A stretch of 64,000 nt of DNA from Candidatus Latescibacterota bacterium. GTDB taxonomy: Bacteria > Latescibacterota > UBA2968 > UBA8231. Where the stretch lies: positions 2,208,001-2,272,000 of the forward strand of contig CBDFJF010000001.1 in NCBI GenBank assembly GCA_965248265.1, given 5' to 3'. A program made the translations under genes and the position numbers. Positions 1 through 64,000 of this stretch are shown one piece after another. The notes beneath the pieces are model-generated. The model was not told where the DNA came from and ran no database searches. It saw nothing but the letters and a program-made list of their open reading frames with translations. Position 1 is the stretch's first letter. The number at the start of each line of letters is the position of its first letter.

Positions 1-1361
1 TCGCGTTCGCCTTGTGGATGGGTCTGGGATGGGGTGGCGTGGTCGAGTTGATACGGGAACGCTTTGCCTCCCTGCGGGGTCCGGCCCTGGTCGGGGTCGC
101 GTGCGTTGGCCTGTTGTTGCCACTCGGCATCGCCATTGAGGGCTACCACATCCAGGACCGTACCGACGACTACATCGCCTACGACTATGGTCACAACCTG
201 CTCGAATCCTGCGAGCTGAATTCGATCCTGTTCACGAACGGCGACAACGATACCTTCCCGCTGTGGTTCCTGCAGGAGGTGGAAGGCGTTCGCCGCGACG
301 TCCGCGTCGTCAACCTCAGTCTGTTGAACACCAACTGGTACATCAAGCAGCTGCGCGACCGCGAGCCCAGGATCCACATCCCGCTGCAGGACGATTACAT
401 CGACTCGACCCTGACCGATGTCGAGACCGAGGACCTGCGGCACCGGCTATGGTTGGAACCCCGCACGCCAAAGGAATACGCCGACCTCGGGCTTGACGTC
501 GAACTTTCTGCCGGACCGGGCAACCAGTTGTTGCGGGTGCAGGACCTGATGGTCGTCGCCATCATCGCCTTCAACGCCTTCGATCGCCCCATCCACTTCG
601 CCATCACCGTAGCCGGATCGAATCGCACTGGACTGGACCCGTTCCTTAAAATGGTGGGCATGACGATGAAGCTGATGCCGGAGCGCATCACCTCCGGCGC
701 GGTCGAGCCGCTGGCCACCAATCTGCTGGAGAAGTACCGCTTCCGCGGCGTCAACGATCCGACCATACACAAGGATGTCAACACCGCCCGACTGCTCGGC
801 AATTATCGCGCCTGTGTCATGAGCCTGGCCGATGCCTACGAGGCTGAAGGCCGCAAGGAAGAGCTCGCCAGTCTGTTCGAATGGGCCATCAACACCATCC
901 CGCTCAGCTGGGAGGGGTACTACTCGGCCAGCGATTATCACAGGGACATCGGCGAAATGGAAAAGGCCGCCGAATACCTTGAAACGGCTGGCACCGAGCT
1001 GGTTAAGGTCTATGGCCTGCACCCGTCGGCGAACTACGACAACGTCCTGGCGATCGCCAGCATGCTGCTCAATATCTACAGGGACTATGAGCGTGCCGAG
1101 CACATCTACCGGCTGGGCATCGCCGAGGAGCCGGATCGTTACGATGGCTACCACGAACTGGCCGCAACCATGCAGGCTGCCAATGACCCGCAGCGCGCCC
1201 TGGATTTGGTGGAGAAGTTCATGGCACGCTACGGCAATCTGGATACGGCCGAGGCCGACAAGATGATCCTCCTCAATGCGATCAGGAAGCGATCGGCTCT
1301 GCCGGCTGGCGATCTGCCGCAAGGCGATCCGCCCGCCGACTCAACCGGAACCCAGCCTTGA
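1..1361 (+). CDS. DUF2723 / TMEM260-like (GT117) membrane glycosyltransferase, C-terminal part with TPR-like repeats; 5' end outside window
   Basis: Frame open from the window edge; TM helices, then the DUF2723-typical 'ILFTNGDNDTFPLW..QEVEG.R.DVRVVNLSLLNT.WYI.Q' motif; helical TPR-like C-terminus. Confidence 0.8.
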   Translation, partial: AFALWMGLGWGGVVELIRERFASLRGPALVGVACVGLLLPLGIAIEGYHIQDRTDDYIAYDYGHNLLESCELNSILFTNGDNDTFPLWFLQEVEGVRRDVRVVNLSLLNTNWYIKQLRDREPRIHIPLQDDYIDSTLTDVETEDLRHRLWLEPRTPKEYADLGLDVELSAGPGNQLLRVQDLMVVAIIAFNAFDRPIHFAITVAGSNRTGLDPFLKMVGMTMKLMPERITSGAVEPLATNLLEKYRFRGVNDPTIHKDVNTARLLGNYRACVMSLADAYEAEGRKEELASLFEWAINTIPLSWEGYYSASDYHRDIGEMEKAAEYLETAGTELVKVYGLHPSANYDNVLAIASMLLNIYRDYERAEHIYRLGIAEEPDRYDGYHELAATMQAANDPQRALDLVEKFMARYGNLDTAEADKMILLNAIRKRSALPAGDLPQGDPPADSTGTQP

Positions 1362-1368
1362 GTGCGGA

Positions 1369-2418
1369 GTGGATCCGGTTACCATCGTAATCCCGCACTT
1401 TGACGCCGATACCCTCGGCGACTGCCTGGCGGCACTGTTCGAACACAGCATCCCTTCACAGATCCATGTCGTCGTCGTCGATGATGGACCCGGCAGTGAT
1501 TCATTGCAGCAGGCACGGCAACGCTTTCCACAAATCGAAGTACTGACCAACCCCAGCAACCTCGGCTTCAGCCACTCCTGCAATCGCGGCCTGGAGCACA
1601 GCAAAACCCGTTACGCCTGCCTGCTCAACGACGACACCAAGGTTACCGCGGGGTGGTTAGCCCCTCTGATCGATATGTGCGAGGCTGATCCGCGAATCGC
1701 TGCCTGCCAGCCGAAGCTTCTCTCAGCCACACATCCCGACCGGTTCGACTACAGTGGCGCGGCCGGGGGCTATGTAGATGGTCTCGGATACACCTTCTGC
1801 CGCGGTCGCGTCCTCGACGAACTGGAACATGACCGTGGCCAGTATGATCAACCCGCTGCCCTGTCCTGGGGCTGTGGCTCTGCCCTGTTCGTCCGCGTGG
1901 ATGCCGTTCGCGAGGTCGGCCTGCTGGATGTCGATTTCTTCATGCACTTCGAGGAGATCGACCTGTGCTGGCGCCTGGGCCTTGCTGGGTACCGGGTGAT
2001 GGCTGTTCCCGCTTCGATCGTCCACCATCACGCCGGCTGGACCTTGCCGCCCGACAGCTTCCGCAAGAAGTACCTCAATCACCGCAATAATCTGGTGGCG
2101 CTGTTCAAGACCCTGCCATCGCGACGACTGGTGTGGTTACTGCCGGTGCGGTTTTTTCTTGAATGGCTGGCGGCGCTGAGCTATCTGGCCGGCGGCAAGG
2201 GATGGGCTGCATTGGCACCCCCACTGGCACTGGCCTGGATCGCCCTTCATCCCTTGAATCTGTGGCGACGGCGGCGGCGCAGTCGCAGGCTCGCTGGTTC
2301 CGGGGCTGTCACTACGGCTAACGGTGTCTACGGCGGCAGCATCCTCGTCGACTACTACCTGCGCCGGCGACGAATATCCAGTGAATTATTGCAAGAGAGC
2401 GGAGAGCAGAAGAGTTGA
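1369..2418 (+). CDS. GT2 family glycosyltransferase
   Basis: VTIVIP, NLGF..CNRG, LLNDD and FFMHFEEIDLCWR motifs; GTG start at 1369 chosen within ORF 1276..2418. Confidence 0.85.
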   Translation: MDPVTIVIPHFDADTLGDCLAALFEHSIPSQIHVVVVDDGPGSDSLQQARQRFPQIEVLTNPSNLGFSHSCNRGLEHSKTRYACLLNDDTKVTAGWLAPLIDMCEADPRIAACQPKLLSATHPDRFDYSGAAGGYVDGLGYTFCRGRVLDELEHDRGQYDQPAALSWGCGSALFVRVDAVREVGLLDVDFFMHFEEIDLCWRLGLAGYRVMAVPASIVHHHAGWTLPPDSFRKKYLNHRNNLVALFKTLPSRRLVWLLPVRFFLEWLAALSYLAGGKGWAALAPPLALAWIALHPLNLWRRRRRSRRLAGSGAVTTANGVYGGSILVDYYLRRRRISSELLQESGEQKS

Positions 2419-3365
2419 AACGCGCGCTCAGTACGATTCTGAAACTCGCGGTCAGTGCCGGGTTGCTCTACTACCTGCTGGCGCGTTCAGACCTTGGGGA
2501 ATTTGCCGGTGTCGTCGCCGGCGCCTCCGGGACTTACCTGGTTGCTGCTGTCCTGTTCTTCGTCCTCAGCAACGTCCTGGGGGCGCTACAGTGGCACCTG
2601 CTGCTCAAAGCCCAACAACTGCCCATCCGCTTCCGCCAGTCGCTGATCTTTTACTGGATCGGCGTCTTCTTCAACAATGTCCTGCTGGGCAACATTGGCG
2701 GCGACGCCCTGCGCATCTACGACATCCGCCGCCTTACCGGAGAGGGAACAGGGGGCGCCGCAGCCACCTTCATGGACCGCTTCATCGGCCTGTTTTCTAC
2801 CTGCAGCCTGGCCCTCGTCGCCTATGTCATGGTGGCTGAAGTGCGCGCTGGGGGAAAGCTCGTCATGGTTCTGTTTCCAATATGGTTGGCCCTCGTCGTC
2901 CTGCTGTGCATGGGACTGAGCCGCCACGTCGGTTGGTTCCTGGAGCGCCTGGCCAAGCGAGTCCTGCCAGAGCGCGTGTCCGGACTACTCGGCGACCTGC
3001 GGCTGAGCATCGTCGTCTATCGGCACCGTCCGGGATTATTGTTGTGCGTATGGGTCGTTTCACTCAGCGTGCAGGCGTGCCGGATCCTCGTGTACTGGAT
3101 AGCCGGCCTGGCGGTCGGCATAGAAGTCAGCCTTGTTTTCTACGTCGCCTTTCAACCCGTGGCCGCCATCATTGCTGCACTGCCGATCTCTATCGGTGGT
3201 CTGGGCGTGCGCGAGAATGTCCTGGTAGAACTGTTCGGCAGTGTTGGCGCCCCCGAGAGCCTCGCCTTCGCCATGTCCCTGCTCGGGTATGCCGCCGGAA
3301 TCGTCGCCAGCCTGTTCGGCGGCGTCGCCTTCGTGCTGCGTCGCGTCGAACGCGCAACCGAATGA
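2415..3365 (+). CDS. Lysylphosphatidylglycerol synthase TM domain / flippase-like membrane protein (YbhN-like)
   Basis: Polytopic protein; FFNN.L.GNIGGD..R and LPISIGGLGVRE motifs. Confidence 0.8.
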   Translation: MKRALSTILKLAVSAGLLYYLLARSDLGEFAGVVAGASGTYLVAAVLFFVLSNVLGALQWHLLLKAQQLPIRFRQSLIFYWIGVFFNNVLLGNIGGDALRIYDIRRLTGEGTGGAAATFMDRFIGLFSTCSLALVAYVMVAEVRAGGKLVMVLFPIWLALVVLLCMGLSRHVGWFLERLAKRVLPERVSGLLGDLRLSIVVYRHRPGLLLCVWVVSLSVQACRILVYWIAGLAVGIEVSLVFYVAFQPVAAIIAALPISIGGLGVRENVLVELFGSVGAPESLAFAMSLLGYAAGIVASLFGGVAFVLRRVERATE

Positions 3366-4564
3366 CGTCTATCCGCCCCGCGATCCGCCCCGCGATCCGC
3401 CCGGCGTTCCGGCTTGGCAACGAGCGCTTGTTCGAAGACGCTTCATCAATGATCGAGGGCAAGCGGTTGGGGTTGATCACCAATCACTCCGGTGTCGACG
3501 GCCGCCTGAGACTGACGGCCGACCGCTTATCCGAGTGGCCGGACTGCGACCTGGTGGCCCTGTTTTCTCCGGAACATGGCATCCGTGGCGACCATCAGGA
3601 CGGAGTCGAAGTCTCCTCCACCACCGACGCGCGCACTGGAGTGACCGTGCACAGCCTGTACGGTAGCGGAGAGCGGCAGCCTGGTCCGGATATTCTCGGC
3701 GACATCGATGTTCTCCTGTTCGACATCCAGGACGTGGGGGTCCGGTTCTACACCTACCTGTACACGATGAGCCTGGCGATGGAAGCTTGTGGCTCGTGTG
3801 GCGTGCCTTTCATCGTCCTCGACCGGCCCAATCCGCTGGGAGGGGAAATTCTCGAGGGTAACGTGCTGGATCCGGCCTATGCTTCCTTCGTTGGTAAGTA
3901 CCCGATCCCAGTGCGTTACGCCATGACCATCGGTGAGTTGGCCCGCCTCATGAACGAGGAGTTCTCGCTAGGGGCCGAGCTGCACCTGGTAGAGATGGAC
4001 GGTTGGCGACGATCCTACTGGTGGGATGACACCGGGCTGCACTGGGTACCCCCATCGCCGAACATGCCCACGGCTGACACCGCAGTCGTGTACCCGGGCA
4101 CGTGCTTCATCGAGGGAACCAACCTTTCGGAGGGCCGCGGCACAACCCGGCCGTTCGAACAGATTGGGGCGCCCTACGTCGATGGGAGCTGGCTGGCTGA
4201 TGCTCTCAATGAGCGCAGCTTACCCGGCGTTCTGTTCCGGGACGTCCACTTTACTCCATGCAGTGGCAAGTACGCGAACGAGTCGTGTGCAGGCGTTCAA
4301 CTACATGTATGTGATCGCAACCTCTTCAGACCGGTAACCGCCGGTTTCGAGATGGTGTCTGCGATAAAACGCCAGTGGCCGCACGACTTCGACTGGCGCA
4401 TCCCCGAAACCGGCATTCATAACTTCGACAAGCTGGCCGGCACCGACACCATCCGCAAGGCCCTGGATGACGGGACCGAGGTCGAGCAGTTAACGCTCCA
4501 CTGGAATTCGGAGCGCGACGAATTTGCGCAAATCCGCCGCTCATACTTACTGTACGATGGTTGA
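3362..4564 (+). CDS. DUF1343 / NamZ-type exo-beta-N-acetylmuramidase
   Basis: GLITNHSG, LFSPEHG, DIQDVGVRFYTY, LDRPNPLGG, WVPPSPNMP, EGTNLSEGRGT; ATG 3362 overlaps the upstream stop. Confidence 0.85.
   Translation: MTSIRPAIRPAIRPAFRLGNERLFEDASSMIEGKRLGLITNHSGVDGRLRLTADRLSEWPDCDLVALFSPEHGIRGDHQDGVEVSSTTDARTGVTVHSLYGSGERQPGPDILGDIDVLLFDIQDVGVRFYTYLYTMSLAMEACGSCGVPFIVLDRPNPLGGEILEGNVLDPAYASFVGKYPIPVRYAMTIGELARLMNEEFSLGAELHLVEMDGWRRSYWWDDTGLHWVPPSPNMPTADTAVVYPGTCFIEGTNLSEGRGTTRPFEQIGAPYVDGSWLADALNERSLPGVLFRDVHFTPCSGKYANESCAGVQLHVCDRNLFRPVTAGFEMVSAIKRQWPHDFDWRIPETGIHNFDKLAGTDTIRKALDDGTEVEQLTLHWNSERDEFAQIRRSYLLYDG
3371..3406 (+). repeat. 12-bp tandem repeat x3 (ATCCGCCCCGCG) encoding IRPA x3
   Basis: Read directly; third copy has one mismatch. 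Confidence 0.9.
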
Positions 4565-4657
4565 AAGCTTTAGGACCCTTGTTGAGACAATTGCGTAGCA
4601 ATTGTCAAAACGATTGCTTTAGCAATCGTTCGTCGACCAAGGATTGTCACCGAAATC

Positions 4658-5248
4658 ATGCCCGCTCCCCTGGAACCTGGAACTCTGTTGATCGCGTCGC
4701 TGGCGCTGGAAGAACCGACTTTTTCGCGCACCGTCGTGGTCCTTCTGCAGTACGTACCCGACGAGCTGACGCTGGGCGTTGTCGTCAATCGCCCCCTCGG
4801 GGACCGTGCCAGACTCTACCCGAGTGATGAATTGAGCAATCTGACACAGGGCCTGACGAAGACCGCCAACCTGGGCGGCATGTTCTTCCAGGGAGGTCCG
4901 GTTGATCCCGGTTCGTTGATTTTCCTCCATCGCGTTGATGAACTCGGCGAGGAGACCACCCGCATCCGCGACGGCCTCTACGCCGGCGGTGACCTTGACG
5001 CCCTGCGCGCCCACACGGCTTCAGCGGGAACCGAGTCGCCGCTGCTCCGGTTTTTTCTCGGTTACGCCGAATGGGCCCCCGGGCAACTGGAGGATGAAAT
5101 CAATATGGGCGCTTGGATACTGGCGCCCTGCAATGTCGATCTCGTGTTCTCCGAAGAATCAGACCAGGTTTGGCAGCAATCCCTGCACGCACTCGGCGGC
5201 AAGTACGCACCGATGTCCTTCATGCCTGAAGACCCCACGCTGAATTGA
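4658..5248 (+). CDS. YqgE/AlgH family protein
   Basis: G.LLIAS, F.RTVV, GGPV, FLGYAEW.PGQLE.EI..GAW, P.LN C-terminus. Confidence 0.9.
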   Translation: MPAPLEPGTLLIASLALEEPTFSRTVVVLLQYVPDELTLGVVVNRPLGDRARLYPSDELSNLTQGLTKTANLGGMFFQGGPVDPGSLIFLHRVDELGEETTRIRDGLYAGGDLDALRAHTASAGTESPLLRFFLGYAEWAPGQLEDEINMGAWILAPCNVDLVFSEESDQVWQQSLHALGGKYAPMSFMPEDPTLN

Positions 5249-6429
5249 TCTATTCTTCTATGGGTTCCTCTAGGGGTTCATCACAGCCCGCCCCTGCCGC
5301 TAGAGCCACGTTCGCCATCGTCGCCATCCTCTGCTTGACGAGCCCCCCATCTGTTGCCCAGTCACTGTCGATCCCGGATGATGCGCCGTTCGCGGCGGCC
5401 ATCCTTGTCGAAGCAGAGACGGGGACCATACTGCTGGACTACAACGCCCGTGCACCGCGTTCACCCGCGAGCACACAGAAGCTGTTGTTGCAGTTGGTCA
5501 TCCTTGACGCGGTTGCTGAGGGTCGCGTGAGCCTTTCGGACTCCGTCTACACGTCGGCTCGAGCCAGCGGGATGGGCGGGTCCCAGGTGTTTCTCAAGCA
5601 GGGCGAGGTGTTCACGCTGGGTGAGCTCATGGAGTCGATCGCCATCGCCTCTGCAAACGACGCCTGCGTGGCCGTGGCCGAGCACATTGCCGGCATCACC
5701 GATGAGTTTGTGCGCGCTATGAACGACAAGGCCGAGCAACTGGCTTGCAGCGCCACCCATTGCGTCAACGTGCACGGTTTGGACGATACCCCACGCGACG
5801 GAGGCAACCGGACCTCGGCCCTCGACCTGTCCACGATCGCCCGGGCCCTGTTGGCGCATCCACAGGTGCTCGAGTGGTCCTCCATTCGCTACAAGCCGTT
5901 CCGCAACGGCGAGTTCATGCTCTACACGACGAACAAGCTACTGGGGAAGGTGCCGGGGTTGGACGGCCTCAAGACCGGGCACACGGAACGAGCCGGCCAC
6001 TGCCTTGTGGCTACTGCCCAGCGGCGAGGCATGCGACTGATCTCCGTCATCCTGGGCGCGGATACTCAGCGCCAACGTGGAAGCGAAACCAAACGGCTGT
6101 TGAGTTGGGGGTTCAACAACTTCGACAAGGTGCCTGTCGCCAAGGCGGGCGAGCTTCTTGGCAAAGTCTCTCTGGATTGGGGTCTGCAGCCTCAGGTGAA
6201 GGCCGTCGTGGCTGATACGGTCGTTGCCGTCCTTTCGACTCGACAACGCCGACTCCTGAGCCAACAGGTGGAGTTGCCAGAGCTGTTGCCGGCACCAGTA
6301 GAAGCCGGTGACTCCTTGGGCACCGTCGATATCAGTCTTGGCGATAGCCTGATCGCGCAGGTAACGCTCGTCGCAGACCAGTCCGTGGACCGTATGAGTT
6401 ACTGGGAAAAACTGCTCAGTTACTTCTAG
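5245..6429 (+). CDS. D-alanyl-D-alanine carboxypeptidase (peptidase S11)
   Basis: PASTQK (SxxK), SAN (SxN), HGL and KTG motifs; signal-like N-terminus. Confidence 0.9.
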   Translation: MIYSSMGSSRGSSQPAPAARATFAIVAILCLTSPPSVAQSLSIPDDAPFAAAILVEAETGTILLDYNARAPRSPASTQKLLLQLVILDAVAEGRVSLSDSVYTSARASGMGGSQVFLKQGEVFTLGELMESIAIASANDACVAVAEHIAGITDEFVRAMNDKAEQLACSATHCVNVHGLDDTPRDGGNRTSALDLSTIARALLAHPQVLEWSSIRYKPFRNGEFMLYTTNKLLGKVPGLDGLKTGHTERAGHCLVATAQRRGMRLISVILGADTQRQRGSETKRLLSWGFNNFDKVPVAKAGELLGKVSLDWGLQPQVKAVVADTVVAVLSTRQRRLLSQQVELPELLPAPVEAGDSLGTVDISLGDSLIAQVTLVADQSVDRMSYWEKLLSYF

Positions 6430-6515
6430 CGCTCGGGCGCCCAGGGGCATGACCGCCGGGGCGCACGACTTACCCGTTGACCGATCTTTGTGCTGGCTCG
6501 CCGCGTGACACGACG

Positions 6516-6950
6516 CTATTTATGGTACCTGCCGCCGTGAAGAATATCGAACGATCGGTACAGCGCCTCGAGCAGCACCAGGCGCGCCAGTGCATGAGAA
6601 AAGGTGAGCGTTGAGAGTGACCAGCGCTCCCGTACCTGAGAAGCGGCCTCACGCGGCATCCCCTCGGGACCTCCGATGACGAAAACAAGATCGGATTCAC
6701 CCCTGTTCATCATGGCCTGAAGCCGGTCCGCCATCTGCGGTGATGATAGCTTCTCGCCGTCGACGAACAGTCCGATCACTTTTCCACCCCGCTTCAACAA
6801 GCGTTGTGGTATTCCAGTCTTGTCATCCCATTTCTTGACCGCAACAAGCTCGACCTGTGCGTGGGATCGGATGCGTTTGCAGAACTCTGCCTCGGCCTCT
6901 TCGAACCCGGTTTGAGCACTGTTCAGGAAGGAAACGATCGACAACTTCAT
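6516..6950 (-). CDS. rlmH: 23S rRNA pseudouridine-1915 N3-methyltransferase
   Basis: FVIGGPEG, SLS.LTFSH.LARLVLLE.LYR, YHK C-terminus. Confidence 0.92.
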   Translation of the reverse strand: MKLSIVSFLNSAQTGFEEAEAEFCKRIRSHAQVELVAVKKWDDKTGIPQRLLKRGGKVIGLFVDGEKLSSPQMADRLQAMMNRGESDLVFVIGGPEGMPREAASQVRERWSLSTLTFSHALARLVLLEALYRSFDILHGGRYHK

Positions 6951-7004
6951 GGATTCAACCAGATTGACCAGAACGAGAGTGGCAGATAGATTTATTCTCC
7001 TAGA

Positions 7005-7081
7005 GGGCGATTAGCTCAGATGGTTAGAGTGCCTGCTTGACATGCAGGAAGTCACTGGTTCAATTCCAGTATCGCCCACCA
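7005..7081 (+). tRNA. tRNA-Val(GAC)
   Basis: Cloverleaf GGGCGAT/ATCGCCC, anticodon arm CCTGC-TTGACAT-GCAGG, GGTTCAATTCC T-arm, encoded CCA. Confidence 0.97.
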
Positions 7082-7087
7082 TATTGA

Positions 7088-7125
7088 GAGGCGGTTCGGC
7101 GGTCATCGCAGAACCGCCTCTTTTC
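7088..7125 (+). terminator. Intrinsic terminator after tRNA-Val
   Basis: GAGGCGGTTC...GAACCGCCTC stem followed by TTTTCT. Confidence 0.7.
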
Positions 7126-7352
7126 TGTCTGATTCCTGTTACTTGCCACGGGTTCCAGAGTTGAAATGGATTTCCCATATTGCTGAGCACTCCTGAGGCG
7201 GTTGCCGCCTTCCATGCTACGAGGAGACGGTGCACCGACAGAAAAGCACTGTCAAGGCTCCTACCGATTGTCAGGCCATTTTGCAACCTCTGAACATCGA
7301 TAGTTCCTCCGCTGTTAAGGCGATAGCATGTTGGGTGGCCTGACTGGGCTCG

Positions 7353-8333
7353 ATGAGCACTGAACCACTGGTGAGCGTGCTGATGCCCACCTACCGGCGA
7401 GCGGCGTACATCGGTGAGGCGGTCGCGAGCATTCTTGGCCAGACCTTCAGCGACTGGGAACTGATCGTCATCGACGACGGCTCAGACGACGGCACCGAGG
7501 CCGTGGTGTGCGGTGTGACCGATCCGCGAGTCCGCCTGCTACGCCAGCAACACCGCGGTATCAGCGCAGCTCTCAACACGGGGCTGGCGGCTGCGCGGGG
7601 ACGTCTGGTGGCCCGGCTTGACTCGGACGACATCTGGCTGCCCGACATGCTCGAAACCCAGGTTGCTGCACTCGATCGGGTGCCAGAGGCCTGTCTGTCC
7701 TATGCCCGGGGCCAGGCCATGAGTACCACTGGCGCACTGCTCCAAGATGTGTGGGGCCTGCCCCTTCACTACCCTGGCGACGCCTTCCGCAGCATGGTGT
7801 TGGGTGACTCGACCTGTAACATCACTGTGGTAGTACGACGGGCCTGCCTGGACCGCGCCGGTTCCTTCGACGAGTCCATGCAGACCGGCGAGGATTGGGA
7901 TATGTGGCTGCGCGTTTCGCGACATGGCCAGTTCGTCTTCACCGACCGGGTGCTGGCGCGCTTCCGCCGGCACGGGGAGCAGATATCGGAAAGACCGACA
8001 CGCGACCGCGACCGCGCGGACCGGGTGCGGGTTCTCGACAAGCTGTTCCGAGACCCGAGCCTGCCGCCCGAAATCGGGGCGCTTCGCGGCCTGGCCTACA
8101 GCAACGTGGCGACCGGCAACGGACTGATGTGGCTGGTGGAAGGTAAATACGGCCTGGCGGCACGCGCTTTCGCACATGCGCTGCGCATTTCGCCCCAGCC
8201 GCTCCTGACAATAAGCCGCATCACCTGGTTCGGCCTGCGCTGGCGAGTGCTCGACCGAAACCGGTGGGGCCGTTGTCTGGCCAGTGGCTTTACACGCCTG
8301 CTACACCGCACACGCCAGCGAGGGGAGAGATGA
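7353..8333 (+). CDS. GT2 family glycosyltransferase
   Basis: LVSVLMP.Y, DDGS.D, LDSDD, EDWDMW. Confidence 0.9.
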   Translation: MSTEPLVSVLMPTYRRAAYIGEAVASILGQTFSDWELIVIDDGSDDGTEAVVCGVTDPRVRLLRQQHRGISAALNTGLAAARGRLVARLDSDDIWLPDMLETQVAALDRVPEACLSYARGQAMSTTGALLQDVWGLPLHYPGDAFRSMVLGDSTCNITVVVRRACLDRAGSFDESMQTGEDWDMWLRVSRHGQFVFTDRVLARFRRHGEQISERPTRDRDRADRVRVLDKLFRDPSLPPEIGALRGLAYSNVATGNGLMWLVEGKYGLAARAFAHALRISPQPLLTISRITWFGLRWRVLDRNRWGRCLASGFTRLLHRTRQRGER

Positions 8334-10852
8334 CGTTCGACATGACGACGCCCCAGGATCCACAGCCTGGCTGGTCGGTCAGCCCTCGCTTGGCCATCGC
8401 CGTCCTGCTCCTGCTGTCGACGGCGGCGCTGGCAGCGCGCGTCATGCCCATCTGGTCCCAGATTTTCCCCGCACCGGGGCACGTCCGCCTTCTGGGTGTG
8501 GACCCGTATTACCACCTTCGGCACGCCCGCTTCGTTGCCGACAACATCCCGCACCTGCAGCGCTGGGACGTCGGCACACACTACCCGGACGGGCAGTGGT
8601 CTGACGCTGCGGGTCTGTTCGATCTCGCGATGGGCTCCGCCGCGTGGTTGATCGGCCTGGGCGACCCCACGAACGACCTCGTCGACCGCGTGGTCGCCTG
8701 GACGCCGCCGCTACTTGCCGCGCTGTCGATCTGGCTGTTGTACCTGCTTGCCCGCACAATGCTCGATCGGCGGACGGCTCTGCTAGCCGCCGCGATCTTT
8801 TTGATCTACCCGGGCTCTTCGTTACATCGGTCTCTACTCGGTTTTGCCGATCACCACGTCGCCGAAATCGTCCTGGCCCTGCTGACCGCCTGGGGGTTGA
8901 TGCGCTGTCTGCAGACTGGCGAATCCTCAAAGCCGGTGCCGCCATGGTGGCGACCGGCGTGCGAGTACGCCTGGCCTTTGGCCATCTTCCTGTTTACGTG
9001 GGTCGGCGCGCCGATATACGTGTTGCTCGTGTTTGTGGTGCTGCTAATCGTCGCCACAGTGGAGATCGCCCACGGCGGAGATTCCAACGCTGCGGCACAC
9101 GGCGGACTGCGCTACGGCAGTGCCCTGCTGCTTATGGTAGGGGTGTCCTCCGTCCTGTGGCCGGACCTGGTGATGTCCCCGAAACGTTTCTCCCCCGCGC
9201 TGCTGGGATGCGCGGCAGTGGCACTCGTACCGGCCGCTTACGTGTTCGCCGCACGCCGGCTCCTGCGCCGGCTGAATCGACCACGCCTCATCGCCTTCTT
9301 CGCGGCGGCTGTCGTCGTCGTTCTCGCTGCCCTCTTCATGGCGCACGCGGACCAGGCCCGCCATCTCGCCGCGCTGCTGCTGACGCCCAAACGCTCGGCA
9401 CTTACCGAGCACCTCGTCATCGACTGGCGCCTTTACGGAAAGCTGCTGGGAGCACCGGGGCTCCTGGCCCTGGCTGCCTTGCCCCTGGGACTGTGGCGGG
9501 CTGTTCGGCGTCCCGGCGACCGCTTCTGCCTGGTACCGCTCCTCTTCGGGGTGCTGCTCATAGGGCTCTGGCTCAGAACGCACGATTATGACTATGCCCC
9601 TCCTGTTTTCGTAGCCCTGATGGCCGCTTTCGTGACGGCGGAGGTGGCCGGCCGCATCCCGGCGCGGCACGTCGCGTGGATGCGCTGGGTGGGTTCCACG
9701 ACGCTCGCGGCGCTCTTGCTGTGCCCGATCTGGCCGTTACGGCTGGTGGCGATGCCCATGGCAACGGCCCGGATGGCCACCAACCACTCAATGACCACGC
9801 AGGCCTGGGAGCAGGCCATGACGTGGATGCGTCAAAACACACCGAAGCCTTCGCTACCGGTCGATACCCGGGTGGAGCCGTTTGGAGCCGGATTCGACTA
9901 CCCGCCTGGCACCTACGGGGTCTTCACTGCCTGGGATTTTGGCAACATCGTGAACACCTTGGGAGAACGGGTACCGGTGTGGAGCCGGTGGCCGTCCGCT
10001 CGCACAGCCATGTGGATTGTGAGCGAGGACGAGGAGGAATCGCTCGGCTTGTTGTGCCCTGGCTGCGAGGAAGGCGAGGAGGTCCGCTATGTCGTTCTGG
10101 AGGCCCGCACCATCGCCCAGCATTTCCTGGGCAAGGTCCTGGCAGCCGGCCGTCAGCTCAGGGACTATGACACTGGGAGAGAGAACTGGCAGTCACTCGA
10201 AGAGGACGAGAAGATCCTGAATCGCACATACGGTCACAAGTACGAGCGGTCGATGGCGGTCCGTCTGTTCCGGGATGACGCCCGCCACCTCGGACACTAC
10301 CGGCTCGTGTACGAGTCTCCCCGCGAGAGCTACATTACGTACCAGCTGAAGTTGGGGACCAACACCCTCAGGCGGCTCGCCTACGATATCAAATCCGACA
10401 GGCAGCGCGAGGTCGTCACCGGTCGCGCCCGAACAGGACAGGTGACCCGCTTCGGAAACCACTATCAGTACGATGGCATCGTGACGCCTTCGGTCAAGAT
10501 CTTCGAGGTCGTACAGGGCGCGCGCCTGACGGGTGAGGCACGCGCCGGAACGGCAGTGGAGGCTCGCCTGGAACTGCGCTGCGGGTCCGGCGGACGCAGG
10601 GTGGATTACGTCAGATCCGTCGTAGCCGGATCAGACGGCCACTTCGACCTCGTGGTCGCGCACTCCTCCGAACCGGTGACAGACAACGCGACCTGCGAGG
10701 CCATCGGACCCTATTCCCTGTTCGTACGCAACACCCTTGAGAGTGAGATGGTGCCGGCAGGAACCGTCGCCATCTCGGTTCGGCAGGTCCGCGATGGTGC
10801 CCACGTCGATTTAGGTAGATTTTTGGAAGAATGGAAGAGACCCCCGAAATAG
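8330..10852 (+). CDS. STT3/AglB-type oligosaccharyltransferase (archaeal-like architecture)
   Basis: G.DPYYH.R...P....D..T.YP.G N-terminal motif, many TM helices, DHH.AE, A..W...NTP, AWDFG (WWDYG equivalent), L.HYRLVYES, VKIFEVV.GA.L.G; ATG 8330 after AGGGGAG. Confidence 0.85.
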   Translation: MTFDMTTPQDPQPGWSVSPRLAIAVLLLLSTAALAARVMPIWSQIFPAPGHVRLLGVDPYYHLRHARFVADNIPHLQRWDVGTHYPDGQWSDAAGLFDLAMGSAAWLIGLGDPTNDLVDRVVAWTPPLLAALSIWLLYLLARTMLDRRTALLAAAIFLIYPGSSLHRSLLGFADHHVAEIVLALLTAWGLMRCLQTGESSKPVPPWWRPACEYAWPLAIFLFTWVGAPIYVLLVFVVLLIVATVEIAHGGDSNAAAHGGLRYGSALLLMVGVSSVLWPDLVMSPKRFSPALLGCAAVALVPAAYVFAARRLLRRLNRPRLIAFFAAAVVVVLAALFMAHADQARHLAALLLTPKRSALTEHLVIDWRLYGKLLGAPGLLALAALPLGLWRAVRRPGDRFCLVPLLFGVLLIGLWLRTHDYDYAPPVFVALMAAFVTAEVAGRIPARHVAWMRWVGSTTLAALLLCPIWPLRLVAMPMATARMATNHSMTTQAWEQAMTWMRQNTPKPSLPVDTRVEPFGAGFDYPPGTYGVFTAWDFGNIVNTLGERVPVWSRWPSARTAMWIVSEDEEESLGLLCPGCEEGEEVRYVVLEARTIAQHFLGKVLAAGRQLRDYDTGRENWQSLEEDEKILNRTYGHKYERSMAVRLFRDDARHLGHYRLVYESPRESYITYQLKLGTNTLRRLAYDIKSDRQREVVTGRARTGQVTRFGNHYQYDGIVTPSVKIFEVVQGARLTGEARAGTAVEARLELRCGSGGRRVDYVRSVVAGSDGHFDLVVAHSSEPVTDNATCEAIGPYSLFVRNTLESEMVPAGTVAISVRQVRDGAHVDLGRFLEEWKRPPK

Positions 10853-10874
10853 CAATTGGCAAGGGAATGGTGAG

Positions 10875-12683
10875 ATGCTAACGCATCTCAAGAAATGCGC
10901 CGCGATGGTGCCCCGCGAGATGCGGCTCCAATGGGGGTCGGTGGTCCCGTTGATTTTGCTGACGGCGGCTACCGAGTCTGCTGGCGCAGCGGTCGTCTAT
11001 GCGCTGGTGAAGATTGTCGCGGACCCGTCCCGCGTGGCTGAAATTCCGGTAGCTGCGACCATCGCCGCGTGGCTGCCGTGGCAGGACCGGGCGTCGGTCG
11101 TCGCTGCATTCGCGACCGTGGCTGCGTTGTTCTACGTAACGAAGAACGCGGTCCTGATCTGGGTGGGCACCACGCGTACCAGAATTGAGGTCAAATCGGT
11201 GGCCTTGCTGGCCAGCCGCATGTTCAGAGGGTACCTGATGACACCGTACCCCTTCCACTTCCGTCGCAACTCCGCCGACCTGATCCGCCAGACCAATCAG
11301 TCGGTGAATATGATGTTCAGCGTGCTCTCGTCCAGCGCCACAGTGGCCTCCGAAATGCTCGTCACTCTGGGGTTCGTCGTAGTTCTGATGTTTGCGGCCC
11401 CGGGAAACACGCTCATCGCCGGCGCACTCCTGGCAGGGTTGCTGGCCCTTTTGCTCAAACTCGTACGGCACCGCACGATCCAGCTGGGCACGCGGGGGCA
11501 TCACCTTCGTATGGCCCTCGTGCAGAGCGTCCAGCAAGGACTGGGTGCCATCAAGGAAATCAAAGTACTCGGCCGCGAGCGGCACTTTGACGACGCGCAT
11601 GCGAACGGCCAGGCGGAGCTCTCACATGTACTGGTGTCGAGGGCGCGGCTGGATGCCATGCCGCGCCTGGTAACCGAATCCGCCTTCGCCGTTGGTGCAT
11701 TGATCGTGGTCGTGCTGATGACCTGGAACGGCGGCCCCGCGTCGGACGTCACCCCTCTGTTAGGCTTGTACGGCTATGCCGCGCTGCGGTTGCTGCCGTC
11801 CGCCAACCGCATGCAGTGGTTGCTTAACGAGATCCGCTACCACAGCACTGTCGTGGACCAGTTGTACGCAGACTTCCTGTTCGTCAACCGCCAACCAAAC
11901 GTGGATCGCGATGCTCCCCCGGAGGGCGACCCGGGGTTCAGCGCACTGGTGCTCGATCGGGTTGGCTACGTATACGATGGCACCGAGACGCGGGTTTTGG
12001 ATGATGTCCACCTCACCATCCCGGCCGGCGAGTCAATCGGCGTGGTCGGCCCGACGGGCGCTGGCAAGAGCACCCTCGTCGACGTGATCGTCGGCCTGTT
12101 GAGTCCATCTACCGGACGAATCACTGTCGATGGCGTCGATCTTTCTCGGCGGTTGTCGTGGTGGCAGCGACGAATCGGCTATGTGCCGCAAGAAACCTAT
12201 CTCGTCGATGACAGTCTCCGCCACAACATCGCTCTGGGCATTTCCGATGAAGAGGTAGACGACGACAGTATCCGTGCCGCTGCTCGGATGGCGCAGCTGG
12301 ACGAGTTCGTGGCCTCGCTGCCCGAAGGATTGGGTACCTTCGTCGGGGAGCGCGGCATCAGACTCTCCGGCGGGCAGCGGCAGCGCGTAGGGATTGCCCG
12401 CGCACTCTATCATCAGCCAGATGTGCTGATCTTCGACGAAGCCACCTCGTCGTTGGACAACGCCACGGAGGCCGAGGTCACGAAGGCCATTGAAGCGCTG
12501 TACGGCGTGAAGACGTTGGTGGTGATCGCACATCGTCTGACCACGGTTCAGCGTTGCGACCGGTTGGTGCTTCTCGAAGGCGGACGCGTCGCCGCGAGCG
12601 GCACGTTTGATGAACTCATGCACAGTTGCGCCGCGTTCCGCCGCCTTGCCGTGCCCGACGAGCAGTCTCAACATCCTGCTTGA
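10875..12683 (+). CDS. ABC transporter (TMD+NBD), PglK/MsbA-like lipid-linked oligosaccharide flippase
   Basis: GPTGAGKST, LSGGQRQR, DEATSSLD, AHRL; TMD with IKEIK and RLLPS motifs; directly after the OST. Confidence 0.8.
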   Translation: MLTHLKKCAAMVPREMRLQWGSVVPLILLTAATESAGAAVVYALVKIVADPSRVAEIPVAATIAAWLPWQDRASVVAAFATVAALFYVTKNAVLIWVGTTRTRIEVKSVALLASRMFRGYLMTPYPFHFRRNSADLIRQTNQSVNMMFSVLSSSATVASEMLVTLGFVVVLMFAAPGNTLIAGALLAGLLALLLKLVRHRTIQLGTRGHHLRMALVQSVQQGLGAIKEIKVLGRERHFDDAHANGQAELSHVLVSRARLDAMPRLVTESAFAVGALIVVVLMTWNGGPASDVTPLLGLYGYAALRLLPSANRMQWLLNEIRYHSTVVDQLYADFLFVNRQPNVDRDAPPEGDPGFSALVLDRVGYVYDGTETRVLDDVHLTIPAGESIGVVGPTGAGKSTLVDVIVGLLSPSTGRITVDGVDLSRRLSWWQRRIGYVPQETYLVDDSLRHNIALGISDEEVDDDSIRAAARMAQLDEFVASLPEGLGTFVGERGIRLSGGQRQRVGIARALYHQPDVLIFDEATSSLDNATEAEVTKAIEALYGVKTLVVIAHRLTTVQRCDRLVLLEGGRVAASGTFDELMHSCAAFRRLAVPDEQSQHPA

Positions 12684-12758
12684 CTAACCTCACCTACCTC
12701 TGCGAGGTACGGTGATCTAGGAGAGAGCGAGGAAGATGAATACTATCTTGCGGACTAA

Positions 12759-13658
12759 TTGACACTGCCACTCGAACCCATGCTGCGGAAGCTCAGAGCT
12801 GCCGTCGGTTACGGAGCGCCTCTCTTGCGGGCGCGACGATCCGGAACACGTCGTGTTGGCGTGATGACCTGCACCCTCGACGAAGCGGCGTGCGCGGCCT
12901 TCACCGTAGGGGCGTTCGCCGATCTCGTCGACACCTACGTGCTCATCGACACGGGGTCGACCGATGGGACCCTGCCGTTGATCGAGAACATGTATGCTCA
13001 GCAGATTTCCGATGGCCGGCTGATCGTTGAGCAACTCGGGCGCCTTCCGGACTTCAGCATGGCGCAGGCGCGGGCGCGGGCGCTGGAGATTCTCCGTGCC
13101 CAGGAGATTGACTACTTCCTCAAGATTGACGCCGACGAAGTGTTCTACGACGCCGGCGCACACAGACTCGTGCAGATTGCCCGCCGGCTTCCGTCACCCG
13201 TCACCTACGTATCATGCTCGCTCCGGGAGCTCTACCAGTGGGAGCTGCAAACCACGAGCGATTGGCTACAGGCGCTCGACGAGCAACGCGATGTCTTCTG
13301 GGAGATGTCGTTCGTTCCCCACAAAGATCTTGTCTTCCGCGTGACGGGAGCGTACACTCACGGCCGGTGGACGGACGAAGCCCAGGGCCTCCCCGCAGAG
13401 GGCATCGCCCATCACGGCCCCATGGTTCGAGAGCGGGCAATAGGGGTCCTGGCCGCGCACTACGGCTGGGCGCGCCCCGTCGAGTGCAAGCGCGCCAAGA
13501 GCCTCGCTTGGCATGGCGATCCCGCGGCAGATCCCCGCGTCGATCGCCTCCACCACCTCACCGACGATCGGCGGCGACCCCGCCGTCGGTTTCGCCGCCA
13601 CCCGGAGGTTATTCGCAGAAAGCTGGGTGCGGTGCGGGAATGGCTTCACGCCCGCTGA
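12759..13658 (+). CDS. Divergent GT2-like glycosyltransferase
   Basis: IDTGSTDGT, IDADE, HYGWAR motifs; start uncertain. Confidence 0.7.
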   Translation: MTLPLEPMLRKLRAAVGYGAPLLRARRSGTRRVGVMTCTLDEAACAAFTVGAFADLVDTYVLIDTGSTDGTLPLIENMYAQQISDGRLIVEQLGRLPDFSMAQARARALEILRAQEIDYFLKIDADEVFYDAGAHRLVQIARRLPSPVTYVSCSLRELYQWELQTTSDWLQALDEQRDVFWEMSFVPHKDLVFRVTGAYTHGRWTDEAQGLPAEGIAHHGPMVRERAIGVLAAHYGWARPVECKRAKSLAWHGDPAADPRVDRLHHLTDDRRRPRRRFRRHPEVIRRKLGAVREWLHAR

Positions 13659-13674
13659 CCAAATGAGTGATTCT

Positions 13675-14841
13675 TCAACGCAACAGCGATATCATCTGCT
13701 CCACTGCTTCCGGCTCAAGATCTAATGTTCGGGAAATTTCGCGGCTGGGTGTATCGTGCTCCATATAGTACAGACAGAGAAGCCAATTACGCACTGCAGC
13801 AGGTTGCTTCGAAAACACGGTCCCGGTCAAGTCATCGAACGAGCGCACACAGTTGTGGCAGTAGTAACGGCGCAGATGCGGTAGAGCATCATCCGAGCCA
13901 CTCTGGCTAAACTCGTCGCCGCCACATTCCGGACAGAATATGCCCTTATCCCATCGGACACGGCGAAGCGTTTCAAAACAGCTGGCGTCGTCCGCGAGGT
14001 CGCCGGTCTCGAGTTTTCCTGAAAATGCGACGCTCGGCGTTGGCAAGACCCTGGCGATTTCTTTTTCAATGCCATTCAATTGCCACGCAGCATCGGAAAA
14101 GGAGCTGCCGAAACTGCCGATCACTTTGCGACATCTCGACAGGCAGTACAGATCAACCACAGCGTCTTAAATCGCTATCGGATCATTCCGATCGTAGGAT
14201 CTCTTCCGGTGTGTGCTTATTCGCTTAGGAAAGGCCTCTCGCAGCCGTTTCTCCTCCGCTGCAGAGTCGGAGGCGACATAAAATACAGTATCGCTATTCG
14301 CTCCTATTTCCTCTTCCATCAAACGAATGAATTCCTCGGTCGGGCTATATCTAATTGGCCACTCCCCATCCGCGCGCCTCAAGTGAACTCCAACCATTTG
14401 ACCAGATTCACCGAACCGAGAATCGATGAGCCGCTGAAGCGGCTGAATCGGCACGAAATCGCCGAAGCGAGAGGTTCCTTCGTGAAATCGTTTGCAGGCG
14501 ATGATATCGGTTTTCTTGCCTCTGACTATGCCCTCGAGATCACAGCCTCGCTCATGTAAATCCTGCATGTTGGCATCTGTCAAATGCAGGTTGAAAAACA
14601 TTCGGAATACTAGGCGAATCAGCCGCAGAACGATTTTACCCGTAAGACTATTTCCGTTAACGTGGTATAGCCTTTTGACACTGGCAGGCAAAATGAAGAG
14701 GTCGTCAAACCTGCAATTCAATTCTGGACTTAGATACCAGACGACGTACAGCTCTTCTTGTGTTGCCTTGCAGAGAGAGATAGCGGAGTCCAAGCTCCGC
14801 ATGCGATTGCTCAAACCGGCCAGAGGTACGATCGCTATCAT
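13675..14841 (-). pseudogene. O-fucosyltransferase/GT11-like glycosyltransferase interrupted by an in-frame TAA and fused to an IS1595-type zinc-ribbon/HTH domain
   Basis: GLSNRMR and GVHLRR.D motifs; reads PIAI*DAVVDLYCLS in one frame (stop 14167-14169); tail RW..G..CP.CG..RY.C..C..SF.DLTGT.F. Confidence 0.75.
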
Positions 14842-14852
14842 CGCAGACCCAT

Positions 14853-15806
14853 CTAGAGCCGCGGCAACCGTCTGCGCACTTCACTCACGACGACCCTGCC
14901 CAATCGTTTCGCCGTGGACCCTATCTGATACGTTATAAACTCTCGAGCCTTCGCCCCCGCGCGCGACCCGATTGGCCTTTGAGTCCTCGCGAGGACCTCC
15001 TCAATAGCATTGAGAATTCGATCTGGATGATTCGCTTGAGGGGCGTGACCCTGGGGATAGCAGGGCTGCTGCAGATAGTCCATGTATTTACTGTCGTCAC
15101 TATCAACGTCGATCACGTGCTGAACCAAATCCTCCATCGAAGAAAAATCGTGGAAATTGATGAATCGGCGCGTATTGAAATCGCGACCCACCCAGTCGTT
15201 CCCCCAATAGATTGGTAGAGACTCGGCTAACAGGGCATCTGTGAGTTTTTCGGTCGTGTAACCACGGTAGGAAACATTCTCGAAAGAGATAACGAATTTG
15301 CACTCCCGGTAGAACTCAAGCTTGTCTTCGACACGCCCCCCTACGTTATTGAATAGCTTTCCACCAGCGCGAACGGGCCTGTAACTCGACAACATCCTGA
15401 ACAACTGATTTCTCTGATCACACCGGTGATTCGAGTACAGGAAAGCGCAGAAGTGTTTCTTTTGATCGAGAATTCGATGCGGATCTTGCGGGGGGTCGCC
15501 TTCGAGTGACTCGATGGCGCCCAGTGCGTAGAGAGGGAGACGGTACTGTCGGTCCTCATACGGCATGTGGTCGAAAGAAAATGCGAAGTCGCACTCTTGG
15601 AAACGAGGGGGCCGTGCTTCTCCGGTATAGAAAATTCGCGAGCAGCTGAATCGTGTGAATCTGTGGCCAAACGTTGCGTAAATCAACAGCTCGGGCCGCG
15701 GACTCACTTCAACTTCGAACCTCCGGCGAAGCAGTCGCGAAAAGTAATTGTCCTCGACGTCAAAGCCGGGCCAAAAATCAGAGTAGTTTACTAAGAGTCT
15801 GCGCAT
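14853..15806 (-). CDS. GT10 alpha-1,3-fucosyltransferase-like
   Basis: DFWPGF, YTGE, FC.F.YSN, KF.ISFEN....GYTTEKL..A......PIYWG. Confidence 0.88.
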   Translation of the reverse strand: MRRLLVNYSDFWPGFDVEDNYFSRLLRRRFEVEVSPRPELLIYATFGHRFTRFSCSRIFYTGEARPPRFQECDFAFSFDHMPYEDRQYRLPLYALGAIESLEGDPPQDPHRILDQKKHFCAFLYSNHRCDQRNQLFRMLSSYRPVRAGGKLFNNVGGRVEDKLEFYRECKFVISFENVSYRGYTTEKLTDALLAESLPIYWGNDWVGRDFNTRRFINFHDFSSMEDLVQHVIDVDSDDSKYMDYLQQPCYPQGHAPQANHPDRILNAIEEVLARTQRPIGSRAGAKAREFITYQIGSTAKRLGRVVVSEVRRRLPRL

Positions 15807-16130
15807 ATAGGGTGGGCACTGGGAGACAATCACATGACGTTCTATAGTCAGTCCGGTCAAGATCGGTTTCTTGATTCGAAAATCTTCCACAAACTCTCCG
15901 GACGCCGCAGACGGTCAACCCTCGAAACCTGCAAACGGTTCACGTGCGGGTGTGTGGGTGGGGCTGCAGGAAATATCCGCTCGCGCGAGGGGAACAAAAT
16001 CACGCATCCTCAAAGCGCTCGGCAATCGCTCCCCGTCTGTCACGCTCCTCCCTCCCTCGCAAGTTAACCACGGGCAACTGTCAGGCGGAATCGAGCTTGT
16101 CGGGGTGCAGGCCATTCGCCTCACAGCCGC

Positions 16131-16919
16131 TCAACCCAGGTACCGACGAAGGCCTTTGAGACTTCTCAGCTTTTCACCAAAACTATCTCTTCTTGCTATG
16201 ACGACCGAACCTCTCTTGCGCCCCGTCTCATCCGCGGAGGGCTGGCTAGGAAAGAAGACCTGTAAATCCTGTTTCTCTAGAAAGGCACCAATGTGATCCA
16301 GAGTCAAGCTCAAACCCGATGCATAATGATCATAACCATATCCCTCGTCACCGGGTACTCGGAAATCGTCAACCATAATCGCAAATTCTTTCACACTACC
16401 TGATATCAACTCTATCTCTCCAAGCAGCGGAGAATCATCGTACGAGTGTGCATCCAGATAGAAGAAAACAGCCTTTGCACCAATGACATCTCGTTGGAGT
16501 ACACGGCGCAGAAACTCTCGAGAGTCATGGTTGTACAGGGCGACATTCTCCATATCGCTAAGGTGCATCTTCGCGATCTTATGAAATCGAGCTTGAATCT
16601 CCGCAGAATAGACGGGGAGCCCCGTGCGGTGCGCCATGAAACCAGTTGTACTGCCAATCCAAGTACCGGTTTCAACGATAACCCTGAAGGGTAGCGATTG
16701 CATCAACTCAAAGAAAATCCCCTTGCGCCCATTCTGGCCATTGAACGCAAGCTCACTTTCCGGGTCGAACCTCGGATGCTCGATCAAGATATCCACGACG
16801 AAATCCAGCTCTTCCACCCGCCTCTCAAGGCCACCGATGCGTTGATTGATCTTGTGAAAATACCTTCTTACACATTTTGGCGTCAGGGCTCTTAACGCTT
16901 GTTTCACAACATTTGGCAT
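16131..16919 (-). CDS. Class I SAM-dependent methyltransferase-like protein
   Basis: IVETGTW.G.T, FFYLDAH, PL..E, IMVDDF motifs. Confidence 0.7.
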   Translation of the reverse strand: MPNVVKQALRALTPKCVRRYFHKINQRIGGLERRVEELDFVVDILIEHPRFDPESELAFNGQNGRKGIFFELMQSLPFRVIVETGTWIGSTTGFMAHRTGLPVYSAEIQARFHKIAKMHLSDMENVALYNHDSREFLRRVLQRDVIGAKAVFFYLDAHSYDDSPLLGEIELISGSVKEFAIMVDDFRVPGDEGYGYDHYASGLSLTLDHIGAFLEKQDLQVFFPSQPSADETGRKRGSVVIARRDSFGEKLRSLKGLRRYLG

Positions 16920-17013
16920 TTGTCGGATTCCTATATATACAAGATCACGGTCGGATGTCCATGGAGGGTCATGGCCGGCTTCTCTGGGTGGCCGACATTG
17001 TTCTCCACGACGT

Positions 17014-17763
17014 TCAATGCGGGGATTCCAAGAGGCGGCGAAACGATTCACGGATAAATCTGGCGGTACGCCTGACCTTCACTCTTAGAGTAAAGCGATG
17101 AAAGAACACATCACCCAAGAAGGACTCGATGATGTTGCTCCACGACTGACGATCGGACATCCCTCCGGCTCTCATGACAACGGTGACTTCATCAGAGAGG
17201 TGATATCGTGCCTTGGGATAATGTTGGATTCCAAACAATGCATCGGAAATGATCCGAAAGCGCTCGTTGTAGAGCCCGACTCGATCGTAAAACGCTCGTC
17301 TGATGAACGTTCCCGGATGGGGGAAGTTGTAGTGCCGTTGCTCAGAAATGTACCTCGGCACCCATGTGTGACCTGCACCGATCTCAGGCGTCTCGATCCT
17401 GATCGCGGTCGCGATCAAGTCGTACCCGGGGCGCGTGATTCTTGCCACGTGATACAACACGGACGCGTCGGCGTAGCGATCGTCAGAGTTGAGGATGTGG
17501 ATCCACTCACCCGATGCCAGGGCAATCCCCTTGTTCATCGCGTGATACGCCCCTCGATCTGGCTCGGAGATCCACTTCATTCTGCCCTCGAATCGGGGTC
17601 CGTGTTGTCTCAGTATTTCTACCGTTTGGTCGGCTGAATCACCATCGACGACGAGGTATTCATAGTCATCGAATTCCTGATCGAGGACGGATTCCAGTGT
17701 GTCGCGGATCGTGTCAGCACTGTTCATCGATACAGTGATTATGGTGAAGAGCGGCTGGCTCAT
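17014..17763 (-). CDS. GT2 glycosyltransferase (WcaE-like)
   Basis: TIITVS.N, DG.S.D.T, ISEPD.G.Y.AMNKG, LNSDD. Confidence 0.88.
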   Translation of the reverse strand: MSQPLFTIITVSMNSADTIRDTLESVLDQEFDDYEYLVVDGDSADQTVEILRQHGPRFEGRMKWISEPDRGAYHAMNKGIALASGEWIHILNSDDRYADASVLYHVARITRPGYDLIATAIRIETPEIGAGHTWVPRYISEQRHYNFPHPGTFIRRAFYDRVGLYNERFRIISDALFGIQHYPKARYHLSDEVTVVMRAGGMSDRQSWSNIIESFLGDVFFHRFTLRVKVRRTARFIRESFRRLLESPH

Positions 17764-17964
17764 CTCACTGCCGTCGTGCCGGGATGGGTCGGGCCTCGTG
17801 GGAGCTGCTGCACTCGAGGCAAGGGGTTTACTGTTTGTGGGCCCCAGCAGCAAAATAGGCCGGTCGGCGTTGAGCAGACCTCTCTCAACCAGTCTGAAAA
17901 ACTCTGCGTTCTCCCCATCCAATCACCACCTGAGACAAGAGGTCACGCCACTCGCCGGCTTTCG

Positions 17965-18762
17965 TCATCTCGATTTCACGAACACGAAGTTAGCACCGTA
18001 ACGATCCACCTCGGTGAATCCACGAGCCTTGATCAGCTCTCCGAGGGCCGGCACATCGTATCGGGTTGCCCTGAACGTCGTGGGGTGCAACTCGATGATC
18101 ATCCAGCTGCAAAGCGCTAGACTGTCCTCGTCCGCCAGAAAGAGCCCGGCCTCGGCGCCTTCGATGTCCGATACAAGACAGAACTCACCGAAGTCGTACC
18201 GCTCGAGCAAGCTCTTCAGGGTAACGCACCGCACCTCGTCCGAATCACTGTCAGGCTGATCGGGCGAAGCCAGCCGACCTCCCAGATGATAGGCATTCTT
18301 GACAAACCGCACCCGCTGATCGATGACTTGGTCGTACGCAATCGCTGCGTTCACCACGTCCACGTGCCCTCCGCAATTTTCAGCGGCGGTTCGTTCGAGT
18401 AGCCTGAAGAGGTCCTGATCCGCCTCGACGCTAATCACTCTCCGCGCGTTCCTACACACCTGAGTCGTGATCACTCCGATGCCGGCGCCGAGCTCGATCA
18501 CGTTCGCCTCAGAAGGAAGGTAGCGCCGCACGAAAGTCGCTTCAGCGCGCTCGTAAAGGCGAAAGAAAATTGAAGCCTTCGTCCCCGGAGACATCCTCGC
18601 GTGCCCAACGTCTATGGCACATCCGTAGAATGGAATCCGGTCCCCGAAGAGCCGACCGACCAGGCGCCCGACCCACGGCAACGTCAGGCATGTCGTGACG
18701 ATCTTCTTGAGCCTCGGGGGCACGAACCTCCGCACCCAGTTTCCCACGATCACGCGTCTCAT
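17965..18762 (-). CDS. FkbM family methyltransferase
   Basis: VIELGAGIG, VEAD, DIEGAE, IIELHP. Confidence 0.82.
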   Translation of the reverse strand: MRRVIVGNWVRRFVPPRLKKIVTTCLTLPWVGRLVGRLFGDRIPFYGCAIDVGHARMSPGTKASIFFRLYERAEATFVRRYLPSEANVIELGAGIGVITTQVCRNARRVISVEADQDLFRLLERTAAENCGGHVDVVNAAIAYDQVIDQRVRFVKNAYHLGGRLASPDQPDSDSDEVRCVTLKSLLERYDFGEFCLVSDIEGAEAGLFLADEDSLALCSWMIIELHPTTFRATRYDVPALGELIKARGFTEVDRYGANFVFVKSR

Positions 18763-19035
18763 GCTCTACCGAGGCGCCGGAGTGTGAATGCACGCGCCGC
18801 ATCGTTGCGACTGCGGGGTTCCTGATTGTTCTCGTCCAAAGAGAAGCTCCTTAGATAGCTGGGGTCAAACCTCAACCTGCCTCGACATCACACCCCAAGC
18901 GATATAGACTACTGCTATTGACCGTGTGAACTGTGAATCAATTCTCACAAGCTGGGGCGTGATAGTCCTGCGTGTCACGTCAACGAGTGCTCCTGAGGCA
19001 ATACTCCCTACATTGCCCGTCCTCTCTCTTGTGCA

Positions 19036-19812
19036 ATGCTAATTAGTCTAAGATCGCTATGTACCAAACATGGTATTGAAAGCTTCGGAGTGCTTCATAT
19101 CGGTGCCCACAAGGCTGAGGAGCGAGACGAGTATAAGAAGTGCGGAGCATCCAAAGTTATTTGGATCGAAGCAGATCCTGATCTCGCGAATCAACTGAAG
19201 GCCAAGATTTGCGAGAGTGAATCAATCTTCGATGAGGAGAGAGTTTTCAACCACGCAATCTTCGATGTGAACGGCAAGACGATGGACTTCAACGTGACCA
19301 ATAATACCGAGGCTTCTTCGCTACTGGACCTGGGTACACACAGGAAATCGTATCCGGAAATAGTGGTTGATAGGACCGTCAGTGTGGTTGTGAGACGAAT
19401 TGATTCGCTCGATAAGGAATACCCGGATTTATTGGACTCTCTAGACTTCCTCAATTTGGACATACAAGGGGCGGAATTTCCAGCCCTGGTCGGATTTGGA
19501 GACTCCATAAAGCAGTTCAAATGGATCTACACCGAAGTAAACAGGAAGAATGTCTATTTAGGAAATGGCATGATCTGGGATATTGACAATCTGCTTTTGC
19601 AATATGGCTTTTTCCGGAAAGATACCGTCTTTACTTATCAGTACTGGGGCGATGCTTTCTATGAAAAGCGAACCGATTTAGCTGATGTTCGCCGTTTCAT
19701 ATACAAGGCGAGGATTCGTTTTCAGTACCTATGGTGGGCTATAGCAGATTTGCCAGTACCAAAACTCATGATCAGGGCCCTGAACAAGACCAAGCGCCTG
19801 ATCGTGAATTGA
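19036..19812 (+). CDS. FkbM family methyltransferase
   Basis: GVLHIGAH, SSLL, LNLDIQGAE, IYTEVN, WGDAFY; visibly more AT-rich than its flanks. Confidence 0.88.
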   Translation: MLISLRSLCTKHGIESFGVLHIGAHKAEERDEYKKCGASKVIWIEADPDLANQLKAKICESESIFDEERVFNHAIFDVNGKTMDFNVTNNTEASSLLDLGTHRKSYPEIVVDRTVSVVVRRIDSLDKEYPDLLDSLDFLNLDIQGAEFPALVGFGDSIKQFKWIYTEVNRKNVYLGNGMIWDIDNLLLQYGFFRKDTVFTYQYWGDAFYEKRTDLADVRRFIYKARIRFQYLWWAIADLPVPKLMIRALNKTKRLIVN

Positions 19813-19831
19813 AAATGGCGCCAGTGACCGT

Positions 19832-20764
19832 ATGCGACTAACCGTTGCGATATGTACTTGGAACCGGGCAAGCTTGCTTGATCGGACTCTGGCACGGATC
19901 GCGCAAGATGAGACGACTGGACTAGAATGGGAAGTACTGGTCGTCAACAACAACTGTACAGATGACACAGATGCTGTGATCGCACGACATCAGCGGCACC
20001 TGCCGGTGCGCCGGATACTGGAGCGCAGGCAGGGCCTCTCCAACGCCCGCAACGCTGCCGCGATGGCGGCGCGCGGAGATCTTATCGTATGGACTGACGA
20101 CGATGTCCTTGTCGGCGACGGCTGGTTGCGTGCGTACGAACGGGCCGCCCGCCTGTACAGTGAGAGTTCCTTCTTCGGGGGACCGATAGTCCCGGAGTTC
20201 GAAGGCGCGGCACCGAAGTGGCTCATGGCTGCTCTGCCACACGTAGGGGGTGTGTACGGTACGCTCGATCTGGGTGTGGAAACTCACGAGCTCACCCCTT
20301 CCGCCCTGCCCTTCGGTGGGAACTTCGCGGTTCGGACTGCAATTCAGCGATCGTACTTGTATGACCCGGATGTTGGCCGCATTGGGAAGGGCATGTTGAG
20401 CGGGGAAGAAACGACGGTCATGCTCCGGATGCTTGGCGACGGGTACAGTGGACAGTGGCTCCCCGACGCCACACTCCAACACTTCGTACCACGAGAGAGA
20501 CAGACCGCAAGACACATTCGGAGATACCACAGCGGCAGCGCGGAGACACAGGAGCGACGTCGGCCTTGCGGCAAGGGACCGTTGATTTTCGGGAGACCCA
20601 GGGGTCGCCTTTGCAGGCTCGTCATCGCAGAGTTGTGGTACCGCATCCGACGGCTGTCCTCACCTCCTGAGGTTTGGATCAAGGACCTGATCAGAGTAGG
20701 CTGCCTGGAGGGGGAGTGGCGTGGTTTGACGCCGCCGAGCGCAAGACCGTGCGCTGGGGCCTGA
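19832..20764 (+). CDS. GT2 family glycosyltransferase
   Basis: TVAICTWNR, NN..TD.T, GLSNARN, TDDD. Confidence 0.88.
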   Translation: MRLTVAICTWNRASLLDRTLARIAQDETTGLEWEVLVVNNNCTDDTDAVIARHQRHLPVRRILERRQGLSNARNAAAMAARGDLIVWTDDDVLVGDGWLRAYERAARLYSESSFFGGPIVPEFEGAAPKWLMAALPHVGGVYGTLDLGVETHELTPSALPFGGNFAVRTAIQRSYLYDPDVGRIGKGMLSGEETTVMLRMLGDGYSGQWLPDATLQHFVPRERQTARHIRRYHSGSAETQERRRPCGKGPLIFGRPRGRLCRLVIAELWYRIRRLSSPPEVWIKDLIRVGCLEGEWRGLTPPSARPCAGA

Positions 20765-20805
20765 TCGTTCGCTTACGCGCAGTGCATGGTCCTGGCCTCA
20801 GAGCG

Positions 20806-22062
20806 ATGTGCGGTGAGAGAATCAAGTCGTTTTTGCGTCATCTTCGCGTAGGGCTGCTAAAGTGCACGAGCCTGGGCAGGCGACTGGTCGATTGGAGGCT
20901 TCAACGCCGGATCCGCTCGGTACCTCTTGAGCGACTGTTGATGGGCCAAGAGGCAGGTATTCCAGCGGCAGTCTACTCGCGATACGTTGACGATCCGATG
21001 CGCCCTTCGACGCCAGTTGCGCATTCGCCCCATGTGAAATTGCTCGAACAGTACGTGGCAGACGGTGCGAATCTGTTCCAGCGGGACGTGTTTCACAAGA
21101 CCGACTACTATCGGTCTGCGTGCAAGACAATTGATATTGCCGGGAACTACTTCGAGGCTCGCTCAGAAGACCAGATAGTTGATGTCGCACGACGCTTTGT
21201 GGCTTGGTTCAGAGGTGTTGCGGGCACGGCAACAGGGACCCAACCAGGACGCTCAGCTCCCGGTTCTCCGGTAATCGTACAACCCGTGCGATTCTCAAAC
21301 TGCTACCAGGTTGTTGACGGCCACCACCGGTTGGCAATCCAGTGCGCACGGGGCGCATCCGAAGCAAGTGTACTCCCGGTACGTTCCGAGGTTTTGACAC
21401 CAATCCAGTCAACCGTTTTGGACGTAGTTTGGACGGCTGGGCGGCGCGAGCTGTATCAACCCATTGACGCCCCTGAGCTTCAAACCTGGCCGTTAGTAAG
21501 GCGTTGCTCAGATCGCCTGGAGAAAATGCGCGAGTTCCTTCGAGATGAGGGAATTCAGGCGAGCTCCGGCAGCAGCTATCTGGATGTCGGATCGAGCTAC
21601 GGCTGGTTCGTCAGCCAAATGCTGAGGCTCGGATTCGACGCCTGCGGGGTGGAGATGGACCCGGTCTCGGCTTCGATTGGTCCGATGGCGTACGGGTTAG
21701 ACCCTGCGAGAGTCCACGTCATGGATAGCATCAGCTTTCTCCGGTCGAATTCAAAGCAGTTCACCGTCACGTCGTGTTTCAGCGTCATTCATGTCTTTGC
21801 GACTGGGAAGAAGTCGATCTCAGCCGAGGAGTTCATTCGACTCGTCGACTTGAGCACTGAGAAAGCTATGTTCATCGACACGGGACAGAACCACGAGACT
21901 TGGTACCGCGAATCACTTGCCCAATGGGACGAGGACTTCATTCATGACTGGCTCTTAAGGAACACTTCCTTCCATCGCATCGAACGCCTGGGCGTTGACC
22001 AAGATGCGGTTCCTCCGTTTGAGGACTCCTACTCGCGAATGCTGTTTGCATGCACCAGATGA
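20806..22062 (+). CDS. ParB/Srx-like domain fused to a class I SAM methyltransferase
   Basis: P.IV.......YQVVDGHHRL motif, then YLDVGSSYGWF motif I; start uncertain. Confidence 0.7.
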   Translation: MCGERIKSFLRHLRVGLLKCTSLGRRLVDWRLQRRIRSVPLERLLMGQEAGIPAAVYSRYVDDPMRPSTPVAHSPHVKLLEQYVADGANLFQRDVFHKTDYYRSACKTIDIAGNYFEARSEDQIVDVARRFVAWFRGVAGTATGTQPGRSAPGSPVIVQPVRFSNCYQVVDGHHRLAIQCARGASEASVLPVRSEVLTPIQSTVLDVVWTAGRRELYQPIDAPELQTWPLVRRCSDRLEKMREFLRDEGIQASSGSSYLDVGSSYGWFVSQMLRLGFDACGVEMDPVSASIGPMAYGLDPARVHVMDSISFLRSNSKQFTVTSCFSVIHVFATGKKSISAEEFIRLVDLSTEKAMFIDTGQNHETWYRESLAQWDEDFIHDWLLRNTSFHRIERLGVDQDAVPPFEDSYSRMLFACTR

Positions 22063-22086
22063 CCAAGCGCCAGCGGCGGGGGCACC

Positions 22087-23058
22087 TCATTGGTGCTCGG
22101 TGGAGACCTTCCTCACTTGCTCCTCGATCCACGGATAGGTCTCGCCGATTCCGTCCCGCACAGTGTACTTCGCCGACCATCCCTGCGACATGATCTTGTC
22201 GACCTTGTGATACCTTGCCTGTACGCCGACCGGCCCTTCGACGTACTTGATGCCGATCTGCTTGCCGGCTACCTCGGCCACGGTATCCACCAGTTCCTGG
22301 ACTGTCGTCAGCTCGGTGCTGCCAATGTTGGTCGGTTCAGTAACATCTGATTGCATCAGTGTGTATATGCCAGTGCACATGTCTGCGACGTAGGTGTATA
22401 CTCGCAGCGCGCTCCCATCTCCCCACACCTCGATCTCGTCGCCATCGCTGGCCATCGCGACCTTCCGACACAGGGCGGCAGGTGCCTTCTCGCGCCCGCC
22501 TCGCCATGTGCCTTCCGGCCCGTAGCAATTCTGGAAACGGGCGATACGGACATCCAAACCTCGGTTTCGCGAAAACGCCAAAGCCACACGTTCTGCGTAC
22601 AGCTTCTCCCAGCCGTACTCATTGTCGGGCAGGGCCGGATACGCATCTTCCTCTGCGATGTACGATTCACCCTGCTGCTGGTCGCGATACACACAGGCTG
22701 ATGAAGAAAGGAAGTAGCGACCAACTCCTGCGTTGCAGGCTTCACTCACCATGTGAAGGTTGGCCAGCCCGCTGTTGATCATGATCTCGCATTCGGCCGA
22801 ATGGATGAAACCCATCCCTCCCATGTCGGCGGCGAGCTGGTAGACTTCGTCAAAATCGTCACGGCCATCAAACGCCACCGCCCGTTCGCAGTTACCGCGA
22901 TCCCGCAGGTCGAGCAGCTGGAAATCATCGGCACTCGACGCGGAGAACTCCGGCTCTTTCAGGTCTACGCCTCTGACCCAGTAGTCTCGAGCTTTCAGGA
23001 ACCGGACGAGATGATGGCCAATGAAGCCACCGGCGCCGCAGACAAGTGCCTTTTTCAT
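22087..23058 (-). CDS. NAD-dependent epimerase, GDP-mannose 3,5-epimerase-like
   Basis: GAGGFIG, LAADMGGMGFI, SSACVY, YGWEKL, GGREKAPAA.CRK. Confidence 0.88.
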   Translation of the reverse strand: MKKALVCGAGGFIGHHLVRFLKARDYWVRGVDLKEPEFSASSADDFQLLDLRDRGNCERAVAFDGRDDFDEVYQLAADMGGMGFIHSAECEIMINSGLANLHMVSEACNAGVGRYFLSSSACVYRDQQQGESYIAEEDAYPALPDNEYGWEKLYAERVALAFSRNRGLDVRIARFQNCYGPEGTWRGGREKAPAALCRKVAMASDGDEIEVWGDGSALRVYTYVADMCTGIYTLMQSDVTEPTNIGSTELTTVQELVDTVAEVAGKQIGIKYVEGPVGVQARYHKVDKIMSQGWSAKYTVRDGIGETYPWIEEQVRKVSTEHQ

Positions 23059-23284
23059 GAGTAAGACCTTTCGTGCGCTACCTCGAAAACGGTGGAGTGT
23101 GACCGGTGCTCTCAAACATGGCGGATTGAAGCGAAATCCCCAAAGCTTCAAGCGTGTCCCCACGTGGCATAGACAGCTCTACGGATTTCAGCATAGATTC
23201 TCTCCTTCCATGCCCGGCGTCCACCGTTGCGCCTTTCCAACACCTTAGTGGTAGCTCCCCATAGGGGTTGACGCTCCGACTCAC

Positions 23285-24757
23285 ATGACCACCTGCATAG
23301 TCGCCTTTCTAATCGCGTTTTTCGTGTCAATTGTCATTACTCGGTCGATTATCCGCGTTGCCGTCCGTCTCGACTTCGTGGATAAACCTGACTACGTACG
23401 AAAGTTTCACCAAAACGCCGTGCCGTGTGTAGGTGGCGTAGGCATCTTCATCGCGTTCTTTGTGCCCGTCGCAGCACTGTTCTTCTTCTACAAGAATTTC
23501 ATCTCCGAGCAGCTACTGCACCTTCCCATAGAACTTCTGGGTCTGACGGCAGGAGCGACCATCGGGTTGGGACTGGGATTTTTTGACGACGTCCGCGGCT
23601 TGCGCATGCGCTGGAAGCTTCTGCTTCAGGCTGTTGCAGCGACTGCGGCCTTCGCCACCGGTTATGCGATCGCTGAGATCAGTATACCGTTTGTTGGTGT
23701 GATTGAAGTAGGGGTCATCAGCTATCCTCTCACTCTGTTTTGGTTCTTGGGCTGTATGAACGCTCTGAATTTTCTTGACGGACTGGACGGGCTGGCAGCC
23801 GGTGTGAGTTTGCTGGTGTCGATTACGCTGTTTTTGGTCAGTCTCATTTTTGAAAACCGGGTCGGCATGGTGCTGTCGATCAGTCTGGCTGGAGCTATCC
23901 TGGGTTTCCTGCTCTACAATTTCCACCCTGCACGCATTTTCCTTGGTGACTCGGGCAGCATGCTCCTCGGATTCCTGATCGGGGCCCTGTCGATTCTGGC
24001 AGGTAGAAGCACCGAGAACACGACGACCGTCTCACTTTTCATTCCCCTTATCGCCCTCGGTTTGCCGATCCTGGATACTTGTCTCGTGATTGCCCGACGC
24101 TGGTTTCGCAGGGTTCCTATCGCCGAGGCTGACCGCCGTCACATCCACTACGCTCTGATCTCGATGGGCCTGAGTCACAAGCGCACGGTCCTCATTCTCT
24201 ACCTGGCCAGTGTTGTATTCGGTGTTTGCGCCCTGTTGATCACATTTGAGCGAGGCGAGGTGGTCATCCTGGTTCTTGGAGCAATGTGTATTATCGGCTT
24301 TGTTTGTGTGCGCGTGTTTGCTGGAGTGACGATGGCTGCTCTTTTCAGCAGAGGGTTTGACGCCGGTGCCAGATCCGCACTGGAGAGGGCGCTGCTGGAA
24401 ATGCACGTTGAAGACACCCCAGAGCGTGTCTGGCGTTGCTGTCACCCAGTGTTGGCAGCGGTCGGGTTAGACCGGGCCGAACTGCATCTGCTTGACGAGG
24501 TCTCAGCACAGATGACGATATTGCGATGGACCCGAACGGATGATGCCGAGCCAAGTGATCCTGTACCCGGCAGTGGCGATCATTGGTCCGCCAATCTCAC
24601 GATCTATTCGCCGACTTCCGACATCAAGGGAGAATTGGTCGTGGCCAAGACGTCGCGACTCGGACATCGGGCAAGCCTGGCTTCAGAAGTCCTCGACACG
24701 TTACGCCTGGCCCTAGGCGCAAACCTGGAACGCCTCAAAACACCCCCTGAGTCATAA
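23285..24757 (+). CDS. WecA/TagO-like polyprenyl-phosphate GlcNAc-1-P transferase (MraY-like family) with soluble C-terminal extension
   Basis: RK.H...VP..GG, G..DD, NFLDGLDGL, NFHPA.IFLGDSGS, D..HIH. Confidence 0.9.
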   Translation: MTTCIVAFLIAFFVSIVITRSIIRVAVRLDFVDKPDYVRKFHQNAVPCVGGVGIFIAFFVPVAALFFFYKNFISEQLLHLPIELLGLTAGATIGLGLGFFDDVRGLRMRWKLLLQAVAATAAFATGYAIAEISIPFVGVIEVGVISYPLTLFWFLGCMNALNFLDGLDGLAAGVSLLVSITLFLVSLIFENRVGMVLSISLAGAILGFLLYNFHPARIFLGDSGSMLLGFLIGALSILAGRSTENTTTVSLFIPLIALGLPILDTCLVIARRWFRRVPIAEADRRHIHYALISMGLSHKRTVLILYLASVVFGVCALLITFERGEVVILVLGAMCIIGFVCVRVFAGVTMAALFSRGFDAGARSALERALLEMHVEDTPERVWRCCHPVLAAVGLDRAELHLLDEVSAQMTILRWTRTDDAEPSDPVPGSGDHWSANLTIYSPTSDIKGELVVAKTSRLGHRASLASEVLDTLRLALGANLERLKTPPES

Positions 24758-24787
24758 CCCAAGCAAAGAGGAAGAAAGAGCATCGGA

Positions 24788-25963
24788 CTATCTCGAGAAA
24801 TCCCTTACGACTGTCCGCAGCTGATCCACGAACCGATCTGCCGAGAACAACTCCTTCCGGCTCAACACATACTCGCTGAGAGAAATTTGTAGTTCTGAAT
24901 CTGAAAGAACCCGGTCGATCCTGTGAACTGCCTGTTGCACATTTCCGTAAAGTAGCCGTTCATCTCCACCGACGATCTCTACGGGCCCCCCCTCGTCTGG
25001 CACGAACACGATGCACCCGGCCCGCTGCAGCTCCGCCACCACAATTCCGAAGTGCTCGCCTGCCATGCCGTGAATTCCATATCTGTTGTTTGCCATCAGG
25101 TCGACGAGTTCGCCGCGCGGCAAATCTATATGAATGTTCACCCAGGTTTGATGGCGTGCAGCCAGTTCAAAAACGGCACGTGTATAGGGTTTACTATCGG
25201 GGGTTCCGACCAGGTGAAAGTTAATATCGTGTCCTCGCTCACGCACCTGAGCGAGGATTTCAATCAGCTTGAGCTGATCCTTTTCTGGGGAAATACGGCC
25301 GACGCAGACGAAGCCATTGTCGCGCTCTATCCAGGGCACTTCGGGGAAGAACCCTGGAACTGGCGGATACAACGTCGTCGAATCAACACAGTACGCCTCG
25401 TGCATCTTGCCGGCGATGTAGTCAGAATTCACCAGCGACAGGTTTTTCCGCATGCCATCAACATCGAACCCACCGATAGCCAACTTGCACGTTGCCCTAT
25501 AGCCTTCCAGCAGTGCAGCGGGGGCGTGATACCAGCGTAGATCCACCTCGGGGCGCGGCAAGTAACCCCACGGGAAGTGAATGTACTGAATACCTCGCTG
25601 TCCGAAATCGACCTCGTTGGCGGTACTGATGACCGCATCGTAGTGGTGGGTCTTCAGGTGCGCTTTTGTGGCTCGGAAGAAGAGGCACATGTGCAGCAAG
25701 CTCAGTGGTGTGGGCGCCACATCCAACAGGGCATGTAGGCCAGTATTGGTGAGGTGTAGTCTGAAATCGGAAGGCTTCAATGACGTGCCGAAGAATCTGT
25801 TGACTGCGTTACAGTCGCATGGCTTCGTGGTCAACAGGGAGACATCGTAGCAACCCCGCAGGGCCTGCAATACCCACGAGGCGACCGCGTTGCTGCCTCC
25901 AGGCGGTTGCAGGGACGGCTGAGTGACAAGCACTTTTTTTCTGGTACGAGTGCTTTCACTCAT
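24788..25963 (-). CDS. GT4 glycosyltransferase, ALG11-like
   Basis: YIHFP, VNS, LYPP, RISPEK and EHFGIVVAE parallel ALG11 YVHYP, NS, YPP, RPEK, EHFGI.VVE. Confidence 0.7.
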   Translation of the reverse strand: MSESTRTRKKVLVTQPSLQPPGGSNAVASWVLQALRGCYDVSLLTTKPCDCNAVNRFFGTSLKPSDFRLHLTNTGLHALLDVAPTPLSLLHMCLFFRATKAHLKTHHYDAVISTANEVDFGQRGIQYIHFPWGYLPRPEVDLRWYHAPAALLEGYRATCKLAIGGFDVDGMRKNLSLVNSDYIAGKMHEAYCVDSTTLYPPVPGFFPEVPWIERDNGFVCVGRISPEKDQLKLIEILAQVRERGHDINFHLVGTPDSKPYTRAVFELAARHQTWVNIHIDLPRGELVDLMANNRYGIHGMAGEHFGIVVAELQRAGCIVFVPDEGGPVEIVGGDERLLYGNVQQAVHRIDRVLSDSELQISLSEYVLSRKELFSADRFVDQLRTVVRDFSR

Positions 25964-25965
25964 TG

Positions 25966-27288
25966 TCAATACCCCAGCAACCCTGCTCGTGCGTGTTTCC
26001 GCCAACTCTCATCCCAGCTTTGTTGCCGGCAACCGGCAACTCCGAGGCGCAACTCGTCCAGTAGCGGGGTGTCGGTTGGGAAGCCACTGAACAACTCGCG
26101 CAACTGCTCTTTCAATTCGGCCGGACCATCGAAAACCAGTCCGTTCACTCGATGTTGGACCTGCTCTGCCAGACACGGTCCGTAGTTCAAGGCGGACACG
26201 GGTAATCCGGCGCCAAACATGTCCATGATTTTCATCGGCAGGTCTACCTTGGACGACGACCGGTGGAGGCATAAGCCCAGATGCACAGCTCCAAGCAAGC
26301 GTTGGTACTCGCGGTACGGCAACCACAGCGTGCGCAGATGGACCCGTGACGGAGGCAGTCGCATGGCCTCACGTTCGAAAGCCATCTGCCCAGGACCCTT
26401 TCCCGTGATTAGAATCACGAAATCGGGCATCGCCTGGTCATATTCTTGTGCTGCTATTTCCAACAGTAACGAGACCTCTTCATCATAGGTCCAACTCGTT
26501 GGACAGACGATCCACACCGGTGGCCGTGGCGTTATCGGCAATTCGAGCTCCTGACGAAGCCGCCCGAGCAACTCGCGGGCCGGCTCTGGTGCGGTTGGCT
26601 CGAATCCCTGCGCGGGTCGATCATAGAGCAGAACAGGATCGGCAAACCCCCACCGCTGGGTCAGTTGAGCTTGCATCGCGGCTGAAACACACAGGTGATG
26701 ATCCGCCCTGCCGCCGCATGTTCGTTCCAACCATTGGTGGAGGAATACCAGCGGGCTTCGCCGTCCCAGCCGGAGGGCGACCATCGAATAACCGTAATTG
26801 TGCCAATCGATGACGTACCTGGCCGAGCGCAGACGCGCGACAACGAATGCTACCAGCAGAGTCGGTATTGATGGTGGATTCTGCACGAACACAGTATCGG
26901 GACTTCTGAGGCCGAACAGCAGGGCCCGCGTAAGTTGGATCGTATCCTGCAGTACTCTTACAACTGAGTGCATGACGAACAGCAGTCGGTTCCTACGCAT
27001 GAAGTCACTGGCCGAGGTCCGACGGAGCGCGTGGACCCTGATCATGGGATGATTCTCAACTGCATCAAACAAGTCGGTTTCCGCATAACCTACGAGGTCG
27101 ACCGCCGCCCCGGCATCGGCCAGAGATCGGGCGTGGTACTGCATTCGCGGGCTGCGGCCCAAGTCGCCCAGAACCACGATCGCCACCCGGTGTGCTGGAA
27201 CGGACTGTAGGTGATCCGGTATCAATTTCTGAGTCGTCAGTATCCCGAGTACCCTCACGCGAACCCCAGGCAGTTCCCGGGGACGCAA
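25966..27288 (-). CDS. ALG1-like (GT33) chitobiosyl-diphospho-lipid beta-1,4-mannosyltransferase
   Basis: VLGDLGRSPRMQYHA.SLA, QNPPSIPTL, IDWHNYGYS, LYDRP, TSWT.DE, ITGKGP, LG.CLH.SSS..DLPMK..DMFG; true start may be ~20-30 codons later. Confidence 0.88.
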   Translation of the reverse strand: MRPRELPGVRVRVLGILTTQKLIPDHLQSVPAHRVAIVVLGDLGRSPRMQYHARSLADAGAAVDLVGYAETDLFDAVENHPMIRVHALRRTSASDFMRRNRLLFVMHSVVRVLQDTIQLTRALLFGLRSPDTVFVQNPPSIPTLLVAFVVARLRSARYVIDWHNYGYSMVALRLGRRSPLVFLHQWLERTCGGRADHHLCVSAAMQAQLTQRWGFADPVLLYDRPAQGFEPTAPEPARELLGRLRQELELPITPRPPVWIVCPTSWTYDEEVSLLLEIAAQEYDQAMPDFVILITGKGPGQMAFEREAMRLPPSRVHLRTLWLPYREYQRLLGAVHLGLCLHRSSSKVDLPMKIMDMFGAGLPVSALNYGPCLAEQVQHRVNGLVFDGPAELKEQLRELFSGFPTDTPLLDELRLGVAGCRQQSWDESWRKHARAGLLGY

Positions 27289-27460
27289 GTGGTGACGTCA
27301 GGCCTGGAAGCAAGATACGTCCCCTCTGGTTCGGCGCCATATAGCCGCCGGCTGTTTCGATATAGACGTGGGCTCCGACGCCCGGCTGATTGTTTATTAT
27401 TGATGCACGGCTGCTTGACATGCAGAAGGTCGCCACCCGTTGCCAATCATTGGATGCCGC

Positions 27461-28648
27461 ATGAACAGCGATGATCATCTCAACGCCTTCTGCACGGATT
27501 CAGACGCCTATCTCCCAGGCGCCGCATCAGGCCCGCTGAGTGGTCTCCGCTTCGCTGCCAAGGACATTTTCGATGTGGCCGGCCACTTAACTGGCGGCGG
27601 CAATCCAGATTGGAAAGCAACCCACGACAGAGCCGAGCACACAGCATGGGCGGTGCAGGTCCTCGTCAATGCCGGCGCGACCATGGTCGGCAAGACCCAC
27701 ACGGACGAGCTCACTCGCGGACTGTTTGGAGAAAACGCCCACTACGGAACGCCGGTCAATCCGCGTGCCCCCGGACGTGTCCCGGGCGGCTCCTCCAGTG
27801 GGTCTGCCGCGGCCGTCGCCGGCGGCCTGGTCGACTTCGCCCTGGGCTCGGACACTGGAGGATCGGTGCGGGTACCGGCCAGCTTTTGCGGACTCTTCGG
27901 CATGCGCCCGACGCACGGACGCATCTCGCTGGATGGTGTGCTGATCAGTGCCCCCGACTACGATACGGTAGGCTGGTTCGCCCGTGATGCCGCCTTGTTT
28001 TCACGCGTTGGAGAAATCCTGCTGCAGACCAGCATCGGTGCCCCATTTCGCCCCGAACGCGTCGTCATCGCCGATGACGCTTTCGAAGCAGTGGACGATG
28101 AGGTCGCAAGCGTGTTGCGGCCGTTGGCCGACACCGTGGCTGGAATGGTCGCGAACCCCACGCACGTACGACTCTCACCGTCGGGAACCGCCGACTGGCC
28201 CTGGCAGCAAGGCGTGCTGGCTGGACGACAGTCACTGGCGTCCGTGCAGGAATGGATAGATCGCGTCAACCCGCGATTCGGATTTGAAGTAGCCCAGCGA
28301 TACACCGGCGCCATGGCTTGGAGCGATGCCGATGTCCACAAAGCAGAAACAGCGCGCCACGCAATTCTCACCCGCATGAGCGAGGTACTCACGGACGGCG
28401 CAGTCCTTTGCCTGCCAACCTGTCCCGCCCCGGCACCTGAAATGGGCCAGAGCCTGGGTGAGCGACGGACTTGCCGAGAGCGCATACTCGCTCTCACCTG
28501 CATCGCCGGCACCACAGGCTCGCCCCAGATCAGCCTGCCCCTGGCCGAGGTCAACGGACTCCCGGTAGGGTTGTCCCTCATCGGTGGCCGCGGCGCGGAC
28601 GAGTTGCTTATTGGATTCGCCGAAGAGATTGCGCAGCAGTTGTTATAG
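27461..28648 (+). CDS. Amidase (amidase-signature family)
   Basis: KD, GKT..DEL, PGGSSSGSA, GSDTGGSVR.PA. Confidence 0.92.
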   Translation: MNSDDHLNAFCTDSDAYLPGAASGPLSGLRFAAKDIFDVAGHLTGGGNPDWKATHDRAEHTAWAVQVLVNAGATMVGKTHTDELTRGLFGENAHYGTPVNPRAPGRVPGGSSSGSAAAVAGGLVDFALGSDTGGSVRVPASFCGLFGMRPTHGRISLDGVLISAPDYDTVGWFARDAALFSRVGEILLQTSIGAPFRPERVVIADDAFEAVDDEVASVLRPLADTVAGMVANPTHVRLSPSGTADWPWQQGVLAGRQSLASVQEWIDRVNPRFGFEVAQRYTGAMAWSDADVHKAETARHAILTRMSEVLTDGAVLCLPTCPAPAPEMGQSLGERRTCRERILALTCIAGTTGSPQISLPLAEVNGLPVGLSLIGGRGADELLIGFAEEIAQQLL

Positions 28649-28675
28649 CTACTGCAATTTCGTCAACCTAACCAG

Positions 28676-29515
28676 TTAGTTTTCGCAAAACTCACTGAGG
28701 GAATCTCCACAGGCCGTCCGTATTTTCTCCAGCGCTGTGTTGCGAATCTGTCTGGTTCTTTCCCTGGTCACCCCGAGGAGGACACCGATCTTCTCCAGAT
28801 TCATTGGCCTGTCACCTTCGAGCCCGTAATGGAGCCGAAGGATGCGGGCTTCGCGTTCATCGAGCGTTCGCAGAGAGCCGTGAACCTCATCCATCATGGC
28901 CTTTCGATCGTAGTCGGCGTCCACGTCATCCGTGGACGCGAGCATGGAGACCCAGCTGACGTCGCTGCTGCGTTCATCCACAGGGGCATCCAAGGAGACC
29001 TCCGGCCGGGACGCGCCAAGTGCATGCGCGGCCCTGTCCGGAGTGAAACCCAGCTCTTCAGACACAGACTCAAACGTCGAGCCTTGCGTAGGCAGTTCCG
29101 CCTGTTCGTCAGCTTTGTTGCGGATCTTCTTGAAATCCTCCCATTGCTTCGCCGAAAAACCAGTTACACGTCGCCGTCGCCGCAAGGCGTTGTGGATCGC
29201 CTGCCTGATCCACCAAACGGCGTAGGTGATGAACTTGTATCCTCGATTTTCGTCGAAACGTTCGGCCGCCTTGAACAGCCCTTCGTTGCCCTCCGACACC
29301 AATTCAGGGAGAGAAAGACCGCGACCCACGTATTTTCTGGCCACGGACACGACGAATTTCAGATTCGCTTGAATCAGTTCATTGCGCGCCTCATTGTCGC
29401 CACTGCGGATCCGAGCCGCCAGTTCAGCCTCACGTCTCTTGGTAAGCGGCTCATACTTTTCGATGCTGTTCCGATAAGAATGTAGTAGAGTGTGCTCCAA
29501 TATCGCGCCGCTCAT
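28676..29515 (-). CDS. Alternative sigma-70 factor (RpoD/SigA-like, lacking region 1.1)
   Basis: NLKFVVSVA, EGN.GL.KA.ERFD..RGYKF.TYAVWWIRQ, region-4 TRER.RQI. Confidence 0.92.
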   Translation of the reverse strand: MSGAILEHTLLHSYRNSIEKYEPLTKRREAELAARIRSGDNEARNELIQANLKFVVSVARKYVGRGLSLPELVSEGNEGLFKAAERFDENRGYKFITYAVWWIRQAIHNALRRRRRVTGFSAKQWEDFKKIRNKADEQAELPTQGSTFESVSEELGFTPDRAAHALGASRPEVSLDAPVDERSSDVSWVSMLASTDDVDADYDRKAMMDEVHGSLRTLDEREARILRLHYGLEGDRPMNLEKIGVLLGVTRERTRQIRNTALEKIRTACGDSLSEFCEN

Positions 29516-29603
29516 TCTCCGTCTCCTTTAAAGCGCATGTTGGAATAGTCAGGACTGCGACCATCTATTTTCGATTGCCCCTACGAGTTATGTCGCTGAA
29601 ATT

Positions 29604-29619
29604 CGCAATTGCCGTGCCA
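29604..29619 (-). promoter_or_regulatory. Sigma-54 (-24/-12) promoter of the sigma-70 gene
   Basis: Minus strand TGGCAC-GGCAA-TTGCG about 90 nt upstream of the ATG. Confidence 0.7.
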
Positions 29620-29925
29620 CTTTCTCATGATGATCCTTTACTTATTGTTTATACCACGCTTACGGGATTCACGATGAGCTACAGTGCACTCGGCCGCAGT
29701 CTTATACAGCCAATAGTGACACCCTTTACCCAGTTCGACTGCCAATATGGCACAGCAAGCGACGTGCGGGAGGATCACAGACCTCGGGCCCGTTTTTGAC
29801 ACCGACTTGTAGCGCCGCTCAGGACTCCCAGCTCAAAGCTTGCGGCGTGTATCGAACACAGTACATTGACGGCGTGTAAGTGCGAAGATCGCACTCCCCC
29901 TCTCCCCTCAAGCGGATTCAAGGCA

Positions 29926-30297
29926 TTGGAAATCGTCGCAACCATAGGCGCGTTGGTCATGATCGTCGCGGTCGTAGTCGCGAAGGTGGCCACCCACGGA
30001 ATCGTCGAGCGTATGAAACGTGGCATTGCCAATGTCGACTCGGAGAAGAGCAGGATTCTGAACGAACTCAAGGTCGCCCGTTCCAAGAAGAACATCGGCG
30101 CCGCCAACCAAAAGAAGCTTGAATTGAAGAAGACGAAGGTCCAGGGCAAGATCAGCCGCCTGAAGCAGGAGCTTCAATCAAAAAAGGGAGAAGCCGAACA
30201 GCGCCAGCAGGTTCGCGACGCCGCCCGCGGCAAGCTGATCCGGCCCACGCGCGCAGGTCCCATTGAAGAAGCGGGAGCCGTCGAAGAAGGGGAATAG
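29926..30297 (+). CDS. Hypothetical single-TM coiled-coil protein
   Basis: Hydrophobic N-terminal helix, then K/E-rich heptads; start uncertain. Confidence 0.55.
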   Translation: MEIVATIGALVMIVAVVVAKVATHGIVERMKRGIANVDSEKSRILNELKVARSKKNIGAANQKKLELKKTKVQGKISRLKQELQSKKGEAEQRQQVRDAARGKLIRPTRAGPIEEAGAVEEGE

Positions 30298-30486
30298 AGC
30301 GACCTCGACACGGTAGCTTCGCGGACTTGCGCAACAGCGCCGCATGTTGACGCTCCTGCTCCTCTCCCACTGGAGCAGTGTCAGATTCGCATTCAGACGT
30401 GCCGACCTCGCACCGTTTATGCCCCAGCTGAGCCATACTGGCAGCCGGCGGCGGAATTCCATTGCCGCCAGTCAGAGAATCCGCGT

Positions 30487-30502
30487 TGGCACAGCCTTTG
30501 CA
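30487..30502 (+). promoter_or_regulatory. Sigma-54 (-24/-12) promoter of hsp20
   Basis: TGGCAC-AGCCT-TTGCA, consensus match about 50 nt upstream of the start. Confidence 0.75.
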
Positions 30503-30550
30503 ATGTCACTGAGCGATTGCTAAAAACTCGTCAACCATCATCAAGGAGAA

Positions 30551-30994
30551 ATGACAATGGCACTCGTTCGATGGCAACCCAGCAGATCCTTCGGTTTCGG
30601 CCGCGAGGTCGACCGGCTCTTCGACCACTTTTGGGGTGGCGTCCCGACCGGCGACGGCACGGAGCCAACCTGGTCTCCGTCCGTCGATGTTGCGGAAGGT
30701 GATGACTCCATCGTCGTCACCGCCGAACTACCCGGAGTAAAATCAGAGGACGTAAAAGTAACAGTCGAGGACAACGTCCTGACGATTGAAGGCGAAAAGA
30801 AGAAGGAGAGTGAGTCCGGAGAGGGAAGGACTCACAGAGTGGAGCGCTCCTACGGACGGTTCGTGCGCTCCTTCAGGCTACCCGCGGTGGACGCGGACAG
30901 TATCTCGGCTTCCTACAGCGAGGGCATCCTGAAGGTCTCGCTACCCAAACCTGAGACTGCCAAGCCGAAGCAGATCAGCGTCAGCGTGAACTAA
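30551..30994 (+). CDS. Hsp20/alpha-crystallin small heat-shock protein
   Basis: P.VD..E, AELPG, ER.YG.F.RSF.LP, A.Y..G.L...LPK, C-terminal IxV; AAGGAG RBS. Confidence 0.95.
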   Translation: MTMALVRWQPSRSFGFGREVDRLFDHFWGGVPTGDGTEPTWSPSVDVAEGDDSIVVTAELPGVKSEDVKVTVEDNVLTIEGEKKKESESGEGRTHRVERSYGRFVRSFRLPAVDADSISASYSEGILKVSLPKPETAKPKQISVSVN

Positions 30995-31040
30995 ACTCAG
31001 GGCCACGGATTCCACTACCCCGGTTCTGACAAATGAGAAA

Positions 31041-31077
31041 AAAGGGGCTGAGCGTCCAACGGACGCTTGGCCCTTTC
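31041..31077. terminator. Bidirectional terminator between convergent genes
   Basis: AAAGGGGCTGAGCGTCC / GGACGCTTGGCCCTTT stem with A/T flanks. Confidence 0.65.
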
Positions 31078-31087
31078 GTTTGCGCTA

Positions 31088-31909
31088 CTAGCCTTGGCCC
31101 TCGCGCATGAGGACCTCTTCAGCGCTGTCCCTTGGGATATACCCCAGCGCAAGCCGCGCATGTTCCAGATCGACCCAACGCCAACGGTTATTGGATACTC
31201 CGTAGAAAATATCAAACCGCATGTCCGCGGGCGCTTCGATCGAACGCTCGATGAGTTGTACCACGTCCCTTTGACTGCACCAGACAGCCCCGCTTTCCGG
31301 CTTTTGGGGAGTGTCTTCGGCGTTGACCCATCCAATGCGCAGGCAGATGACGGACATGCCATGCACATCCGATGCGTAGCGAGCCAGTGCCTCACCCCAG
31401 ATTTTCGTGGCCGGATAAAGACCCGTTGGCCGGTGCGGCCACTCATGGGTCACGGTGTGAATCTCCTCCCCTTTCAGCTCCTCGAAACGCCCCTCTGACA
31501 GGGCCTTGTATGGCTCATCGAGTTGGTATCCCCACGAAACCATGATCGAACTCGCGTACACGACCCGCGGCACGCCCGCTCTCACGGACGCCTCGAAGAC
31601 GTTGCGGACGCCGATGATGTTGCTGTTCAGTAAGCTCTCCCAGGACGCTTCGGGCCTCGGGTCGGCTGCCATCTGAACGACGACATCCATTCCCTGCACG
31701 GCTTTCTCGACGGCCGCGAGATCTGACAGGTCAGCCAGCACCAGACGCTCAGAAGGGATATCCAACTGCAATGCCTGTGGCGCACGCTCCGACGGAACCT
31801 GCCTTCTGGCAAGGGCGTACACCTCGTACTCACTCCGAGCCCCAAGCTCGCGGTAGGCGGCACCCCCGATCAGTCCATAGACACCCGTAACCAGAACCTT
31901 CTTGGCCAT
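31088..31909 (-). CDS. NAD(P)-dependent epimerase/dehydrogenase (uronate dehydrogenase-like)
   Basis: VLVTG.YG.IG, YASS, YxxxK (YPATK), CLRIG. Confidence 0.82.
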   Translation of the reverse strand: MAKKVLVTGVYGLIGGAAYRELGARSEYEVYALARRQVPSERAPQALQLDIPSERLVLADLSDLAAVEKAVQGMDVVVQMAADPRPEASWESLLNSNIIGVRNVFEASVRAGVPRVVYASSIMVSWGYQLDEPYKALSEGRFEELKGEEIHTVTHEWPHRPTGLYPATKIWGEALARYASDVHGMSVICLRIGWVNAEDTPQKPESGAVWCSQRDVVQLIERSIEAPADMRFDIFYGVSNNRWRWVDLEHARLALGYIPRDSAEEVLMREGQG

Positions 31910-31970
31910 CACGTTCCTTCCATGCTCACCGCTGTGTGCTGGAACCATCGGCGGATGCGGCTCACAAAGC

Positions 31971-32556
31971 TCATCCGTCTCCAGTCGATATTCCCCCATC
32001 CTCGTCAACGAGATTCGCGTCAGCGAGATCCTCGTCAGCGACACCAATATAGCGAAGCGATCGACCGCATTGGTCAGCATCGAGTCCATAGCCCACGACG
32101 AAAACGTCCTCGATTTCAAAACCGGTGTAATCGACCCCGATCGCGTGCCGCCGCCGGGACGGCTTGTCCAGCAGCACGCAGGTCTTGACGGACTGTGGTG
32201 ATTGATCCTCCAGGTGTCGCAGCACTCGCTGCAGGGTCAAACCCGTATCCACGATTCCGTCCACTACCAGCACGTGTCGCCCACGAAGCTCCACCGCCGT
32301 TTCCAGTGTTATATCCACCTGCCCCGTCGATTCGTGGCCATCATTCATAGCTTGCTGCCCCGATGAAGTCGTAGTCAACGCGATCCGAGACGGCTTCCGG
32401 AAGGGCCGTCATCAGATCCATCATGAATCTGGCAGCCCCGGTGAGTATCCCCACCATGACCAGGGATCTCTCGGCGTAATCTGCGGCGATCTGCGTCGCG
32501 AGTTCCTGGACTCGATGCTGAATGGCAGCCGATTCAATCATCGATGTCACGTTCAT
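31971..32556 (-). pseudogene. hpt: Hypoxanthine phosphoribosyltransferase, frameshifted
   Basis: N-half (GIL.GA..F..DL, SY) and C-half (VL.VD.IVDTGLTL, LLDK, FVVGYGLD) lie in different frames; ATGA duplicated at 32341-32348. Confidence 0.85.
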
Positions 32557-32782
32557 GCCTCACCACCAACCCTTAGTTCGAGCCGAGCTGTTTTACCAGT
32601 CAACGTCTCGGGCCGCGCGGAAACTCGATCTGTCTAGGAGGTATAATCTAACGAGGAGGACTGCTGGCGGGAAAAAAAAGAGGCCACCTCGATACGGTGT
32701 TGGAGATCCGCCTGACACCGACCGAGGCAGCCCTTGACGTCCCCCTGGAGCAGGAAGGACTGGGAGGAATCTTGAGGAGGTA

Positions 32783-34003
32783 TTAGGCCGCGGCCTTTCC
32801 CTTTTTATCCGTCGTTGCCTTGCTGGAAGCGATCGTGGTGGGTTTTGCGCTGGTCTCTGATTCAGCCTTTACGGACTCCCCCTGCTTCTTTGAATCAGAG
32901 CCGGCATCAGCATCCGCAGCCTGCCCTTTCAGGGGAATGTCCAGGGCTTTGCGTATTTCACTCTCGATGCGTTTTGCCGTATCCTGATTCTCCTTCAGAT
33001 AGATTCGCGCGTTCTCTCGGCCCTGCCCGATGCGCTCGTCGCCATAGGAGAACCAGGTGCCGCTTTTCTCGATGACTCTGTTGTTTACTCCCAGATCGAG
33101 AAGATCGCCCTCCTTTGAAATGCCGACATCGTCCCCTCTGAACAGAACGTCGAACTCAGCCTCTTTGAAGGGTGGAGCGACCTTGTTCTTGACCACCTTC
33201 ACCCTGGTTCGGCGACCGATCACTTCGTCTCCATCCTTGATGTTGCCGATGCTGCGAATATCCATTCTCACCGAGGCATAAAAGCACAACGCCCTGCCAC
33301 CCGTAGTCGTCTCGGGATTGCCGAACATGACTCCGATCTTCATACGCAACTGGTTGATGAAAATGACCGTGGTGCGAGACTTCTGGATAGACCCGGTCAA
33401 TTTGCGCATGGCCTGTGACATGAGACGGGCCTGAAGGCCCATTTGCGCGTCTCCCATTTCGCCCTCCAGCTCCGCTCGCGGAACCAGGGCAGCCACGGAG
33501 TCGACGACGATGATGTCGAGTGCCGCACTGCGCACCAGCGTGTCGGTGATCTCCAGCGCTTCCTCCCCGCAGTCAGGTTGGGCCACAAGAAGATTCTCGA
33601 CATCGACCCCCTGCTTGCGGGCGAAGCCGACGTCGAGCGCATGTTCGGCATCGACGAAGGCTGCGATACCCCCGTTTTTCTGAGCCTGGGCAACCATGTT
33701 CAGAGCGCACATCGTCTTGCCTGCTGATTCCGGCCCGAACATCTCGATGATCCGGCCACGCGGCACGCCGCCGATGCCCAACGCGATATCCATCGACAGG
33801 CAGCCCGTTGAGATGGCATCGATCTCGACTACATGAGACTCGCCGAGACGCATGATCGCGCCTTTGCCAAACTGCTTTTCTACTTGAGATAGGGCCTGAT
33901 CGACCGCTTTCTCTCTGTCTTCTTTACTTGAGCCGCCTGAACCGTTTGTGCTTGTGCCGAAATTGGCCTTGACGGTCCGAGAGTCGACTTTCGACGATAC
34001 CAT
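32783..34003 (-). CDS. recA: Recombinase RecA
   Basis: [50 protein letters not shown]; AAGGAG RBS. Confidence 0.98.
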
Positions 34004-34144
34004 GTTCTCTCCTTTTTCTTCTCTTTGCCACCTGAGCGAGGGGATCTCCGTATCCCGCCCCCGAAGTTGGCATGTTGACCTCCAGGACGGGATACGGGCA
34101 GCTGGACGGGTCGGGGTGGCCCTCCATATTGTCGCGCTGCTGTA

Positions 34145-34184
34145 ACTGCACAAAAAGATAGTATACGTATGTGCAGTCTGTCAA
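34145..34184 (-). promoter_or_regulatory. recA promoter (TTGACA -35) overlapped by inverted repeat ACTGCACA-N17-TGTGCAGT
   Basis: TTGACA at 34184-34179; AT-rich -10-like region lies between the repeat arms (34145-34152, 34170-34177). Confidence 0.55.
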
Positions 34185-34451
34185 GCATTTTAGAAGCGCG
34201 AAGCCCCTCAGGGTCGTCTGAAGCCCGTCCCCGACACCGTCCCAGGCTGTCCGTCGTATATCCACCAGTAAACAACCTTCGTGCCGGACCGACTCAGGAC
34301 CCCGAAGTAGCTTGTAACTTGCTGTTCAGGAAGGAGGTAATAGAAAAAGCGTACGGTGCCGCCCAGAGTCTTCCAGGCGACTTCATGTGATAGTACGGCG
34401 CCAGCGATGTGTCTTCAGGGAAACAGCCCATACTCATGCAGATACACGATC

Positions 34452-35339
34452 TCACCGCCTGCGGCAGCAAACCACCCGCTCGGTACCGGATAAATCACAC
34501 CGAGCCTCTATTTGATCGTAGGCATCCGACTCTTCCAGTAATTCTATGACGGCCGGGGACTGGCCGTCACCAACCTCGAGTACCATCGCGCCACCTTGAA
34601 CCAGCAGATCCGCGGCCGCGTCTGCTATCCGGCGATAGAACTCGAGTCCGTCAGCGCCACCATCCAGTGCACGGTGGGGTTCGAAGTCACGCACCTCAGG
34701 TTGCAGTGCCTGAATCTCGGCTGTGGCTATGTAGGGCGGATTCGAGATAATGGCATCCAGCTGGGCTGACCCGCCGGCAAACGACTCCAGCAGATCGCCG
34801 CAGACCAGGGCTATCCTGTCCGTGACTCCATGCCGTTGCGCATTCTCGGAGGTGATGCTGAGCGCCACTCGATCGATGTCACTGGCAATAGCCCGGACCG
34901 TGGCTCGCTCGCTGCACATGGCGATGGCGATCGCCCCCGAGCCGCAGCCGAGATCCAGAATCCGCTCCCCGTCCTGAGCGGCCAGCAGCTGCAGCGCCAC
35001 CTCAACGACGATCTCGGTTTCAGGTCGTGGAATCAGTACCCCGCTACCGACTGACAGCTCAAGATTTCTGAACGCAGCCGTGCCGGTCACGTACTGAATC
35101 GGACTGCCCTTCAAGCGCTCGCGCACAAACCCGCGAAAGACTTCCACTTCCTGGCGTGTCAGGGTCTTCTCAAACTGCAGGTAAAGTTCGAGTCTGTTCA
35201 GGTCGAGTGCTGCTGCCAGCAACAGTTCCGATTGCAGGCGGGCAGCTTCCATTTCTTTGGATGCAAAAAAACTGCTCGCCTCATTCAGGAGATCGAGCAG
35301 TTTCCAGCTGCGGTCGCGGGTATCCGGCGTTCGGTCCAA
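34452..35339 (-). CDS. prmC: Release factor glutamine methyltransferase
   Basis: VLIPRPETE, LDLG.GSG.I, SNPPY; follows prfA; TTG start inferred. Confidence 0.93.
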   Translation of the reverse strand: MDRTPDTRDRSWKLLDLLNEASSFFASKEMEAARLQSELLLAAALDLNRLELYLQFEKTLTRQEVEVFRGFVRERLKGSPIQYVTGTAAFRNLELSVGSGVLIPRPETEIVVEVALQLLAAQDGERILDLGCGSGAIAIAMCSERATVRAIASDIDRVALSITSENAQRHGVTDRIALVCGDLLESFAGGSAQLDAIISNPPYIATAEIQALQPEVRDFEPHRALDGGADGLEFYRRIADAAADLLVQGGAMVLEVGDGQSPAVIELLEESDAYDQIEARCDLSGTERVVCCRRR

Positions 35340-35403
35340 CGGCGCTCGTCCTAGTGCCCCGTCACGGGAGTAGGCTTGTACAATGAGGGCGCCTGGTCGA
35401 CAC

Positions 35404-36489
35404 TTAGTTGGCCTCGGCCAGCGCGGCATCTTCGGCCACCTGCGTCAGCTTGTCGACGAATTCATCGATATCCCCATCCAGCACGTCTTCGAGTCGGTAC
35501 AGGCTGAGGTTCACGCGATGGTCGGTTACTCGTCCCTGCGGATAGTTGTAGGTGCGGATCTTCGCACTGCGGTCGCCGCTGCCGATTTGCTCCCGGCGCT
35601 CCTGCGAAAGTTTGGCATCCTGCTCGGCTCGGTGGGCGTCCAGCAAACGCGCGCGCAGCACCTTCATGGCTTTGTTCTTGTTCTTGAGCTGGGATTTCTC
35701 GTCCTGGCAGGAGACCACGACTCCGGTCGGCTTGTGCGTGATGCGCACGGCCGAGTCCGTGGTGTTGACGCTCTGACCACCCGGCCCGCTGGAGCGATAG
35801 ACATCGATCTGCAGATCCTCGGCGTCGATGTCGATTTCCACGTCTTCGGCCTCCGGCAACACGGCAACCGAAGAAGCTGAAGTATGGATGCGGCCGCTGG
35901 CTTCCGTCTTGGGAACCCGCTGCACCCGGTGGACGCCACTCTCGAACTTCAGACGACCGTAGGCCGAAGCCCCGCTGACCATGAAGATGACTTCCTTGAA
36001 GCCTCCGGACGGATTGGTGCTCGAGGACAACGGCTCCAGCTTCCACTGCTGGCGCTCGACGAAGCGGTTATACATCCGGTAGAGGTCCGCCGCGAACAGA
36101 CCTGCCTCATCGCCACCCGCACCAGCGCGGATTTCGACGATGGCGTTGCGCCGATCGTTCGGATCCTTCGGCAGCAGGGCGACACGAACACGCGACTCCA
36201 GTTGTTCCAAGCCCGCCGTGAGCTGCTCCAGCTCCGTGCGCGCCAGTTCGAGGAACTCCTCGTCATCGACCTGTCCACCACCGTCGGCGGCGGCGATGAT
36301 CTGTTTCGCTTCTTCGATACCGCTCACGTGTTCGCGGTACTGGACTGCCATTTCAACGAGCTCTCGAAGGTCCCCGGATTCGCGTGCCAGCTTCTGATAC
36401 TCCGACGGATTCTTGGCTATATCAGGATCTGCCATCTGCTGGTTGAGGGCTTCGAAACGCTTCTCGATCTCGGCCAGTTTGTCGATCAT
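35404..36489 (-). CDS. prfA: Peptide chain release factor 1
   Basis: GGQ, PKT (PxT) anticodon-mimic, ESGVHRVQRVP. Confidence 0.97.
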   Translation of the reverse strand: MIDKLAEIEKRFEALNQQMADPDIAKNPSEYQKLARESGDLRELVEMAVQYREHVSGIEEAKQIIAAADGGGQVDDEEFLELARTELEQLTAGLEQLESRVRVALLPKDPNDRRNAIVEIRAGAGGDEAGLFAADLYRMYNRFVERQQWKLEPLSSSTNPSGGFKEVIFMVSGASAYGRLKFESGVHRVQRVPKTEASGRIHTSASSVAVLPEAEDVEIDIDAEDLQIDVYRSSGPGGQSVNTTDSAVRITHKPTGVVVSCQDEKSQLKNKNKAMKVLRARLLDAHRAEQDAKLSQERREQIGSGDRSAKIRTYNYPQGRVTDHRVNLSLYRLEDVLDGDIDEFVDKLTQVAEDAALAEAN

Positions 36490-37550
36490 CCTCCCCCACC
36501 TCCACCACCACCGCCGTTTGCCGGCACGGCAGTCATCGACTCCAATCCTCCACCCGTCTCGTCGTACAGCGAGTAGCCTATCGGAGAGGGCTTGCCTAGA
36601 GCGTGCAGCAAAGCGACGAGGGCGACCTGCAACTGATCATCGGATGGTTCCCGCGTCGTGATGCGCTGCAACCACAGCCCCGGAGCGATCAGCAGACGGG
36701 TCAACGGATGGTTTCGTTTGCGCCCGGACAGCTTCAACAGCTCGAAGCTCAAGCCGGAAACCAGGGGCAGGACACTGACATGCGTGGCAAAGCGTTCCAA
36801 CAGGGTCTGCTGGCGCGCGACGAAATCGGCGAACACCGAATCGGCGATCGCGAACAGGAAGATGGACAGCAGGACGACGATGAGCAGGAAGCTGGTGCCA
36901 CAACGGGGGTGCAACCGTCCGAAACTCCGCGCCTCTTCAACCGTCAGATCGACCCCTGCCTCGAAAGTGAATATGCTCTTGTGTTCGGCTCCGTGGTACT
37001 CGAAAACCCTGCGAATTTCACTCCAACGACTGATCAGCCACATGTAACCGATCAGGAGCGTCGCTCGAATGCCGCCGGCGATCAGGTTGAACAGGAAGGC
37101 GTCGCGCTGGGCCCCGGTGGCCTGTGCCGCCAGCAGCGGCAGGAAGAAGAACACGCCGATCCCGACGGCCAGCGAGAAAATGATCGTCGCTGTCAGTATG
37201 ATAGTCGCCTGCCATTTTGGTTGGCTCTGGCGCTCCTCGAGCTCGTCCGATCTACCTTCATTGGCCATGGCCATGTCAGCGGAAAAATTGAGCGACTTCA
37301 AGCCGATCACCAGCATCTCGAAAAAGGCGACGGCGCCACGCAGAACCGGAATGCGAAGACAGTTGAGACGCTCTGCCCACGCCACGTGGTCATCCGACTT
37401 GACGACGATGTCGTCTCCGGAGCGCACGGCAGTGACGATCTTTCCCTGCGCCCGCATCATGACACCCTCGATCACAGCCTGACCGCCAACGGGCAGATCG
37501 TGCGTCAATCGTTCCTCCACCTCTGCGTTGTCTTCCATAGTCCCTTTCAT
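36486..37550 (-). CDS. DUF1385 (YqhQ) membrane protein
   Basis: GGQAVIEGVMM, YHGAEHK, HPRCGTSF, LQ..TT.EP; usual rpmE-DUF1385-prfA context. Confidence 0.92.
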   Translation of the reverse strand: MKGTMEDNAEVEERLTHDLPVGGQAVIEGVMMRAQGKIVTAVRSGDDIVVKSDDHVAWAERLNCLRIPVLRGAVAFFEMLVIGLKSLNFSADMAMANEGRSDELEERQSQPKWQATIILTATIIFSLAVGIGVFFFLPLLAAQATGAQRDAFLFNLIAGGIRATLLIGYMWLISRWSEIRRVFEYHGAEHKSIFTFEAGVDLTVEEARSFGRLHPRCGTSFLLIVVLLSIFLFAIADSVFADFVARQQTLLERFATHVSVLPLVSGLSFELLKLSGRKRNHPLTRLLIAPGLWLQRITTREPSDDQLQVALVALLHALGKPSPIGYSLYDETGGGLESMTAVPANGGGGGGGGG

Positions 37551-37632
37551 TTACAGCCATGCAAGCAAAAAAAAGGTGACGGAACAGGCGGCCAAAAAGG
37601 CCGTGTCCCATCACCTCGATCGTTCGTTGACG

Positions 37633-37959
37633 CTAACTGTCTGCCTGCTGCGTCTCTGCGGTTGCCCCTTCTGCCTCGGCCTCAGCGGCCTCCGCGACCC
37701 GGTTCCCGTCATCCTCACCACCGTAGCGCCGGCGGAACTGTTCGATGCGGCCACCGCGATCAGCGATGTTCTGGCGCTTACCGGTATAAAACGGGTGGGA
37801 GGCAGAGCTGATTTCCACGCGAACCAGCGGGTAGGTGTTGCCGTCCTCCCATTCGATCGTCTCTTCCGACGACATCGTAGAGCGGGTCAGCACCTGGTAG
37901 TCGGTGCTGATGTCGTGGAAGATAACCGGCTTGTAATCCGGATGGGTGTCCTTTTTCAT
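37633..37959 (-). CDS. rpmE2: 50S ribosomal protein L31, type B (no Zn ligands)
   Basis: MKKD.HP.Y..V.F.D, YP....EISS.SHPFYTG; no cysteines. Confidence 0.93.
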
Positions 37960-38055
37960 TGCTGGCTCTCTGGTCGTGGCTCGTGATGCGAATAGTTAAA
38001 AATAGGGGCAGAAAGGTCGATTGTAAAATGGGGCTCGCGGCGGGGTCCCATTCCC

Positions 38056-39507
38056 TCACTCATTCATCGACTTGAGAAACTCCTCATTCGATTTCGTTCC
38101 CTGCATCCGCTCCAGCAGAAACTCCATGCCTTCCGTCACGCCCATCTGATTCAGGATGCGTCTGAGAATATGCGATCGACTCAACTCCAGCTCTGTCATC
38201 AGCAGCTCTTCCTTACGCGTGCTCGTCGAGGTCACGTCCACGGCCGGCCAGGTGCGCCGGTTGCTGAGCTTGCGATCCAGGGTCACCTGCATGTTACCCG
38301 TGCCCTTGAATTCCTCGAAGATGACCTCGTCCATGCGGCTACCCGTATCCACCAGGGCCGTGGCGATGATGGTCAGGCTGCCACCCTCTTCCACTTTGCG
38401 CGCTGCCGCGAAGAACCGCCGCGGAAACTGCAACGCCGTCGAATCGACTCCACCGGTCAAGATGCGGCCGCTGTGAGGTGTTACCGTATTGTAGGCGCGC
38501 GCCAGCCTCGTCATGCTGTCGAGGAGGATGACGACGTCTCTCTTGTGCTCCGTGAGACGCCGCGCCTTCTCGATAACCATTTCGGCCACCTGGACGTGCC
38601 TGGTTGCCGGTTCGTCGAAGGTGGAGCTCACGACCTCGCCTTTGACGGAGCGCACCATGTCCGTCACCTCTTCCGGCCGTTCGTCGATGAGCAGGACCAT
38701 GAGAACGACCTCAGGATGATTCAGGGCAATCGCATTGGCGATGTTTTGCAGCAGCACCGTCTTTCCGGTAAAGGGGGGAGCCACGATCAAACCACGCTGA
38801 CCCTTGCCGATCGGCGACAGCAGGTCGAGGATGCGTGTGGTCATGTTGCCGGCGTCGTGCTCGAGGCCCAGACGCTCTCGTGGATGCAGGGCAGTCAGGT
38901 TTTCGAAGATGGTCTTGCTCTTCGTGACCTCTGGATCCTCGAAATTTATCGCTTCTACTCTAAGCAGAGCGAAGTACTTCTCGTCATTCTTTGGCGGCCG
39001 AATCTGGCCCGAGATGGTGTCACCGGTGCGCAGGCTGAACCGTTTGATCTGCGAGTGGGACACATAGATGTCATCGGGCCCCGGTAGATAGTTGTAGCTG
39101 GGCGACCTCAGAAAACCGAAGCCTTCATCGAGAACTTCCAGGACTCCCTGAGCAAACAGCAGGCCGCTGCGCTCGGTCTGGGCCTTCAGGATACCGAATA
39201 TGAGCTCCTGTTTGCGAAGCGCGTGGAAGTCGGGAACATTCAGCTGCTGCGCCAGCTCGTGCTGATCCAGAATGTTCATATTCTGGAGTTCGACGATGTT
39301 CAGCTTATTGTGGCGATCCCCGCCACCGCCTCCCTTGTTGCCGCGATCTGAATTGGACCGGGGACGGTCGGAGCCCTTGCCGCGATCTGAATTCCTGTTG
39401 TTCCCGCCACCGCGCTCAGGGGCCGGCTTGCGTTCGGAGGCTGCCGGTTTGCGTTCGGGGGAGGCCGGTTTGCGTTCGGGGGAGGCCGGTTTGCTCTCTG
39501 TCGTCAT
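38056..39507 (-). CDS. rho: Transcription termination factor Rho with low-complexity N-terminal extension
   Basis: [50 protein letters not shown]. Confidence 0.98.
39423..39494 (-). repeat. 21-bp tandem repeat in rho 5' end (KPASPER-like x3)
   Basis: GCCGGTTTGCGTTCGGGGGAG units read directly. Confidence 0.85.
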
Positions 39508-39868
39508 CTGGTTTGGAGCCTTTCAGGTGGGGTGAAGCTCGATTCTGCTATGCGGAGATTGAGTGACGTCACCTCACGGGACGAACATCTGTCGTCGGTG
39601 AGGATTCCTCTCGATTGTGTGCAAAAAGAAGGACGGACTCGGCGCTGGGCCGACCGTACGGAAGGCTATGCTGTTAGGCTGAAACTCGGTGTCGTTGTGT
39701 AATAATCAATAGGTAGAGGTAAAGCCTGGATGAACTTGGGAAAAACCGGGGTGTAGTTATTACAAGGGGTGCAGTTAGTACCAGAAGCAGAACTCGTCTT
39801 GCAGGTAAGGCACAAACTATGCAGAAACCCCTGGTTTGTCAAGAAGTTTGGGCATTTGAAGCTCGAGA

Positions 39869-39895
39869 GCTCCGCTCCCTATCAAGGAGCGGAGC
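39869..39895 (-). terminator. Hairpin after surface protein 1
   Basis: GCTCCGCTCC / GGAGCGGAGC stem. Confidence 0.6.
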
Positions 39896-39929
39896 CTCGG
39901 GTGTACTCGTGTTTACCGATCTCTGTCGT

Positions 39930-41678
39930 TCACAGTCCGAGCACGTCCTGAATCTCGGCTGCGTTCGCCACCGTCTTGCCGAAGTCATCGGCGAACCGGA
40001 AGAAGTCCTCAAAATTGATCACGCCATCCGGAGGGCCCTGACTCGGCCCGGCAATGTCCAGGATATCGAGCGCATCGCTGTCGACGGTACTTCCGAAGCC
40101 ATCGGCAAAGATGAAGAAGTCGTCGAAATCAACGCGGGTGCCTGCGCGGGAAAACCAGCCGACGATGTCGATTCCGTCGGGATCCGTCGGCTGCAGACTG
40201 ATGATTTCCGTCTCGTCCGCGATCGACAAGCTGGTCCCGAGTTCCTCGAAGACGTCGTCTCCTGGATCTTCGACTGCCTCTATCAAGGCGGCCAGACCTT
40301 CCTCTGCAGTGATCTCGGGCTCCTGCGTCGGGTCGTCAGGCACGGGTTCCACGATTTCGTAATCGACGACCACGCTGCCCTCGGTAACACTGATAATAAG
40401 GATGGCAAAACCTGGAGGCAGGCTACCCAGTTTCCTCTCTATGGCCGCCAGAATCTTGTCGATGAACTTGGTCTTGAACTCTTCGACGGCGGCCTCGTCT
40501 GTGAAATCCAATACAGCATCGATTATCGACTTCGCCTTGACGATCTTCCGCGTCACCGGCTTCACTCCCTGACCCTGCAGCCTTCCGAGGCCCTTGGCGG
40601 TAACCTCTTTCGACGGGCTCGTCGGATCGTCGGATATGATCGTGATGGCGGCCTCGTAGAAGATGTTGTCAACTGGCGTGAAAGTTACCAGGACTTCTAC
40701 CTCCTCATCGGGTTCGACCACTGATGGCACGTCTCCCACAACGAAGACTGCATCTGAGGATATGACATCAGCGATGTTGAGAGTTTCCCCACCATCGTTG
40801 GTGATCTTCAATGATTTTTCGCTCGACTCGCCGACCTCTATCCCGCCAAAGGCGAGCGTTTTCCGCACGTCGATTTTCGCCACGTCGGTGCCACCCGCGA
40901 TCGTCGCCGTCATGGCGATGACGAATTCGCGATTGTCCGGATCGTTCGTCTCGATGATGACGTTGCCGGCGTAATCATCATTGATATTGCCGACCAAGGC
41001 CGGATCGAAACCCACCTCGATCTGAGCGGAGGCGCCTGGCGCAAGAGGGGACGCGACGTCCGCTTCCGCGAAAAAACCCTCATCCGCGACAAATCCGAAG
41101 GTCAGATCGTTCAAGGCATCTGCGGCGTTCGACAAGGATATGAACTGAGATGCGACCTCTCCCAGGGGCACGGTGCCAAGCGCGATGGGACTAGTAAAAT
41201 TCCCAAGTACCGCACTCGGCGGTTCACCGAGGGTGACGCTCAATGCCCCGGTGGAGACGCTGTTCGTCCCGTCGGTCACCGTGAGGACGTAGTCGTAGAC
41301 CACTCCCGTGACAACGTCCTCATCGACATACTCTGCCACGCCTGCAGGGACACGGATCTCAACCGTCTCGCCACCCGCCTCGCTGCGGGTGATGATGTAC
41401 TCGGTGACATCGTTGCTGGCGACTATGTTCGCGCCACCGGCGTCGGCGTTATTCCCCGTAGAAGTTGCGCCGGGCACATCGGATGTCGACAGATCCCATG
41501 TCGCAGTAACACTCGGCCCAGCCAAATCAACTTCGACAAAAAAGTTACCGGGCACGATCGGCGCGGTGTTGTCGACCGCACCAATCAGATGGCCGTCTGC
41601 TGAGACAGGTGCTGAGCCAAATACGAGTGCGACCATAGCCACACCGGCGAAAAATCCCATTTTATTATCCCTCGACAT
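39930..41678 (-). CDS. Acidic secreted surface protein 1 (FN3-like, two ASH/choice-of-anchor-D Ig-like domains, SEA-like module, EF-hand/dockerin-like tail)
   Basis: Signal peptide; W..S..Y.I.R..Y.D....G..Y.Y; I.N.GG..L, I.SDDP; GSVVV; duplicated DF.DFF.FAD.FG. Confidence 0.75.
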   Translation of the reverse strand: MSRDNKMGFFAGVAMVALVFGSAPVSADGHLIGAVDNTAPIVPGNFFVEVDLAGPSVTATWDLSTSDVPGATSTGNNADAGGANIVASNDVTEYIITRSEAGGETVEIRVPAGVAEYVDEDVVTGVVYDYVLTVTDGTNSVSTGALSVTLGEPPSAVLGNFTSPIALGTVPLGEVASQFISLSNAADALNDLTFGFVADEGFFAEADVASPLAPGASAQIEVGFDPALVGNINDDYAGNVIIETNDPDNREFVIAMTATIAGGTDVAKIDVRKTLAFGGIEVGESSEKSLKITNDGGETLNIADVISSDAVFVVGDVPSVVEPDEEVEVLVTFTPVDNIFYEAAITIISDDPTSPSKEVTAKGLGRLQGQGVKPVTRKIVKAKSIIDAVLDFTDEAAVEEFKTKFIDKILAAIERKLGSLPPGFAILIISVTEGSVVVDYEIVEPVPDDPTQEPEITAEEGLAALIEAVEDPGDDVFEELGTSLSIADETEIISLQPTDPDGIDIVGWFSRAGTRVDFDDFFIFADGFGSTVDSDALDILDIAGPSQGPPDGVINFEDFFRFADDFGKTVANAAEIQDVLGL

Positions 41679-41788
41679 ATCCCTATCCTCCTCGGTAACT
41701 CTCTTTTCTCATTGATCGGGAATCGATCGCGTCGGAGCCGTTGCCCAAAGGCTTCGAACAGCCATTCGGTCGAAATTCACTACAAGTC

Positions 41789-41816
41789 GATATTCACTGC
41801 AAGATATTCACTGCAA
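41789..41816 (+). repeat. 14-bp tandem repeat GATATTCACTGCAA x2 (plus a degenerate third copy) upstream of surface protein 1
   Basis: Read directly. Confidence 0.85.
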
Positions 41817-41980
41817 CAGGAAGGTTGCAATCTACACCATAAAAAGGGTGCACGTCAAGGAAGTTTCTCGACGCCGTTCGGAGTGCGAACCAGACGATAT
41901 GCCCGACCCGGGGAGCAGAGAGAGAGGCGTGCAAAATCTCCTGTAATTCCCTTGTTATCAAGCAATTATGCAATAATGCA

Positions 41981-42015
41981 AAGCTCCGCTCCCCTACAAC
42001 AGGGGAGCGGAGCTT
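41981..42015 (-). terminator. Hairpin after surface protein 2
   Basis: AAGCTCCGCTCCCCT / AGGGGAGCGGAGCTT perfect stem, similar to 39869-39895. Confidence 0.75.
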
Positions 42016-43805
42016 ACGGTGTTGAACCTCTTTGTCTGTATTGGCAGCGTGTTAGATGCCGAGAGTTGAATCTCGGCTGCGTTCGCCACCGTCTTGCCGA
42101 AATCGTCGGCAAAGCGGAAAAAGTCGTTGAAATTGATCAAACCATCCGGAGGACCCTGACTCGGCCCGGCAATGTCCAGCACATCAAGAGCTTCGCTGTC
42201 GACGGTACTCCCGAAGCCATCGGCGAAGAGGAAAAAGTCGTCAAAATCGACTCGGGTACCGGTCCGGGAGAACCAGCCGACGATATCCGCGCCATCCGCG
42301 TCAGTTGGCTGCAGACTAACGGTTTCCGTTTCATCGACGACGGTGTCGACGGCACCGAGATCACCAACGAGATCAGGAAAGACCTCTACTGCCGGATCCT
42401 CGATGTCCGCGATGAGGTCAGCAAGGCTTTCCTCGACCGTGATCGCCGGTTCGCCCTCTGCGTCCGCGTCGGCGACGACCTCGAAATCAACGATGGTGCT
42501 ACCCTCTGTGCACGTGACGTTGATGACGAGGAATCCCGCCGCCAAACTGGCCTGAATATTGACAGCCGCGTTCAGTGCGCAGTCTGCAACCGCCACCGGA
42601 TCGGTGAAATCCAGGGAGATCGGGAAGGTCACCCTTGCCTTGACGATCTTTCTCGTCACCGGCTTTACGCCCTCGCCCTGAAGCTTCCCGAGTCCTTTGA
42701 CCTGGACATCCACAGAGGGATTGAACGGGTCGTCTGAGGTGATCGTGATTATCCCGTCGTAGAAAATGTTGTCGTCTGCGGTAAAAATGACCTCAACCTC
42801 AGCGGACTCGCCGGGTTCGATCACGAGTGAAGTGGATCCCAGGCTGAAGGCGAGACCACTTGAGACTGCGAGTTCTGCGTTCAACGTCAGACCACCGATG
42901 TTGGAGATCTCCAGTGTCTTGGGACTCGAACCGCCAACCGCGACGGCCCCGAAGGCCAGCACATCTCGCACGTCGATGGTCGCGACTTCGGTGGCCCCCT
43001 CGATCGCCGCCGCCAGCTCGACCTCGATCAGGCGGTTTTCCGGATCGTTCGTGCTGATGATGACGAGTCCATCAAAGTCCCCATTGAGGTTGCCGACCAA
43101 GGCGGCGTCGAAGCCGACGAACAACTGCAACTGACCACCCGATTCGATTTCGAAGCGCTCCTCGGGGCCGATAGCCGTACCCAGATCCTCGACGAAACTG
43201 GCCACAAACCCGTCGGCGAGATCGTACTCGAACCATACGGTGAGGGCCCCGGGTCCGCCATTGAACAGGTTGAGCGTTTCAGAAGTGGTCCCATCCGCTG
43301 TGACGACACCTAACGCGAACGGGTCGGCAGGCTCGATGGACACGCTAGGCGGTTCACCGATGCTTACGGGGAATGAGGCAATGGCGTCGCTCTCATTCGT
43401 ACCGTCAAAGGCACTGACCTGATAGATGTACAAGGGTCCGCTGATGACGGTGTCGTCGACGTAGGTTATCTCACCGGGAGAGACGCGCGCGATCTCTACC
43501 GCCTCGGCACCGGCCCCATCACTCACCTTGATGATGTAGGATTCGACGTCATTGCCTACTACCTGACTCCCGCTGCCTCCACCGGTTGTGGAGGTAAAGC
43601 TGCGCCCATCGGATGGCGACAGATCCCAGGTTACCGTGATGTTGGGAACACCCAGGTCAGCGACAGCATCGATGTTGCTCGGCGCCTCGGGCGGGATGTT
43701 GTCGACGGCGCCGATCGGGTCGCCCTGTGCCAGAGCCGGAACCGATGCGGAACCCAGAACAATCGAGATCACGAACGTGAAAAATCCCATCCTATTTCTC
43801 GCCAT
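41994..43805 (-). CDS. Acidic secreted surface protein 2 (paralogue); apparent frameshift at the extreme 3' end
   Basis: Same architecture; ATG 43805 after GAGGAGG; C-terminus runs into the terminator. Confidence 0.75.
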   Translation of the reverse strand: MARNRMGFFTFVISIVLGSASVPALAQGDPIGAVDNIPPEAPSNIDAVADLGVPNITVTWDLSPSDGRSFTSTTGGGSGSQVVGNDVESYIIKVSDGAGAEAVEIARVSPGEITYVDDTVISGPLYIYQVSAFDGTNESDAIASFPVSIGEPPSVSIEPADPFALGVVTADGTTSETLNLFNGGPGALTVWFEYDLADGFVASFVEDLGTAIGPEERFEIESGGQLQLFVGFDAALVGNLNGDFDGLVIISTNDPENRLIEVELAAAIEGATEVATIDVRDVLAFGAVAVGGSSPKTLEISNIGGLTLNAELAVSSGLAFSLGSTSLVIEPGESAEVEVIFTADDNIFYDGIITITSDDPFNPSVDVQVKGLGKLQGEGVKPVTRKIVKARVTFPISLDFTDPVAVADCALNAAVNIQASLAAGFLVINVTCTEGSTIVDFEVVADADAEGEPAITVEESLADLIADIEDPAVEVFPDLVGDLGAVDTVVDETETVSLQPTDADGADIVGWFSRTGTRVDFDDFFLFADGFGSTVDSEALDVLDIAGPSQGPPDGLINFNDFFRFADDFGKTVANAAEIQLSASNTLPIQTKRFNTVSSAPLL

Positions 43806-44038
43806 GTTCGTAGTCCTCCTCTTTGCTTTTACGTACACACACACACCACACTACGTGCACCCACCGCACGTCTGCCTGCAGGTTCTGATCAATAAAAGTT
43901 CAGTCGCCGAGGCAGTTCACGGGCCCAGTTAATATACAATACCGCCGCCCACCCGCACTCTTTTGTGATCTTGCGCACGTCCGTTGGGGTTGCCGAAAAA
44001 GATTCGGATCGGCTGCACCCTGGGCACGTCAAATGCAA

Positions 44039-44073
44039 AAAGCTCCACCCCTTTTCGCCAGGGGTGGAGCTTT
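44039..44073 (-). terminator. Intrinsic terminator after surface protein 3
   Basis: AAAGCTCCACCCCT / AGGGGTGGAGCTTT with a T-run on the minus strand. Confidence 0.75.
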
Positions 44074-44125
44074 CAGCACAAGCTACTTATGTCCTCGCAA
44101 TACTACTTACTACTGGATGGAAATC

Positions 44126-45928
44126 CTATCCACCCAGAATAGCCTGAACGTCGGCGGCGTTGGCGACCGTCTTGCCGAAATCGTCGGCAAAGCGGAAGAA
44201 GTCGGCGAAGTTCACCAAGCCGTCCGGCACCAGGTCTTCCCCGCTGATGTCGAAGACACTGTCAAAGCTCGGATCGCCCAGAGAGGAACCGAAGGCGTCG
44301 GCTAAAGCGAAGAAATCTGTCAAATCCACTCTCGTTCCCGTTCTCGTGAACCAGCCGGCGACAGCGTTGCCTTCCGCGTCGATGGGTTGGATTACGACGA
44401 CCACGGGCTCGGAGGCGATCGCATCGACAGTGCCGAGTTCCTCACCCGTTTCCGCCTCTAGAGCGGCGACGAGTGTTTCTGGTTCGTCCGCCACAATCGT
44501 CTCGAGAGCCGCGGCAGCATCAGCGGCGGATGGCGCTTCGAGATCGTCTTCGGGTGGATCGAGGATCTGGAAAGTCACCTCGGTGCTGCTTTGTACGACA
44601 AGCGTTATAATGATCCGACTCTCAGGAATACCTAATTGAGCAGCGAAAACGGCTCTGGCACTCGCTTTGAACGCTTCGTTTGCAGTCGACCCGTCTACAT
44701 ATATCTCTGGATCACTAACATCTGCCGACATGGTGATTACGACCTGGACTACCTCCTCCTCCACCGGGTTGTCGGGCGCGACCGTACCTTCGGTGCCCGC
44801 CAGAGTTATCGAGATGGCAGCCGCAGGATCGTCCACAGAAGTGATCGTGATCAGACCGGAGTATTCCCCCCCCGCTGCAGCCGGAGTAAAGGACACCTGC
44901 ACGACGGCCTCTGAAGTAGCATTGAGGAAGATCGATTCGTCTTCGGCGGCTATGTCGAAGACGAGGTCGCCAGTCAAATCGAGATCGGCGGTCAACGGCA
45001 GCCCACCAGTGTTCGTGATCGTCAGGGGTTGAATGCGGGTCTCGCCGAAAGGGACGTCGACGAAGGTCAACGACTCGCCGACGACATCCAGGCGCGCGAC
45101 GTCAACGCCGTTTATGATCGTCGCGGACAACGTATACACCACTTCGCGGAAATTGGGGTCGTTCGTTTCCACGGTGATGGTACAAGAGTGCTCTCCGTTG
45201 GTACTGCCGACCAAAGCAGCATCGATACCAAGATCGAACTCAAGTTCATTACCCGGAGGCACGAGGTAGACGTCCAGCACATCACCAACAGAGGGTTCGG
45301 CAAAACAAGGGGCAATCGGGAACAACTCTATGGTCAGCTCGGTTTCGGCCGCAGCGTTGCCTATCCCTATAGGGTAACTTTGTCTCAGGTTGTTTGTGAC
45401 GTCGATCTCGCCTAGGGGCTCGTCTCCAGCAGGAGGGAAAATAAGATCGTCCCCATCGACGGCGATCGGCGGATCGCCGAGATTGACGCTCAGCGCCCCT
45501 GTGGACACGGAGTTTGTCCCATCAGTCACCGTGAGGGTGTAGGAGTAGGCCACTCCAGCGGTAACATCAGCATCGACGTACTCTGATACACCCGGAGCGA
45601 GGCTGGTCTCAACATCGTCGCCGCCGGTCTCGCTGCGCGTAAGGATGTACCCGGTGACATCGTTGCTGGCGACTATGTTCGCACCACTGGCGTTGGCGTT
45701 GTTACCCGTAGCCGTGTAGCCGGCCACATCCGACGTCGACAGATCCCATGTCAATTTGATACGCGAAGCATCGTCCGGATCTGGACCGACTTCAAAGTTC
45801 GTGGGCACGATCGGTGCTGTGTTGTCGACGGCACCAATCAGATGGTTGTCTGCTGAAACAGGTGCTGAGCCAACCATGAGTGCGACCGCGGCCACACTGG
45901 CGAAAACTCCCATTTTACCTCTCGACAT
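44126..45928 (-). CDS. Acidic secreted surface protein 3 (paralogue)
   Basis: Same architecture; N-terminal third highly similar to protein 1. Confidence 0.75.
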   Translation of the reverse strand: MSRGKMGVFASVAAVALMVGSAPVSADNHLIGAVDNTAPIVPTNFEVGPDPDDASRIKLTWDLSTSDVAGYTATGNNANASGANIVASNDVTGYILTRSETGGDDVETSLAPGVSEYVDADVTAGVAYSYTLTVTDGTNSVSTGALSVNLGDPPIAVDGDDLIFPPAGDEPLGEIDVTNNLRQSYPIGIGNAAAETELTIELFPIAPCFAEPSVGDVLDVYLVPPGNELEFDLGIDAALVGSTNGEHSCTITVETNDPNFREVVYTLSATIINGVDVARLDVVGESLTFVDVPFGETRIQPLTITNTGGLPLTADLDLTGDLVFDIAAEDESIFLNATSEAVVQVSFTPAAAGGEYSGLITITSVDDPAAAISITLAGTEGTVAPDNPVEEEVVQVVITMSADVSDPEIYVDGSTANEAFKASARAVFAAQLGIPESRIIITLVVQSSTEVTFQILDPPEDDLEAPSAADAAAALETIVADEPETLVAALEAETGEELGTVDAIASEPVVVVIQPIDAEGNAVAGWFTRTGTRVDLTDFFALADAFGSSLGDPSFDSVFDISGEDLVPDGLVNFADFFRFADDFGKTVANAADVQAILGG

Positions 45929-46477
45929 ATCCCTCTCCTCCTCGGTAACTATACCTGTATGTATCGATAATCGGGGATCAGGCTCATGCGGTCTTGACGA
46001 CCCCAGGTGCTCTCGCCAGACAATCGGTAGTCAGCTACAACTGTATGAATCTGCACGGTCTTATAGCAAGTATTTAGACGGGCTAAATTTAGCGCTTCCT
46101 CGATGCAAGTCAAGAAGTTTCTCAGAGGGGATTTCATCCACTTGGCAGCTGTTCAGATCCAGGCTGATTGGGCACACAACCTACCTGGGTTTTTGTCATA
46201 AATTGTTTGTTATCAATATGTTGAAAGAAAATTACGTCGCTTAGGCCAATTTCAGCAGGTATCTTCCATCAAAAGGATAGTGCATCCTGGCGTTCACATA
46301 TGTGACCGGGCACACGAAAACCGGTCTGGGTACCTGATTAGCGGCCTTCAGCCACCTGCATGGCCGAAATTCATCCAGAGTGGGCTCGGTATTGCGCCGG
46401 TCCCCCCGAACTCTTTGTGTCTGTAAGCATCAAATGTTAGCAGGCGGTGGCAAATCCCCTGTAGAAAATCCGTGGTG

Positions 46478-48271
46478 ATGGCGCGAATCTCAGAACAATC
46501 CCTCGAACAGGTCAGAGCCAGTGCGGATATCGTCGATGTCGTGTCCGCGCATGTACAGCTCGCCAAGCGTTCCCGAAACTTCTTCGGGTTGTGCCCGTTC
46601 CATGACGAGAAGACTCCCTCTTTCAGCGTCAATCCCGATCTGCAGATCTACAAGTGTTTTGGCTGCGACGCCGGCGGCGACGTCTTCAAGTTCGTACAGG
46701 AAATCGATCGCGTCAGCTTCGTTGAAGCGGTCCAATTCCTGGCCGAGCGCTATGGGATCCCTCTCCCAAAAGAGGGTAATGACCAGAGTGACGAACTCGC
46801 GGACGAGCTCTTTCGCGCCAACGAGCTCGCGGCCAAGTATTTCGAGTACAAGCTGAAGCAGGACGCTGGACGGCCGGCACTCGACTACCTGCGCAAGCGC
46901 GGACTCAGTGACGAGACCATCGACCGCTTCCGTCTCGGCTTCGCTCTTCCGGGCTGGACCTCGCTCCTGGAGATGGCCGGTAAGCGGGGCTTCAAGCCCG
47001 AGGCATTGGAGCGCGCCGGGTTGGCATTACCGAGCCGGCGCAGCTCCGGCCACTACGACCGCTTCCGCAATCGCATCACCTTTGCCATCCGCAATACCTC
47101 AGGTCGCGTGGTCGGATTCGGGGCTCGAGGCATGAGCCCGGAGGATGAGCCCAAGTACCTCAATTCCCCCGAATCACCGGTCTACCATAAGAGTTCCATC
47201 CTCTATGGGCTGAGCGAATCACACGACGCCATTCGCCGCGCCGATTCCGCCATCGTGGTGGAAGGTTACATGGATGTCCTCAACCTGGTGCAGGCCGGCA
47301 TCAATGAAGTGGTCGCCAGCTCCGGGACCGCATTGACGGCCGAGCACTGTCGGCTACTGGCGCGCTATGCCCGCCGTGTGGTGCTGTTGTTCGACGGTGA
47401 TGCTGCCGGGTCCAATGCTGCCATGCGGGGGTTGAGTTCGATCCTCGACACGGGGCTCGATTCCCGGGTTGTGTCGCTGCCGGGAGGACACGATCCCGAT
47501 TCCTTCGTCCGGGAAGAGGGGCCTGAGGCCTTGAGAGAGATGCTGGGCGATGCCCAACCCGCACTCGAATTCTACCTGGACCAGCTGGCCAAGACCCTGG
47601 ACGTGACTTCAGTAGCCGGCAAGGCGGCGGCGGTCGATGCCATCATGCCGTTACTGGCCCGCTGCACCCAGTCGGTCCGCCTCGACCTGATGATTCGCCA
47701 GGCCGCACAACGGCTGTTGATCGACGAAGCCTCTCTCAGACAGGATCTCAAGAAGCACCTGGAACAGCCGAGCCGGCCCCGGCGCGAGTCCTCCGAGCAG
47801 ACTGGACCGGCACCGGTACATCTGCCTGATCCCCCACGCCCGGAACGGGAGTTCCTCGGGTTGCTGCTGCACAGTCCCAGGTACATCAGACCGACCGCGG
47901 AGCAGATTGAGGTCAGCGCTTTTTCTGACGAGCGTTGCCAGGCCCTAGCGGACATGCTCTTTCGAGAGTACAGCGATGCTACCACCCTCGACTTGAGCCA
48001 CTTGATTAACGACGTCAACGACGAGCCGCTGGTTCAGTTGATCTCATCGTGCGCGATGGTTGGCTTCGATGAAGATCAGGTAGAAGAGCAGTGGCGGGAC
48101 TACATCTTCAGCTTCCGCAAGGATTCGATGACGCGGCGCATCGAGCACTCCAGGGTCGAGCTGCGCTCGGCATTGGAAGCGGCCAAGGATGACGAGGTCA
48201 CCCGCATCAACGCCGAGATGGCGGACTTGATCAGAGAGCGCCAGTCACTGGAGTCCGAGCACAGGCACTGA
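46478..48271 (+). CDS. dnaG: DNA primase
   Basis: CPFH.EKTPSF..CFGC zinc finger, KYLNSPE, VEGYMD, FDGD.AG, DPD. Confidence 0.97.
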   Translation: MARISEQSLEQVRASADIVDVVSAHVQLAKRSRNFFGLCPFHDEKTPSFSVNPDLQIYKCFGCDAGGDVFKFVQEIDRVSFVEAVQFLAERYGIPLPKEGNDQSDELADELFRANELAAKYFEYKLKQDAGRPALDYLRKRGLSDETIDRFRLGFALPGWTSLLEMAGKRGFKPEALERAGLALPSRRSSGHYDRFRNRITFAIRNTSGRVVGFGARGMSPEDEPKYLNSPESPVYHKSSILYGLSESHDAIRRADSAIVVEGYMDVLNLVQAGINEVVASSGTALTAEHCRLLARYARRVVLLFDGDAAGSNAAMRGLSSILDTGLDSRVVSLPGGHDPDSFVREEGPEALREMLGDAQPALEFYLDQLAKTLDVTSVAGKAAAVDAIMPLLARCTQSVRLDLMIRQAAQRLLIDEASLRQDLKKHLEQPSRPRRESSEQTGPAPVHLPDPPRPEREFLGLLLHSPRYIRPTAEQIEVSAFSDERCQALADMLFREYSDATTLDLSHLINDVNDEPLVQLISSCAMVGFDEDQVEEQWRDYIFSFRKDSMTRRIEHSRVELRSALEAAKDDEVTRINAEMADLIRERQSLESEHRH

Positions 48272-50073
48272 GGTAATACCTGCTCCCTCTCTGGCGACGA
48301 CGACTCGATCAGCCGCAACATGATTGAGCCGGTCGACCTGGCCGCTCGGCCAACGCAATTCTACCATGTCAGCGTATGCGTGAATACCCAGGCCGAAGTG
48401 GGCTCTGACGTCGCTCCGTGTGAGAAAACCGTCGCCGGCGCGTATTTCTCGGATCTGCGTAGATGACCCGGTCTTGACCACGATCCGCGTGCCGACTCCA
48501 TCACGGTTGCTGTTGTCGCCGATCGTTTTGACGATCAGAAAGTGACCCTTCGCGGGGGTATCATTGCGTAGCAGCGTGGGCTCGTCGTCGAGATCGGCTA
48601 CGAAAATATCGATGTCGCCGTCGCCGTCGTAGTCTCCGAAGGTCGCCCCGCGACTGACCTTGCGCACCAGCAAACCGGGGCCGGCTTCTGTTACTGGATT
48701 GAAGTCCCCCCTGCCGTTCTCGAATAGGATGTTCTCGAACAACTGATTGTGTTGGGCGTACGACCCGGCGCCAGCGTCATCGACGGCGGGATAGACGTGA
48801 CCGTTGACGACGAACAGGTCTTTATCGCCATCATGGTCGAAGTCGGCGAACCCGGTACCCCAGCTCAATGGCGCCCAGGTGGCTGCACCGAGGCCAAGTG
48901 CGTAGGTGACATCGGTGAAGTACATACGGGCGGCGGCGACTCCGTCTGCCTTCGATCCGATCCATTATTTCGGTACAGCGTGCTGCTATCGGAAGCGAAG
49001 TTGGTGACGAAGAGATCCAGCCAGCCGTCGTTGTCGTAGTCCTCGAAGGCACACCCCATCCCCGCCTGCGGACGACCATCGCGATCGGTAGCCACCCCCG
49101 CGACAGCGCCAACTTCCAGGAAAGTGCCATTACCCGCGTTGCGATACAGGTAGTTGGGCACCGAGTCATTGGCGACGTAAAGATCCGGATCTCCGTCATT
49201 GTCGTAATCCCCCCATACCGCGGCGAGACTGGGACGGCCTGGGTCAGCCATGCCTGCCACCTGCGTGGCATTCACGAAGTAACCATCCCCTTGATTCTGG
49301 TAGAGCACGTTGGGTACACCCGCGAGACCCCCGGGCCCGACAAAAGCCTCCAATCCGTGCCACCTGGTTTTGCGTCTGGCAGGTGGCCTTTGCAACACGG
49401 GCAGGAAATCGACGTAGTTGCTGACGTATAGATCGAGGTCGCCGTCGCGATCGTAGTCGGCGAAGGAACAGCCAGTGCTCCAGGAGGTGTCGGCTACCCC
49501 GGCCACCGCTGCAATTTCCGAATAGGTCCCGTCCCCTTCGTTCCGGTAGAAGACATTGGCGCTGTAGTTGGTCACGTAGATGTCCTGGTCACCGTCGTTG
49601 TCGTAGTCCGCCGTCGTCACCCCCATGCCCCAGCCTTGGTCGTCGACCCCGGCTGCGACGCTGATATCAGTGAAGCTGGCCTCGGCGTCATCGGAGAGAT
49701 TATTCCGGTACAGGATATTCGTTCTGGGTGCGGTACCTGCGGTGTTATCCAATTGAGACCCGTTGACGACGTACAAGTCGATATCGCCATCCTCGTCGTG
49801 GTCGAAAAAGGCTCCGGCCGATCCGCCTTTGGCCTCGACGATGAAGTGCTTCTCCGGCCCCCCGGAATTGAGGGGAGAGTGAACCCCGACCTGGGTCGCG
49901 ACATTGACGAAATGAAAGCGGGGGTTGTCGTCAGTCACTATTGGGGACGAGTCGCAACCACCAAGCAGCAATAGGAGGGCGAGGGATCGACGAAAACGGG
50001 AGTGAATCGTCACCATCATCCTGGCTAGTAAGAGTACGGCGTGGACTGAAACCACGGGCGCTAGTGCGAGCAC
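48245..50073 (-). pseudogene. CRTAC1 / ASPIC-UnbV family FG-GAP protein, frameshifted
   Basis: DYDNDG repeats in the 5' ORF and an ASPIC/UnbV C-terminus (HFGLG, .RWPSG) in another frame; GATCC duplicated at 48954-48963. Confidence 0.82.
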
Positions 50074-50228
50074 GGAGTAACTGCAGTTAGCGGTCCTAAC
50101 TCAACGGCGAACCTAACATAGGAATTGGGGAACTGGCTGGAACCTTTGGCTGCTCGACCTCCAATTCGGAATTCTCGGAGTGGCTTATACTTGACCATCA
50201 GGAGTGCAACTCTACTTTTGATCAGATC

Positions 50229-50305
50229 GGGCCCATAGCTCAGTTGGTTAGAGCGACGGACTCATAATCCGTTGGTCGTAGGTTCGAGTCCTACTGGGCC
50301 CACCA
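50229..50305 (+). tRNA. tRNA with CAT anticodon, probably tRNA-Ile2 (lysidine)
   Basis: GGGCCCA/TGGGCCC acceptor, ACGGA-CTCATAA-TCCGT arm, CCA; paired 1:72 and no GGG/CCC anticodon stem, so not an initiator. Confidence 0.9.
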
Positions 50306-50370
50306 TTATGCACACCTCTATTACGCACTTCTAGTAGGTACGTCATGCGGCGTTTTCATGGAGCGATTGG

Positions 50371-51747
50371 ATGTCCTTGAGTGAATCCCCTCTCATCCAG
50401 AACTACCTGAGTAAAACCCCGAAATCCCGAGCTCTGTATGAGCGCGCCCAATCGGTGTTCCCCAGTGGGGTCACCCATGATGCGCGCTTCCTGGATCCCT
50501 ATCCGATCTCGGTCACACACGCTCAGGGACCACTCAAGTGGGATGTCGACGGCAACGAGTACGTCGACTACTTCGGCGGCCATGGCGCGTTGTTGTTGGG
50601 CCATAGTCATCCTGCCATCGTCGAGGCCGTGCAGGAACAGATCACCAAGGGTACCCACTACGGGGCTTCGCACGAGCTGGAGCTGCGGTGGGCGGAGCTC
50701 ATCACGCAAATGGTACCGTGCGCCGACAAAGTGCGTTTTACGGCATCTGGTACTGAAGCCACCATGTTGGCCTTCCGTATAGCGCGTTCGTTCACCGGCA
50801 AGAACAAAATCCTGCGCTTCAAGACCCACTTTCACGGCTGGCACGATCAGGTCGCCTATGGTGCCAAGAGTGCGAACGCCGGCCTCCCCGGTGGCATTCC
50901 GCAGGAGCTGACCGACAATATCATTCTCTGTCCTGCCAACGACGCCGGGCAGGTCGCACAGATTCTGCAGACGGATGGAGACATCGCGGCCATCATCGTC
51001 GAGCCAACCGGGTCCAGTTTCGGCCATGTGCCGCTTACCCCCGGCTTCGTGGATGAACTGAGGACACTGACGCAGCAGCACGATGCACTACTGATTTTCG
51101 ATGAAGTGATCTCCGGCTTTCGCGCTGCCCGCGGTGGCGCCCAGGAAACCACCGGCGTCACCCCTGACATGGCGACGATGGCCAAGGCCATGGCCGGCGG
51201 CTTCCACACAGGAGCCGTCGTCGGCCGCGCCGCCATCATGGACATGATGACGTTTTCGGATGATGCCGAGTGGAATGCGACTCAACGCATCCCGCACTAC
51301 GGAACATTCAATGCAAACCCGATCGCCGCCTGCGCCGGGGTGGCCCAGTTGGAGATTATTCGTTCGACCGACGCCATCGAGAAGGCCAACGCCATGGCTG
51401 CCCTGCTCAGGGACGGGATGAACCAGGCGCTACAGGAAGAAGGTCTTGGCTGGGTGATCTATGGTAAATTCTCGGACTTCCACATGTTCCTCAACCCGGA
51501 CGACATCGACATATCATCGGCGGATATCGATGCCGGCAAACTCGATGCTGCCGTGATCAAATCGGTGCCGGGCGAGCTTCAGGGTGAGTTTCGTGCGGGC
51601 TGGCTGGCCGAAGGGGTCGATCCGATTTCGTGGCCGGGTGGGCTGGTATCCGCCGTTCACACCGAGGCCGAAGTCGAGCGATCCGTCGCCGCTTTCCGCA
51701 CACTCATCAAGCAATTCAAACAGGCCCGCGTTCCGCAACTGGCCTGA
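50371..51747 (+). CDS. Class III aminotransferase (glutamate-1-semialdehyde aminomutase-like)
   Basis: WDVDGNEYVD, SGTEA, FHG.HD, LIFDEVISGFR, K.MAGG, GTFNANP. Confidence 0.88.
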   Translation: MSLSESPLIQNYLSKTPKSRALYERAQSVFPSGVTHDARFLDPYPISVTHAQGPLKWDVDGNEYVDYFGGHGALLLGHSHPAIVEAVQEQITKGTHYGASHELELRWAELITQMVPCADKVRFTASGTEATMLAFRIARSFTGKNKILRFKTHFHGWHDQVAYGAKSANAGLPGGIPQELTDNIILCPANDAGQVAQILQTDGDIAAIIVEPTGSSFGHVPLTPGFVDELRTLTQQHDALLIFDEVISGFRAARGGAQETTGVTPDMATMAKAMAGGFHTGAVVGRAAIMDMMTFSDDAEWNATQRIPHYGTFNANPIAACAGVAQLEIIRSTDAIEKANAMAALLRDGMNQALQEEGLGWVIYGKFSDFHMFLNPDDIDISSADIDAGKLDAAVIKSVPGELQGEFRAGWLAEGVDPISWPGGLVSAVHTEAEVERSVAAFRTLIKQFKQARVPQLA

Positions 51748-51785
51748 ATCACTGATTCGATTCACTGAAGTAACCTACGACCCGG

Positions 51786-52460
51786 CTACCGAGTCCCTAC
51801 TCTCGCAACTCGCGGAGCCAGCGCATTCCACTCATCAGCCAGCTCGGACACCTGCTTGAAGGTCTCCAGCAACGGCTCCCACATGTTCTCGCGGATCTGC
51901 GCTGCCGCCTGCTCGTCACCCTCTGAAACAGCCTTCTTCAGAGCAACCGATAGTTGCTCCTGGATGCTCCCGCAGTTCTGTGCCATGGCCACCAGGGCTC
52001 GCGACTTGTCGACATAGCGATCTACATGGTCTGCCATTGGCGTGGAGGAATCGGTTTCGACGTCATAGTCACTGGATGGCCGGAAGTGCGGCGGTAACGT
52101 CTGGTTGTCAGCGTCGTAAAAGGTGTGCGTCGGTTGAATGTGCGGCGTGACCGACAGGTACATGTACACCGGTTCGTCCCCCAGCACACGCACCGAATGA
52201 GGCTCGTCCACCAGGGCGTAACACATCTGTCCGGGCCCCAGCTCCTGGGCAACGCCGTTGATCTTGAATTCGACTCGCCCCGAAAGGATGAGAAAGATCT
52301 CGTGGCCGAGATCATGTGAGTGTGGATTGTCCTTCCTCCAAGGCATGTGACGCTCTTGCGGTTCATCGTCGGGCTCCATGCACAGGATCCGAGCCCTGAT
52401 CTGCGGCGTGACCAGGATGTTGCGGATATCCTTGCGATAGTCATACACCTGCCAGCTCAT
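51786..52460 (-). CDS. Cupin domain protein with helical C-terminus
   Basis: HSHD..HE.F..L.G and PH.V motifs. Confidence 0.8.
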   Translation of the reverse strand: MSWQVYDYRKDIRNILVTPQIRARILCMEPDDEPQERHMPWRKDNPHSHDLGHEIFLILSGRVEFKINGVAQELGPGQMCYALVDEPHSVRVLGDEPVYMYLSVTPHIQPTHTFYDADNQTLPPHFRPSSDYDVETDSSTPMADHVDRYVDKSRALVAMAQNCGSIQEQLSVALKKAVSEGDEQAAAQIRENMWEPLLETFKQVSELADEWNALAPRVARVGTR

Positions 52461-52478
52461 GCCGACCTCCTCATTGTA

Positions 52479-54431
52479 TCAATTCAATTGACCTTCGGCT
52501 CGAACGACTTCCAATAGGCCAGCGCCGTACTTGTCGGCTTTGGCCGGACCGATGCCGTGTACCAGTTGTAACTCTTCCATGGTGGTGGGCCGCAGCTCGA
52601 CGATGTCACGCAGGGTACGGTCGCTGGCCACGACATACGGCGGCACCTTGCCAGCGCGGGCCCTCTTGATGCGGTAAGCCCGCAGGGCCTCGAAGAGTGT
52701 ACGGCCGGCCTCGTCGAAGCTGGTCTCTTCCACCGGTGACGGCGAGCCACGCGAGTCCTTCCTCTTTTTGACCGCAGTACGAGTTCCGACCCGCGGTAAA
52801 GGGCGATTCGACGGCAGCAGCAGACGCGCCGGGCGCCGGGCGTGAATGACGGATTGCCCTTCGTCGGTGACGACGACGACCGGCCGTTCACCGCCACTGA
52901 AATCGACCCAACCAGCGGTAACACAGCGTCTCAGGAGTCGCAACAACCACTCTTCAGAATGCTCTGCCAGTGACCCGAAAGTCGGCGTGCCTTCCAGACG
53001 TGCGCGTTGCAGACGTTCGTCAGGCGTCCCGCGCAACAGCTTGGCCGCCGCCTGAATCCCGAATCGTCCGTTTATTCGCGCCACCGCGCACAGGGCCTTG
53101 CGAACAGTTGTGCTGATCTCTTCCTCGTCCTGTTGCTCCTCCGCCAGTTCCAGACACACGTCGCAGCGTCCGCAGCCATGCAGCGTCTCCTCCTCATCGC
53201 CGAAGTAGCGGAGGATGGCGTCGTGCCGGCAGCCACCCCCCTCGGCCCAACGCATCAATTCGAGAAACAGGTTCCACTTGTGGCGGACCGTCTCCTCATC
53301 CGGCGTGCGGCCGTCTACTTCGCGTTCAATGAGATGCCGACGCAAGGCCATGTCACCGGAGGAGGTCAGCAGCATGCAGATGGCATCCTCACCGTCGCGT
53401 CCGGCGCGCCCGGCTTCCTGGTAATAGGCTTCAATGGAGTCGGGCGGAGCCAGATGTAGGACGCAGCGCACGTCATGACGATCGATGCCCATGCCGAAGG
53501 CATTGGTGGCAACGACGACCTCGCGTTCACCGGCGGCGAAGGCGGTCTGCACCTGCTCCCTGTAGGCCCCGTCCATGCCGGCGTGGTAGGCGACGGCATC
53601 CCAACCGGTCTCAACCAGGTAGGCGGCCTCTTCCTCGGTGCTGCGGCGAGTGGGGGCGTAGACGATGGCGGTGCCGCTCCGTTGCCCCGGCTGTCCCAGA
53701 CTTTCCGCCAGCACGGCATTCACGTGCGCACGTCGTTCGCTCTTGCCACTCGTCTCGCGCACCCGCAGAGCCAGATTGGGCCGGGCGAACCCGCGCAACA
53801 GCTGCGGTGTGTCGGGCGGTACACCCAGGCGCTCGAGAATCTCGTCCCGGACAACCGGTGTCGCCGTGGCGGTGCAGGCCAGCAGCAGGGCGTCCGGCAC
53901 TTGGGGCAGCAGCTCGCCGATCTGCATGTACTCGGGCCGAAAATCGTGGCCCCACTGGCTGATGCAATGGGCCTCATCCACGGCGACCAGCGAGCACTCC
54001 AGTTGCGACAGCATGGCGCGGAAGCCGCTGTGACCCAGGCGCTCGGGTGCCACGTAGACGAGTTTGAACTCACCGCGAGCGACGGCTTGCATCCGCTGCT
54101 TGAGTTCCTCGCCGTCTAGCGTGCCTGCCAGATAGGTGGCCGCCACACCACGCTCGGCAAGGGCCAGCACTTGGTCGTGCATCAGCGAGATCAGGGGCGA
54201 GATAACCAGTGCCGTGCCGGGCAGGCAAGCGGCGGGCAGCTGGTAAATCAAACTCTTGCCGCCTCCCGTCGGGGCCACCAGCAAAAGCCGGCCGATGTTG
54301 AGCAGGGTTTCGACAGCTTCGCGTTGACCGGGACGGAAGTCGCCGAACCCTAGACGTTGAAGGCCGGCCTCCATGTCGAATTCGGCAAGTGCTGTCACAC
54401 CGTTTCCTGCATCACTCACTGGTGGGGTCAT
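52479..54431 (-). CDS. recQ: RecQ family DNA helicase (RQC and HRDC domains)
   Basis: FRPGQ, PTGGGKS, DEAHCISQWGHDFRP, TATA, AFGMGID, QEAGRAGRDG, CG.CD.C, VPPY HRDC. Confidence 0.93.
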   Translation of the reverse strand: MTPPVSDAGNGVTALAEFDMEAGLQRLGFGDFRPGQREAVETLLNIGRLLLVAPTGGGKSLIYQLPAACLPGTALVISPLISLMHDQVLALAERGVAATYLAGTLDGEELKQRMQAVARGEFKLVYVAPERLGHSGFRAMLSQLECSLVAVDEAHCISQWGHDFRPEYMQIGELLPQVPDALLLACTATATPVVRDEILERLGVPPDTPQLLRGFARPNLALRVRETSGKSERRAHVNAVLAESLGQPGQRSGTAIVYAPTRRSTEEEAAYLVETGWDAVAYHAGMDGAYREQVQTAFAAGEREVVVATNAFGMGIDRHDVRCVLHLAPPDSIEAYYQEAGRAGRDGEDAICMLLTSSGDMALRRHLIEREVDGRTPDEETVRHKWNLFLELMRWAEGGGCRHDAILRYFGDEEETLHGCGRCDVCLELAEEQQDEEEISTTVRKALCAVARINGRFGIQAAAKLLRGTPDERLQRARLEGTPTFGSLAEHSEEWLLRLLRRCVTAGWVDFSGGERPVVVVTDEGQSVIHARRPARLLLPSNRPLPRVGTRTAVKKRKDSRGSPSPVEETSFDEAGRTLFEALRAYRIKRARAGKVPPYVVASDRTLRDIVELRPTTMEELQLVHGIGPAKADKYGAGLLEVVRAEGQLN

Positions 54432-54562
54432 TCGGTAACACCATCGCCAGCACCTTCCCGCAAAGGGTCGGTTGCGGGGCCGACTCTGGTTTGCCTGATT
54501 CGACTACGATTGGTCTGACTACATCTGGCCATCGCGACGCGAAATACGTACCACCTATTCGA

Positions 54563-55201
54563 TCAATCCGCGAGTGCGAGCATCAACGCCCGCAGCCCTT
54601 CGCAGCGCGCCCGATTCTGCTTTAGCAGGTTCGTCCACTTGCCTTTGCCTACTGGAGTCATTGCCTCATAAGAGCCTCGCGAACGCATCATCGCACGCAC
54701 ATCCCTCAACCTCTTACTGATGGCCTTGCCGTCGAGACCGGAGTGGCAGGTAACCCCGCTCATGCGAAGCAGCTCACCCAGGCTCAAACTTGAGCGCCTG
54801 CTCGAACCTGAGCGCGTGCTCTTAATCCCCCCGCGCCTCCACCATTCGCTGCCCAGTTGCTGGCCGTCAATGAACAACCGGCGCAGTTCATCGACCTCGT
54901 CGGGACCCGCGATTTCCAGGCAACGGAGCGAAAATCCGAACACCAAGCGCTCTTCCTCCCGGGCCAGCTGCAGTAGCGAATGCACCTCGGATTCCGCAGA
55001 GTTGATCCGCAATTCCTTCGCCAGTGCCGCGTCCGCGAAGTCGGTGTCGAAGATGACCTGATCGAGGTGCTCCTCGACCAGGATGCCCAGCACCACCGGC
55101 GGGCAGCCTCGAACCCCTTGTGCATCGAGATAGATGCCGCGCTGGGCTGCAACCGCTGTGAGAGGTGCCGTGTCGATTTCGCCGTCGATCTCCCGTAGCA
55201 T
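54563..55201 (-). CDS. Hypothetical protein, possibly a degenerate RNase H/DEDD-like fold
   Basis: ORF fills the gap upstream of recQ; weak IYLD.QG...PP..LG and KW..LL..N...C patterns. Confidence 0.45.
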   Translation of the reverse strand: MLREIDGEIDTAPLTAVAAQRGIYLDAQGVRGCPPVVLGILVEEHLDQVIFDTDFADAALAKELRINSAESEVHSLLQLAREEERLVFGFSLRCLEIAGPDEVDELRRLFIDGQQLGSEWWRRGGIKSTRSGSSRRSSLSLGELLRMSGVTCHSGLDGKAISKRLRDVRAMMRSRGSYEAMTPVGKGKWTNLLKQNRARCEGLRALMLALAD

Positions 55202-55332
55202 CCGCTAAGCTAACCCCCTGCCTGCAACACGCGCCATTTGCCAAACGCGCGCCGGCCATCGGTCTTTGCGCCCTTGCCCTGTCAATCCTATTTTTCAGCC
55301 ATGGTACAAACATGGTCACAGATTTCGATATG

Positions 55333-55409
55333 GGGCGATTAGCTCAGTTGGTTAGAGCGCTGGTTTCACATACCAGAGGTCACTAGTTCAAATCTAGTAT
55401 CGCCCACCA
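55333..55409 (+). tRNA. tRNA-Val(CAC)
   Basis: GGGCGAT/ATCGCCC acceptor, CTGGT-TTCACAT-ACCAG arm, CCA. Confidence 0.96.
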
Positions 55410-55424
55410 TCTCTCTGCTGGTCG

Positions 55425-55459
55425 AAAACCCCGAGGCCCTCGTGCTCCGGGGTTTTTTT
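55425..55459 (+). terminator. Intrinsic terminator after tRNA-Val(CAC)
   Basis: AAAACCCCG...CGGGG followed by T7. Confidence 0.8.
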
Positions 55460-55611
55460 GTGGATACCCTCAGCCCTCCACCAGAGGAGGCCGCAGCCCT
55501 CGCCGACTCCCGCTCGTTCGCAACATCACCCTTGTGCATTCTTGCACCCTTCTTTAGCAATTATAGCGCACCCTCGCGCGCCCAACCCACCACTTCTCAG
55601 GGAGATCCCCC

Positions 55612-56523
55612 GTGTTCAGGCCCATCCTTGCTCTGCTCGCCGCTGCAACCCTCTCCTGTCAAACCGACGACTCGGTCGGCGGCGATGCCGCGGCGTGGAA
55701 CGGTCATCTCCAGAACGCGGATCGTGCACGCAAGGCGAAGCAGCTCGAACGGGCAGAAATCGAGATACGCACGGCGCTGCGTCTGTTGGAGAAGTCTCCG
55801 AGTGAGCGACGGACCTATACTCGAGTATTGGCTTCCCTGGCTCGTCTCAAAGGTGACAAGCAGGAATTTGCCGCCGCGGGCAGTTTGTTCGAGGCCTCGA
55901 TCGATATCCAGTTGAAGGAGCTGGGCACCGAAGGACTGGTGAGTGACCATCTGGTCCATGACATGGGGCAGTTGGCGATAGTCAGAAACCTGCAGAAGAA
56001 CCCGGCTGCAGCCGAATCCCTGCTGACCCGGATCCTGACGTTGCGGGAGCAGGGGGTAATTTCGCTCGATCCCATTGAGCCCAATTATTCCCAGGTGTTT
56101 GGCATGATGGCGCCCTTCGTCCGGGAGCGCGGTTTGACTCAGCGTGCGGATTCGCTGCAAGCGCTCTCTGAGACCTATGAGCAGTACTGGCGGGGCTTCG
56201 ATGCCCAGGTTCGCGAGCAATACCCGAAGGCGCAGGAGCATTACCTGAAGGCTGTGAGCAGCGGCGAAAAGGTGCTCGGAGCAACCCACCCCGACATCGC
56301 CCGCTTCTGCCGTGATCTGTCCGCGGCCTACACGATGCAGGCCAAACACGACCAGGCCACGGCGATGCTCACCAGGGCGGTCACGATTCTCGAACAATTG
56401 GACGAGCCAATCGCCCTCGCGGGGGCCTTGGGAGAGTTGGCAGATGGACTGGATCGCTTGAACAAAACAACGGAGGCCGAGGCGACCCGCGAGCGACTCG
56501 CCTCTCTACGCCAAGCGAGGTGA
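55612..56523 (+). CDS. TPR-repeat lipoprotein
   Basis: Lipobox-like TLSC; TPR_12-type repeats (LG..HPD.A). Confidence 0.75.
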   Translation: MFRPILALLAAATLSCQTDDSVGGDAAAWNGHLQNADRARKAKQLERAEIEIRTALRLLEKSPSERRTYTRVLASLARLKGDKQEFAAAGSLFEASIDIQLKELGTEGLVSDHLVHDMGQLAIVRNLQKNPAAAESLLTRILTLREQGVISLDPIEPNYSQVFGMMAPFVRERGLTQRADSLQALSETYEQYWRGFDAQVREQYPKAQEHYLKAVSSGEKVLGATHPDIARFCRDLSAAYTMQAKHDQATAMLTRAVTILEQLDEPIALAGALGELADGLDRLNKTTEAEATRERLASLRQAR

Positions 56524-56805
56524 AGCGCCTCGCTGTGCGAGATGAAGCGCTCCGAGGTGCGTGAGGCTTGACCAACGGGCAAAAGAGCCTAGTTTTTGAC
56601 CCATGTGCGAAACGCATGGCGCCTGCCAGCGCCAGCAGACAGAGGAACTGACGTGGTATGAAGTGCATCCATAATGAAGCGATGCACTTTTTCTTTTGTG
56701 CCGCTCGCTCGCAGGGATGGGTGAGCGTCACCACGACGGCTAACAGTCGGCGACGAAAGTCGTCCGTTCGCGGGGGATAGCCAAACTCGGAGGTTAGTTC
56801 GCTCG

Positions 56806-57516
56806 ATGAAGGATGAACTACTGCAGCTGTTGAAGGTTCAGGACGTCGAACAGGAGTTGCGTGCGCTCGAAGAGGCCAAGAGCAAGTACCCCACCGAAAT
56901 CTCGGAACGAAAGGCCACCGTTGCACAAGCCGAGGGCCGGCTCAGTGAATTGAGCGAGAGCCTCGAGGAGCTCGACAAGCAACAGCGTCACCACACCAGA
57001 GAGATCGAGACCGCCCAGGAGCAATTGAAGAAATTGGAGGAGCGCTTCGCCGAGGTCACGACGAACAAGGAGTACGACGCCCTCCAGATGGAAATTGAAT
57101 CCTGCAAGAACCGGATTTCGGATAGCGAGTCGCAGATCCTGTCGATCATCGAGACCGCTGAAGAGATGCGCGAGCAGTCAGAGCTAGAGACGCAGGAGGT
57201 CGAGGAGGTCCGGCAGGCGGAACAGAGTCGAATCGATGAGTTGCAGACCAAGCTCGACTCGCTGCAGAGCGAAGTCGACGGCGTGGTCTCCCGTCGCAAA
57301 GCCGCGATGAAGGGCATCGACCCGGAACTGATCGCCGTCTACGAACGAGGAGGCAACACCAGGGGCATCCGTATCTCAGCCGTGCGCAAGGGATCGTGCG
57401 GCGTCTGCTACAGGCAGCTGCCGGCCCAGCAAAAGAGCAACACGCGGCGCAACGACCAGATCCTCCATTGCGAAAGCTGCAGCTCCATCCTCGTGTGGGA
57501 CGATCGATCAACTTGA
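56806..57516 (+). CDS. DUF164 coiled-coil / C4 zinc-ribbon protein
   Basis: L..LL..Q..., long coiled coil, NKEY.A, C..C and C..C..IL; upstream of rnpB as in many bacteria. Confidence 0.88.
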   Translation: MKDELLQLLKVQDVEQELRALEEAKSKYPTEISERKATVAQAEGRLSELSESLEELDKQQRHHTREIETAQEQLKKLEERFAEVTTNKEYDALQMEIESCKNRISDSESQILSIIETAEEMREQSELETQEVEEVRQAEQSRIDELQTKLDSLQSEVDGVVSRRKAAMKGIDPELIAVYERGGNTRGIRISAVRKGSCGVCYRQLPAQQKSNTRRNDQILHCESCSSILVWDDRST

Positions 57517-57530
57517 GCAGGAACCAGATT

Positions 57531-57937
57531 GCAGGAGCGGTTTGGGTGATCGCGCTACCGGCTTGGAGGTCTACGGCTTCCATCCGGGGTGAGGAAAGTC
57601 CGAGCTCCGCAGGACAGGATGCTGGGTAACTCCCAGGGGGGGCGACCCCACAGATAGTGCCACAGAAAAAATACCGCCTGTCGGCACGCCTCGTTGCGAC
57701 CGATAGGTAAGGGTGAAAAGGTGAGGTAAGAGCTCACCGCGTCTCCGGCGACGGAGGCGGCATGGTAAACCTCATCCGGAGCAAGGCCAAATAGGGGAGG
57801 AGAGGTGGTCCGCCTCGTTAACTCCCGGGTAGGCCGCACCGAGGTCGGCGGGTAACCCCGGCCCCAGATGAATGATCGCCGACGCGAGCGCCAAAGCGTT
57901 CGCGTAGACAGAACTCGGCTTACAGAGCCGCTCCTGC
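57531..57937 (+). ncRNA. rnpB: RNase P RNA (type A)
   Basis: GAGGAAAGTCC, AGTGCCACAGAAA, GGTAAAC..GAGCAAG, ACAGAACTCGGCTTA; terminal helix GCAGGAGCGG/CCGCTCCTGC. Confidence 0.96.
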
Positions 57938-57947
57938 GAAATAAAGC

Positions 57948-58982
57948 ATGCGCTTCCTAGTTGTCACGACATTACGACTGACTGCCAGCCTGAGCATGGC
58001 AGTTGCGACGGTTCACGGCCAGGACGTGGTCGAACCCCTGATCGTCGACTCGCATCAGCAAGCGACTGTCGTCGAAGGCAGCATGGACTGGACAGGCGGA
58101 GTCCTGACCGTCTACGGCGAAGGTGTGGCACCGGATGGCATCAGCAACCTGGTGCAGCGCCGTCTGCTCGGCTTCACCGCCGCCAAGGTGGTCGCCTACC
58201 GTAATCTGCTCGAACTGATCGGTGAGGTGCACGTCGACGCACATACAACCGTTAGCATGGCGATGGTCAGCAGCGATTCCATCCGGACCCGCGTCGAAGG
58301 TATCGTCAAAGGAGCCCGCGTCCTCGCGGACAGTCGTGAGGAATCGGAAGGACTCTACCGCCTGGCGATCGCCCTGGACATCCACGGCGAGTTCGCCGAT
58401 GCAGTCCTGCCGCCTGCAGGGGATGAGCCGTCCACCTCCGAGGCCGAGCTGCCCGATGAATTGCCAGAAGCGGACTCAGTGATCGTGTTCGTCCCGCCCC
58501 AACCCTATACCGGATTGATCATTGATGCGCGCGGCACTGACCTGCGCCCGGCGATGTCACCTCGGATCCTGGATACCAGAGGCCACGTCGTCTACAGCGC
58601 CGATCATGTTGACCGCGACTACGCTGTCGAAATCGGCATCGTCGGCTACGACAAGAACATCACCAGGGCGGTGGCGAGCGACCGCATGGGTGGCGCGCAA
58701 GCACGGCCCCTCATCCTGGATGCGAAGGAGATCACGGGACTGTACGGTGGCGACGTCGTCATCAGCAGGGACAGCAGCCTTCGCCTGATCCTGGCCAACG
58801 CGGAGAGCGACTTCCTCTCTGAGTGCCGGGTCATCTTCGTGGTCGGGCCCAAACCACCGCCGATGGCCACCACGTTCTTCGACACCGCCTCCGTCGACTC
58901 TGTCCTTCTCGACTCGCTGGCGTACCCGGACACGGCGCAGGATCTGGTCGAACCCGGATTCATCTTACCAGAGGGACTTTGA
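57948..58982 (+). CDS. Secreted LPP20-like protein
   Basis: Signal peptide; AA...AYRNLLE, G.VKGA, YTGLIIDARG..L.PAMSPRI. Confidence 0.6.
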   Translation: MRFLVVTTLRLTASLSMAVATVHGQDVVEPLIVDSHQQATVVEGSMDWTGGVLTVYGEGVAPDGISNLVQRRLLGFTAAKVVAYRNLLELIGEVHVDAHTTVSMAMVSSDSIRTRVEGIVKGARVLADSREESEGLYRLAIALDIHGEFADAVLPPAGDEPSTSEAELPDELPEADSVIVFVPPQPYTGLIIDARGTDLRPAMSPRILDTRGHVVYSADHVDRDYAVEIGIVGYDKNITRAVASDRMGGAQARPLILDAKEITGLYGGDVVISRDSSLRLILANAESDFLSECRVIFVVGPKPPPMATTFFDTASVDSVLLDSLAYPDTAQDLVEPGFILPEGL

Positions 58983-58984
58983 TC

Positions 58985-59818
58985 ATGAGCCAGACGACCT
59001 TCCGTCAGAAGTTGGCAGCGGCCTCTGTCCAAAATGAATCCCTGCTCTGTGTCGGGCTGGACCCGGTGGTCGAGAGGCTGCCGTCCGCCATGCTCACTGA
59101 AGCCGATCCTGTATTGCGTTTCTGCGGCGAGATCATTGAGGCGACGTCGGATCTGGTTTGTGCCTACAAGCCGAACTTTGCCTTCTTCGGTGCCCTGGGA
59201 GAAGGCGGCTGGCGCACCCTGGAATCCACCCTGGAGCGAATTCCCCCGCATATTCCCGTGATCCTGGACGCCAAGGTCGGCGACATCGGCAACACTGCCC
59301 GGCAGTACGCCCGCATGTTCTTCGAGCGTCTCGGTGCCGATGCCCTGACCGTTAACCCCTACATGGGGCACGACGCCGTGGAGCCATTCCTCGCCTATGG
59401 CGACCGCGGGGTCTTCCTGGTGTGCTTGACTTCGAACCCGGGGTCGGCCGATTTCCAGACGCTTCGAGTCGACGACGAAATGCTCTATCACTCCGTGGCG
59501 CGACGGGCAGCGGCTTGGGACCAGGATGCCGGAAACTGCGGACTGGTCGTCGGCGCCACGAAAGCAGAAACCCTCATCGAAGTGCGTCAACTGGCCCCGG
59601 AGCTTCCACTGCTGGTCCCCGGAATCGGCACCCAGGGCGGCGATCTCGAAGCCGTCGTCAACAACGGCCAGGATGCGGCCGGAGGCGGCCTTGTCATCAA
59701 CGCCTCCCGGAGCATCATGTACGCCTCCTCCGAGGCCGATTTCGGCACTGCCGCCCGCTCGGCAGCAACCACCATGCGGGCCGACATCAATAGTCTGCGG
59801 CAGCCTGCCACCGCCTAG
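58985..59818 (+). CDS. pyrF: Orotidine-5'-phosphate decarboxylase
   Basis: LCVGLDP, KPN.AFF, D.K.GDIGNT, TSNPGS, PGIG.QGG, NASRSI. Confidence 0.95.
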   Translation: MSQTTFRQKLAAASVQNESLLCVGLDPVVERLPSAMLTEADPVLRFCGEIIEATSDLVCAYKPNFAFFGALGEGGWRTLESTLERIPPHIPVILDAKVGDIGNTARQYARMFFERLGADALTVNPYMGHDAVEPFLAYGDRGVFLVCLTSNPGSADFQTLRVDDEMLYHSVARRAAAWDQDAGNCGLVVGATKAETLIEVRQLAPELPLLVPGIGTQGGDLEAVVNNGQDAAGGGLVINASRSIMYASSEADFGTAARSAATTMRADINSLRQPATA

Positions 59819-59912
59819 CACAGCGGCCACTGCTTCGTTGCCAGCGCTCTGTATGAGGGCTATTTTCATGGGTCCTGCTTGGAGCGCCGGTCAACTCCAT
59901 CAAGGACGAATT

Positions 59913-59990
59913 CGGGGTGTAGCGCAGTCCGGTTAGCGCGCCTGCTTTGGGAGCAGGGGGTCGCCGGTTCGAATCCGGCCACCCCGACCA
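59913..59990 (+). tRNA. tRNA-Pro(TGG)
   Basis: CGGGGTG/CACCCCG, CCTGC-TTTGGGA-GCAGG, CCA. Confidence 0.97.
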
Positions 59991-60059
59991 TCTTGCCATC
60001 GTTTCAAACGAGTAGTTGCTTGTCCTGGGTAGATCGACACGGCTGTGCCGACCGGTTAT

Positions 60060-60136
60060 GTGCCCATAGCTCAGGTGGATAGAGCATCTGCCTTCTAAGC
60101 AGAATGTCCCAGGTTCGAGTCCTGGTGGGCACGCCA
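60060..60136 (+). tRNA. tRNA-Arg(TCT)
   Basis: GTGCCCA/TGGGCAC, TCTGC-CTTCTAA-GCAGA, CCA. Confidence 0.96.
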
Positions 60137-60152
60137 CGCAAAACGATGTAGT

Positions 60153-60366
60153 GAAGCAACAATGATATGTTGGTTGTGCCGGAGGCACGGCTACAACCCC
60201 GACAGTGCTGCTTACCGTACGGAGGTATAGCTACAAGCGAAGCAACGATGTTACTGGTCGTGCCGGAGGCATGGCTAAATCGCAACGGCGCTGCTGGCTG
60301 TACGGAGGCATAGCTACAGGTGTTGCAAAAGCAACAATGTTACTGGTCGCGCCGGAGGCGTGACTA
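60153..60366 (+). repeat. Array of five degenerate ~40-50 nt hairpin units centred on CGGAGG
   Basis: CGGAGG at 60180, 60220, 60264, 60303 and 60353; alternating A/B/A/B/A unit types. Confidence 0.85.
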
Positions 60367-60370
60367 TAGT

Positions 60371-60448
60371 GGTGGGTGTAGCTCAGTTGGTTAGAGCGCC
60401 AGGTTGTGGCCCTGGAGGTCGCGGGTTCGACTCCCGTCACTCACCCCA
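60371..60448 (+). tRNA. tRNA-His(GTG)
   Basis: G-1, GTGGGTG/CACTCAC, CCAGG-TTGTGGC-CCTGG, C discriminator, CCA. Confidence 0.97.
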
Positions 60449-60548
60449 TCCCCATGCCGGCCTTCTGTGACCGACTCGCGAACTGAGTACTCGCGGGTAC
60501 GCGGAAGGCCGAGCTTGTTTTTGCGTCACCAGGGAGACGGAAACCGCA

Positions 60549-61136
60549 ATGAGTTCGGCCGAGTCGCTTGGCCCCGAATACGAACGTGTGGAAGCTGAAG
60601 CCGGTCGCCTTTTCGTGCCCGGTTCGGATGGTCGGGAGTGGTACCTGTTCCACAGCCGGCCCCGTTGCGAGAAGAAGGCCGCGGACGCCTGTCGTGATTT
60701 CTCGCTCAGCCACTACCTGCCCTTGCGGCAAAGCCCGGGGCGCAAGCGCAAGGGCCAGCGGCAATACAGCTTCGAAGTCCCCTTGTTTCCGGGTTATCTG
60801 TTCGGCTGTTGCAATCTGCAGGAACGCACCCAGTTGATGCGCCGAGGATTCTTCGTGCGCTGGATCGAGGTCGTCGACCAGGCCAGGTTGCTCGAGGAAC
60901 TCAAGAGCGTCTACCTGGCCAGCAACCAGGGTATCAGCCTGCTGCTCTATCCGATGTTGAAAAGAGGCCAGACCGTGCGGGTGGTGCGGGGACCATTGAC
61001 CGGTTTGTACGGCAAAGTATCCCGGCGCAAACGCAGCTTCCGACTCGTCCTCAATGTCGCCTGTCTGGACACGGCCGTGGCCTGTGAATTAGACATGGAT
61101 GACGTTGAAGTTGTGGATGCGCAAGCCCTGGAATAG
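60549..61136 (+). CDS. NusG paralogue (UpxY/RfaH/LoaP-type antiterminator)
   Basis: WY...RPR.EKK, YLPL, PLFPGYLF, KOW motif G..VRV..GPL.G..G. Confidence 0.88.
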   Translation: MSSAESLGPEYERVEAEAGRLFVPGSDGREWYLFHSRPRCEKKAADACRDFSLSHYLPLRQSPGRKRKGQRQYSFEVPLFPGYLFGCCNLQERTQLMRRGFFVRWIEVVDQARLLEELKSVYLASNQGISLLLYPMLKRGQTVRVVRGPLTGLYGKVSRRKRSFRLVLNVACLDTAVACELDMDDVEVVDAQALE

Positions 61137-61193
61137 ATGTTGGCTCCGAGGGACCTTTCGACTATCTTTGGCGGCGATTCGGTCGATCCATAC

Positions 61194-64000
61194 ATGACTC
61201 AATACCTCATCCAAAACCTCATTCATACTCGAGTGCTGCGCGGCACCGCGCGAAATCGTACTGCCCCCACGCAGGGGTACGGCGGCGTTCCGCTTTTCCG
61301 CTGGCTCTTTGTGGGTAGTCTATGCGTCGTTCTGTGCGCACCATTAACCGCATGGGCGCAGTCCCTGCAGGACTCCGGGCTGGAGCTGCCGGGGCTCTGG
61401 GCAGGAGAGGCTGCATGGGGTGACTACGACGATGACGGCGATGTCGACCTCGCGCTGATTGGCGAGATCCACCAAGACGGTATCTGCACTCGCATCGCCC
61501 AGATTTATCGAAATGACAGCGGCATTCTCGTAGAAGACGTCGCACAGACTCAACGCCTCTCCGGCGTCTACTTCGGGGACCTAGGCTGGGCGGACTATGA
61601 CAGTGACGGCGACTTGGATCTCGGCATAGTCGGGTGGGACGCCGAAGACATTGAAAGCATGTCGCTTTACCGTAGCGAACCCGGCGGCACACCCGGAGAG
61701 GTCTTGCTCACTTTTGACGTCGAGCAGACCGACGGCACCGAATCCGTGTTCAGCGGCGTGCGCTACGCAACCATGTCGTGGGTAGATTACGACAACGACG
61801 GCGACCTCGATCTGGTGGTCAGCGGTATGGCATCGAATGGCACATCTTTGACCCGCGCGTATAGAAACGAAGATGGACACTTCCAAGAAGATGAGCTTAA
61901 CAGTGAAGCGCTCATCAACGTGCACAACGGAGACCTCGCGTGGGCCGACTACGACAGTGACGGCGATCTCGATCTGGCTCTTTCAGGGGAGACGGTCTTC
62001 GCGGAAGGAGAGATCCCGCGGGTAACTGAATTCTACGCCAATGGCCCGGTCGGGATTTTGGATCTCGACGAAGATGTTCGAGTTGAGCCAGCAGTCAAGG
62101 GCGGATCGCTAGCCTGGGCTGACTACGACACTGATGGCAACCCCGACTTGGCTGTTTCTGGCCGCGACGCCCAGTGGATCTCCATCCTGCAACTTTATCA
62201 GAATCGTCCGGCCGGAGTCTTGAGTCTCGATGGTAGTTTCAACACCAACGTCTCCGCCCTTGACGGGGGACTAGACTGGATCGACTACGACAACGATGGT
62301 TTTCTCGAACTGGCAGTCTCGGGCCGCACGAGACAATCCAACCACGTAGCCTCCGTTTTCGGCAACAACGATGGCACCGTCACAAGTGCTTCGGTGGAGC
62401 AGAGCCTGGTAGGTCTGGCTGGCGGATCCACGGCGTGGGGTGACTATGATGGTGATGGGCGCGCTGACCTAGTGCTGAGCGGCGTTGACGAGTCTGGCGA
62501 ACGCCGCTCGATCCTTTACGGAAACTTGGGTACGCCAGAGGCTAACCAAGCTCCCGATTCGCCGGAAAGCCTGCAACCGGTCGAGGTCACTAGCTCTCGG
62601 GCGCGGTTCAGTTGGGCACCTGGTGAGGACGTCGAATCAAGCGCTTTGAGTTACGTCATTCGGGTAGGCACCGAGCCTGGCGCAGGTGACATTGTCAGCG
62701 CCGCCACACCGCTGGGTCCGGGTACCGCCGGATTCAAGACCTCCTATGTACTGCATCGATTCTTTCCGCCTGATACCTACTACTGGAGTGTCCGGTCCGT
62801 CGATGGCTCCCTGGCTACATCATCCTTTACACAGGAAGATCAGTTCATAGTCGGTCGTTTCGTTTCGTCAGACCAACTGGTCCGTAGCCTGGACGAGTCC
62901 GCCATGACCTGGGGTGATGTCGATAATGACGGGGACGACGATCTCGTCATCATGGGTAAGAACAGGAGCGGCGAGCCGCAGACGCTTGCATACATCAATC
63001 GTGACGGCGTCATGACGCAAGAACTGAACGTCGGACTCAAACCGCTCCAAAAGGGCGATCTGGCCTGGGGTGACTATGACAACGACGGTGACCTCGACCT
63101 GATGTCCACTGGCGAGGACCCTGCCGGCAATCGTGCCAACCACCTCTATCGCACCGACGTTGTCGGACCTGATGAGGTCGAATTCACCGAGGTGGACACC
63201 ATTCGATCGGGCCTGTCCAACAGCTCGGCCGATTGGGGTGACGTGGACAACGACGGTGATATTGACCTGCTACTCATGGGTCAGAGTGGCCAGGTCGAAG
63301 GCGGACTGCAGCGGTCCTTTACGCAACTTTGGACCAACGATGGGGCCGGTAGCTTTTCCGCGTCGTCTTCCGCCGACTTGGTTGGATTGAACAATGGCGA
63401 GGCCTTGTTCGGGGACGTCGACGGCGATGGTGACCTCGACGTTATGACGACCGGAGTCGATACAGATGGCGATCTCCAGGCAAAATTGTATGAAAACTTC
63501 CTCCCGGACCCATTGCGTGACATAGGATTGTCCGTTCCAGGAATGCAATCCTCCGACATCGCTCTTGGTGATTTCGATCGCGACGGCGATCTGGACTTGG
63601 CGGCCGGTGGATTAACGGCAACGGGGCTGTCCTCGTCGGTCTACACCAATGATGGAGTAGGTGGTTTTGAGCAACTCCTTGGTGTTGACCTACCGGGAAT
63701 CCAAGGAGGTGACTTGGCTTGGGCAGATTTCGACAACGACCAGGACCTCGACCTCGTCCTCGCCGGTAACACAGGTGGCCTCGACAAAGTGCTACAACTT
63801 TACGAGAACACCATTGGCCGCGTCGCACCGGATGCATCCTTCATTCTCTTGAATCTTCCTGTGTTGCAAGGCGTTGATTTCAGCTCGGTATCAATGGCCG
63901 ACATAGACAGCGACGGTGACCTCGATCTAGTCTCTTCCGGCAAGAATTCAGGAGCATCACAATCGACGTCCGTCAATGACAATCTAGCTGCTCAGCAATT
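61194..64000 (+). CDS. Large secreted FG-GAP/VCBS-repeat protein with an FN3-like linker; runs off the window
   Basis: Missing from the ORF track because it has no stop; the frame, spot-checked at both ends, encodes a signal peptide, many (A)WGDYDNDGDLDL repeats and a YYWSV FN3-like segment; start could be 61137, 61194 or later. Confidence 0.85.
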   Translation, partial: MTQYLIQNLIHTRVLRGTARNRTAPTQGYGGVPLFRWLFVGSLCVVLCAPLTAWAQSLQDSGLELPGLWAGEAAWGDYDDDGDVDLALIGEIHQDGICTRIAQIYRNDSGILVEDVAQTQRLSGVYFGDLGWADYDSDGDLDLGIVGWDAEDIESMSLYRSEPGGTPGEVLLTFDVEQTDGTESVFSGVRYATMSWVDYDNDGDLDLVVSGMASNGTSLTRAYRNEDGHFQEDELNSEALINVHNGDLAWADYDSDGDLDLALSGETVFAEGEIPRVTEFYANGPVGILDLDEDVRVEPAVKGGSLAWADYDTDGNPDLAVSGRDAQWISILQLYQNRPAGVLSLDGSFNTNVSALDGGLDWIDYDNDGFLELAVSGRTRQSNHVASVFGNNDGTVTSASVEQSLVGLAGGSTAWGDYDGDGRADLVLSGVDESGERRSILYGNLGTPEANQAPDSPESLQPVEVTSSRARFSWAPGEDVESSALSYVIRVGTEPGAGDIVSAATPLGPGTAGFKTSYVLHRFFPPDTYYWSVRSVDGSLATSSFTQEDQFIVGRFVSSDQLVRSLDESAMTWGDVDNDGDDDLVIMGKNRSGEPQTLAYINRDGVMTQELNVGLKPLQKGDLAWGDYDNDGDLDLMSTGEDPAGNRANHLYRTDVVGPDEVEFTEVDTIRSGLSNSSADWGDVDNDGDIDLLLMGQSGQVEGGLQRSFTQLWTNDGAGSFSASSSADLVGLNNGEALFGDVDGDGDLDVMTTGVDTDGDLQAKLYENFLPDPLRDIGLSVPGMQSSDIALGDFDRDGDLDLAAGGLTATGLSSSVYTNDGVGGFEQLLGVDLPGIQGGDLAWADFDNDQDLDLVLAGNTGGLDKVLQLYENTIGRVAPDASFILLNLPVLQGVDFSSVSMADIDSDGDLDLVSSGKNSGASQSTSVNDNLAAQQ

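What the first reader, a model, noticed from the sequence alone, without database searches (positions are those of the whole stretch)
7353..27288. Candidate eukaryote/archaea-like protein N-glycosylation system in a bacterial island
Seen: one contiguous block encodes an AglB/STT3-type OST (8330), an adjacent PglK-like ABC flippase (10875), a WecA-type GlcNAc-1-P transferase (23285), a translationally adjacent ALG1-like + ALG11-like pair (27288-24788), several GT2s, a GT10, a GDP-mannose epimerase-like enzyme and four methyltransferases. Known: eukaryotic LLO assembly starts ALG7, ALG13/14, ALG1, ALG2, ALG11, then flipping and STT3; the Campylobacter pgl pathway instead uses PglC/A/J/H and a bacillosamine core. 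Inference: this bacterium may build a GlcNAc-Man core on polyprenyl-PP, decorate it with fucose/L-galactose and methyl groups, and transfer it to Asn. ALG13/14 and ALG2 equivalents are not visible in the window.
Basis: partly seen in the sequence, partly recalled or inferred. Interest (0 to 1): 0.92.

Follow-up and report, generated by a model that had tools for sequence, protein, structure and literature searches.

The report
Bacterial island for N-linked-type protein glycosylation
A 20-kb acquired island in a bacterial chromosome joins an archaeal-type oligosaccharyltransferase to a lipid-sugar flippase and to bacterial relatives of the eukaryotic ALG enzymes, a gene combination that recurs in several bacterial phyla and bears on where eukaryotic N-glycosylation came from.

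Summary
Window 7353-27288 encodes a long AglB-type oligosaccharyltransferase (OST). It also encodes an MsbA/PglK-class ABC exporter, a WecA/MraY-family initiating transferase, an ALG1-like GT-B enzyme next to a second GT4, four GT2s (one weak) and a GT10. A GDP-mannose 3,5-epimerase homolog and three to four methyltransferases complete the set.

The block is a 20.3-kb island. tRNA-Val lies on one side and a 21-nt repeat of that tRNA on the other. OST and ALG1-like genes were found in no other of 168 genomes of the phylum.

ALG1-like and OST genes lie together in seven of 26 related loci, and in two genomes found from the ALG1 side. These cassettes often add a MurG-like GT28 (the ALG13/14 role) and an ALG2-like GT4.

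Two cautions apply. This genome lacks that GT28 and the ALG2-like gene, so the glycan core is unsettled. The OST's clade keeps the catalytic residues but has a degenerate WWDYG motif (AWDFG here), so the acceptor rule is uncertain. "ALG11-like" and "PglK-like" are not specifically supported.

Best reading, about 0.6: the island builds a lipid-linked oligosaccharide and transfers it whole to periplasmic or surface proteins. It is a new variant of a known kind. No biochemistry exists.

The parts
7005..7081 (+). tRNA-Val(GAC), left boundary of the island
   Evidence: ARAGORN. Its anticodon arm is repeated at 27411-27431.
7353..8333 (+). GT2 glycosyltransferase (GT2a), translationally coupled to the OST. 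It sits in the slot directly upstream of the OST that a MurG-like GT28 holds in related loci.
   Evidence: Pfam Glycos_transf_2 E 4.2e-32. ATGA overlap at 8330-8333. GT28 lies directly upstream of the OST in L006, L007, L096, L100, L102 and L180.
8330..10852 (+). Long AglB-type oligosaccharyltransferase (OST-1), 840 aa. Catalytic Asp, Asp-His-His and EL5 Glu are kept. WWDYG is reduced to AWDFG.
   Evidence: Pfam and NCBIfam. PDB AfAglB-L E 2.1e-25. AF2 model pLDDT 88.3; Foldseek TM 0.72-0.76 to AfAglB-L. Motifs.
10875..12683 (+). ABC half-transporter of the MsbA/PglK/HepA class, the candidate flippase for the lipid-linked oligosaccharide
   Evidence: ABC_membrane plus ABC_tran. NCBIfam HepA 266, PglK 262, MsbA 260 bits, all below cut-off. 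Homologs lie in cassettes L159 (46%), G970 (42%), L007 (41%) and G628 (39%).
12759..13658 (+). Possible GT2 (sub-threshold)
   Evidence: Glycos_transf_2 20.5 bits, below the 23.3-bit cut-off. No NCBIfam hit.
13675..14160 (-). IS1595-type transposase zinc-ribbon fragment
   Evidence: PF12760 E 2.1e-07.
14167..14841 (-). C-terminally short member of a NodZ/O-FucT-like family; possibly a truncated fucosyltransferase-type gene
   Evidence: No Pfam hit of its own. 1633 homologs, typically 260-275 aa, match it end to end. Sub-threshold NodZ or O-FucT hits on 4 of the 6 homologs scanned.
14853..15890 (-). GT10 alpha-1,3-fucosyltransferase-type enzyme. It could use GDP-L-fucose or GDP-L-galactose.
   Evidence: FucT_N E 3.5e-26 and Glyco_transf_10 E 8.2e-21. 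The donor sugar is an inference.
16131..17051 (-). Probable SAM-dependent O-methyltransferase (annotated form 262 aa)
   Evidence: No family hit of its own. Some homologs are named 'predicted O-methyltransferase YrrM' by JGI. Sub-threshold Methyltransf_24 on 2 of 4 homologs scanned.
17014..17922 (-). GT2 glycosyltransferase (GT2b)
   Evidence: Glycos_transf_2 E 1.3e-23. 35-36% identical homologs lie in the Alteromonadaceae OST loci L005 and L010.
17965..18762 (-). FkbM-type methyltransferase
   Evidence: Methyltransf_21 E 4.2e-07.
19036..19812 (+). FkbM-type methyltransferase
   Evidence: Methyltransf_21 E 4.8e-13.
19832..20764 (+). GT2 glycosyltransferase (GT2c)
   Evidence: Glycos_transf_2 E 6.3e-20. 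Best NCBIfam hit is HpsE at 109.5 bits, below cut-off.
20674..22062 (+). Protein with a weak C-terminal methyltransferase domain; the N-terminal ~280 aa are unassigned
   Evidence: Methyltransf_23 at 21 bits, below the 27-bit cut-off.
22087..23163 (-). GDP-mannose 3,5-epimerase homolog, which would make GDP-L-galactose or GDP-L-gulose
   Evidence: PDB 8SG0 and 2C59, E about 2e-71, about 244 bits, over the full length.
23285..24757 (+). Polyprenyl-phosphate sugar-1-phosphate transferase of the WecA/MraY family, with a ~150-aa C-terminal extension. It is the candidate initiating enzyme.
   Evidence: PF00953 E 1.3e-40. WecA model 116 bits against a 326-bit cut-off. PDB MraY 3.4e-16, DPAGT1 1.6e-13. 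A 41% identical homolog sits in cassette L159.
24788..26005 (-). GT4 retaining glycosyltransferase (GT4b), partner of the ALG1-like gene. The likely ATG is at 25963, two bases after the ALG1-like stop.
   Evidence: Glycos_transf_1 E 1.2e-17, with no ALG11_N. An EX7E motif is present. Homologs sit beside ALG1-like genes in G628 (50%), G970 (44%), L097 (35%) and L007 (31%).
25966..27177 (-). ALG1-like (GT33-type) glycosyltransferase, the candidate beta-1,4-mannosyltransferase
   Evidence: Atlas neighbours are eukaryotic ALG1 clusters. 2074 homologs were found; those about 50% identical are named beta-1,4-mannosyltransferase by JGI or come from Candidatus Binatia. It is single copy in the genome.
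27411..27431 (.). Partial direct repeat of tRNA-Val (19 of 21 bases), right boundary of the island
   Evidence: the repeat finder family D7, spacing 20378 nt.

Best explanation
The block is a horizontally acquired, tRNA-flanked island of 20.3 kb. It most likely encodes glycosylation through a lipid-linked oligosaccharide (LLO), ending in transfer of the whole glycan to proteins outside the cytoplasmic membrane. Every step below is inferred from homology; none is shown.

1. The WecA/MraY-family enzyme puts a HexNAc-1-phosphate, probably GlcNAc, on undecaprenyl phosphate.
2. A second sugar is added. Related cassettes use a MurG-like GT28 for this, which would give a chitobiose-type core. This genome has no such gene. 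GT2a, which is translationally coupled to the OST and sits in the GT28 slot, is the best candidate replacement.
3. The ALG1-like enzyme adds a beta-linked mannose from GDP-mannose.
4. Its GT4 partner adds an alpha-linked hexose.
5. The remaining GT2s and the GT10 decorate the glycan. The GT10 would add L-fucose or L-galactose, the latter supplied by the GDP-mannose 3,5-epimerase homolog.
6. The methyltransferases O-methylate sugars.
7. The ABC half-transporter flips the finished LLO to the periplasmic face.
8. The AglB-type OST transfers it to an acceptor, most probably an Asn side chain. The orphan paralog OST-2 elsewhere in the genome probably does the same.

The acceptor rule may differ from N-X-S/T, because the Ser/Thr-pocket motif is altered in this OST clade.
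For: OST identity and integrity:
- It aligns over its full length to the archaeal AglB model TIGR04154 and to AfAglB-L.
- The AF2 model is confident (pLDDT 88.3, pTM 0.88).
- Best fold matches are AfAglB-L (TM 0.72-0.76), then STT3 (0.48-0.57), then PglB (0.43-0.46).
- The metal-binding and catalytic residues that PMC8342417 defines in AfAglB are kept (passages). These are the first DXD Asp, Asp-His-His and the EL5 Glu. All are invariant in 23 of 23 clade members and kept across all clades of a 119-row alignment.

Operon logic:
- GT2a and the OST overlap by ATGA, and the ABC gene follows 22 nt later.
- The ALG1-like stop lies two bases from the GT4b ATG.

Recurrence across 26 related OST loci:

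| Gene near the OST | Loci of 26 |
|---|---|
| GT28 | 10 |
| ALG1-like | 7 |
| ALG2-like | 6 |
| GT4b | 3 |
| ABC of this type (100 bits or more) | 4 |
| WecA-type | 1 |

- L159 packs ABC, WecA, GT28, ALG1, OST and ALG2-like into about 10 kb.

From the ALG1 side:
- Verrucomicrobiota sample of 401 genomes: ALG1-like in 2 and OST in 3. Both ALG1 holders have the OST within 3-5 kb.
- Myxococcota sample of 401 genomes: ALG1-like in 2. G628 carries GT4b-ABC-ALG1 and GT28-OST, with a third, canonical-WWDYG type of OST.
- So the LLO cassette keeps pairing with STT3-family OSTs even when the OST lineage changes.

Acquisition:
- OST in 1 of 168 and ALG1-like in 1 of 168 genomes of the phylum, in both cases the window's own genome.
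- tRNA-Val plus a 21-nt repeat bound the block.
- GC ranges from 0.52 to 0.66 inside it.

Biochemistry of relatives:
- Bacterial ALG1 and ALG2 homologs make Man1-3GlcNAc2 on a lipid carrier in vitro and complement yeast mutants (preprint 10.1101/2025.10.15.682550, sections 7-9).
Against: - There are no biochemical or expression data. No RNA run was available.
- In this OST clade (42 rows) the WWDYG motif is degenerate, while archaeal, Chloroflexota and Planctomycetota/L159 clades keep it. The window has AWDFG. Verrucomicrobial members have lost the Asp as well. PMC8342417 says this motif, with the DK/MI motif, forms the Ser/Thr pocket. Canonical sequon recognition is therefore doubtful.
- The genome lacks the GT28 paralog. 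Only the dcw-cluster MurG matches, at 27% identity. It also has no Alg14 domain and no ALG2-like GT4. The acceptor known for characterised ALG1 enzymes, GlcNAc2-PP-lipid, therefore has no obvious source.
- An IS fragment and a short NodZ-like gene show that part of the island is decaying.
- ALG1-like was found in only 4 of 10 genomes holding close OST relatives. The pairing is frequent but not obligatory.
- No candidate acceptor protein was found in the window.
Confidence: 0.6

Rival explanations
1. The LLO is made as above, but this OST clade no longer glycosylates Asn in proteins. It might hydrolyse the LLO to release free oligosaccharides into the periplasm. Or it might transfer the glycan to a non-protein or non-Asn acceptor.
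For: - The WWDYG and DK Ser/Thr-pocket motifs are degenerate only in this clade.
- OSTs are known to hydrolyse LLO to free N-glycan when no sequon peptide is bound, and DK-motif residues tune that activity (PMC8342417 passages).
- No acceptor gene was recognised in the window.
Against: - The residues said to activate the Asn carboxamide, the first DXD Asp and the EL5 Glu, are invariant in the clade.
- The window's subclade still keeps Trp-Asp-x-Gly and the aligned Lys.
- In relatives, secreted-protein genes sit directly beside the OST: PEP-CTERM proteins in 5 loci and an autotransporter in L097. That fits protein acceptors.
- Every characterised STT3-family enzyme is an N-OST (established knowledge, not tested here).
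Confidence: 0.17
2. The island is an ordinary surface-polysaccharide locus of the O-antigen, capsule or EPS kind, exported through an ABC pathway. The OST gene would be a passenger with little functional connection to the glycosyltransferases.
For: - GT2, GT4, FkbM methyltransferases, an ABC exporter and a WecA-type initiator are all typical of ABC-dependent O-polysaccharide loci (established knowledge).
- The best NCBIfam hits of the GT2s are EPS, colanic acid or teichuronic acid enzymes, all below cut-off.
- In Planctobacterium marinum K7 the related OST lies beside a Wzm/Wzt-type ABC-2 transporter.
Against: - The OST is translationally coupled to GT2a and followed at 22 nt by the ABC gene.
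- The same OST/ALG1/GT4b/ABC combination recurs in other phyla and with three different OST lineages.
- No polymerase, chain-length regulator or O-antigen ligase family turned up in the Pfam scans of the block.
- The ABC protein is a fused MsbA/PglK-class half-transporter, not Wzm/Wzt.
Confidence: 0.13
3. The island is a decaying relic that no longer makes a functional pathway in this organism.
For: - It holds an IS1595 fragment and a short NodZ-like gene.
- GT28 and the ALG2-like gene, present in relatives, are missing.
- In another genome a relative of the paralog clade appears as pieces of 405, 75 and 220 aa on one contig.
Against: - Of the 18 genes in the block besides the IS fragment, only the NodZ-like one is shorter than its homologs; the other 17 are intact open frames.
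- The OST model is confident and the catalytic residues are intact.
- A second intact OST paralog is kept elsewhere. Both paralogs have close orthologs at 58-81% identity in other assemblies, which suggests purifying selection.
Confidence: 0.07

Closest known systems
Archaeal AglB-dependent N-glycosylation (Archaeoglobus fulgidus AglB-L; Methanosarcinales AglB)
   Same: - The OST has the long-AglB architecture: STT3 N-terminal region, AglB core and AglB_L1.
- It aligns over its full length to TIGR04154.
- Its best sequence and fold matches are AfAglB-L.
- It has the same Asp, Asp-His-His and EL5 Glu.
- It is a single-subunit enzyme encoded next to glycosyltransferase genes.
   Different: - The host is bacterial: the flanks hold RecA, Rho, RF-1, DnaG, PBP5 and sigma-70.
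- It scores below the TIGR04154 cut-off (315.7 against 450).
- It belongs to a separate, well-supported all-bacterial clade (42 rows).
- WWDYG is degenerate.
- The LLO enzymes are bacterial ALG1-, GT4- and WecA-type, not the usual archaeal Agl sets.
Eukaryotic cytosolic LLO pathway (ALG7, ALG13/14, ALG1, ALG2, ALG11, flipping, STT3)
   Same: - The order of enzyme types matches: PNPT initiator, ALG1-like, GT4 with an EX7E motif, a flippase and an STT3-family OST.
- Related bacterial cassettes add a MurG-like GT28 and an ALG2-like GT4. The latter has the G-rich loop and the EX7E-with-Val signature described in the 2025 preprint.
   Different: - The carrier is presumably undecaprenyl, not dolichol (inference).
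- Flipping uses an ABC exporter, not Rft1.
- The GT28 of relatives is a fused MurG paralog (190-202 bits on the murG model, cut-off 250), not a split Alg13/Alg14 pair.
- This genome lacks both GT28 and the ALG2-like gene.
- There are no lumenal GT-C ALG enzymes and no accessory OST subunits.
- The glycan is probably fucosylated or L-galactosylated and methylated.
Campylobacter jejuni pgl system (PglB, PglK, PglC/A/J/H/I)
   Same: It is a bacterial locus with an STT3-family OST beside an MsbA-class ABC flippase and glycosyltransferases that build an undecaprenyl-PP-linked oligosaccharide.
   Different: - PglB is the most distant of the three OST types, both by fold (TM 0.43-0.46) and by sequence (no PglB chain among the six phmmer hits at E 0.01 or better).
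- The initiator belongs to the WecA/MraY family. PglC belongs to a different family (recalled).
- The PglK and PglI models score far below their cut-offs.
- Bacillosamine genes were not specifically searched for.
Bacterial ALG1 and ALG2 homologs of preprint 10.1101/2025.10.15.682550
   Same: - The window's ALG1-like protein is about 50% identical to Candidatus Binatia proteins. Binatia is one of the lineages whose ALG1 homolog was shown active on GlcNAc2-PP-phytanyl.
- Myxococcota, where I found complete cassettes, includes the class (Polyangia) that supplied active ALG1 and ALG2 homologs.
   Different: - The preprint treats the enzymes one by one. Its text holds no occurrence of 'gene cluster', 'operon', 'genomic context' or 'PglB'. 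It does not report linkage to an OST, a flippase or a MurG-like gene.
I could not check whether its tested proteins belong to the same family as the window's.

Membership tests
STT3/AglB/PglB oligosaccharyltransferases (GT66) | Multi-helix transmembrane N-terminal region plus a C-terminal globular domain, with an overall fold like solved OSTs | tested here: met
   AF2 model pLDDT 88.3, pTM 0.88, with a run of long helices up to about residue 465 followed by a mixed alpha/beta domain. Foldseek matches: AfAglB-L TM 0.72-0.76 (E 1e-31 to 4e-33), STT3 0.48-0.57, PglB 0.43-0.46.
STT3/AglB/PglB oligosaccharyltransferases (GT66) | [quoted passage not shown] | tested here: met
   Both align to AfAglB Asp47 and Asp161/His163 (residue roles from PMC8342417). 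D58, D174 and H176 (840-aa numbering) are invariant in 23 of 23 sequences and kept in all clades.
STT3/AglB/PglB oligosaccharyltransferases (GT66) | TIXE/SVSE motif Glu in EL5 | tested here: met
   E360 is invariant in 23 of 23 sequences. It aligns with the TIXE Glu of archaeal sequences in the 119-row alignment. The pairwise phmmer alignment to AfAglB offsets it by two residues, and the Thr at position -3 is Ala in the window.
STT3/AglB/PglB oligosaccharyltransferases (GT66) | WWDYG motif (part of the Ser/Thr pocket) | tested here: not met
   The window has A-W-D-F-G. In the 42-row bacterial clade the first Trp is never kept, and in the Verrucomicrobiota members the Asp is also lost. Archaeal (37), Chloroflexota (23) and Planctomycetota/L159 (7) rows keep WWD-x-G, except for two Chloroflexota rows with WGDYG.
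STT3/AglB/PglB oligosaccharyltransferases (GT66) | DK/MI motif (second part of the Ser/Thr pocket) | tested here: inconclusive
   In the alignment, the window's subclade has an acidic residue and a Lys in the columns where archaeal rows have Asp and Gly-Lys-Phe. Verrucomicrobiota members lack the Lys. The alignment in this region is gapped.
TIGR04154 archaeo_STT3 (archaeosortase A-associated AglB) | Score at or above the curated cut-off of 450 bits | tested here: not met
   315.7 bits, E 7.1e-94. The alignment covers residues 45-835 of the ORF translation from 8264 (862 aa) and positions 1-821 of the 831-position model. So it is a relative, not a member by NCBI's rule.
ALG1 (GT33) beta-1,4-mannosyltransferase | Sequence kinship with eukaryotic ALG1 that is closer than with generic GT4 | tested here: inconclusive
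   - Of the 10 atlas rows shown, 7 are eukaryotic clusters and 6 are named beta-1,4-mannosyltransferase or chitobiosyldiphosphodolichol beta-mannosyltransferase, all at a score of 0.99.
- Many homologs are named beta-1,4-mannosyltransferase by JGI.
- The query hits no other GT4 in its own genome at E 1e-8.
- No eukaryotic ALG1 sequence was available for a direct alignment, and there was no PDB hit.
ALG1 (GT33) beta-1,4-mannosyltransferase | A pathway context that supplies GlcNAc2-PP-lipid (an ALG13/14-type enzyme) | tested here: not met
   The own genome has no Alg14 domain. Its only GT28 is the MurG in the cell-division cluster, at 27% identity. In relatives the feature is met: GT28 lies in the same locus as the OST in 10 of 26 loci and in G628 and G970.
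ALG11 | ALG11_N domain (PF15924) ahead of the GT1 domain | tested here: not met
   Pfam finds only Glycos_transf_1 and Glyco_trans_1_4 in residues 224-379. Nothing N-terminal appears at E 0.01 or better. Atlas neighbours are generic bacterial and archaeal GT4 clusters.
ALG2 (signature as given in preprint 10.1101/2025.10.15.682550) | N-terminal G-rich loop plus an EX7E motif with a conserved Val | tested here: inconclusive
   GT4b has an EX7E motif with Val at the matching place, but its N-terminal loop departs from the published pattern. The separate GT4 found in L007, L012, L100, L180, L159 and L011 fits both motifs better and is absent from this genome.
PglK (NCBIfam NF050066) | Score at or above the cut-off of 1000 bits | tested here: not met
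   261.6 bits. The HepA model scores 266 and MsbA 260. The architecture, ABC_membrane plus ABC_tran in one chain, is shared.
WecA (TIGR02380) | Score at or above the cut-off of 326 bits | tested here: not met
   116 bits. Membership of the wider Glycos_transf_4 (MraY/WecA/ALG7) family is met at 139.4 bits against a 27-bit cut-off. In PDB it lies about as close to MraY (62.5 bits) as to human DPAGT1 (53.7 bits).
GDP-mannose 3,5-epimerase | Full-length similarity to solved GME structures well above that to other SDR sugar enzymes | tested here: met
   8SG0 and 2C59 score about 244 bits (E about 2e-71) over residues 38-353. The next family, UDP-glucuronate decarboxylase, scores 80 bits. Activity was not tested.
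GT10 fucosyltransferases | FucT_N plus Glyco_transf_10 domains above the Pfam cut-offs | tested here: met
   91.9 and 74.9 bits against cut-offs of 27.2 and 23.9.

The most novel reading that the evidence does not exclude
Several bacterial phyla carry a so far undescribed N-glycosylation pathway. Its cytoplasmic half matches the eukaryotic one enzyme for enzyme: a PNPT initiator, a MurG-like GT28 in the ALG13/14 role, ALG1, ALG2 and a further GT4. It would build a Man-GlcNAc2-type core on undecaprenyl-PP. An ABC exporter flips the product and interchangeable STT3-family OSTs of archaeal descent transfer it. If so, bacteria already hold the same chimeric pairing of bacterial mannosyltransferases with an archaeal-type OST that eukaryotes have. 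That would make them a plausible donor of ALG1 and ALG2. The window holds a derived version: GT28 and ALG2 have been replaced, and the OST clade has given up the WWD sequon-reading motif, so it glycosylates a non-canonical acceptor site.
Probability: 0.35. Interest if true: 0.92.

Novelty: new variant of a known kind. Interest (0 to 1): 0.8.

Why it matters
- Lombard 2016 (PMC4973528, passages) could not find prokaryotic relatives of Alg1 and suggested it was a eukaryotic invention.
- A 2025 preprint then showed active bacterial ALG1 and ALG2 homologs. It did not say what they do in bacteria.
- The window and its relatives suggest an answer. These genes sit in cassettes with a MurG-like GT28, a flippase and an STT3-family OST, which is what a protein N-glycosylation pathway with a eukaryote-like core would look like.
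- That makes an open question about the origin of eukaryotic N-glycosylation directly testable by LLO mass spectrometry and glycoproteomics.
- A cultured bacterium, Planctobacterium marinum K7, carries an OST of the same clade, though in a different glycan locus.
- The clade-wide loss of the WWD motif also offers natural OSTs with possibly new acceptor rules, which matters for glycoengineering.
- Four searches of the held library and a term search inside the preprint found no description of this linkage. Subscription-only papers and the closed supplements could still hold one.

Tried and rejected
- **Genome scan with one protein.** A scan of genome contigs with the single OST protein found no relative. 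I repeated it with the family alignment.
- **ALG1-like against PDB.** phmmer found nothing at E up to 1. GT4b gave only weak generic GT4 hits.
- **Alg14 in the own genome.** No match for PF08660 (genome completeness 92.28%).
- **Exosortase and PEP-CTERM in the own genome.** One sub-threshold exosortase hit and no PEP-CTERM match. The PEP-CTERM acceptor idea from Verrucomicrobiota does not carry over to this organism.
- **Organism name.** The listing of cluster members gave none.
- **Expression.** No RNA holder was listed.
- **G970.** The 851-aa frame after its GT28 has no PDB hit and an Arg/Ala/Gly-rich wrong-frame composition, so I dropped it as an OST candidate. G970's only STT3 signal is 22 bits on another contig: inconclusive.
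- **Second OST locus.** It carries no glycosylation genes next to it; the nearest is a GT4 about 7 kb upstream.
- **PglB-type system.** Considered and set aside, because PglB is the most distant OST type.
- **Tree.** The OST tree is FastTree only, with a midpoint root. 66 of 185 available rows (metagenome loci L103-L174 except L159 and L162) were left out for speed. The direction of transfer between archaea and bacteria is not established here.
- **Not run.** Complex prediction and a second structure prediction.
- **Closed or malformed calls.** One paper reading had a badly formed search term; I corrected it.

Full report
**1. What is in the window**

A plus-strand operon runs GT2a (7353-8333), OST (8330-10852), an ABC half-transporter (10875-12683) and a sub-threshold GT2 (12759-13658). 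GT2a and the OST overlap by ATGA.

The next stretch has lower GC, 0.52-0.53 against about 0.60 elsewhere. It holds:
- an IS1595 zinc-ribbon fragment;
- a short NodZ-like gene;
- a GT10 fucosyltransferase-type gene;
- a probable O-methyltransferase, supported only by its homologs;
- GT2b, two FkbM methyltransferases and GT2c;
- a protein with a weak methyltransferase domain.

Then come the remaining genes:
- The SDR at 22087-23163 is a GDP-mannose 3,5-epimerase homolog. It scores about 244 bits on PDB 8SG0/2C59 against 80 bits for the next family.
- A 490-aa WecA/MraY-family transferase follows.
- On the minus strand lie the ALG1-like gene and, two bases after its stop, a GT4 gene that I call GT4b.

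**2. The block is an acquired island in a bacterial chromosome**

- The flanks are bacterial housekeeping genes. They include PBP5, NamZ, a SPOUT methyltransferase, an amidase, sigma-70, RecA, PrmC, RF-1, Rho, DnaG and RecQ.
- tRNA-Val(GAC) lies at 7005-7081. A 21-nt copy of its anticodon arm (19 of 21 bases) lies at 27411-27431, in the gap between the ALG1-like gene and the amidase gene. This is the usual mark of insertion at a tRNA gene.
- The OST has a match in 1 of 168 genomes of the phylum, the window's own. It was also found in none of the 40 other genomes searched as relatives.
- The ALG1-like gene likewise has a match in 1 of 168.
- ALG1-like, GT4b, GT10 and the methyltransferases are single copy in the genome.

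**3. The OST**

- It aligns end to end with NCBIfam's archaeal AglB model TIGR04154. The score is 315.7 bits, below the 450-bit cut-off.
- Its best PDB sequence hit is Archaeoglobus fulgidus AglB-L, E 2.1e-25.
- I made an AlphaFold2 model from an alignment of 23 of the 51 relatives found (alignment). It is confident: pLDDT 88.3, pTM 0.88.
- The model superposes best on AfAglB-L (TM 0.72-0.76), then eukaryotic STT3 (0.48-0.57), then PglB (0.43-0.46).
- PMC8342417 (passages read) names the functional residues of AfAglB: Asp47, Asp161/His163, the TIXE Glu360, and the WWDYG and DK motifs that form the Ser/Thr pocket.
- In the window's family the first three are invariant.
- WWDYG reads A-W-D-F-G.

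**4. Where the OST sits among its relatives**

Scans of genome and metagenome contigs with the family alignment each returned 80 loci.

I built a FastTree of 119 rows. It leaves out 66 of the 185 available rows and is rooted at the midpoint for drawing only. It shows:
- A well-supported all-bacterial clade of 42 rows. It holds both OSTs of this genome, together with Verrucomicrobiota, Zetaproteobacteria, Myxococcota, Alteromonadaceae and one Planctomycetota sequence.
- Methanosarcinales-type AglBs.
- Separate bacterial clades of Chloroflexota (23 rows), Planctomycetota plus L159/L162 (7 rows), and Coxiellaceae-like Gammaproteobacteria (4 rows).

This agrees with Lombard 2016 (PMC4973528, passages), who saw a few bacterial homologs nested among euryarchaeal AglB.

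The catalytic residues are kept in every clade. WWDYG is degenerate only in the 42-row clade. Its Verrucomicrobiota members have also lost the Asp and the DK-motif Lys, whereas the window's subclade keeps Trp-Asp and the aligned Lys.

The second OST of the genome (G000:C1:1202926-1205391, 50% identical) stands alone among unrelated genes. Each paralog has its own close orthologs in other assemblies.

**5. The ALG1-like gene**

- Pfam sees only generic GT-B domains, and PDB holds no sequence relative.
- The protein-atlas neighbours are mostly eukaryotic clusters named beta-1,4-mannosyltransferase or chitobiosyldiphosphodolichol beta-mannosyltransferase.
- The sequence search gives 2074 homologs. 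Those about 50% identical include Candidatus Binatia proteins and many that JGI names beta-1,4-mannosyltransferase.
- Preprint 10.1101/2025.10.15.682550 (sections 5 and 7-10 read) reports 204 bacterial ALG1 homologs. Those from Gammaproteobacteria, Polyangia and Binatia complement yeast alg1 and mannosylate GlcNAc2-PP-phytanyl.
- I could not align the window's protein with a eukaryotic ALG1 directly, so membership stays probable rather than shown.
- GT4b has an EX7E motif but no ALG11_N domain, and its atlas neighbours are generic GT4. 'ALG11-like' is therefore not specifically supported.

**6. The linkage test, from the OST side**

I searched 26 loci with tblastn: 21 from the 42-row clade and 5 from the Planctomycetota/L159 clade. 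Seven of them are shorter than 10 kb.

| Gene | Loci of 26 | Which loci |
|---|---|---|
| MurG-like GT28 | 10 | L006, L007, L012, L096, L097, L100, L102, L180, L159, L162 |
| ALG1-like | 7 | L007, L012, L097, L100, L180, L159, L162 |
| ALG2-like GT4 | 6 | L007, L011, L012, L100, L180, L159 |
| GT4b | 3 | L007, L097, L100 |
| ABC of this type, 100 bits or more | 4 | L004, L007, L180, L159 |
| WecA-type | 1 | L159 |

- Pfam shows GT28 N- and C-terminal domains on the L097 copy. Three copies score 190-202 bits on the murG model, below its 250-bit cut-off.
- The ALG2-like GT4 carries the G-rich loop and EX7E-with-Val signature of the preprint.
- L180 was reached from the ALG1 side, so it is not an independent OST-side case.
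- L159, an 11-kb contig of 74.6% GC, carries ABC, WecA, GT28, ALG1, OST and ALG2-like side by side.
- Genome-wide, ALG1-like was found in 4 of 10 genomes holding close OST relatives. All four are Verrucomicrobiota.

**7. The linkage test, from the ALG1 side**

- Verrucomicrobiota, 401 genomes, including the centre G172 that was chosen for having the feature. ALG1-like occurs in 2 and the OST in 3. The one unbiased ALG1 holder, G285, has the OST 3 kb away, with GT28, ALG2-like and ABC beside it.
- Myxococcota, 401 genomes. ALG1-like occurs in 2.
  - G628 has a 4.54-Mb contig on which the ALG1-like match runs across the ends. It carries GT4b (50% identical to the window's), ABC (39%) and ALG1 (47-49%) next to GT28 and an 869-aa OST. 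That OST has a canonical WWDYG and is barely similar to the window's OST. It scores 83 bits on Pfam STT3 and hits Pyrococcus AglB and STT3 chains in PDB.
  - G970 has ABC, GT4b, ALG1 and GT28 on one 18.6-kb contig, but I found no OST there.

So the LLO gene set pairs with at least three divergent OST lineages. This is the strongest argument that its product is made for OST-mediated transfer.

**8. What differs in the window**

- The genome has no GT28 paralog. Only MurG in the division cluster matches, at 27% identity.
- It has no Alg14 domain and no ALG2-like GT4.
- In six related loci the gene directly upstream of the OST is the GT28. In the window that slot is held by GT2a, which is translationally coupled to the OST.
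- I therefore propose, as inference only, that GT2a or another GT2 supplies the second sugar.
- The window's version is a mosaic. It keeps WecA, ALG1, GT4b, ABC and OST. It has gained GT2s, a GT10, a GDP-mannose 3,5-epimerase and methyltransferases. The low-GC middle part, with its IS remnant and a truncated gene, fits that history.

**9. Acceptors**

- I recognised no acceptor in the window.
- In the Opitutaceae-type loci, PEP-CTERM protein genes lie within 3 kb of the OST in L007, L011, L012, L043 and L180 (regex scan; Pfam confirmed for L007 and L012).
- In L097 a 1515-aa autotransporter follows the OST directly.
- These are leads for relatives only. The own genome gave no PEP-CTERM match.

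**10. Literature and novelty**

- Four full-text searches found no paper that describes a native bacterial cassette joining ALG1/ALG2 homologs, a MurG-like gene, a flippase and an STT3-family OST.
- The 2025 preprint has no occurrence of 'gene cluster', 'operon', 'genomic context' or 'PglB'.
- Its supplementary tables, and all subscription-only literature, were out of reach and may bear on this.

**11. Verdict**

- Best explanation, confidence 0.6: a horizontally acquired LLO-plus-OST protein glycosylation island.
- The main doubts are the degenerate Ser/Thr-pocket motif, the missing second-step enzyme, and the complete lack of biochemical or expression data.
- The system is a new variant of a known kind. 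Interest is 0.8, because the recurrent cassette gives bacterial ALG1/ALG2 homologs a native context and makes their role testable.

Noticed in passing
G000:C1:1202926-1205391 (loci L002, L083, L084): A second intact AglB-type OST, 50% identical to the window's, stands alone among a metallophosphoesterase, an aldo-keto reductase and fumarase genes. It has its own close orthologs (up to 81% over the aligned columns) in other assemblies, so the duplication is older than this genome.
   Followed up: partly
L007 12425-13087; L011 2282-3127; L012 2609-3409; L043 12543-13826 and others; L180 14522-16018: PEP-CTERM protein genes lie within 3 kb of the OST in five Opitutaceae-type Verrucomicrobiota loci. 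NCBI names the closest archaeal OST model as archaeosortase-associated, so sortase-type substrates may be the acceptors. Verrucomicrobiota genomes hold many such genes, and I did not measure the chance rate.
   Followed up: partly
L097 12468-17015, 915-2039, 8414-9463: In this metagenome locus the OST is followed directly by a 1515-aa autotransporter with 11 PATR repeats. The cassette also holds two Stealth-family genes and an AT3-SGNH acyltransferase.
   Followed up: no
L010 (Planctobacterium marinum strain K7) 3235-18373: A cultured Alteromonadaceae strain carries an OST of the same clade in a different glycan locus. The locus has two Glyco_transf_15 (KRE2/MNT1-type alpha-1,2-mannosyltransferase) genes, two NodZ-like genes and GDP-mannose 4,6-dehydratase. 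It also has two SDRs 43-47% identical to the window's epimerase, an AT3-SGNH acyltransferase and a Wzm/Wzt ABC-2 transporter.
   Followed up: partly
L184/L185 (G628:C1, across the contig ends): A Myxococcota genome carries GT4b-ABC-ALG1 next to GT28 and an 869-aa STT3-family OST. That OST has a canonical WWDYG, is almost unrelated in sequence to the window's OST, and is a third OST type paired with the same LLO genes.
   Followed up: partly
window 39930-45928 (minus strand): Three tandem paralogous genes of 582-616 aa, each with one Ig-like DUF1573/ASH/HYDIN-type domain. They are probably secreted or surface proteins. I did not examine them for sequons.
   Followed up: no
window 13675-14841: An IS1595 zinc-ribbon fragment abuts a NodZ-like gene that is about 45 residues shorter at its C-terminus than its homologs. 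This suggests an insertion that truncated it.
   Followed up: partly
L079 (Pedobacter sp. MAG): An OST labelled Bacteroidota nests inside Methanoperedens-type AglB in the tree. It is either a recent transfer or a binning error.
   Followed up: no
cluster 7 (relatives of P0008): On one 3.18-Mb contig of another assembly, the OST of the paralog clade appears as three pieces of 405, 75 and 220 aa. It may be a pseudogene in a relative.
   Followed up: no
window 1276-3365: Just outside the island lie a further GT2 and a LPG_synthase_TM-family membrane protein, next to a NamZ exo-muramidase gene. I did not link them to the island.
   Followed up: no

What the first reader, a model, noticed from the sequence alone, without database searches (positions are those of the whole stretch)
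25966..27288. Bacterial gene carrying the eukaryotic ALG1 (GT33) motif set in order
Seen: VLGDLGRSPRMQYHA, QNPPSIPTL, IDWHNYGYS, LYDRP, TSWT.DE, ITGKGP and CLH.SSS..DLPMK..DMFG are colinear. Known: these are the signature blocks of yeast/human ALG1, the beta-1,4-mannosyltransferase acting on GlcNAc2-PP-dolichol, a family regarded as mostly eukaryotic. There are no introns, and the flanking genes and base composition look bacterial. It could be a eukaryote-to-bacterium transfer or a prokaryotic sister clade.
Basis: partly seen in the sequence, partly recalled or inferred. Interest (0 to 1): 0.82.

Follow-up and report, generated by a model that had tools for sequence, protein, structure and literature searches.

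The report
Bacterial ALG1-type mannosyltransferase in glycosylation island
This is a genuine bacterial relative of the eukaryotic ALG1 mannosyltransferase, a kind already reported in bacteria in a 2025 preprint, and it sits in a gene island that also encodes an archaeal-type enzyme for attaching sugars to proteins.

Summary
ORF 25966-27288 (-) carries every listed motif in order. It matches named eukaryotic ALG1 proteins at E about 1e-82 and 38-45% identity over its full length.

It is not a recent transfer from a eukaryote. It lies inside a deep, diverse bacterial clade, separated from a eukaryote clade by a fully supported branch. Relatives were found in 189 bacterial species genomes.

It is not new as a kind. 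A 2025 bioRxiv preprint reports 204 bacterial ALG1 homologues and shows beta-1,4-mannosyltransferase activity for 3 of 5 tested.

What I add is context. In 80 related loci the gene sits near:
- an STT3/AglB oligosaccharyltransferase (42 of 80)
- a MurG paralogue (44)
- an ABC exporter (48)
- a WecA-type initiating transferase (37)
- an ALG2-like GT4 (27)

The window holds a reduced set: an AglB-type transferase at 8264-10852, the ABC exporter, WecA and a GT4. No MurG paralogue or ALG2-like gene was found in its genome.

ALG1 was found in 0 of 60 relatives, so the gene was probably acquired from another bacterium.

Most likely role: cytoplasmic mannosylation of a lipid-linked glycan destined for transfer to protein.

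The parts
25966..27288 (-). ALG1/GT33-type glycosyltransferase. 440 aa as the longest ORF; the likely true start is GTG at 27186 or 27177, giving about 403-406 aa.
   Evidence: motifs; 38-45% identity to named eukaryotic ALG1. (tree). (AF2 pLDDT 91.2, GT-B fold). (start).
24788..26005 (-). GT4-family glycosyltransferase ('GT4n'), same strand as the ALG1-like gene and immediately downstream. Specificity undetermined.
   Evidence: PF00534, 64.5 bits. (homologues carry only generic names). (atlas: generic GT4). A member of this family lies near the ALG1-like gene in 27 of 80 loci.
23285..24757 (+). WecA/ALG7-type polyprenyl-phosphate HexNAc-1-phosphate transferase with an extra C-terminal region of about 150 aa.
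   Evidence: PF00953, 139.4 bits. (TIGR02380 wecA 116 bits, below cut-off). Present in 37 of 80 loci.
22087..23163 (-). NDP-sugar epimerase/dehydratase-family enzyme. Best match is GDP-fucose synthase-like, below cut-off.
19832..20764 (+). GT2 glycosyltransferase.
   Evidence: PF00535, 72.2 bits.
19036..19812 (+). FkbM-type methyltransferase.
   Evidence: PF05050, 50 bits.
17965..18762 (-). FkbM-type methyltransferase.
   Evidence: PF05050, 30.7 bits.
17014..17922 (-). GT2 glycosyltransferase.
   Evidence: PF00535, 84.2 bits.
14853..15890 (-). GT10 alpha-1,3-fucosyltransferase-type enzyme, in the lower-GC segment (14-20 kb, GC 0.52-0.53).
   Evidence: PF18025 91.9 bits, PF00852 74.9 bits..
10875..12683 (+). 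ABC exporter of the PglK/MsbA/HepA type; candidate flippase for the lipid-linked glycan.
   Evidence: (PglK model 261.6 bits, MsbA 260.1, HepA 266, all below cut-offs). Present in 48 of 80 loci.
8264..10852 (+). AglB/STT3-type oligosaccharyltransferase of the archaeal 'long' architecture. The WWDYG motif is degenerate, reading AWDFG.
   Evidence: (PF02516 70.6, PF22627 27, PF18079 44.8 bits). (TIGR04154 315.7 bits, full length, below the 450 cut-off). (A. fulgidus AglB-L 3WAJ, E 2.1e-25, catalytic motifs aligned)..
7353..8333 (+). GT2 glycosyltransferase immediately upstream of the oligosaccharyltransferase.
   Evidence: PF00535, 111.8 bits.

Best explanation
The ORF encodes a soluble or peripheral GT-B glycosyltransferase of the ALG1 (CAZy GT33) family, from the bacterial branch of that family.

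[quoted passage not shown] That acceptor is started by the neighbouring WecA-type transferase.

The co-oriented downstream GT4, and the GT2, GT10 and methyltransferase genes of the same roughly 20-kb island, would then extend and decorate the glycan. The ABC exporter would flip it. The AglB-type oligosaccharyltransferase, 15 kb away, would most likely pass it to protein asparagines.

Shown: family membership, fold, gene neighbourhood, co-occurrence with oligosaccharyltransferases, and patchy distribution among relatives.

Inferred: donor, linkage, acceptor, flipping, and protein as the final acceptor.

The gene, and probably the island, was most likely acquired from another bacterium and not from a eukaryote.
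For: Family:
- E 1e-82 class matches and 38-45% identity to named eukaryotic ALG1.
- Invariant motif blocks.
- The only such gene in its genome.
- GT-B model with pLDDT 91.2.

Activity precedent: 3 of 5 bacterial homologues complemented yeast alg1 and made Man-GlcNAc2 in vitro (section read).

Context across 80 related loci:
- Oligosaccharyltransferase 42, MurG paralogue 44, ABC exporter 48, WecA 37, ALG2-like 27, GT4n 27.
- MurG paralogue + ALG2-like + oligosaccharyltransferase together in 21.
- All five of WecA, MurG paralogue, ALG2-like, oligosaccharyltransferase and ABC exporter in 10.

Further links:
- In all 5 genomes checked whose ALG1 locus had no oligosaccharyltransferase within 10 kb, an STT3 gene over the Pfam cut-off lies elsewhere. 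The 10 bacterial control genomes have none, and only 3 of 61 genomes (the window's own plus 60 relatives) do.
- 26 of the 39 nearby oligosaccharyltransferases of 600 aa or more have a canonical WWDYG motif.
- ALG1-like is fused to an ALG2-like GT4 in 3 of 8 long forms scanned.

The window's own oligosaccharyltransferase aligns to A. fulgidus AglB-L with the Asp and Asp-x-His metal-site motifs in register.

Bacterial acquisition:
- ALG1 found in 0 of 60 relatives (36 same family, 24 same class) at E<=1e-20.
- The window groups with three metagenome relatives inside the bacterial clade.
Against: - The window's genome lacks two partners common elsewhere. Its only GT28 is a MurG-HEAT fusion next to MraY, and its best ALG2-like hit scores only 51.7 bits. 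A GlcNAc2 acceptor and a Man3 core are therefore not supported for this organism.
- Its oligosaccharyltransferase has AWDFG, and the paralogue has PWDFG, in place of WWDYG. It lies 15 kb away, across a lower-GC, IS-fragment-bearing segment.
- In the preprint the Methylomirabilota and Deltaproteobacteria homologues were inactive in both assays. Family membership therefore does not guarantee this activity.
- 10 of 80 loci showed none of the partner genes. Among the 45 loci with at least 6 kb on both sides, only 20 had an oligosaccharyltransferase within reach.
- No glycan, glycoprotein or expression data exist here.
Confidence: 0.6

Rival explanations
1. It is an ALG1-family enzyme that serves a polysaccharide pathway (capsule, exopolysaccharide, O-antigen-like or S-layer O-glycan) and not Asn-linked protein glycosylation. 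Alternatively it uses a different acceptor, for example a single GlcNAc-PP-lipid or a non-GlcNAc sugar.
For: - No dedicated MurG paralogue or ALG2-like gene was found in this genome.
- The oligosaccharyltransferase is 15 kb away and has a degenerate WWDYG motif.
- The island is full of GT2, GT10 and methyltransferase genes, typical of variable surface-polysaccharide loci.
- Two of five bacterial homologues did not use GlcNAc2-PP-phytanyl.
Against: - Strong co-occurrence of ALG1-like genes with STT3-type oligosaccharyltransferases across phyla.
- The window's own island contains an oligosaccharyltransferase and an ABC exporter side by side.
- I did not search for a Wzy polymerase or O-antigen ligase, so this rival is not excluded on that ground.
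Confidence: 0.27
2. The gene was acquired recently from a eukaryote (eukaryote-to-bacterium transfer).
For: - High identity (38-45%) to eukaryotic ALG1.
- The gene was not found in 60 relatives, so some transfer did occur.
- In the free quick tree one bacterial row, L054, fell among the eukaryotes.
Against: - A 100* branch separates the window and the other 38 rows on its side from the eukaryote rows.
- With eukaryotes held as one clade the likelihood is 12.9 units higher (p-AU 0.694).
- With a GT4 outgroup the eukaryotes are one 100* clade nested among bacterial rows (the root is weak).
- The window lacks the eukaryotic linker insertions.
- Its nearest relatives are bacterial or metagenomic at 50-85% identity.
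- Even L054 sits in a bacterial operon with an ABC exporter, a GT28 and an oligosaccharyltransferase.
Confidence: 0.03
3. The gene is on the contig through chimeric assembly or contamination.
For: The genome is flagged 4.38% contaminated. The gene is unique among its relatives.
Against: - The contig is 3.18 Mb.
- Short-read contigs from three runs cover 21000-29500 with no differences. One 3255-base contig (22936-26190) joins WecA, the GT4 and the 3' end of the gene. Another (26817-29500) joins its 5' part to the amidase and sigma-factor genes.
- GC is typical of the window.
- Caveat: the runs come from one sample, probably the source of the assembly. Two short unitig overlaps (26165-26190 and 26817-26836) lie inside the gene.
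Confidence: 0.02
4. It is a generic GT4 glycosyltransferase whose resemblance to ALG1 is superficial.
For: Pfam sees only generic GT4/GT1 domains. The nearest solved structures are retaining GT4 enzymes (MshA, BshA, PglA, WaaG) at 10-16% identity.
Against: - Pfam has no ALG1-specific model, and no ALG1 structure is in the PDB.
- The full-length E of about 1e-82 to named ALG1 proteins compares with 3e-11 to the Pfam GT4 domain.
- No other GT4 in the genome reaches E<=0.001.
- The GT4 outgroup branch exceeds 3 substitutions per site.
Confidence: 0.02

Closest known systems
Eukaryotic ALG1 (chitobiosyldiphosphodolichol beta-1,4-mannosyltransferase, CAZy GT33)
   Same: Colinear over the whole catalytic length. 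38-45% identity. 96 invariant columns in a 7-sequence alignment, including all the signature blocks. GT-B fold.
   Different: - No N-terminal membrane anchor. In my sample only the animal and glomeromycete sequences have one.
- Lacks the eukaryotic interdomain insertions.
- Sits in a bacterial operon, and the lipid carrier would be a bacterial polyprenol.
- Activity untested.
Bacterial ALG1 homologues of bioRxiv 10.1101/2025.10.15.682550 (Gammaproteobacteria, Polyangia, Binatia, Deltaproteobacteria, Methylomirabilota)
   Same: Same family and the same taxa as in my locus set. Three of these were shown to make Man-GlcNAc2-PP-lipid and to complement yeast alg1.
   Different: - The window's protein belongs to a separate long-stemmed subclade. 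Its only close kin are three unnamed metagenome proteins at 71-85% identity, and it is at most 53% identical to the rest.
- Its genome lacks the MurG paralogue and the ALG2-like partner.
- The preprint's main text says nothing about gene neighbourhood or oligosaccharyltransferases in these bacteria. Its supplementary tables could not be seen.
Campylobacter pgl N-glycosylation locus (PglB, PglK, PglC, PglA/J/H/I); description recalled from general knowledge
   Same: Same logic: an initiating phosphoglycosyl transferase, cytoplasmic GT-B transferases, an ABC flippase and an STT3-family oligosaccharyltransferase. The window's ABC exporter scores 261.6 bits on the PglK model. PglA is among the structural neighbours.
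   Different: - The oligosaccharyltransferase here is archaeal AglB-long type, with AglB_core and AglB_L1 domains and a match to TIGR04154, not PglB.
- The initiator is WecA/ALG7-type.
- The first extension enzyme is ALG1-type.
Archaeal AglB-dependent N-glycosylation (A. fulgidus AglB-L, PDB 3WAJ)
   Same: The window's 862-aa oligosaccharyltransferase aligns over residues 45-574 and again in the C-terminal domain. GVDPYYHLR, GFADHH and the WWDYG position are in register.
   Different: - The host is a bacterium, shown by RecA, sigma-70, PBP5 and MraY/MurG.
- The motif reads AWDFG.
- According to the preprint, archaea lack reliable ALG1 homologues.

Membership tests
ALG1 / CAZy GT33 | Significant full-length sequence similarity to characterised eukaryotic ALG1 | tested here: met
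   P0150 at E 1.5e-82 and 43% identity. One search names P0150 as an oomycete beta-1,4-mannosyltransferase and lists many 'chitobiosyldiphosphodolichol beta-mannosyltransferase' entries, plus one 'Glycosyltransferase Family 33 protein'; 38-40% identity to primate, Brassica, Rhizophagus and oomycete sequences.
ALG1 / CAZy GT33 | Conserved signature blocks (GDxGRSPRMQYHA, QNPP, DWHN.GY, TSWT.DE, TGKGP, H.SSS..DLPMK..DMFG) | tested here: met
all present and invariant or nearly so.
ALG1 / CAZy GT33 | Forms a clade with ALG1 proteins apart from GT4 enzymes | tested here: met
   ALG1-like rows (eukaryotic and bacterial) are separated from 7 GT4 outgroup rows by a 99* branch longer than 3 substitutions per site; no paralogue in the genome at E<=0.001.
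ALG1 / CAZy GT33 | GT-B fold | tested here: met
   (pLDDT 91.2, two Rossmann-like halves). (top hits are GT-B enzymes, TM 0.6-0.75).
ALG1 / CAZy GT33 | Inverting transfer of Man from GDP-Man to GlcNAc2-PP-polyprenol (beta-1,4) | not testable with these tools
   Precedent only: 3 of 5 bacterial homologues were active and 2 inactive.
ALG1 / CAZy GT33 | N-terminal transmembrane anchor (as in yeast and human ALG1) | tested here: not met
   no hydrophobic segment before the first motif in the window or in any of the 8 bacterial or metagenomic rows printed. It is also absent from the plant and stramenopile ALG1 sampled, so it does not define the family.
OST-dependent N-linked protein glycosylation system | STT3/AglB/PglB catalytic subunit with metal-site Asp motifs and WWDYG | tested here: inconclusive
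   full-length AglB-type protein with GVDPYYHLR and GFADHH. The WWDYG motif is degenerate (AWDFG; paralogue PWDFG).
OST-dependent N-linked protein glycosylation system | Initiating polyprenyl-phosphate sugar-phosphate transferase in the locus | tested here: met
   PF00953 at 139.4 bits, wecA-like.
OST-dependent N-linked protein glycosylation system | Flippase for the lipid-linked oligosaccharide | tested here: inconclusive
   the ABC exporter next to the oligosaccharyltransferase scores alike on the PglK, MsbA and HepA models, all below cut-off.
OST-dependent N-linked protein glycosylation system | Asn-linked glycoproteins | not testable with these tools
   No proteomic or glycan data. No RNA run is listed.
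Eukaryote-like cytosolic LLO module (ALG7, ALG13/14, ALG1, ALG2) | Dedicated GT28 (MurG/ALG13-14-like) enzyme for the second GlcNAc | tested here: not met
   Own genome: the single GT28 is a MurG-HEAT fusion next to MraY. Elsewhere: 44 of 80 loci have a paralogue, which is additional to MurG in 4 of 5 genomes checked.
Eukaryote-like cytosolic LLO module (ALG7, ALG13/14, ALG1, ALG2) | ALG2-like GT4 partner | tested here: not met
   Own genome: best hit 51.7 bits. Elsewhere: 27 of 80 loci, and fused to ALG1-like in L054, P0160 and P0198.

The most novel reading that the evidence does not exclude
Several bacterial phyla (Binatota, Methylomirabilota/Rokubacteria, Acidobacteriota, Myxococcota, some Pseudomonadota and Verrucomicrobiota) carry compact operons that together encode a counterpart of every cytosolic step of the eukaryotic N-glycan precursor pathway up to Man3GlcNAc2:
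- WecA, matching ALG7
- a MurG paralogue, matching ALG13/14
- ALG1-like
- ALG2-like, sometimes fused to ALG1-like

The same operons also carry an ABC flippase and an STT3/AglB oligosaccharyltransferase with a canonical WWDYG motif.

These bacteria would then make eukaryote-type Man-GlcNAc2-core Asn-linked glycoproteins. Such an operon, and not single genes, could be the kind of source from which part of the eukaryotic pathway was assembled. The window holds a pared-down, horizontally acquired derivative of this system.
Probability: 0.45. Interest if true: 0.8.

Novelty: new member of a known kind. Interest (0 to 1): 0.5.

Why it matters
On its own the gene is one more bacterial ALG1 homologue, a kind already reported.

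Lombard (2016) called the origin of ALG1 unknown, possibly a eukaryotic innovation. The 2025 preprint argues for bacterial ancestry from single-gene data.

The neighbourhood analysis here adds that bacterial ALG1 genes are not orphans. They travel with oligosaccharyltransferases, MurG paralogues, ALG2-like enzymes and flippases. This makes a testable prediction of eukaryote-like N-glycans in uncultured soil and sediment bacteria. It also gives a concrete operon to reconstitute in E. coli.

For glyco-engineering, soluble bacterial ALG1/ALG2 pairs with a matching single-subunit oligosaccharyltransferase would be useful parts.

Tried and rejected
- PDB sequence search with the ALG1-like protein found nothing at E<=1. 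The fold search gave only generic GT4 neighbours. No mechanistic residues could therefore be transferred from a solved structure.
- NCBIfam gave only a sub-threshold WcaI match.
- I tried to name the neighbouring GT4 as ALG2 or ALG11. JGI names it generically and the atlas gives generic GT4 clusters, so its specificity is left open.
- The organism could not be named. Genome handles are anonymous and the close homologues are unnamed metagenome proteins.
- Rooting with a GT4 outgroup gave a root among bacterial rows. The outgroup branch is very long and the relevant supports are unstarred, so I use it only as weak support for bacterial paraphyly.
- The placement of L054 among eukaryotes in the free quick tree was not upheld.
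- Sequencing runs: no RNA holder is listed, so nothing can be said on expression. Runs X5 and X6 hold only small shares. X5 covered 7 of 30 bins, mostly conserved parts, and was not used.
- Literature searches and a term search inside the preprint found no text describing ALG1-like genes next to oligosaccharyltransferases in bacteria. This covers only the held open-access library.
- I did not search for Wzy, Wzx or O-antigen ligase genes, and I did not look for sequon-rich target proteins.

Papers and how much of each I saw:
- bioRxiv 10.1101/2025.10.15.682550: outline, sections 5, 9 and 10, and passages.
- PMC4973528: passages and section 14.
- PMC3797821 and PMC8993221: passages only.
- All others: search listings only.
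Full report
**Observation**

One search lists a 440-aa ORF at 25966..27288 on the minus strand.

Pfam sees only generic GT4/GT1 halves (PF13579 at 44.3 bits, PF13439 at 34.4, PF13692 at 31.6). NCBIfam gives only a sub-threshold WcaI match. No PDB chain matches by sequence at E<=1.

An exhaustive phmmer search of 1.84 billion representatives gave 3610 hits at E<=1e-3, 1904 at E<=1e-10 and 865 at E<=1e-30. Hits of 440-550 aa that align in two stretches proved to be eukaryotic ALG1:
- P0150 (E 1.5e-82, 43% identity) is named Beta-1,4-mannosyltransferase of the oomycete Globisporangium.
- A search seeded with P0150 returned many 'chitobiosyldiphosphodolichol beta-mannosyltransferase' entries from animals, plants, fungi and stramenopiles, including one 'Glycosyltransferase Family 33 protein'.

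In a 7-sequence alignment the window protein is 38-40% identical to primate, Brassica, Rhizophagus and oomycete ALG1, with 96 invariant columns.

**Gene model**

- Close relatives start at 'MAIVVL' or 'VVL'.
- The database copy of this protein is 403 aa.
- GTG codons lie at 27186 and 27177.
- Residues 1-20 of the long ORF are disordered in an otherwise confident AlphaFold model (pLDDT 91.2, pTM 0.88).

The real protein is therefore about 403-406 aa and has no membrane anchor. In my sample an N-terminal hydrophobic anchor occurs only in animal and glomeromycete ALG1, not in plant, stramenopile or bacterial sequences.

The model is a GT-B fold. Its nearest solved structures are retaining GT4 enzymes (MshA, BshA, PglA, WaaG, PimB') at 10-16% identity.

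**Is it bacterial and correctly assembled?**

Flanking genes are an amidase, a sigma-70 factor, Hsp20, a bacterial RecA and a PBP5-type carboxypeptidase. GC at the gene is 0.602, typical of the window. The contig is 3.18 Mb, in a 7.32-Mb two-contig genome.

Short-read contigs from three runs of one sample cover 21000-29500 without a single difference. They join the gene to both neighbours (22936-26190 and 26817-29500). These runs probably come from the source sample, so this is consistency and not independent proof.

**What is already known**

Lombard (2016) could not place ALG1 and suggested it might be a eukaryotic innovation (passages).

A bioRxiv preprint of October 2025 (10.1101/2025.10.15.682550) reports:
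- 204 bacterial ALG1 homologues by BLAST, and no reliable archaeal one (section 5).
- Homologues from a gammaproteobacterium, a Polyangia and a Binatia MAG complement yeast alg1 and make Man-GlcNAc2 from GlcNAc2-PP-phytanyl.
- Homologues from Deltaproteobacteria and Methylomirabilota failed both assays (section 9).

JGI already labels many of the metagenomic homologues 'beta-1,4-mannosyltransferase'. As a kind, then, a bacterial ALG1 is not new.

**Distribution and phylogeny**

A scan of one genome per prokaryotic species found 189 genomes encoding a relative. The 80 best are all bacterial MAGs. They come from Binatota, Acidobacteriota, Methylomirabilota/Rokubacteria, Myxococcota and Pseudomonadota, with single or double cases labelled Verrucomicrobiota, Planctomycetota, Cyanobacteriota and Actinomycetota.

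Quick IQ-TREE of 56 rows:
- A 100* branch separates the 16 eukaryotes (plus one long-branch gammaproteobacterial row, L054) from the other 39 rows.
- The window groups (100*) with three unnamed metagenome proteins of 71-85% identity, on a long stem.

Follow-up tests:
- Holding the eukaryotes as one clade gives a tree 12.9 log-likelihood units better than the free search found (p-AU 0.694). The odd place of L054 is therefore not supported.
- With seven GT4 outgroup rows the eukaryotes are a 100* clade nested among bacterial rows. The outgroup branch is very long and the deep supports are unstarred, so the root is only suggestive.

The window protein lacks the interdomain insertions of eukaryotic ALG1. 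A recent eukaryote-to-bacterium transfer is therefore very unlikely for this gene.

Among the window genome's 60 relatives (36 of the same family, 24 of the same class, 75-100% complete), none has the gene at E<=1e-20. An STT3 gene over the Pfam cut-off is found in only 3 of 61 genomes, counting the window's own. The gene, and probably the island, came in by transfer from another bacterium.

**Neighbourhood in the window**

The ALG1-like gene is followed on the same strand by a GT4 gene (24788-26005), and a WecA-type transferase gene (23285-24757) converges on the pair.

Upstream, in order, lie:
- an NDP-sugar epimerase-family gene
- GT2 genes
- two FkbM methyltransferases
- a GT10 fucosyltransferase-type gene
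- a PglK/MsbA-type ABC exporter (10875-12683)
- an 862-aa oligosaccharyltransferase (8264-10852)

The oligosaccharyltransferase carries STT3, AglB_core and AglB_L1 domains. It matches the archaeal TIGR04154 model over its full length (315.7 bits, below the 450 cut-off). It aligns to Archaeoglobus AglB-L (3WAJ, E 2.1e-25), with GVDPYYHLR, GFADHH and the WWDYG position in register. Its motif reads AWDFG.

A paralogue elsewhere in the genome reads PWDFG.

The 14-20 kb stretch has lower GC (0.52-0.53) and is bordered by an IS1595 zinc-ribbon fragment. That looks like a variable insert.

**Neighbourhood elsewhere**

In the 80 related loci (up to 10 kb of flank; many contigs are shorter), profile searches found near the ALG1-like gene:

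| Partner | Loci of 80 |
|---|---|
| STT3-family oligosaccharyltransferase (24 window type, 18 second clade) | 42 |
| GT28 MurG-type gene | 44 |
| ABC exporter | 48 |
| WecA | 37 |
| Window-type GT4 | 27 |
| Second GT4 type | 27 |
| GT28 + second GT4 + oligosaccharyltransferase together | 21 |
| All five of WecA, GT28, second GT4, oligosaccharyltransferase, ABC | 10 |
| None of these | 10 |

Among the 45 loci with at least 6 kb on both sides, 20 have an oligosaccharyltransferase.

Further points:
- The GT28 gene is additional to a canonical MurG in 4 of 5 genomes checked.
- The second GT4 type is ALG2-like. Its nearest language-model clusters are named 'Alpha-1,3/1,6-mannosyltransferase ALG2', both bacterial and eukaryotic (a lead, not an alignment).
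- That ALG2-like type is fused to the ALG1-like domain in L054, P0160 and P0198, which is 3 of 8 long forms scanned.
- 26 of the 39 nearby oligosaccharyltransferases of 600 aa or more have a canonical WWDYG.
- In Rokubacteria the ALG1-like and oligosaccharyltransferase ORFs overlap by a few bases.
- All 5 genomes whose ALG1 locus lacked a nearby oligosaccharyltransferase encode one elsewhere. None of the 10 bacterial control genomes does.

I found no paper describing this association (searches; term search of the preprint).

**Interpretation**

The window's gene is a bona fide bacterial ALG1-family enzyme. Its most likely job is to add mannose from GDP-mannose to a GlcNAc-ended polyprenyl-diphosphate glycan begun by the neighbouring WecA. 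The glycan would then be extended, flipped by the ABC exporter and transferred by the AglB-type enzyme.

The window's genome is atypical in four ways:
- No dedicated MurG paralogue. The only GT28 is a MurG-HEAT fusion beside MraY.
- No ALG2-like gene.
- A degenerate oligosaccharyltransferase motif.
- Two of the five homologues assayed in the preprint were inactive.

So the exact acceptor, and protein as the final target, remain inferences. I put 0.6 on the overall explanation and 0.27 on a polysaccharide or other-acceptor role.

**Verdict**

The gene is a new member of a known kind. The more interesting product of this check is the conserved bacterial operon that pairs ALG1-like and ALG2-like enzymes with a MurG paralogue, a flippase and an STT3/AglB oligosaccharyltransferase. 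That deserves a dedicated study.

Noticed in passing
window 8264-10852 (+); paralogue at L086:8807-11395 (own genome, contig 1): Two 862-aa archaeal-type AglB 'long' oligosaccharyltransferases in a bacterial genome. Their WWDYG motifs are degenerate (AWDFG and PWDFG). STT3 over the Pfam cut-off is found in only 3 of 61 genomes, counting the window's own and its 60 relatives.
   Followed up: partly
L005, L013, L016, L032, L035, L046, L047, L056, L063 and others: Compact bacterial operons combine WecA, a MurG paralogue, ALG1-like, ALG2-like, a further GT4, an ABC exporter and an STT3/AglB oligosaccharyltransferase. They occur in Binatota, Rokubacteria/Methylomirabilota, Acidobacteriota, Myxococcota and Pseudomonadota MAGs.
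   Followed up: partly
L054:9989-12394 (+); P0160, P0198: Natural fusions of an ALG1-like domain with a complete ALG2-like GT4 domain (about 800 aa). This echoes the ALG1-ALG2 complex of eukaryotes. P0196 instead carries TPR repeats in front of the ALG1-like domain.
   Followed up: partly
L085:9238-11340 and 11368-12474 (own genome, contig 2): The genome's only GT28 is a 700-aa MurG-like protein fused to HEAT repeats. It is followed by MraY and flanked by BatD/VWA and RecG genes, not by a division and cell-wall cluster.
   Followed up: partly
window 14001-20000; 13675-14160 (-): A lower-GC segment (0.52-0.53, against about 0.6 on either side) holds the GT10 fucosyltransferase-type gene, a GT2, two FkbM methyltransferases and two ORFs without any Pfam match (14167-14841, 16131-17051). 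An IS1595 zinc-ribbon fragment borders it. It looks like a swapped-in variable cassette.
   Followed up: no
window 12-1361 (+), 1276-2418 (+), 2415-3365 (+): An ORF with only weak TPR matches runs in from the window's left edge (possibly the C-terminal part of a larger protein). A GT2 and an LPG_synthase_TM-family membrane protein follow it. This may be a second glycosylation module.
   Followed up: no
window 23285-24757 (+): The WecA-type transferase has about 150 extra C-terminal residues with no Pfam match. Relatives in other loci align only over the N-terminal 35-50% of the protein.
   Followed up: no
window 32783-34153 (-): The longest RecA ORF has about 80 residues before the RecA domain and a long Lys/Ala/Ser-rich tail. 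The N-terminal part may be a start-codon artefact.
   Followed up: no
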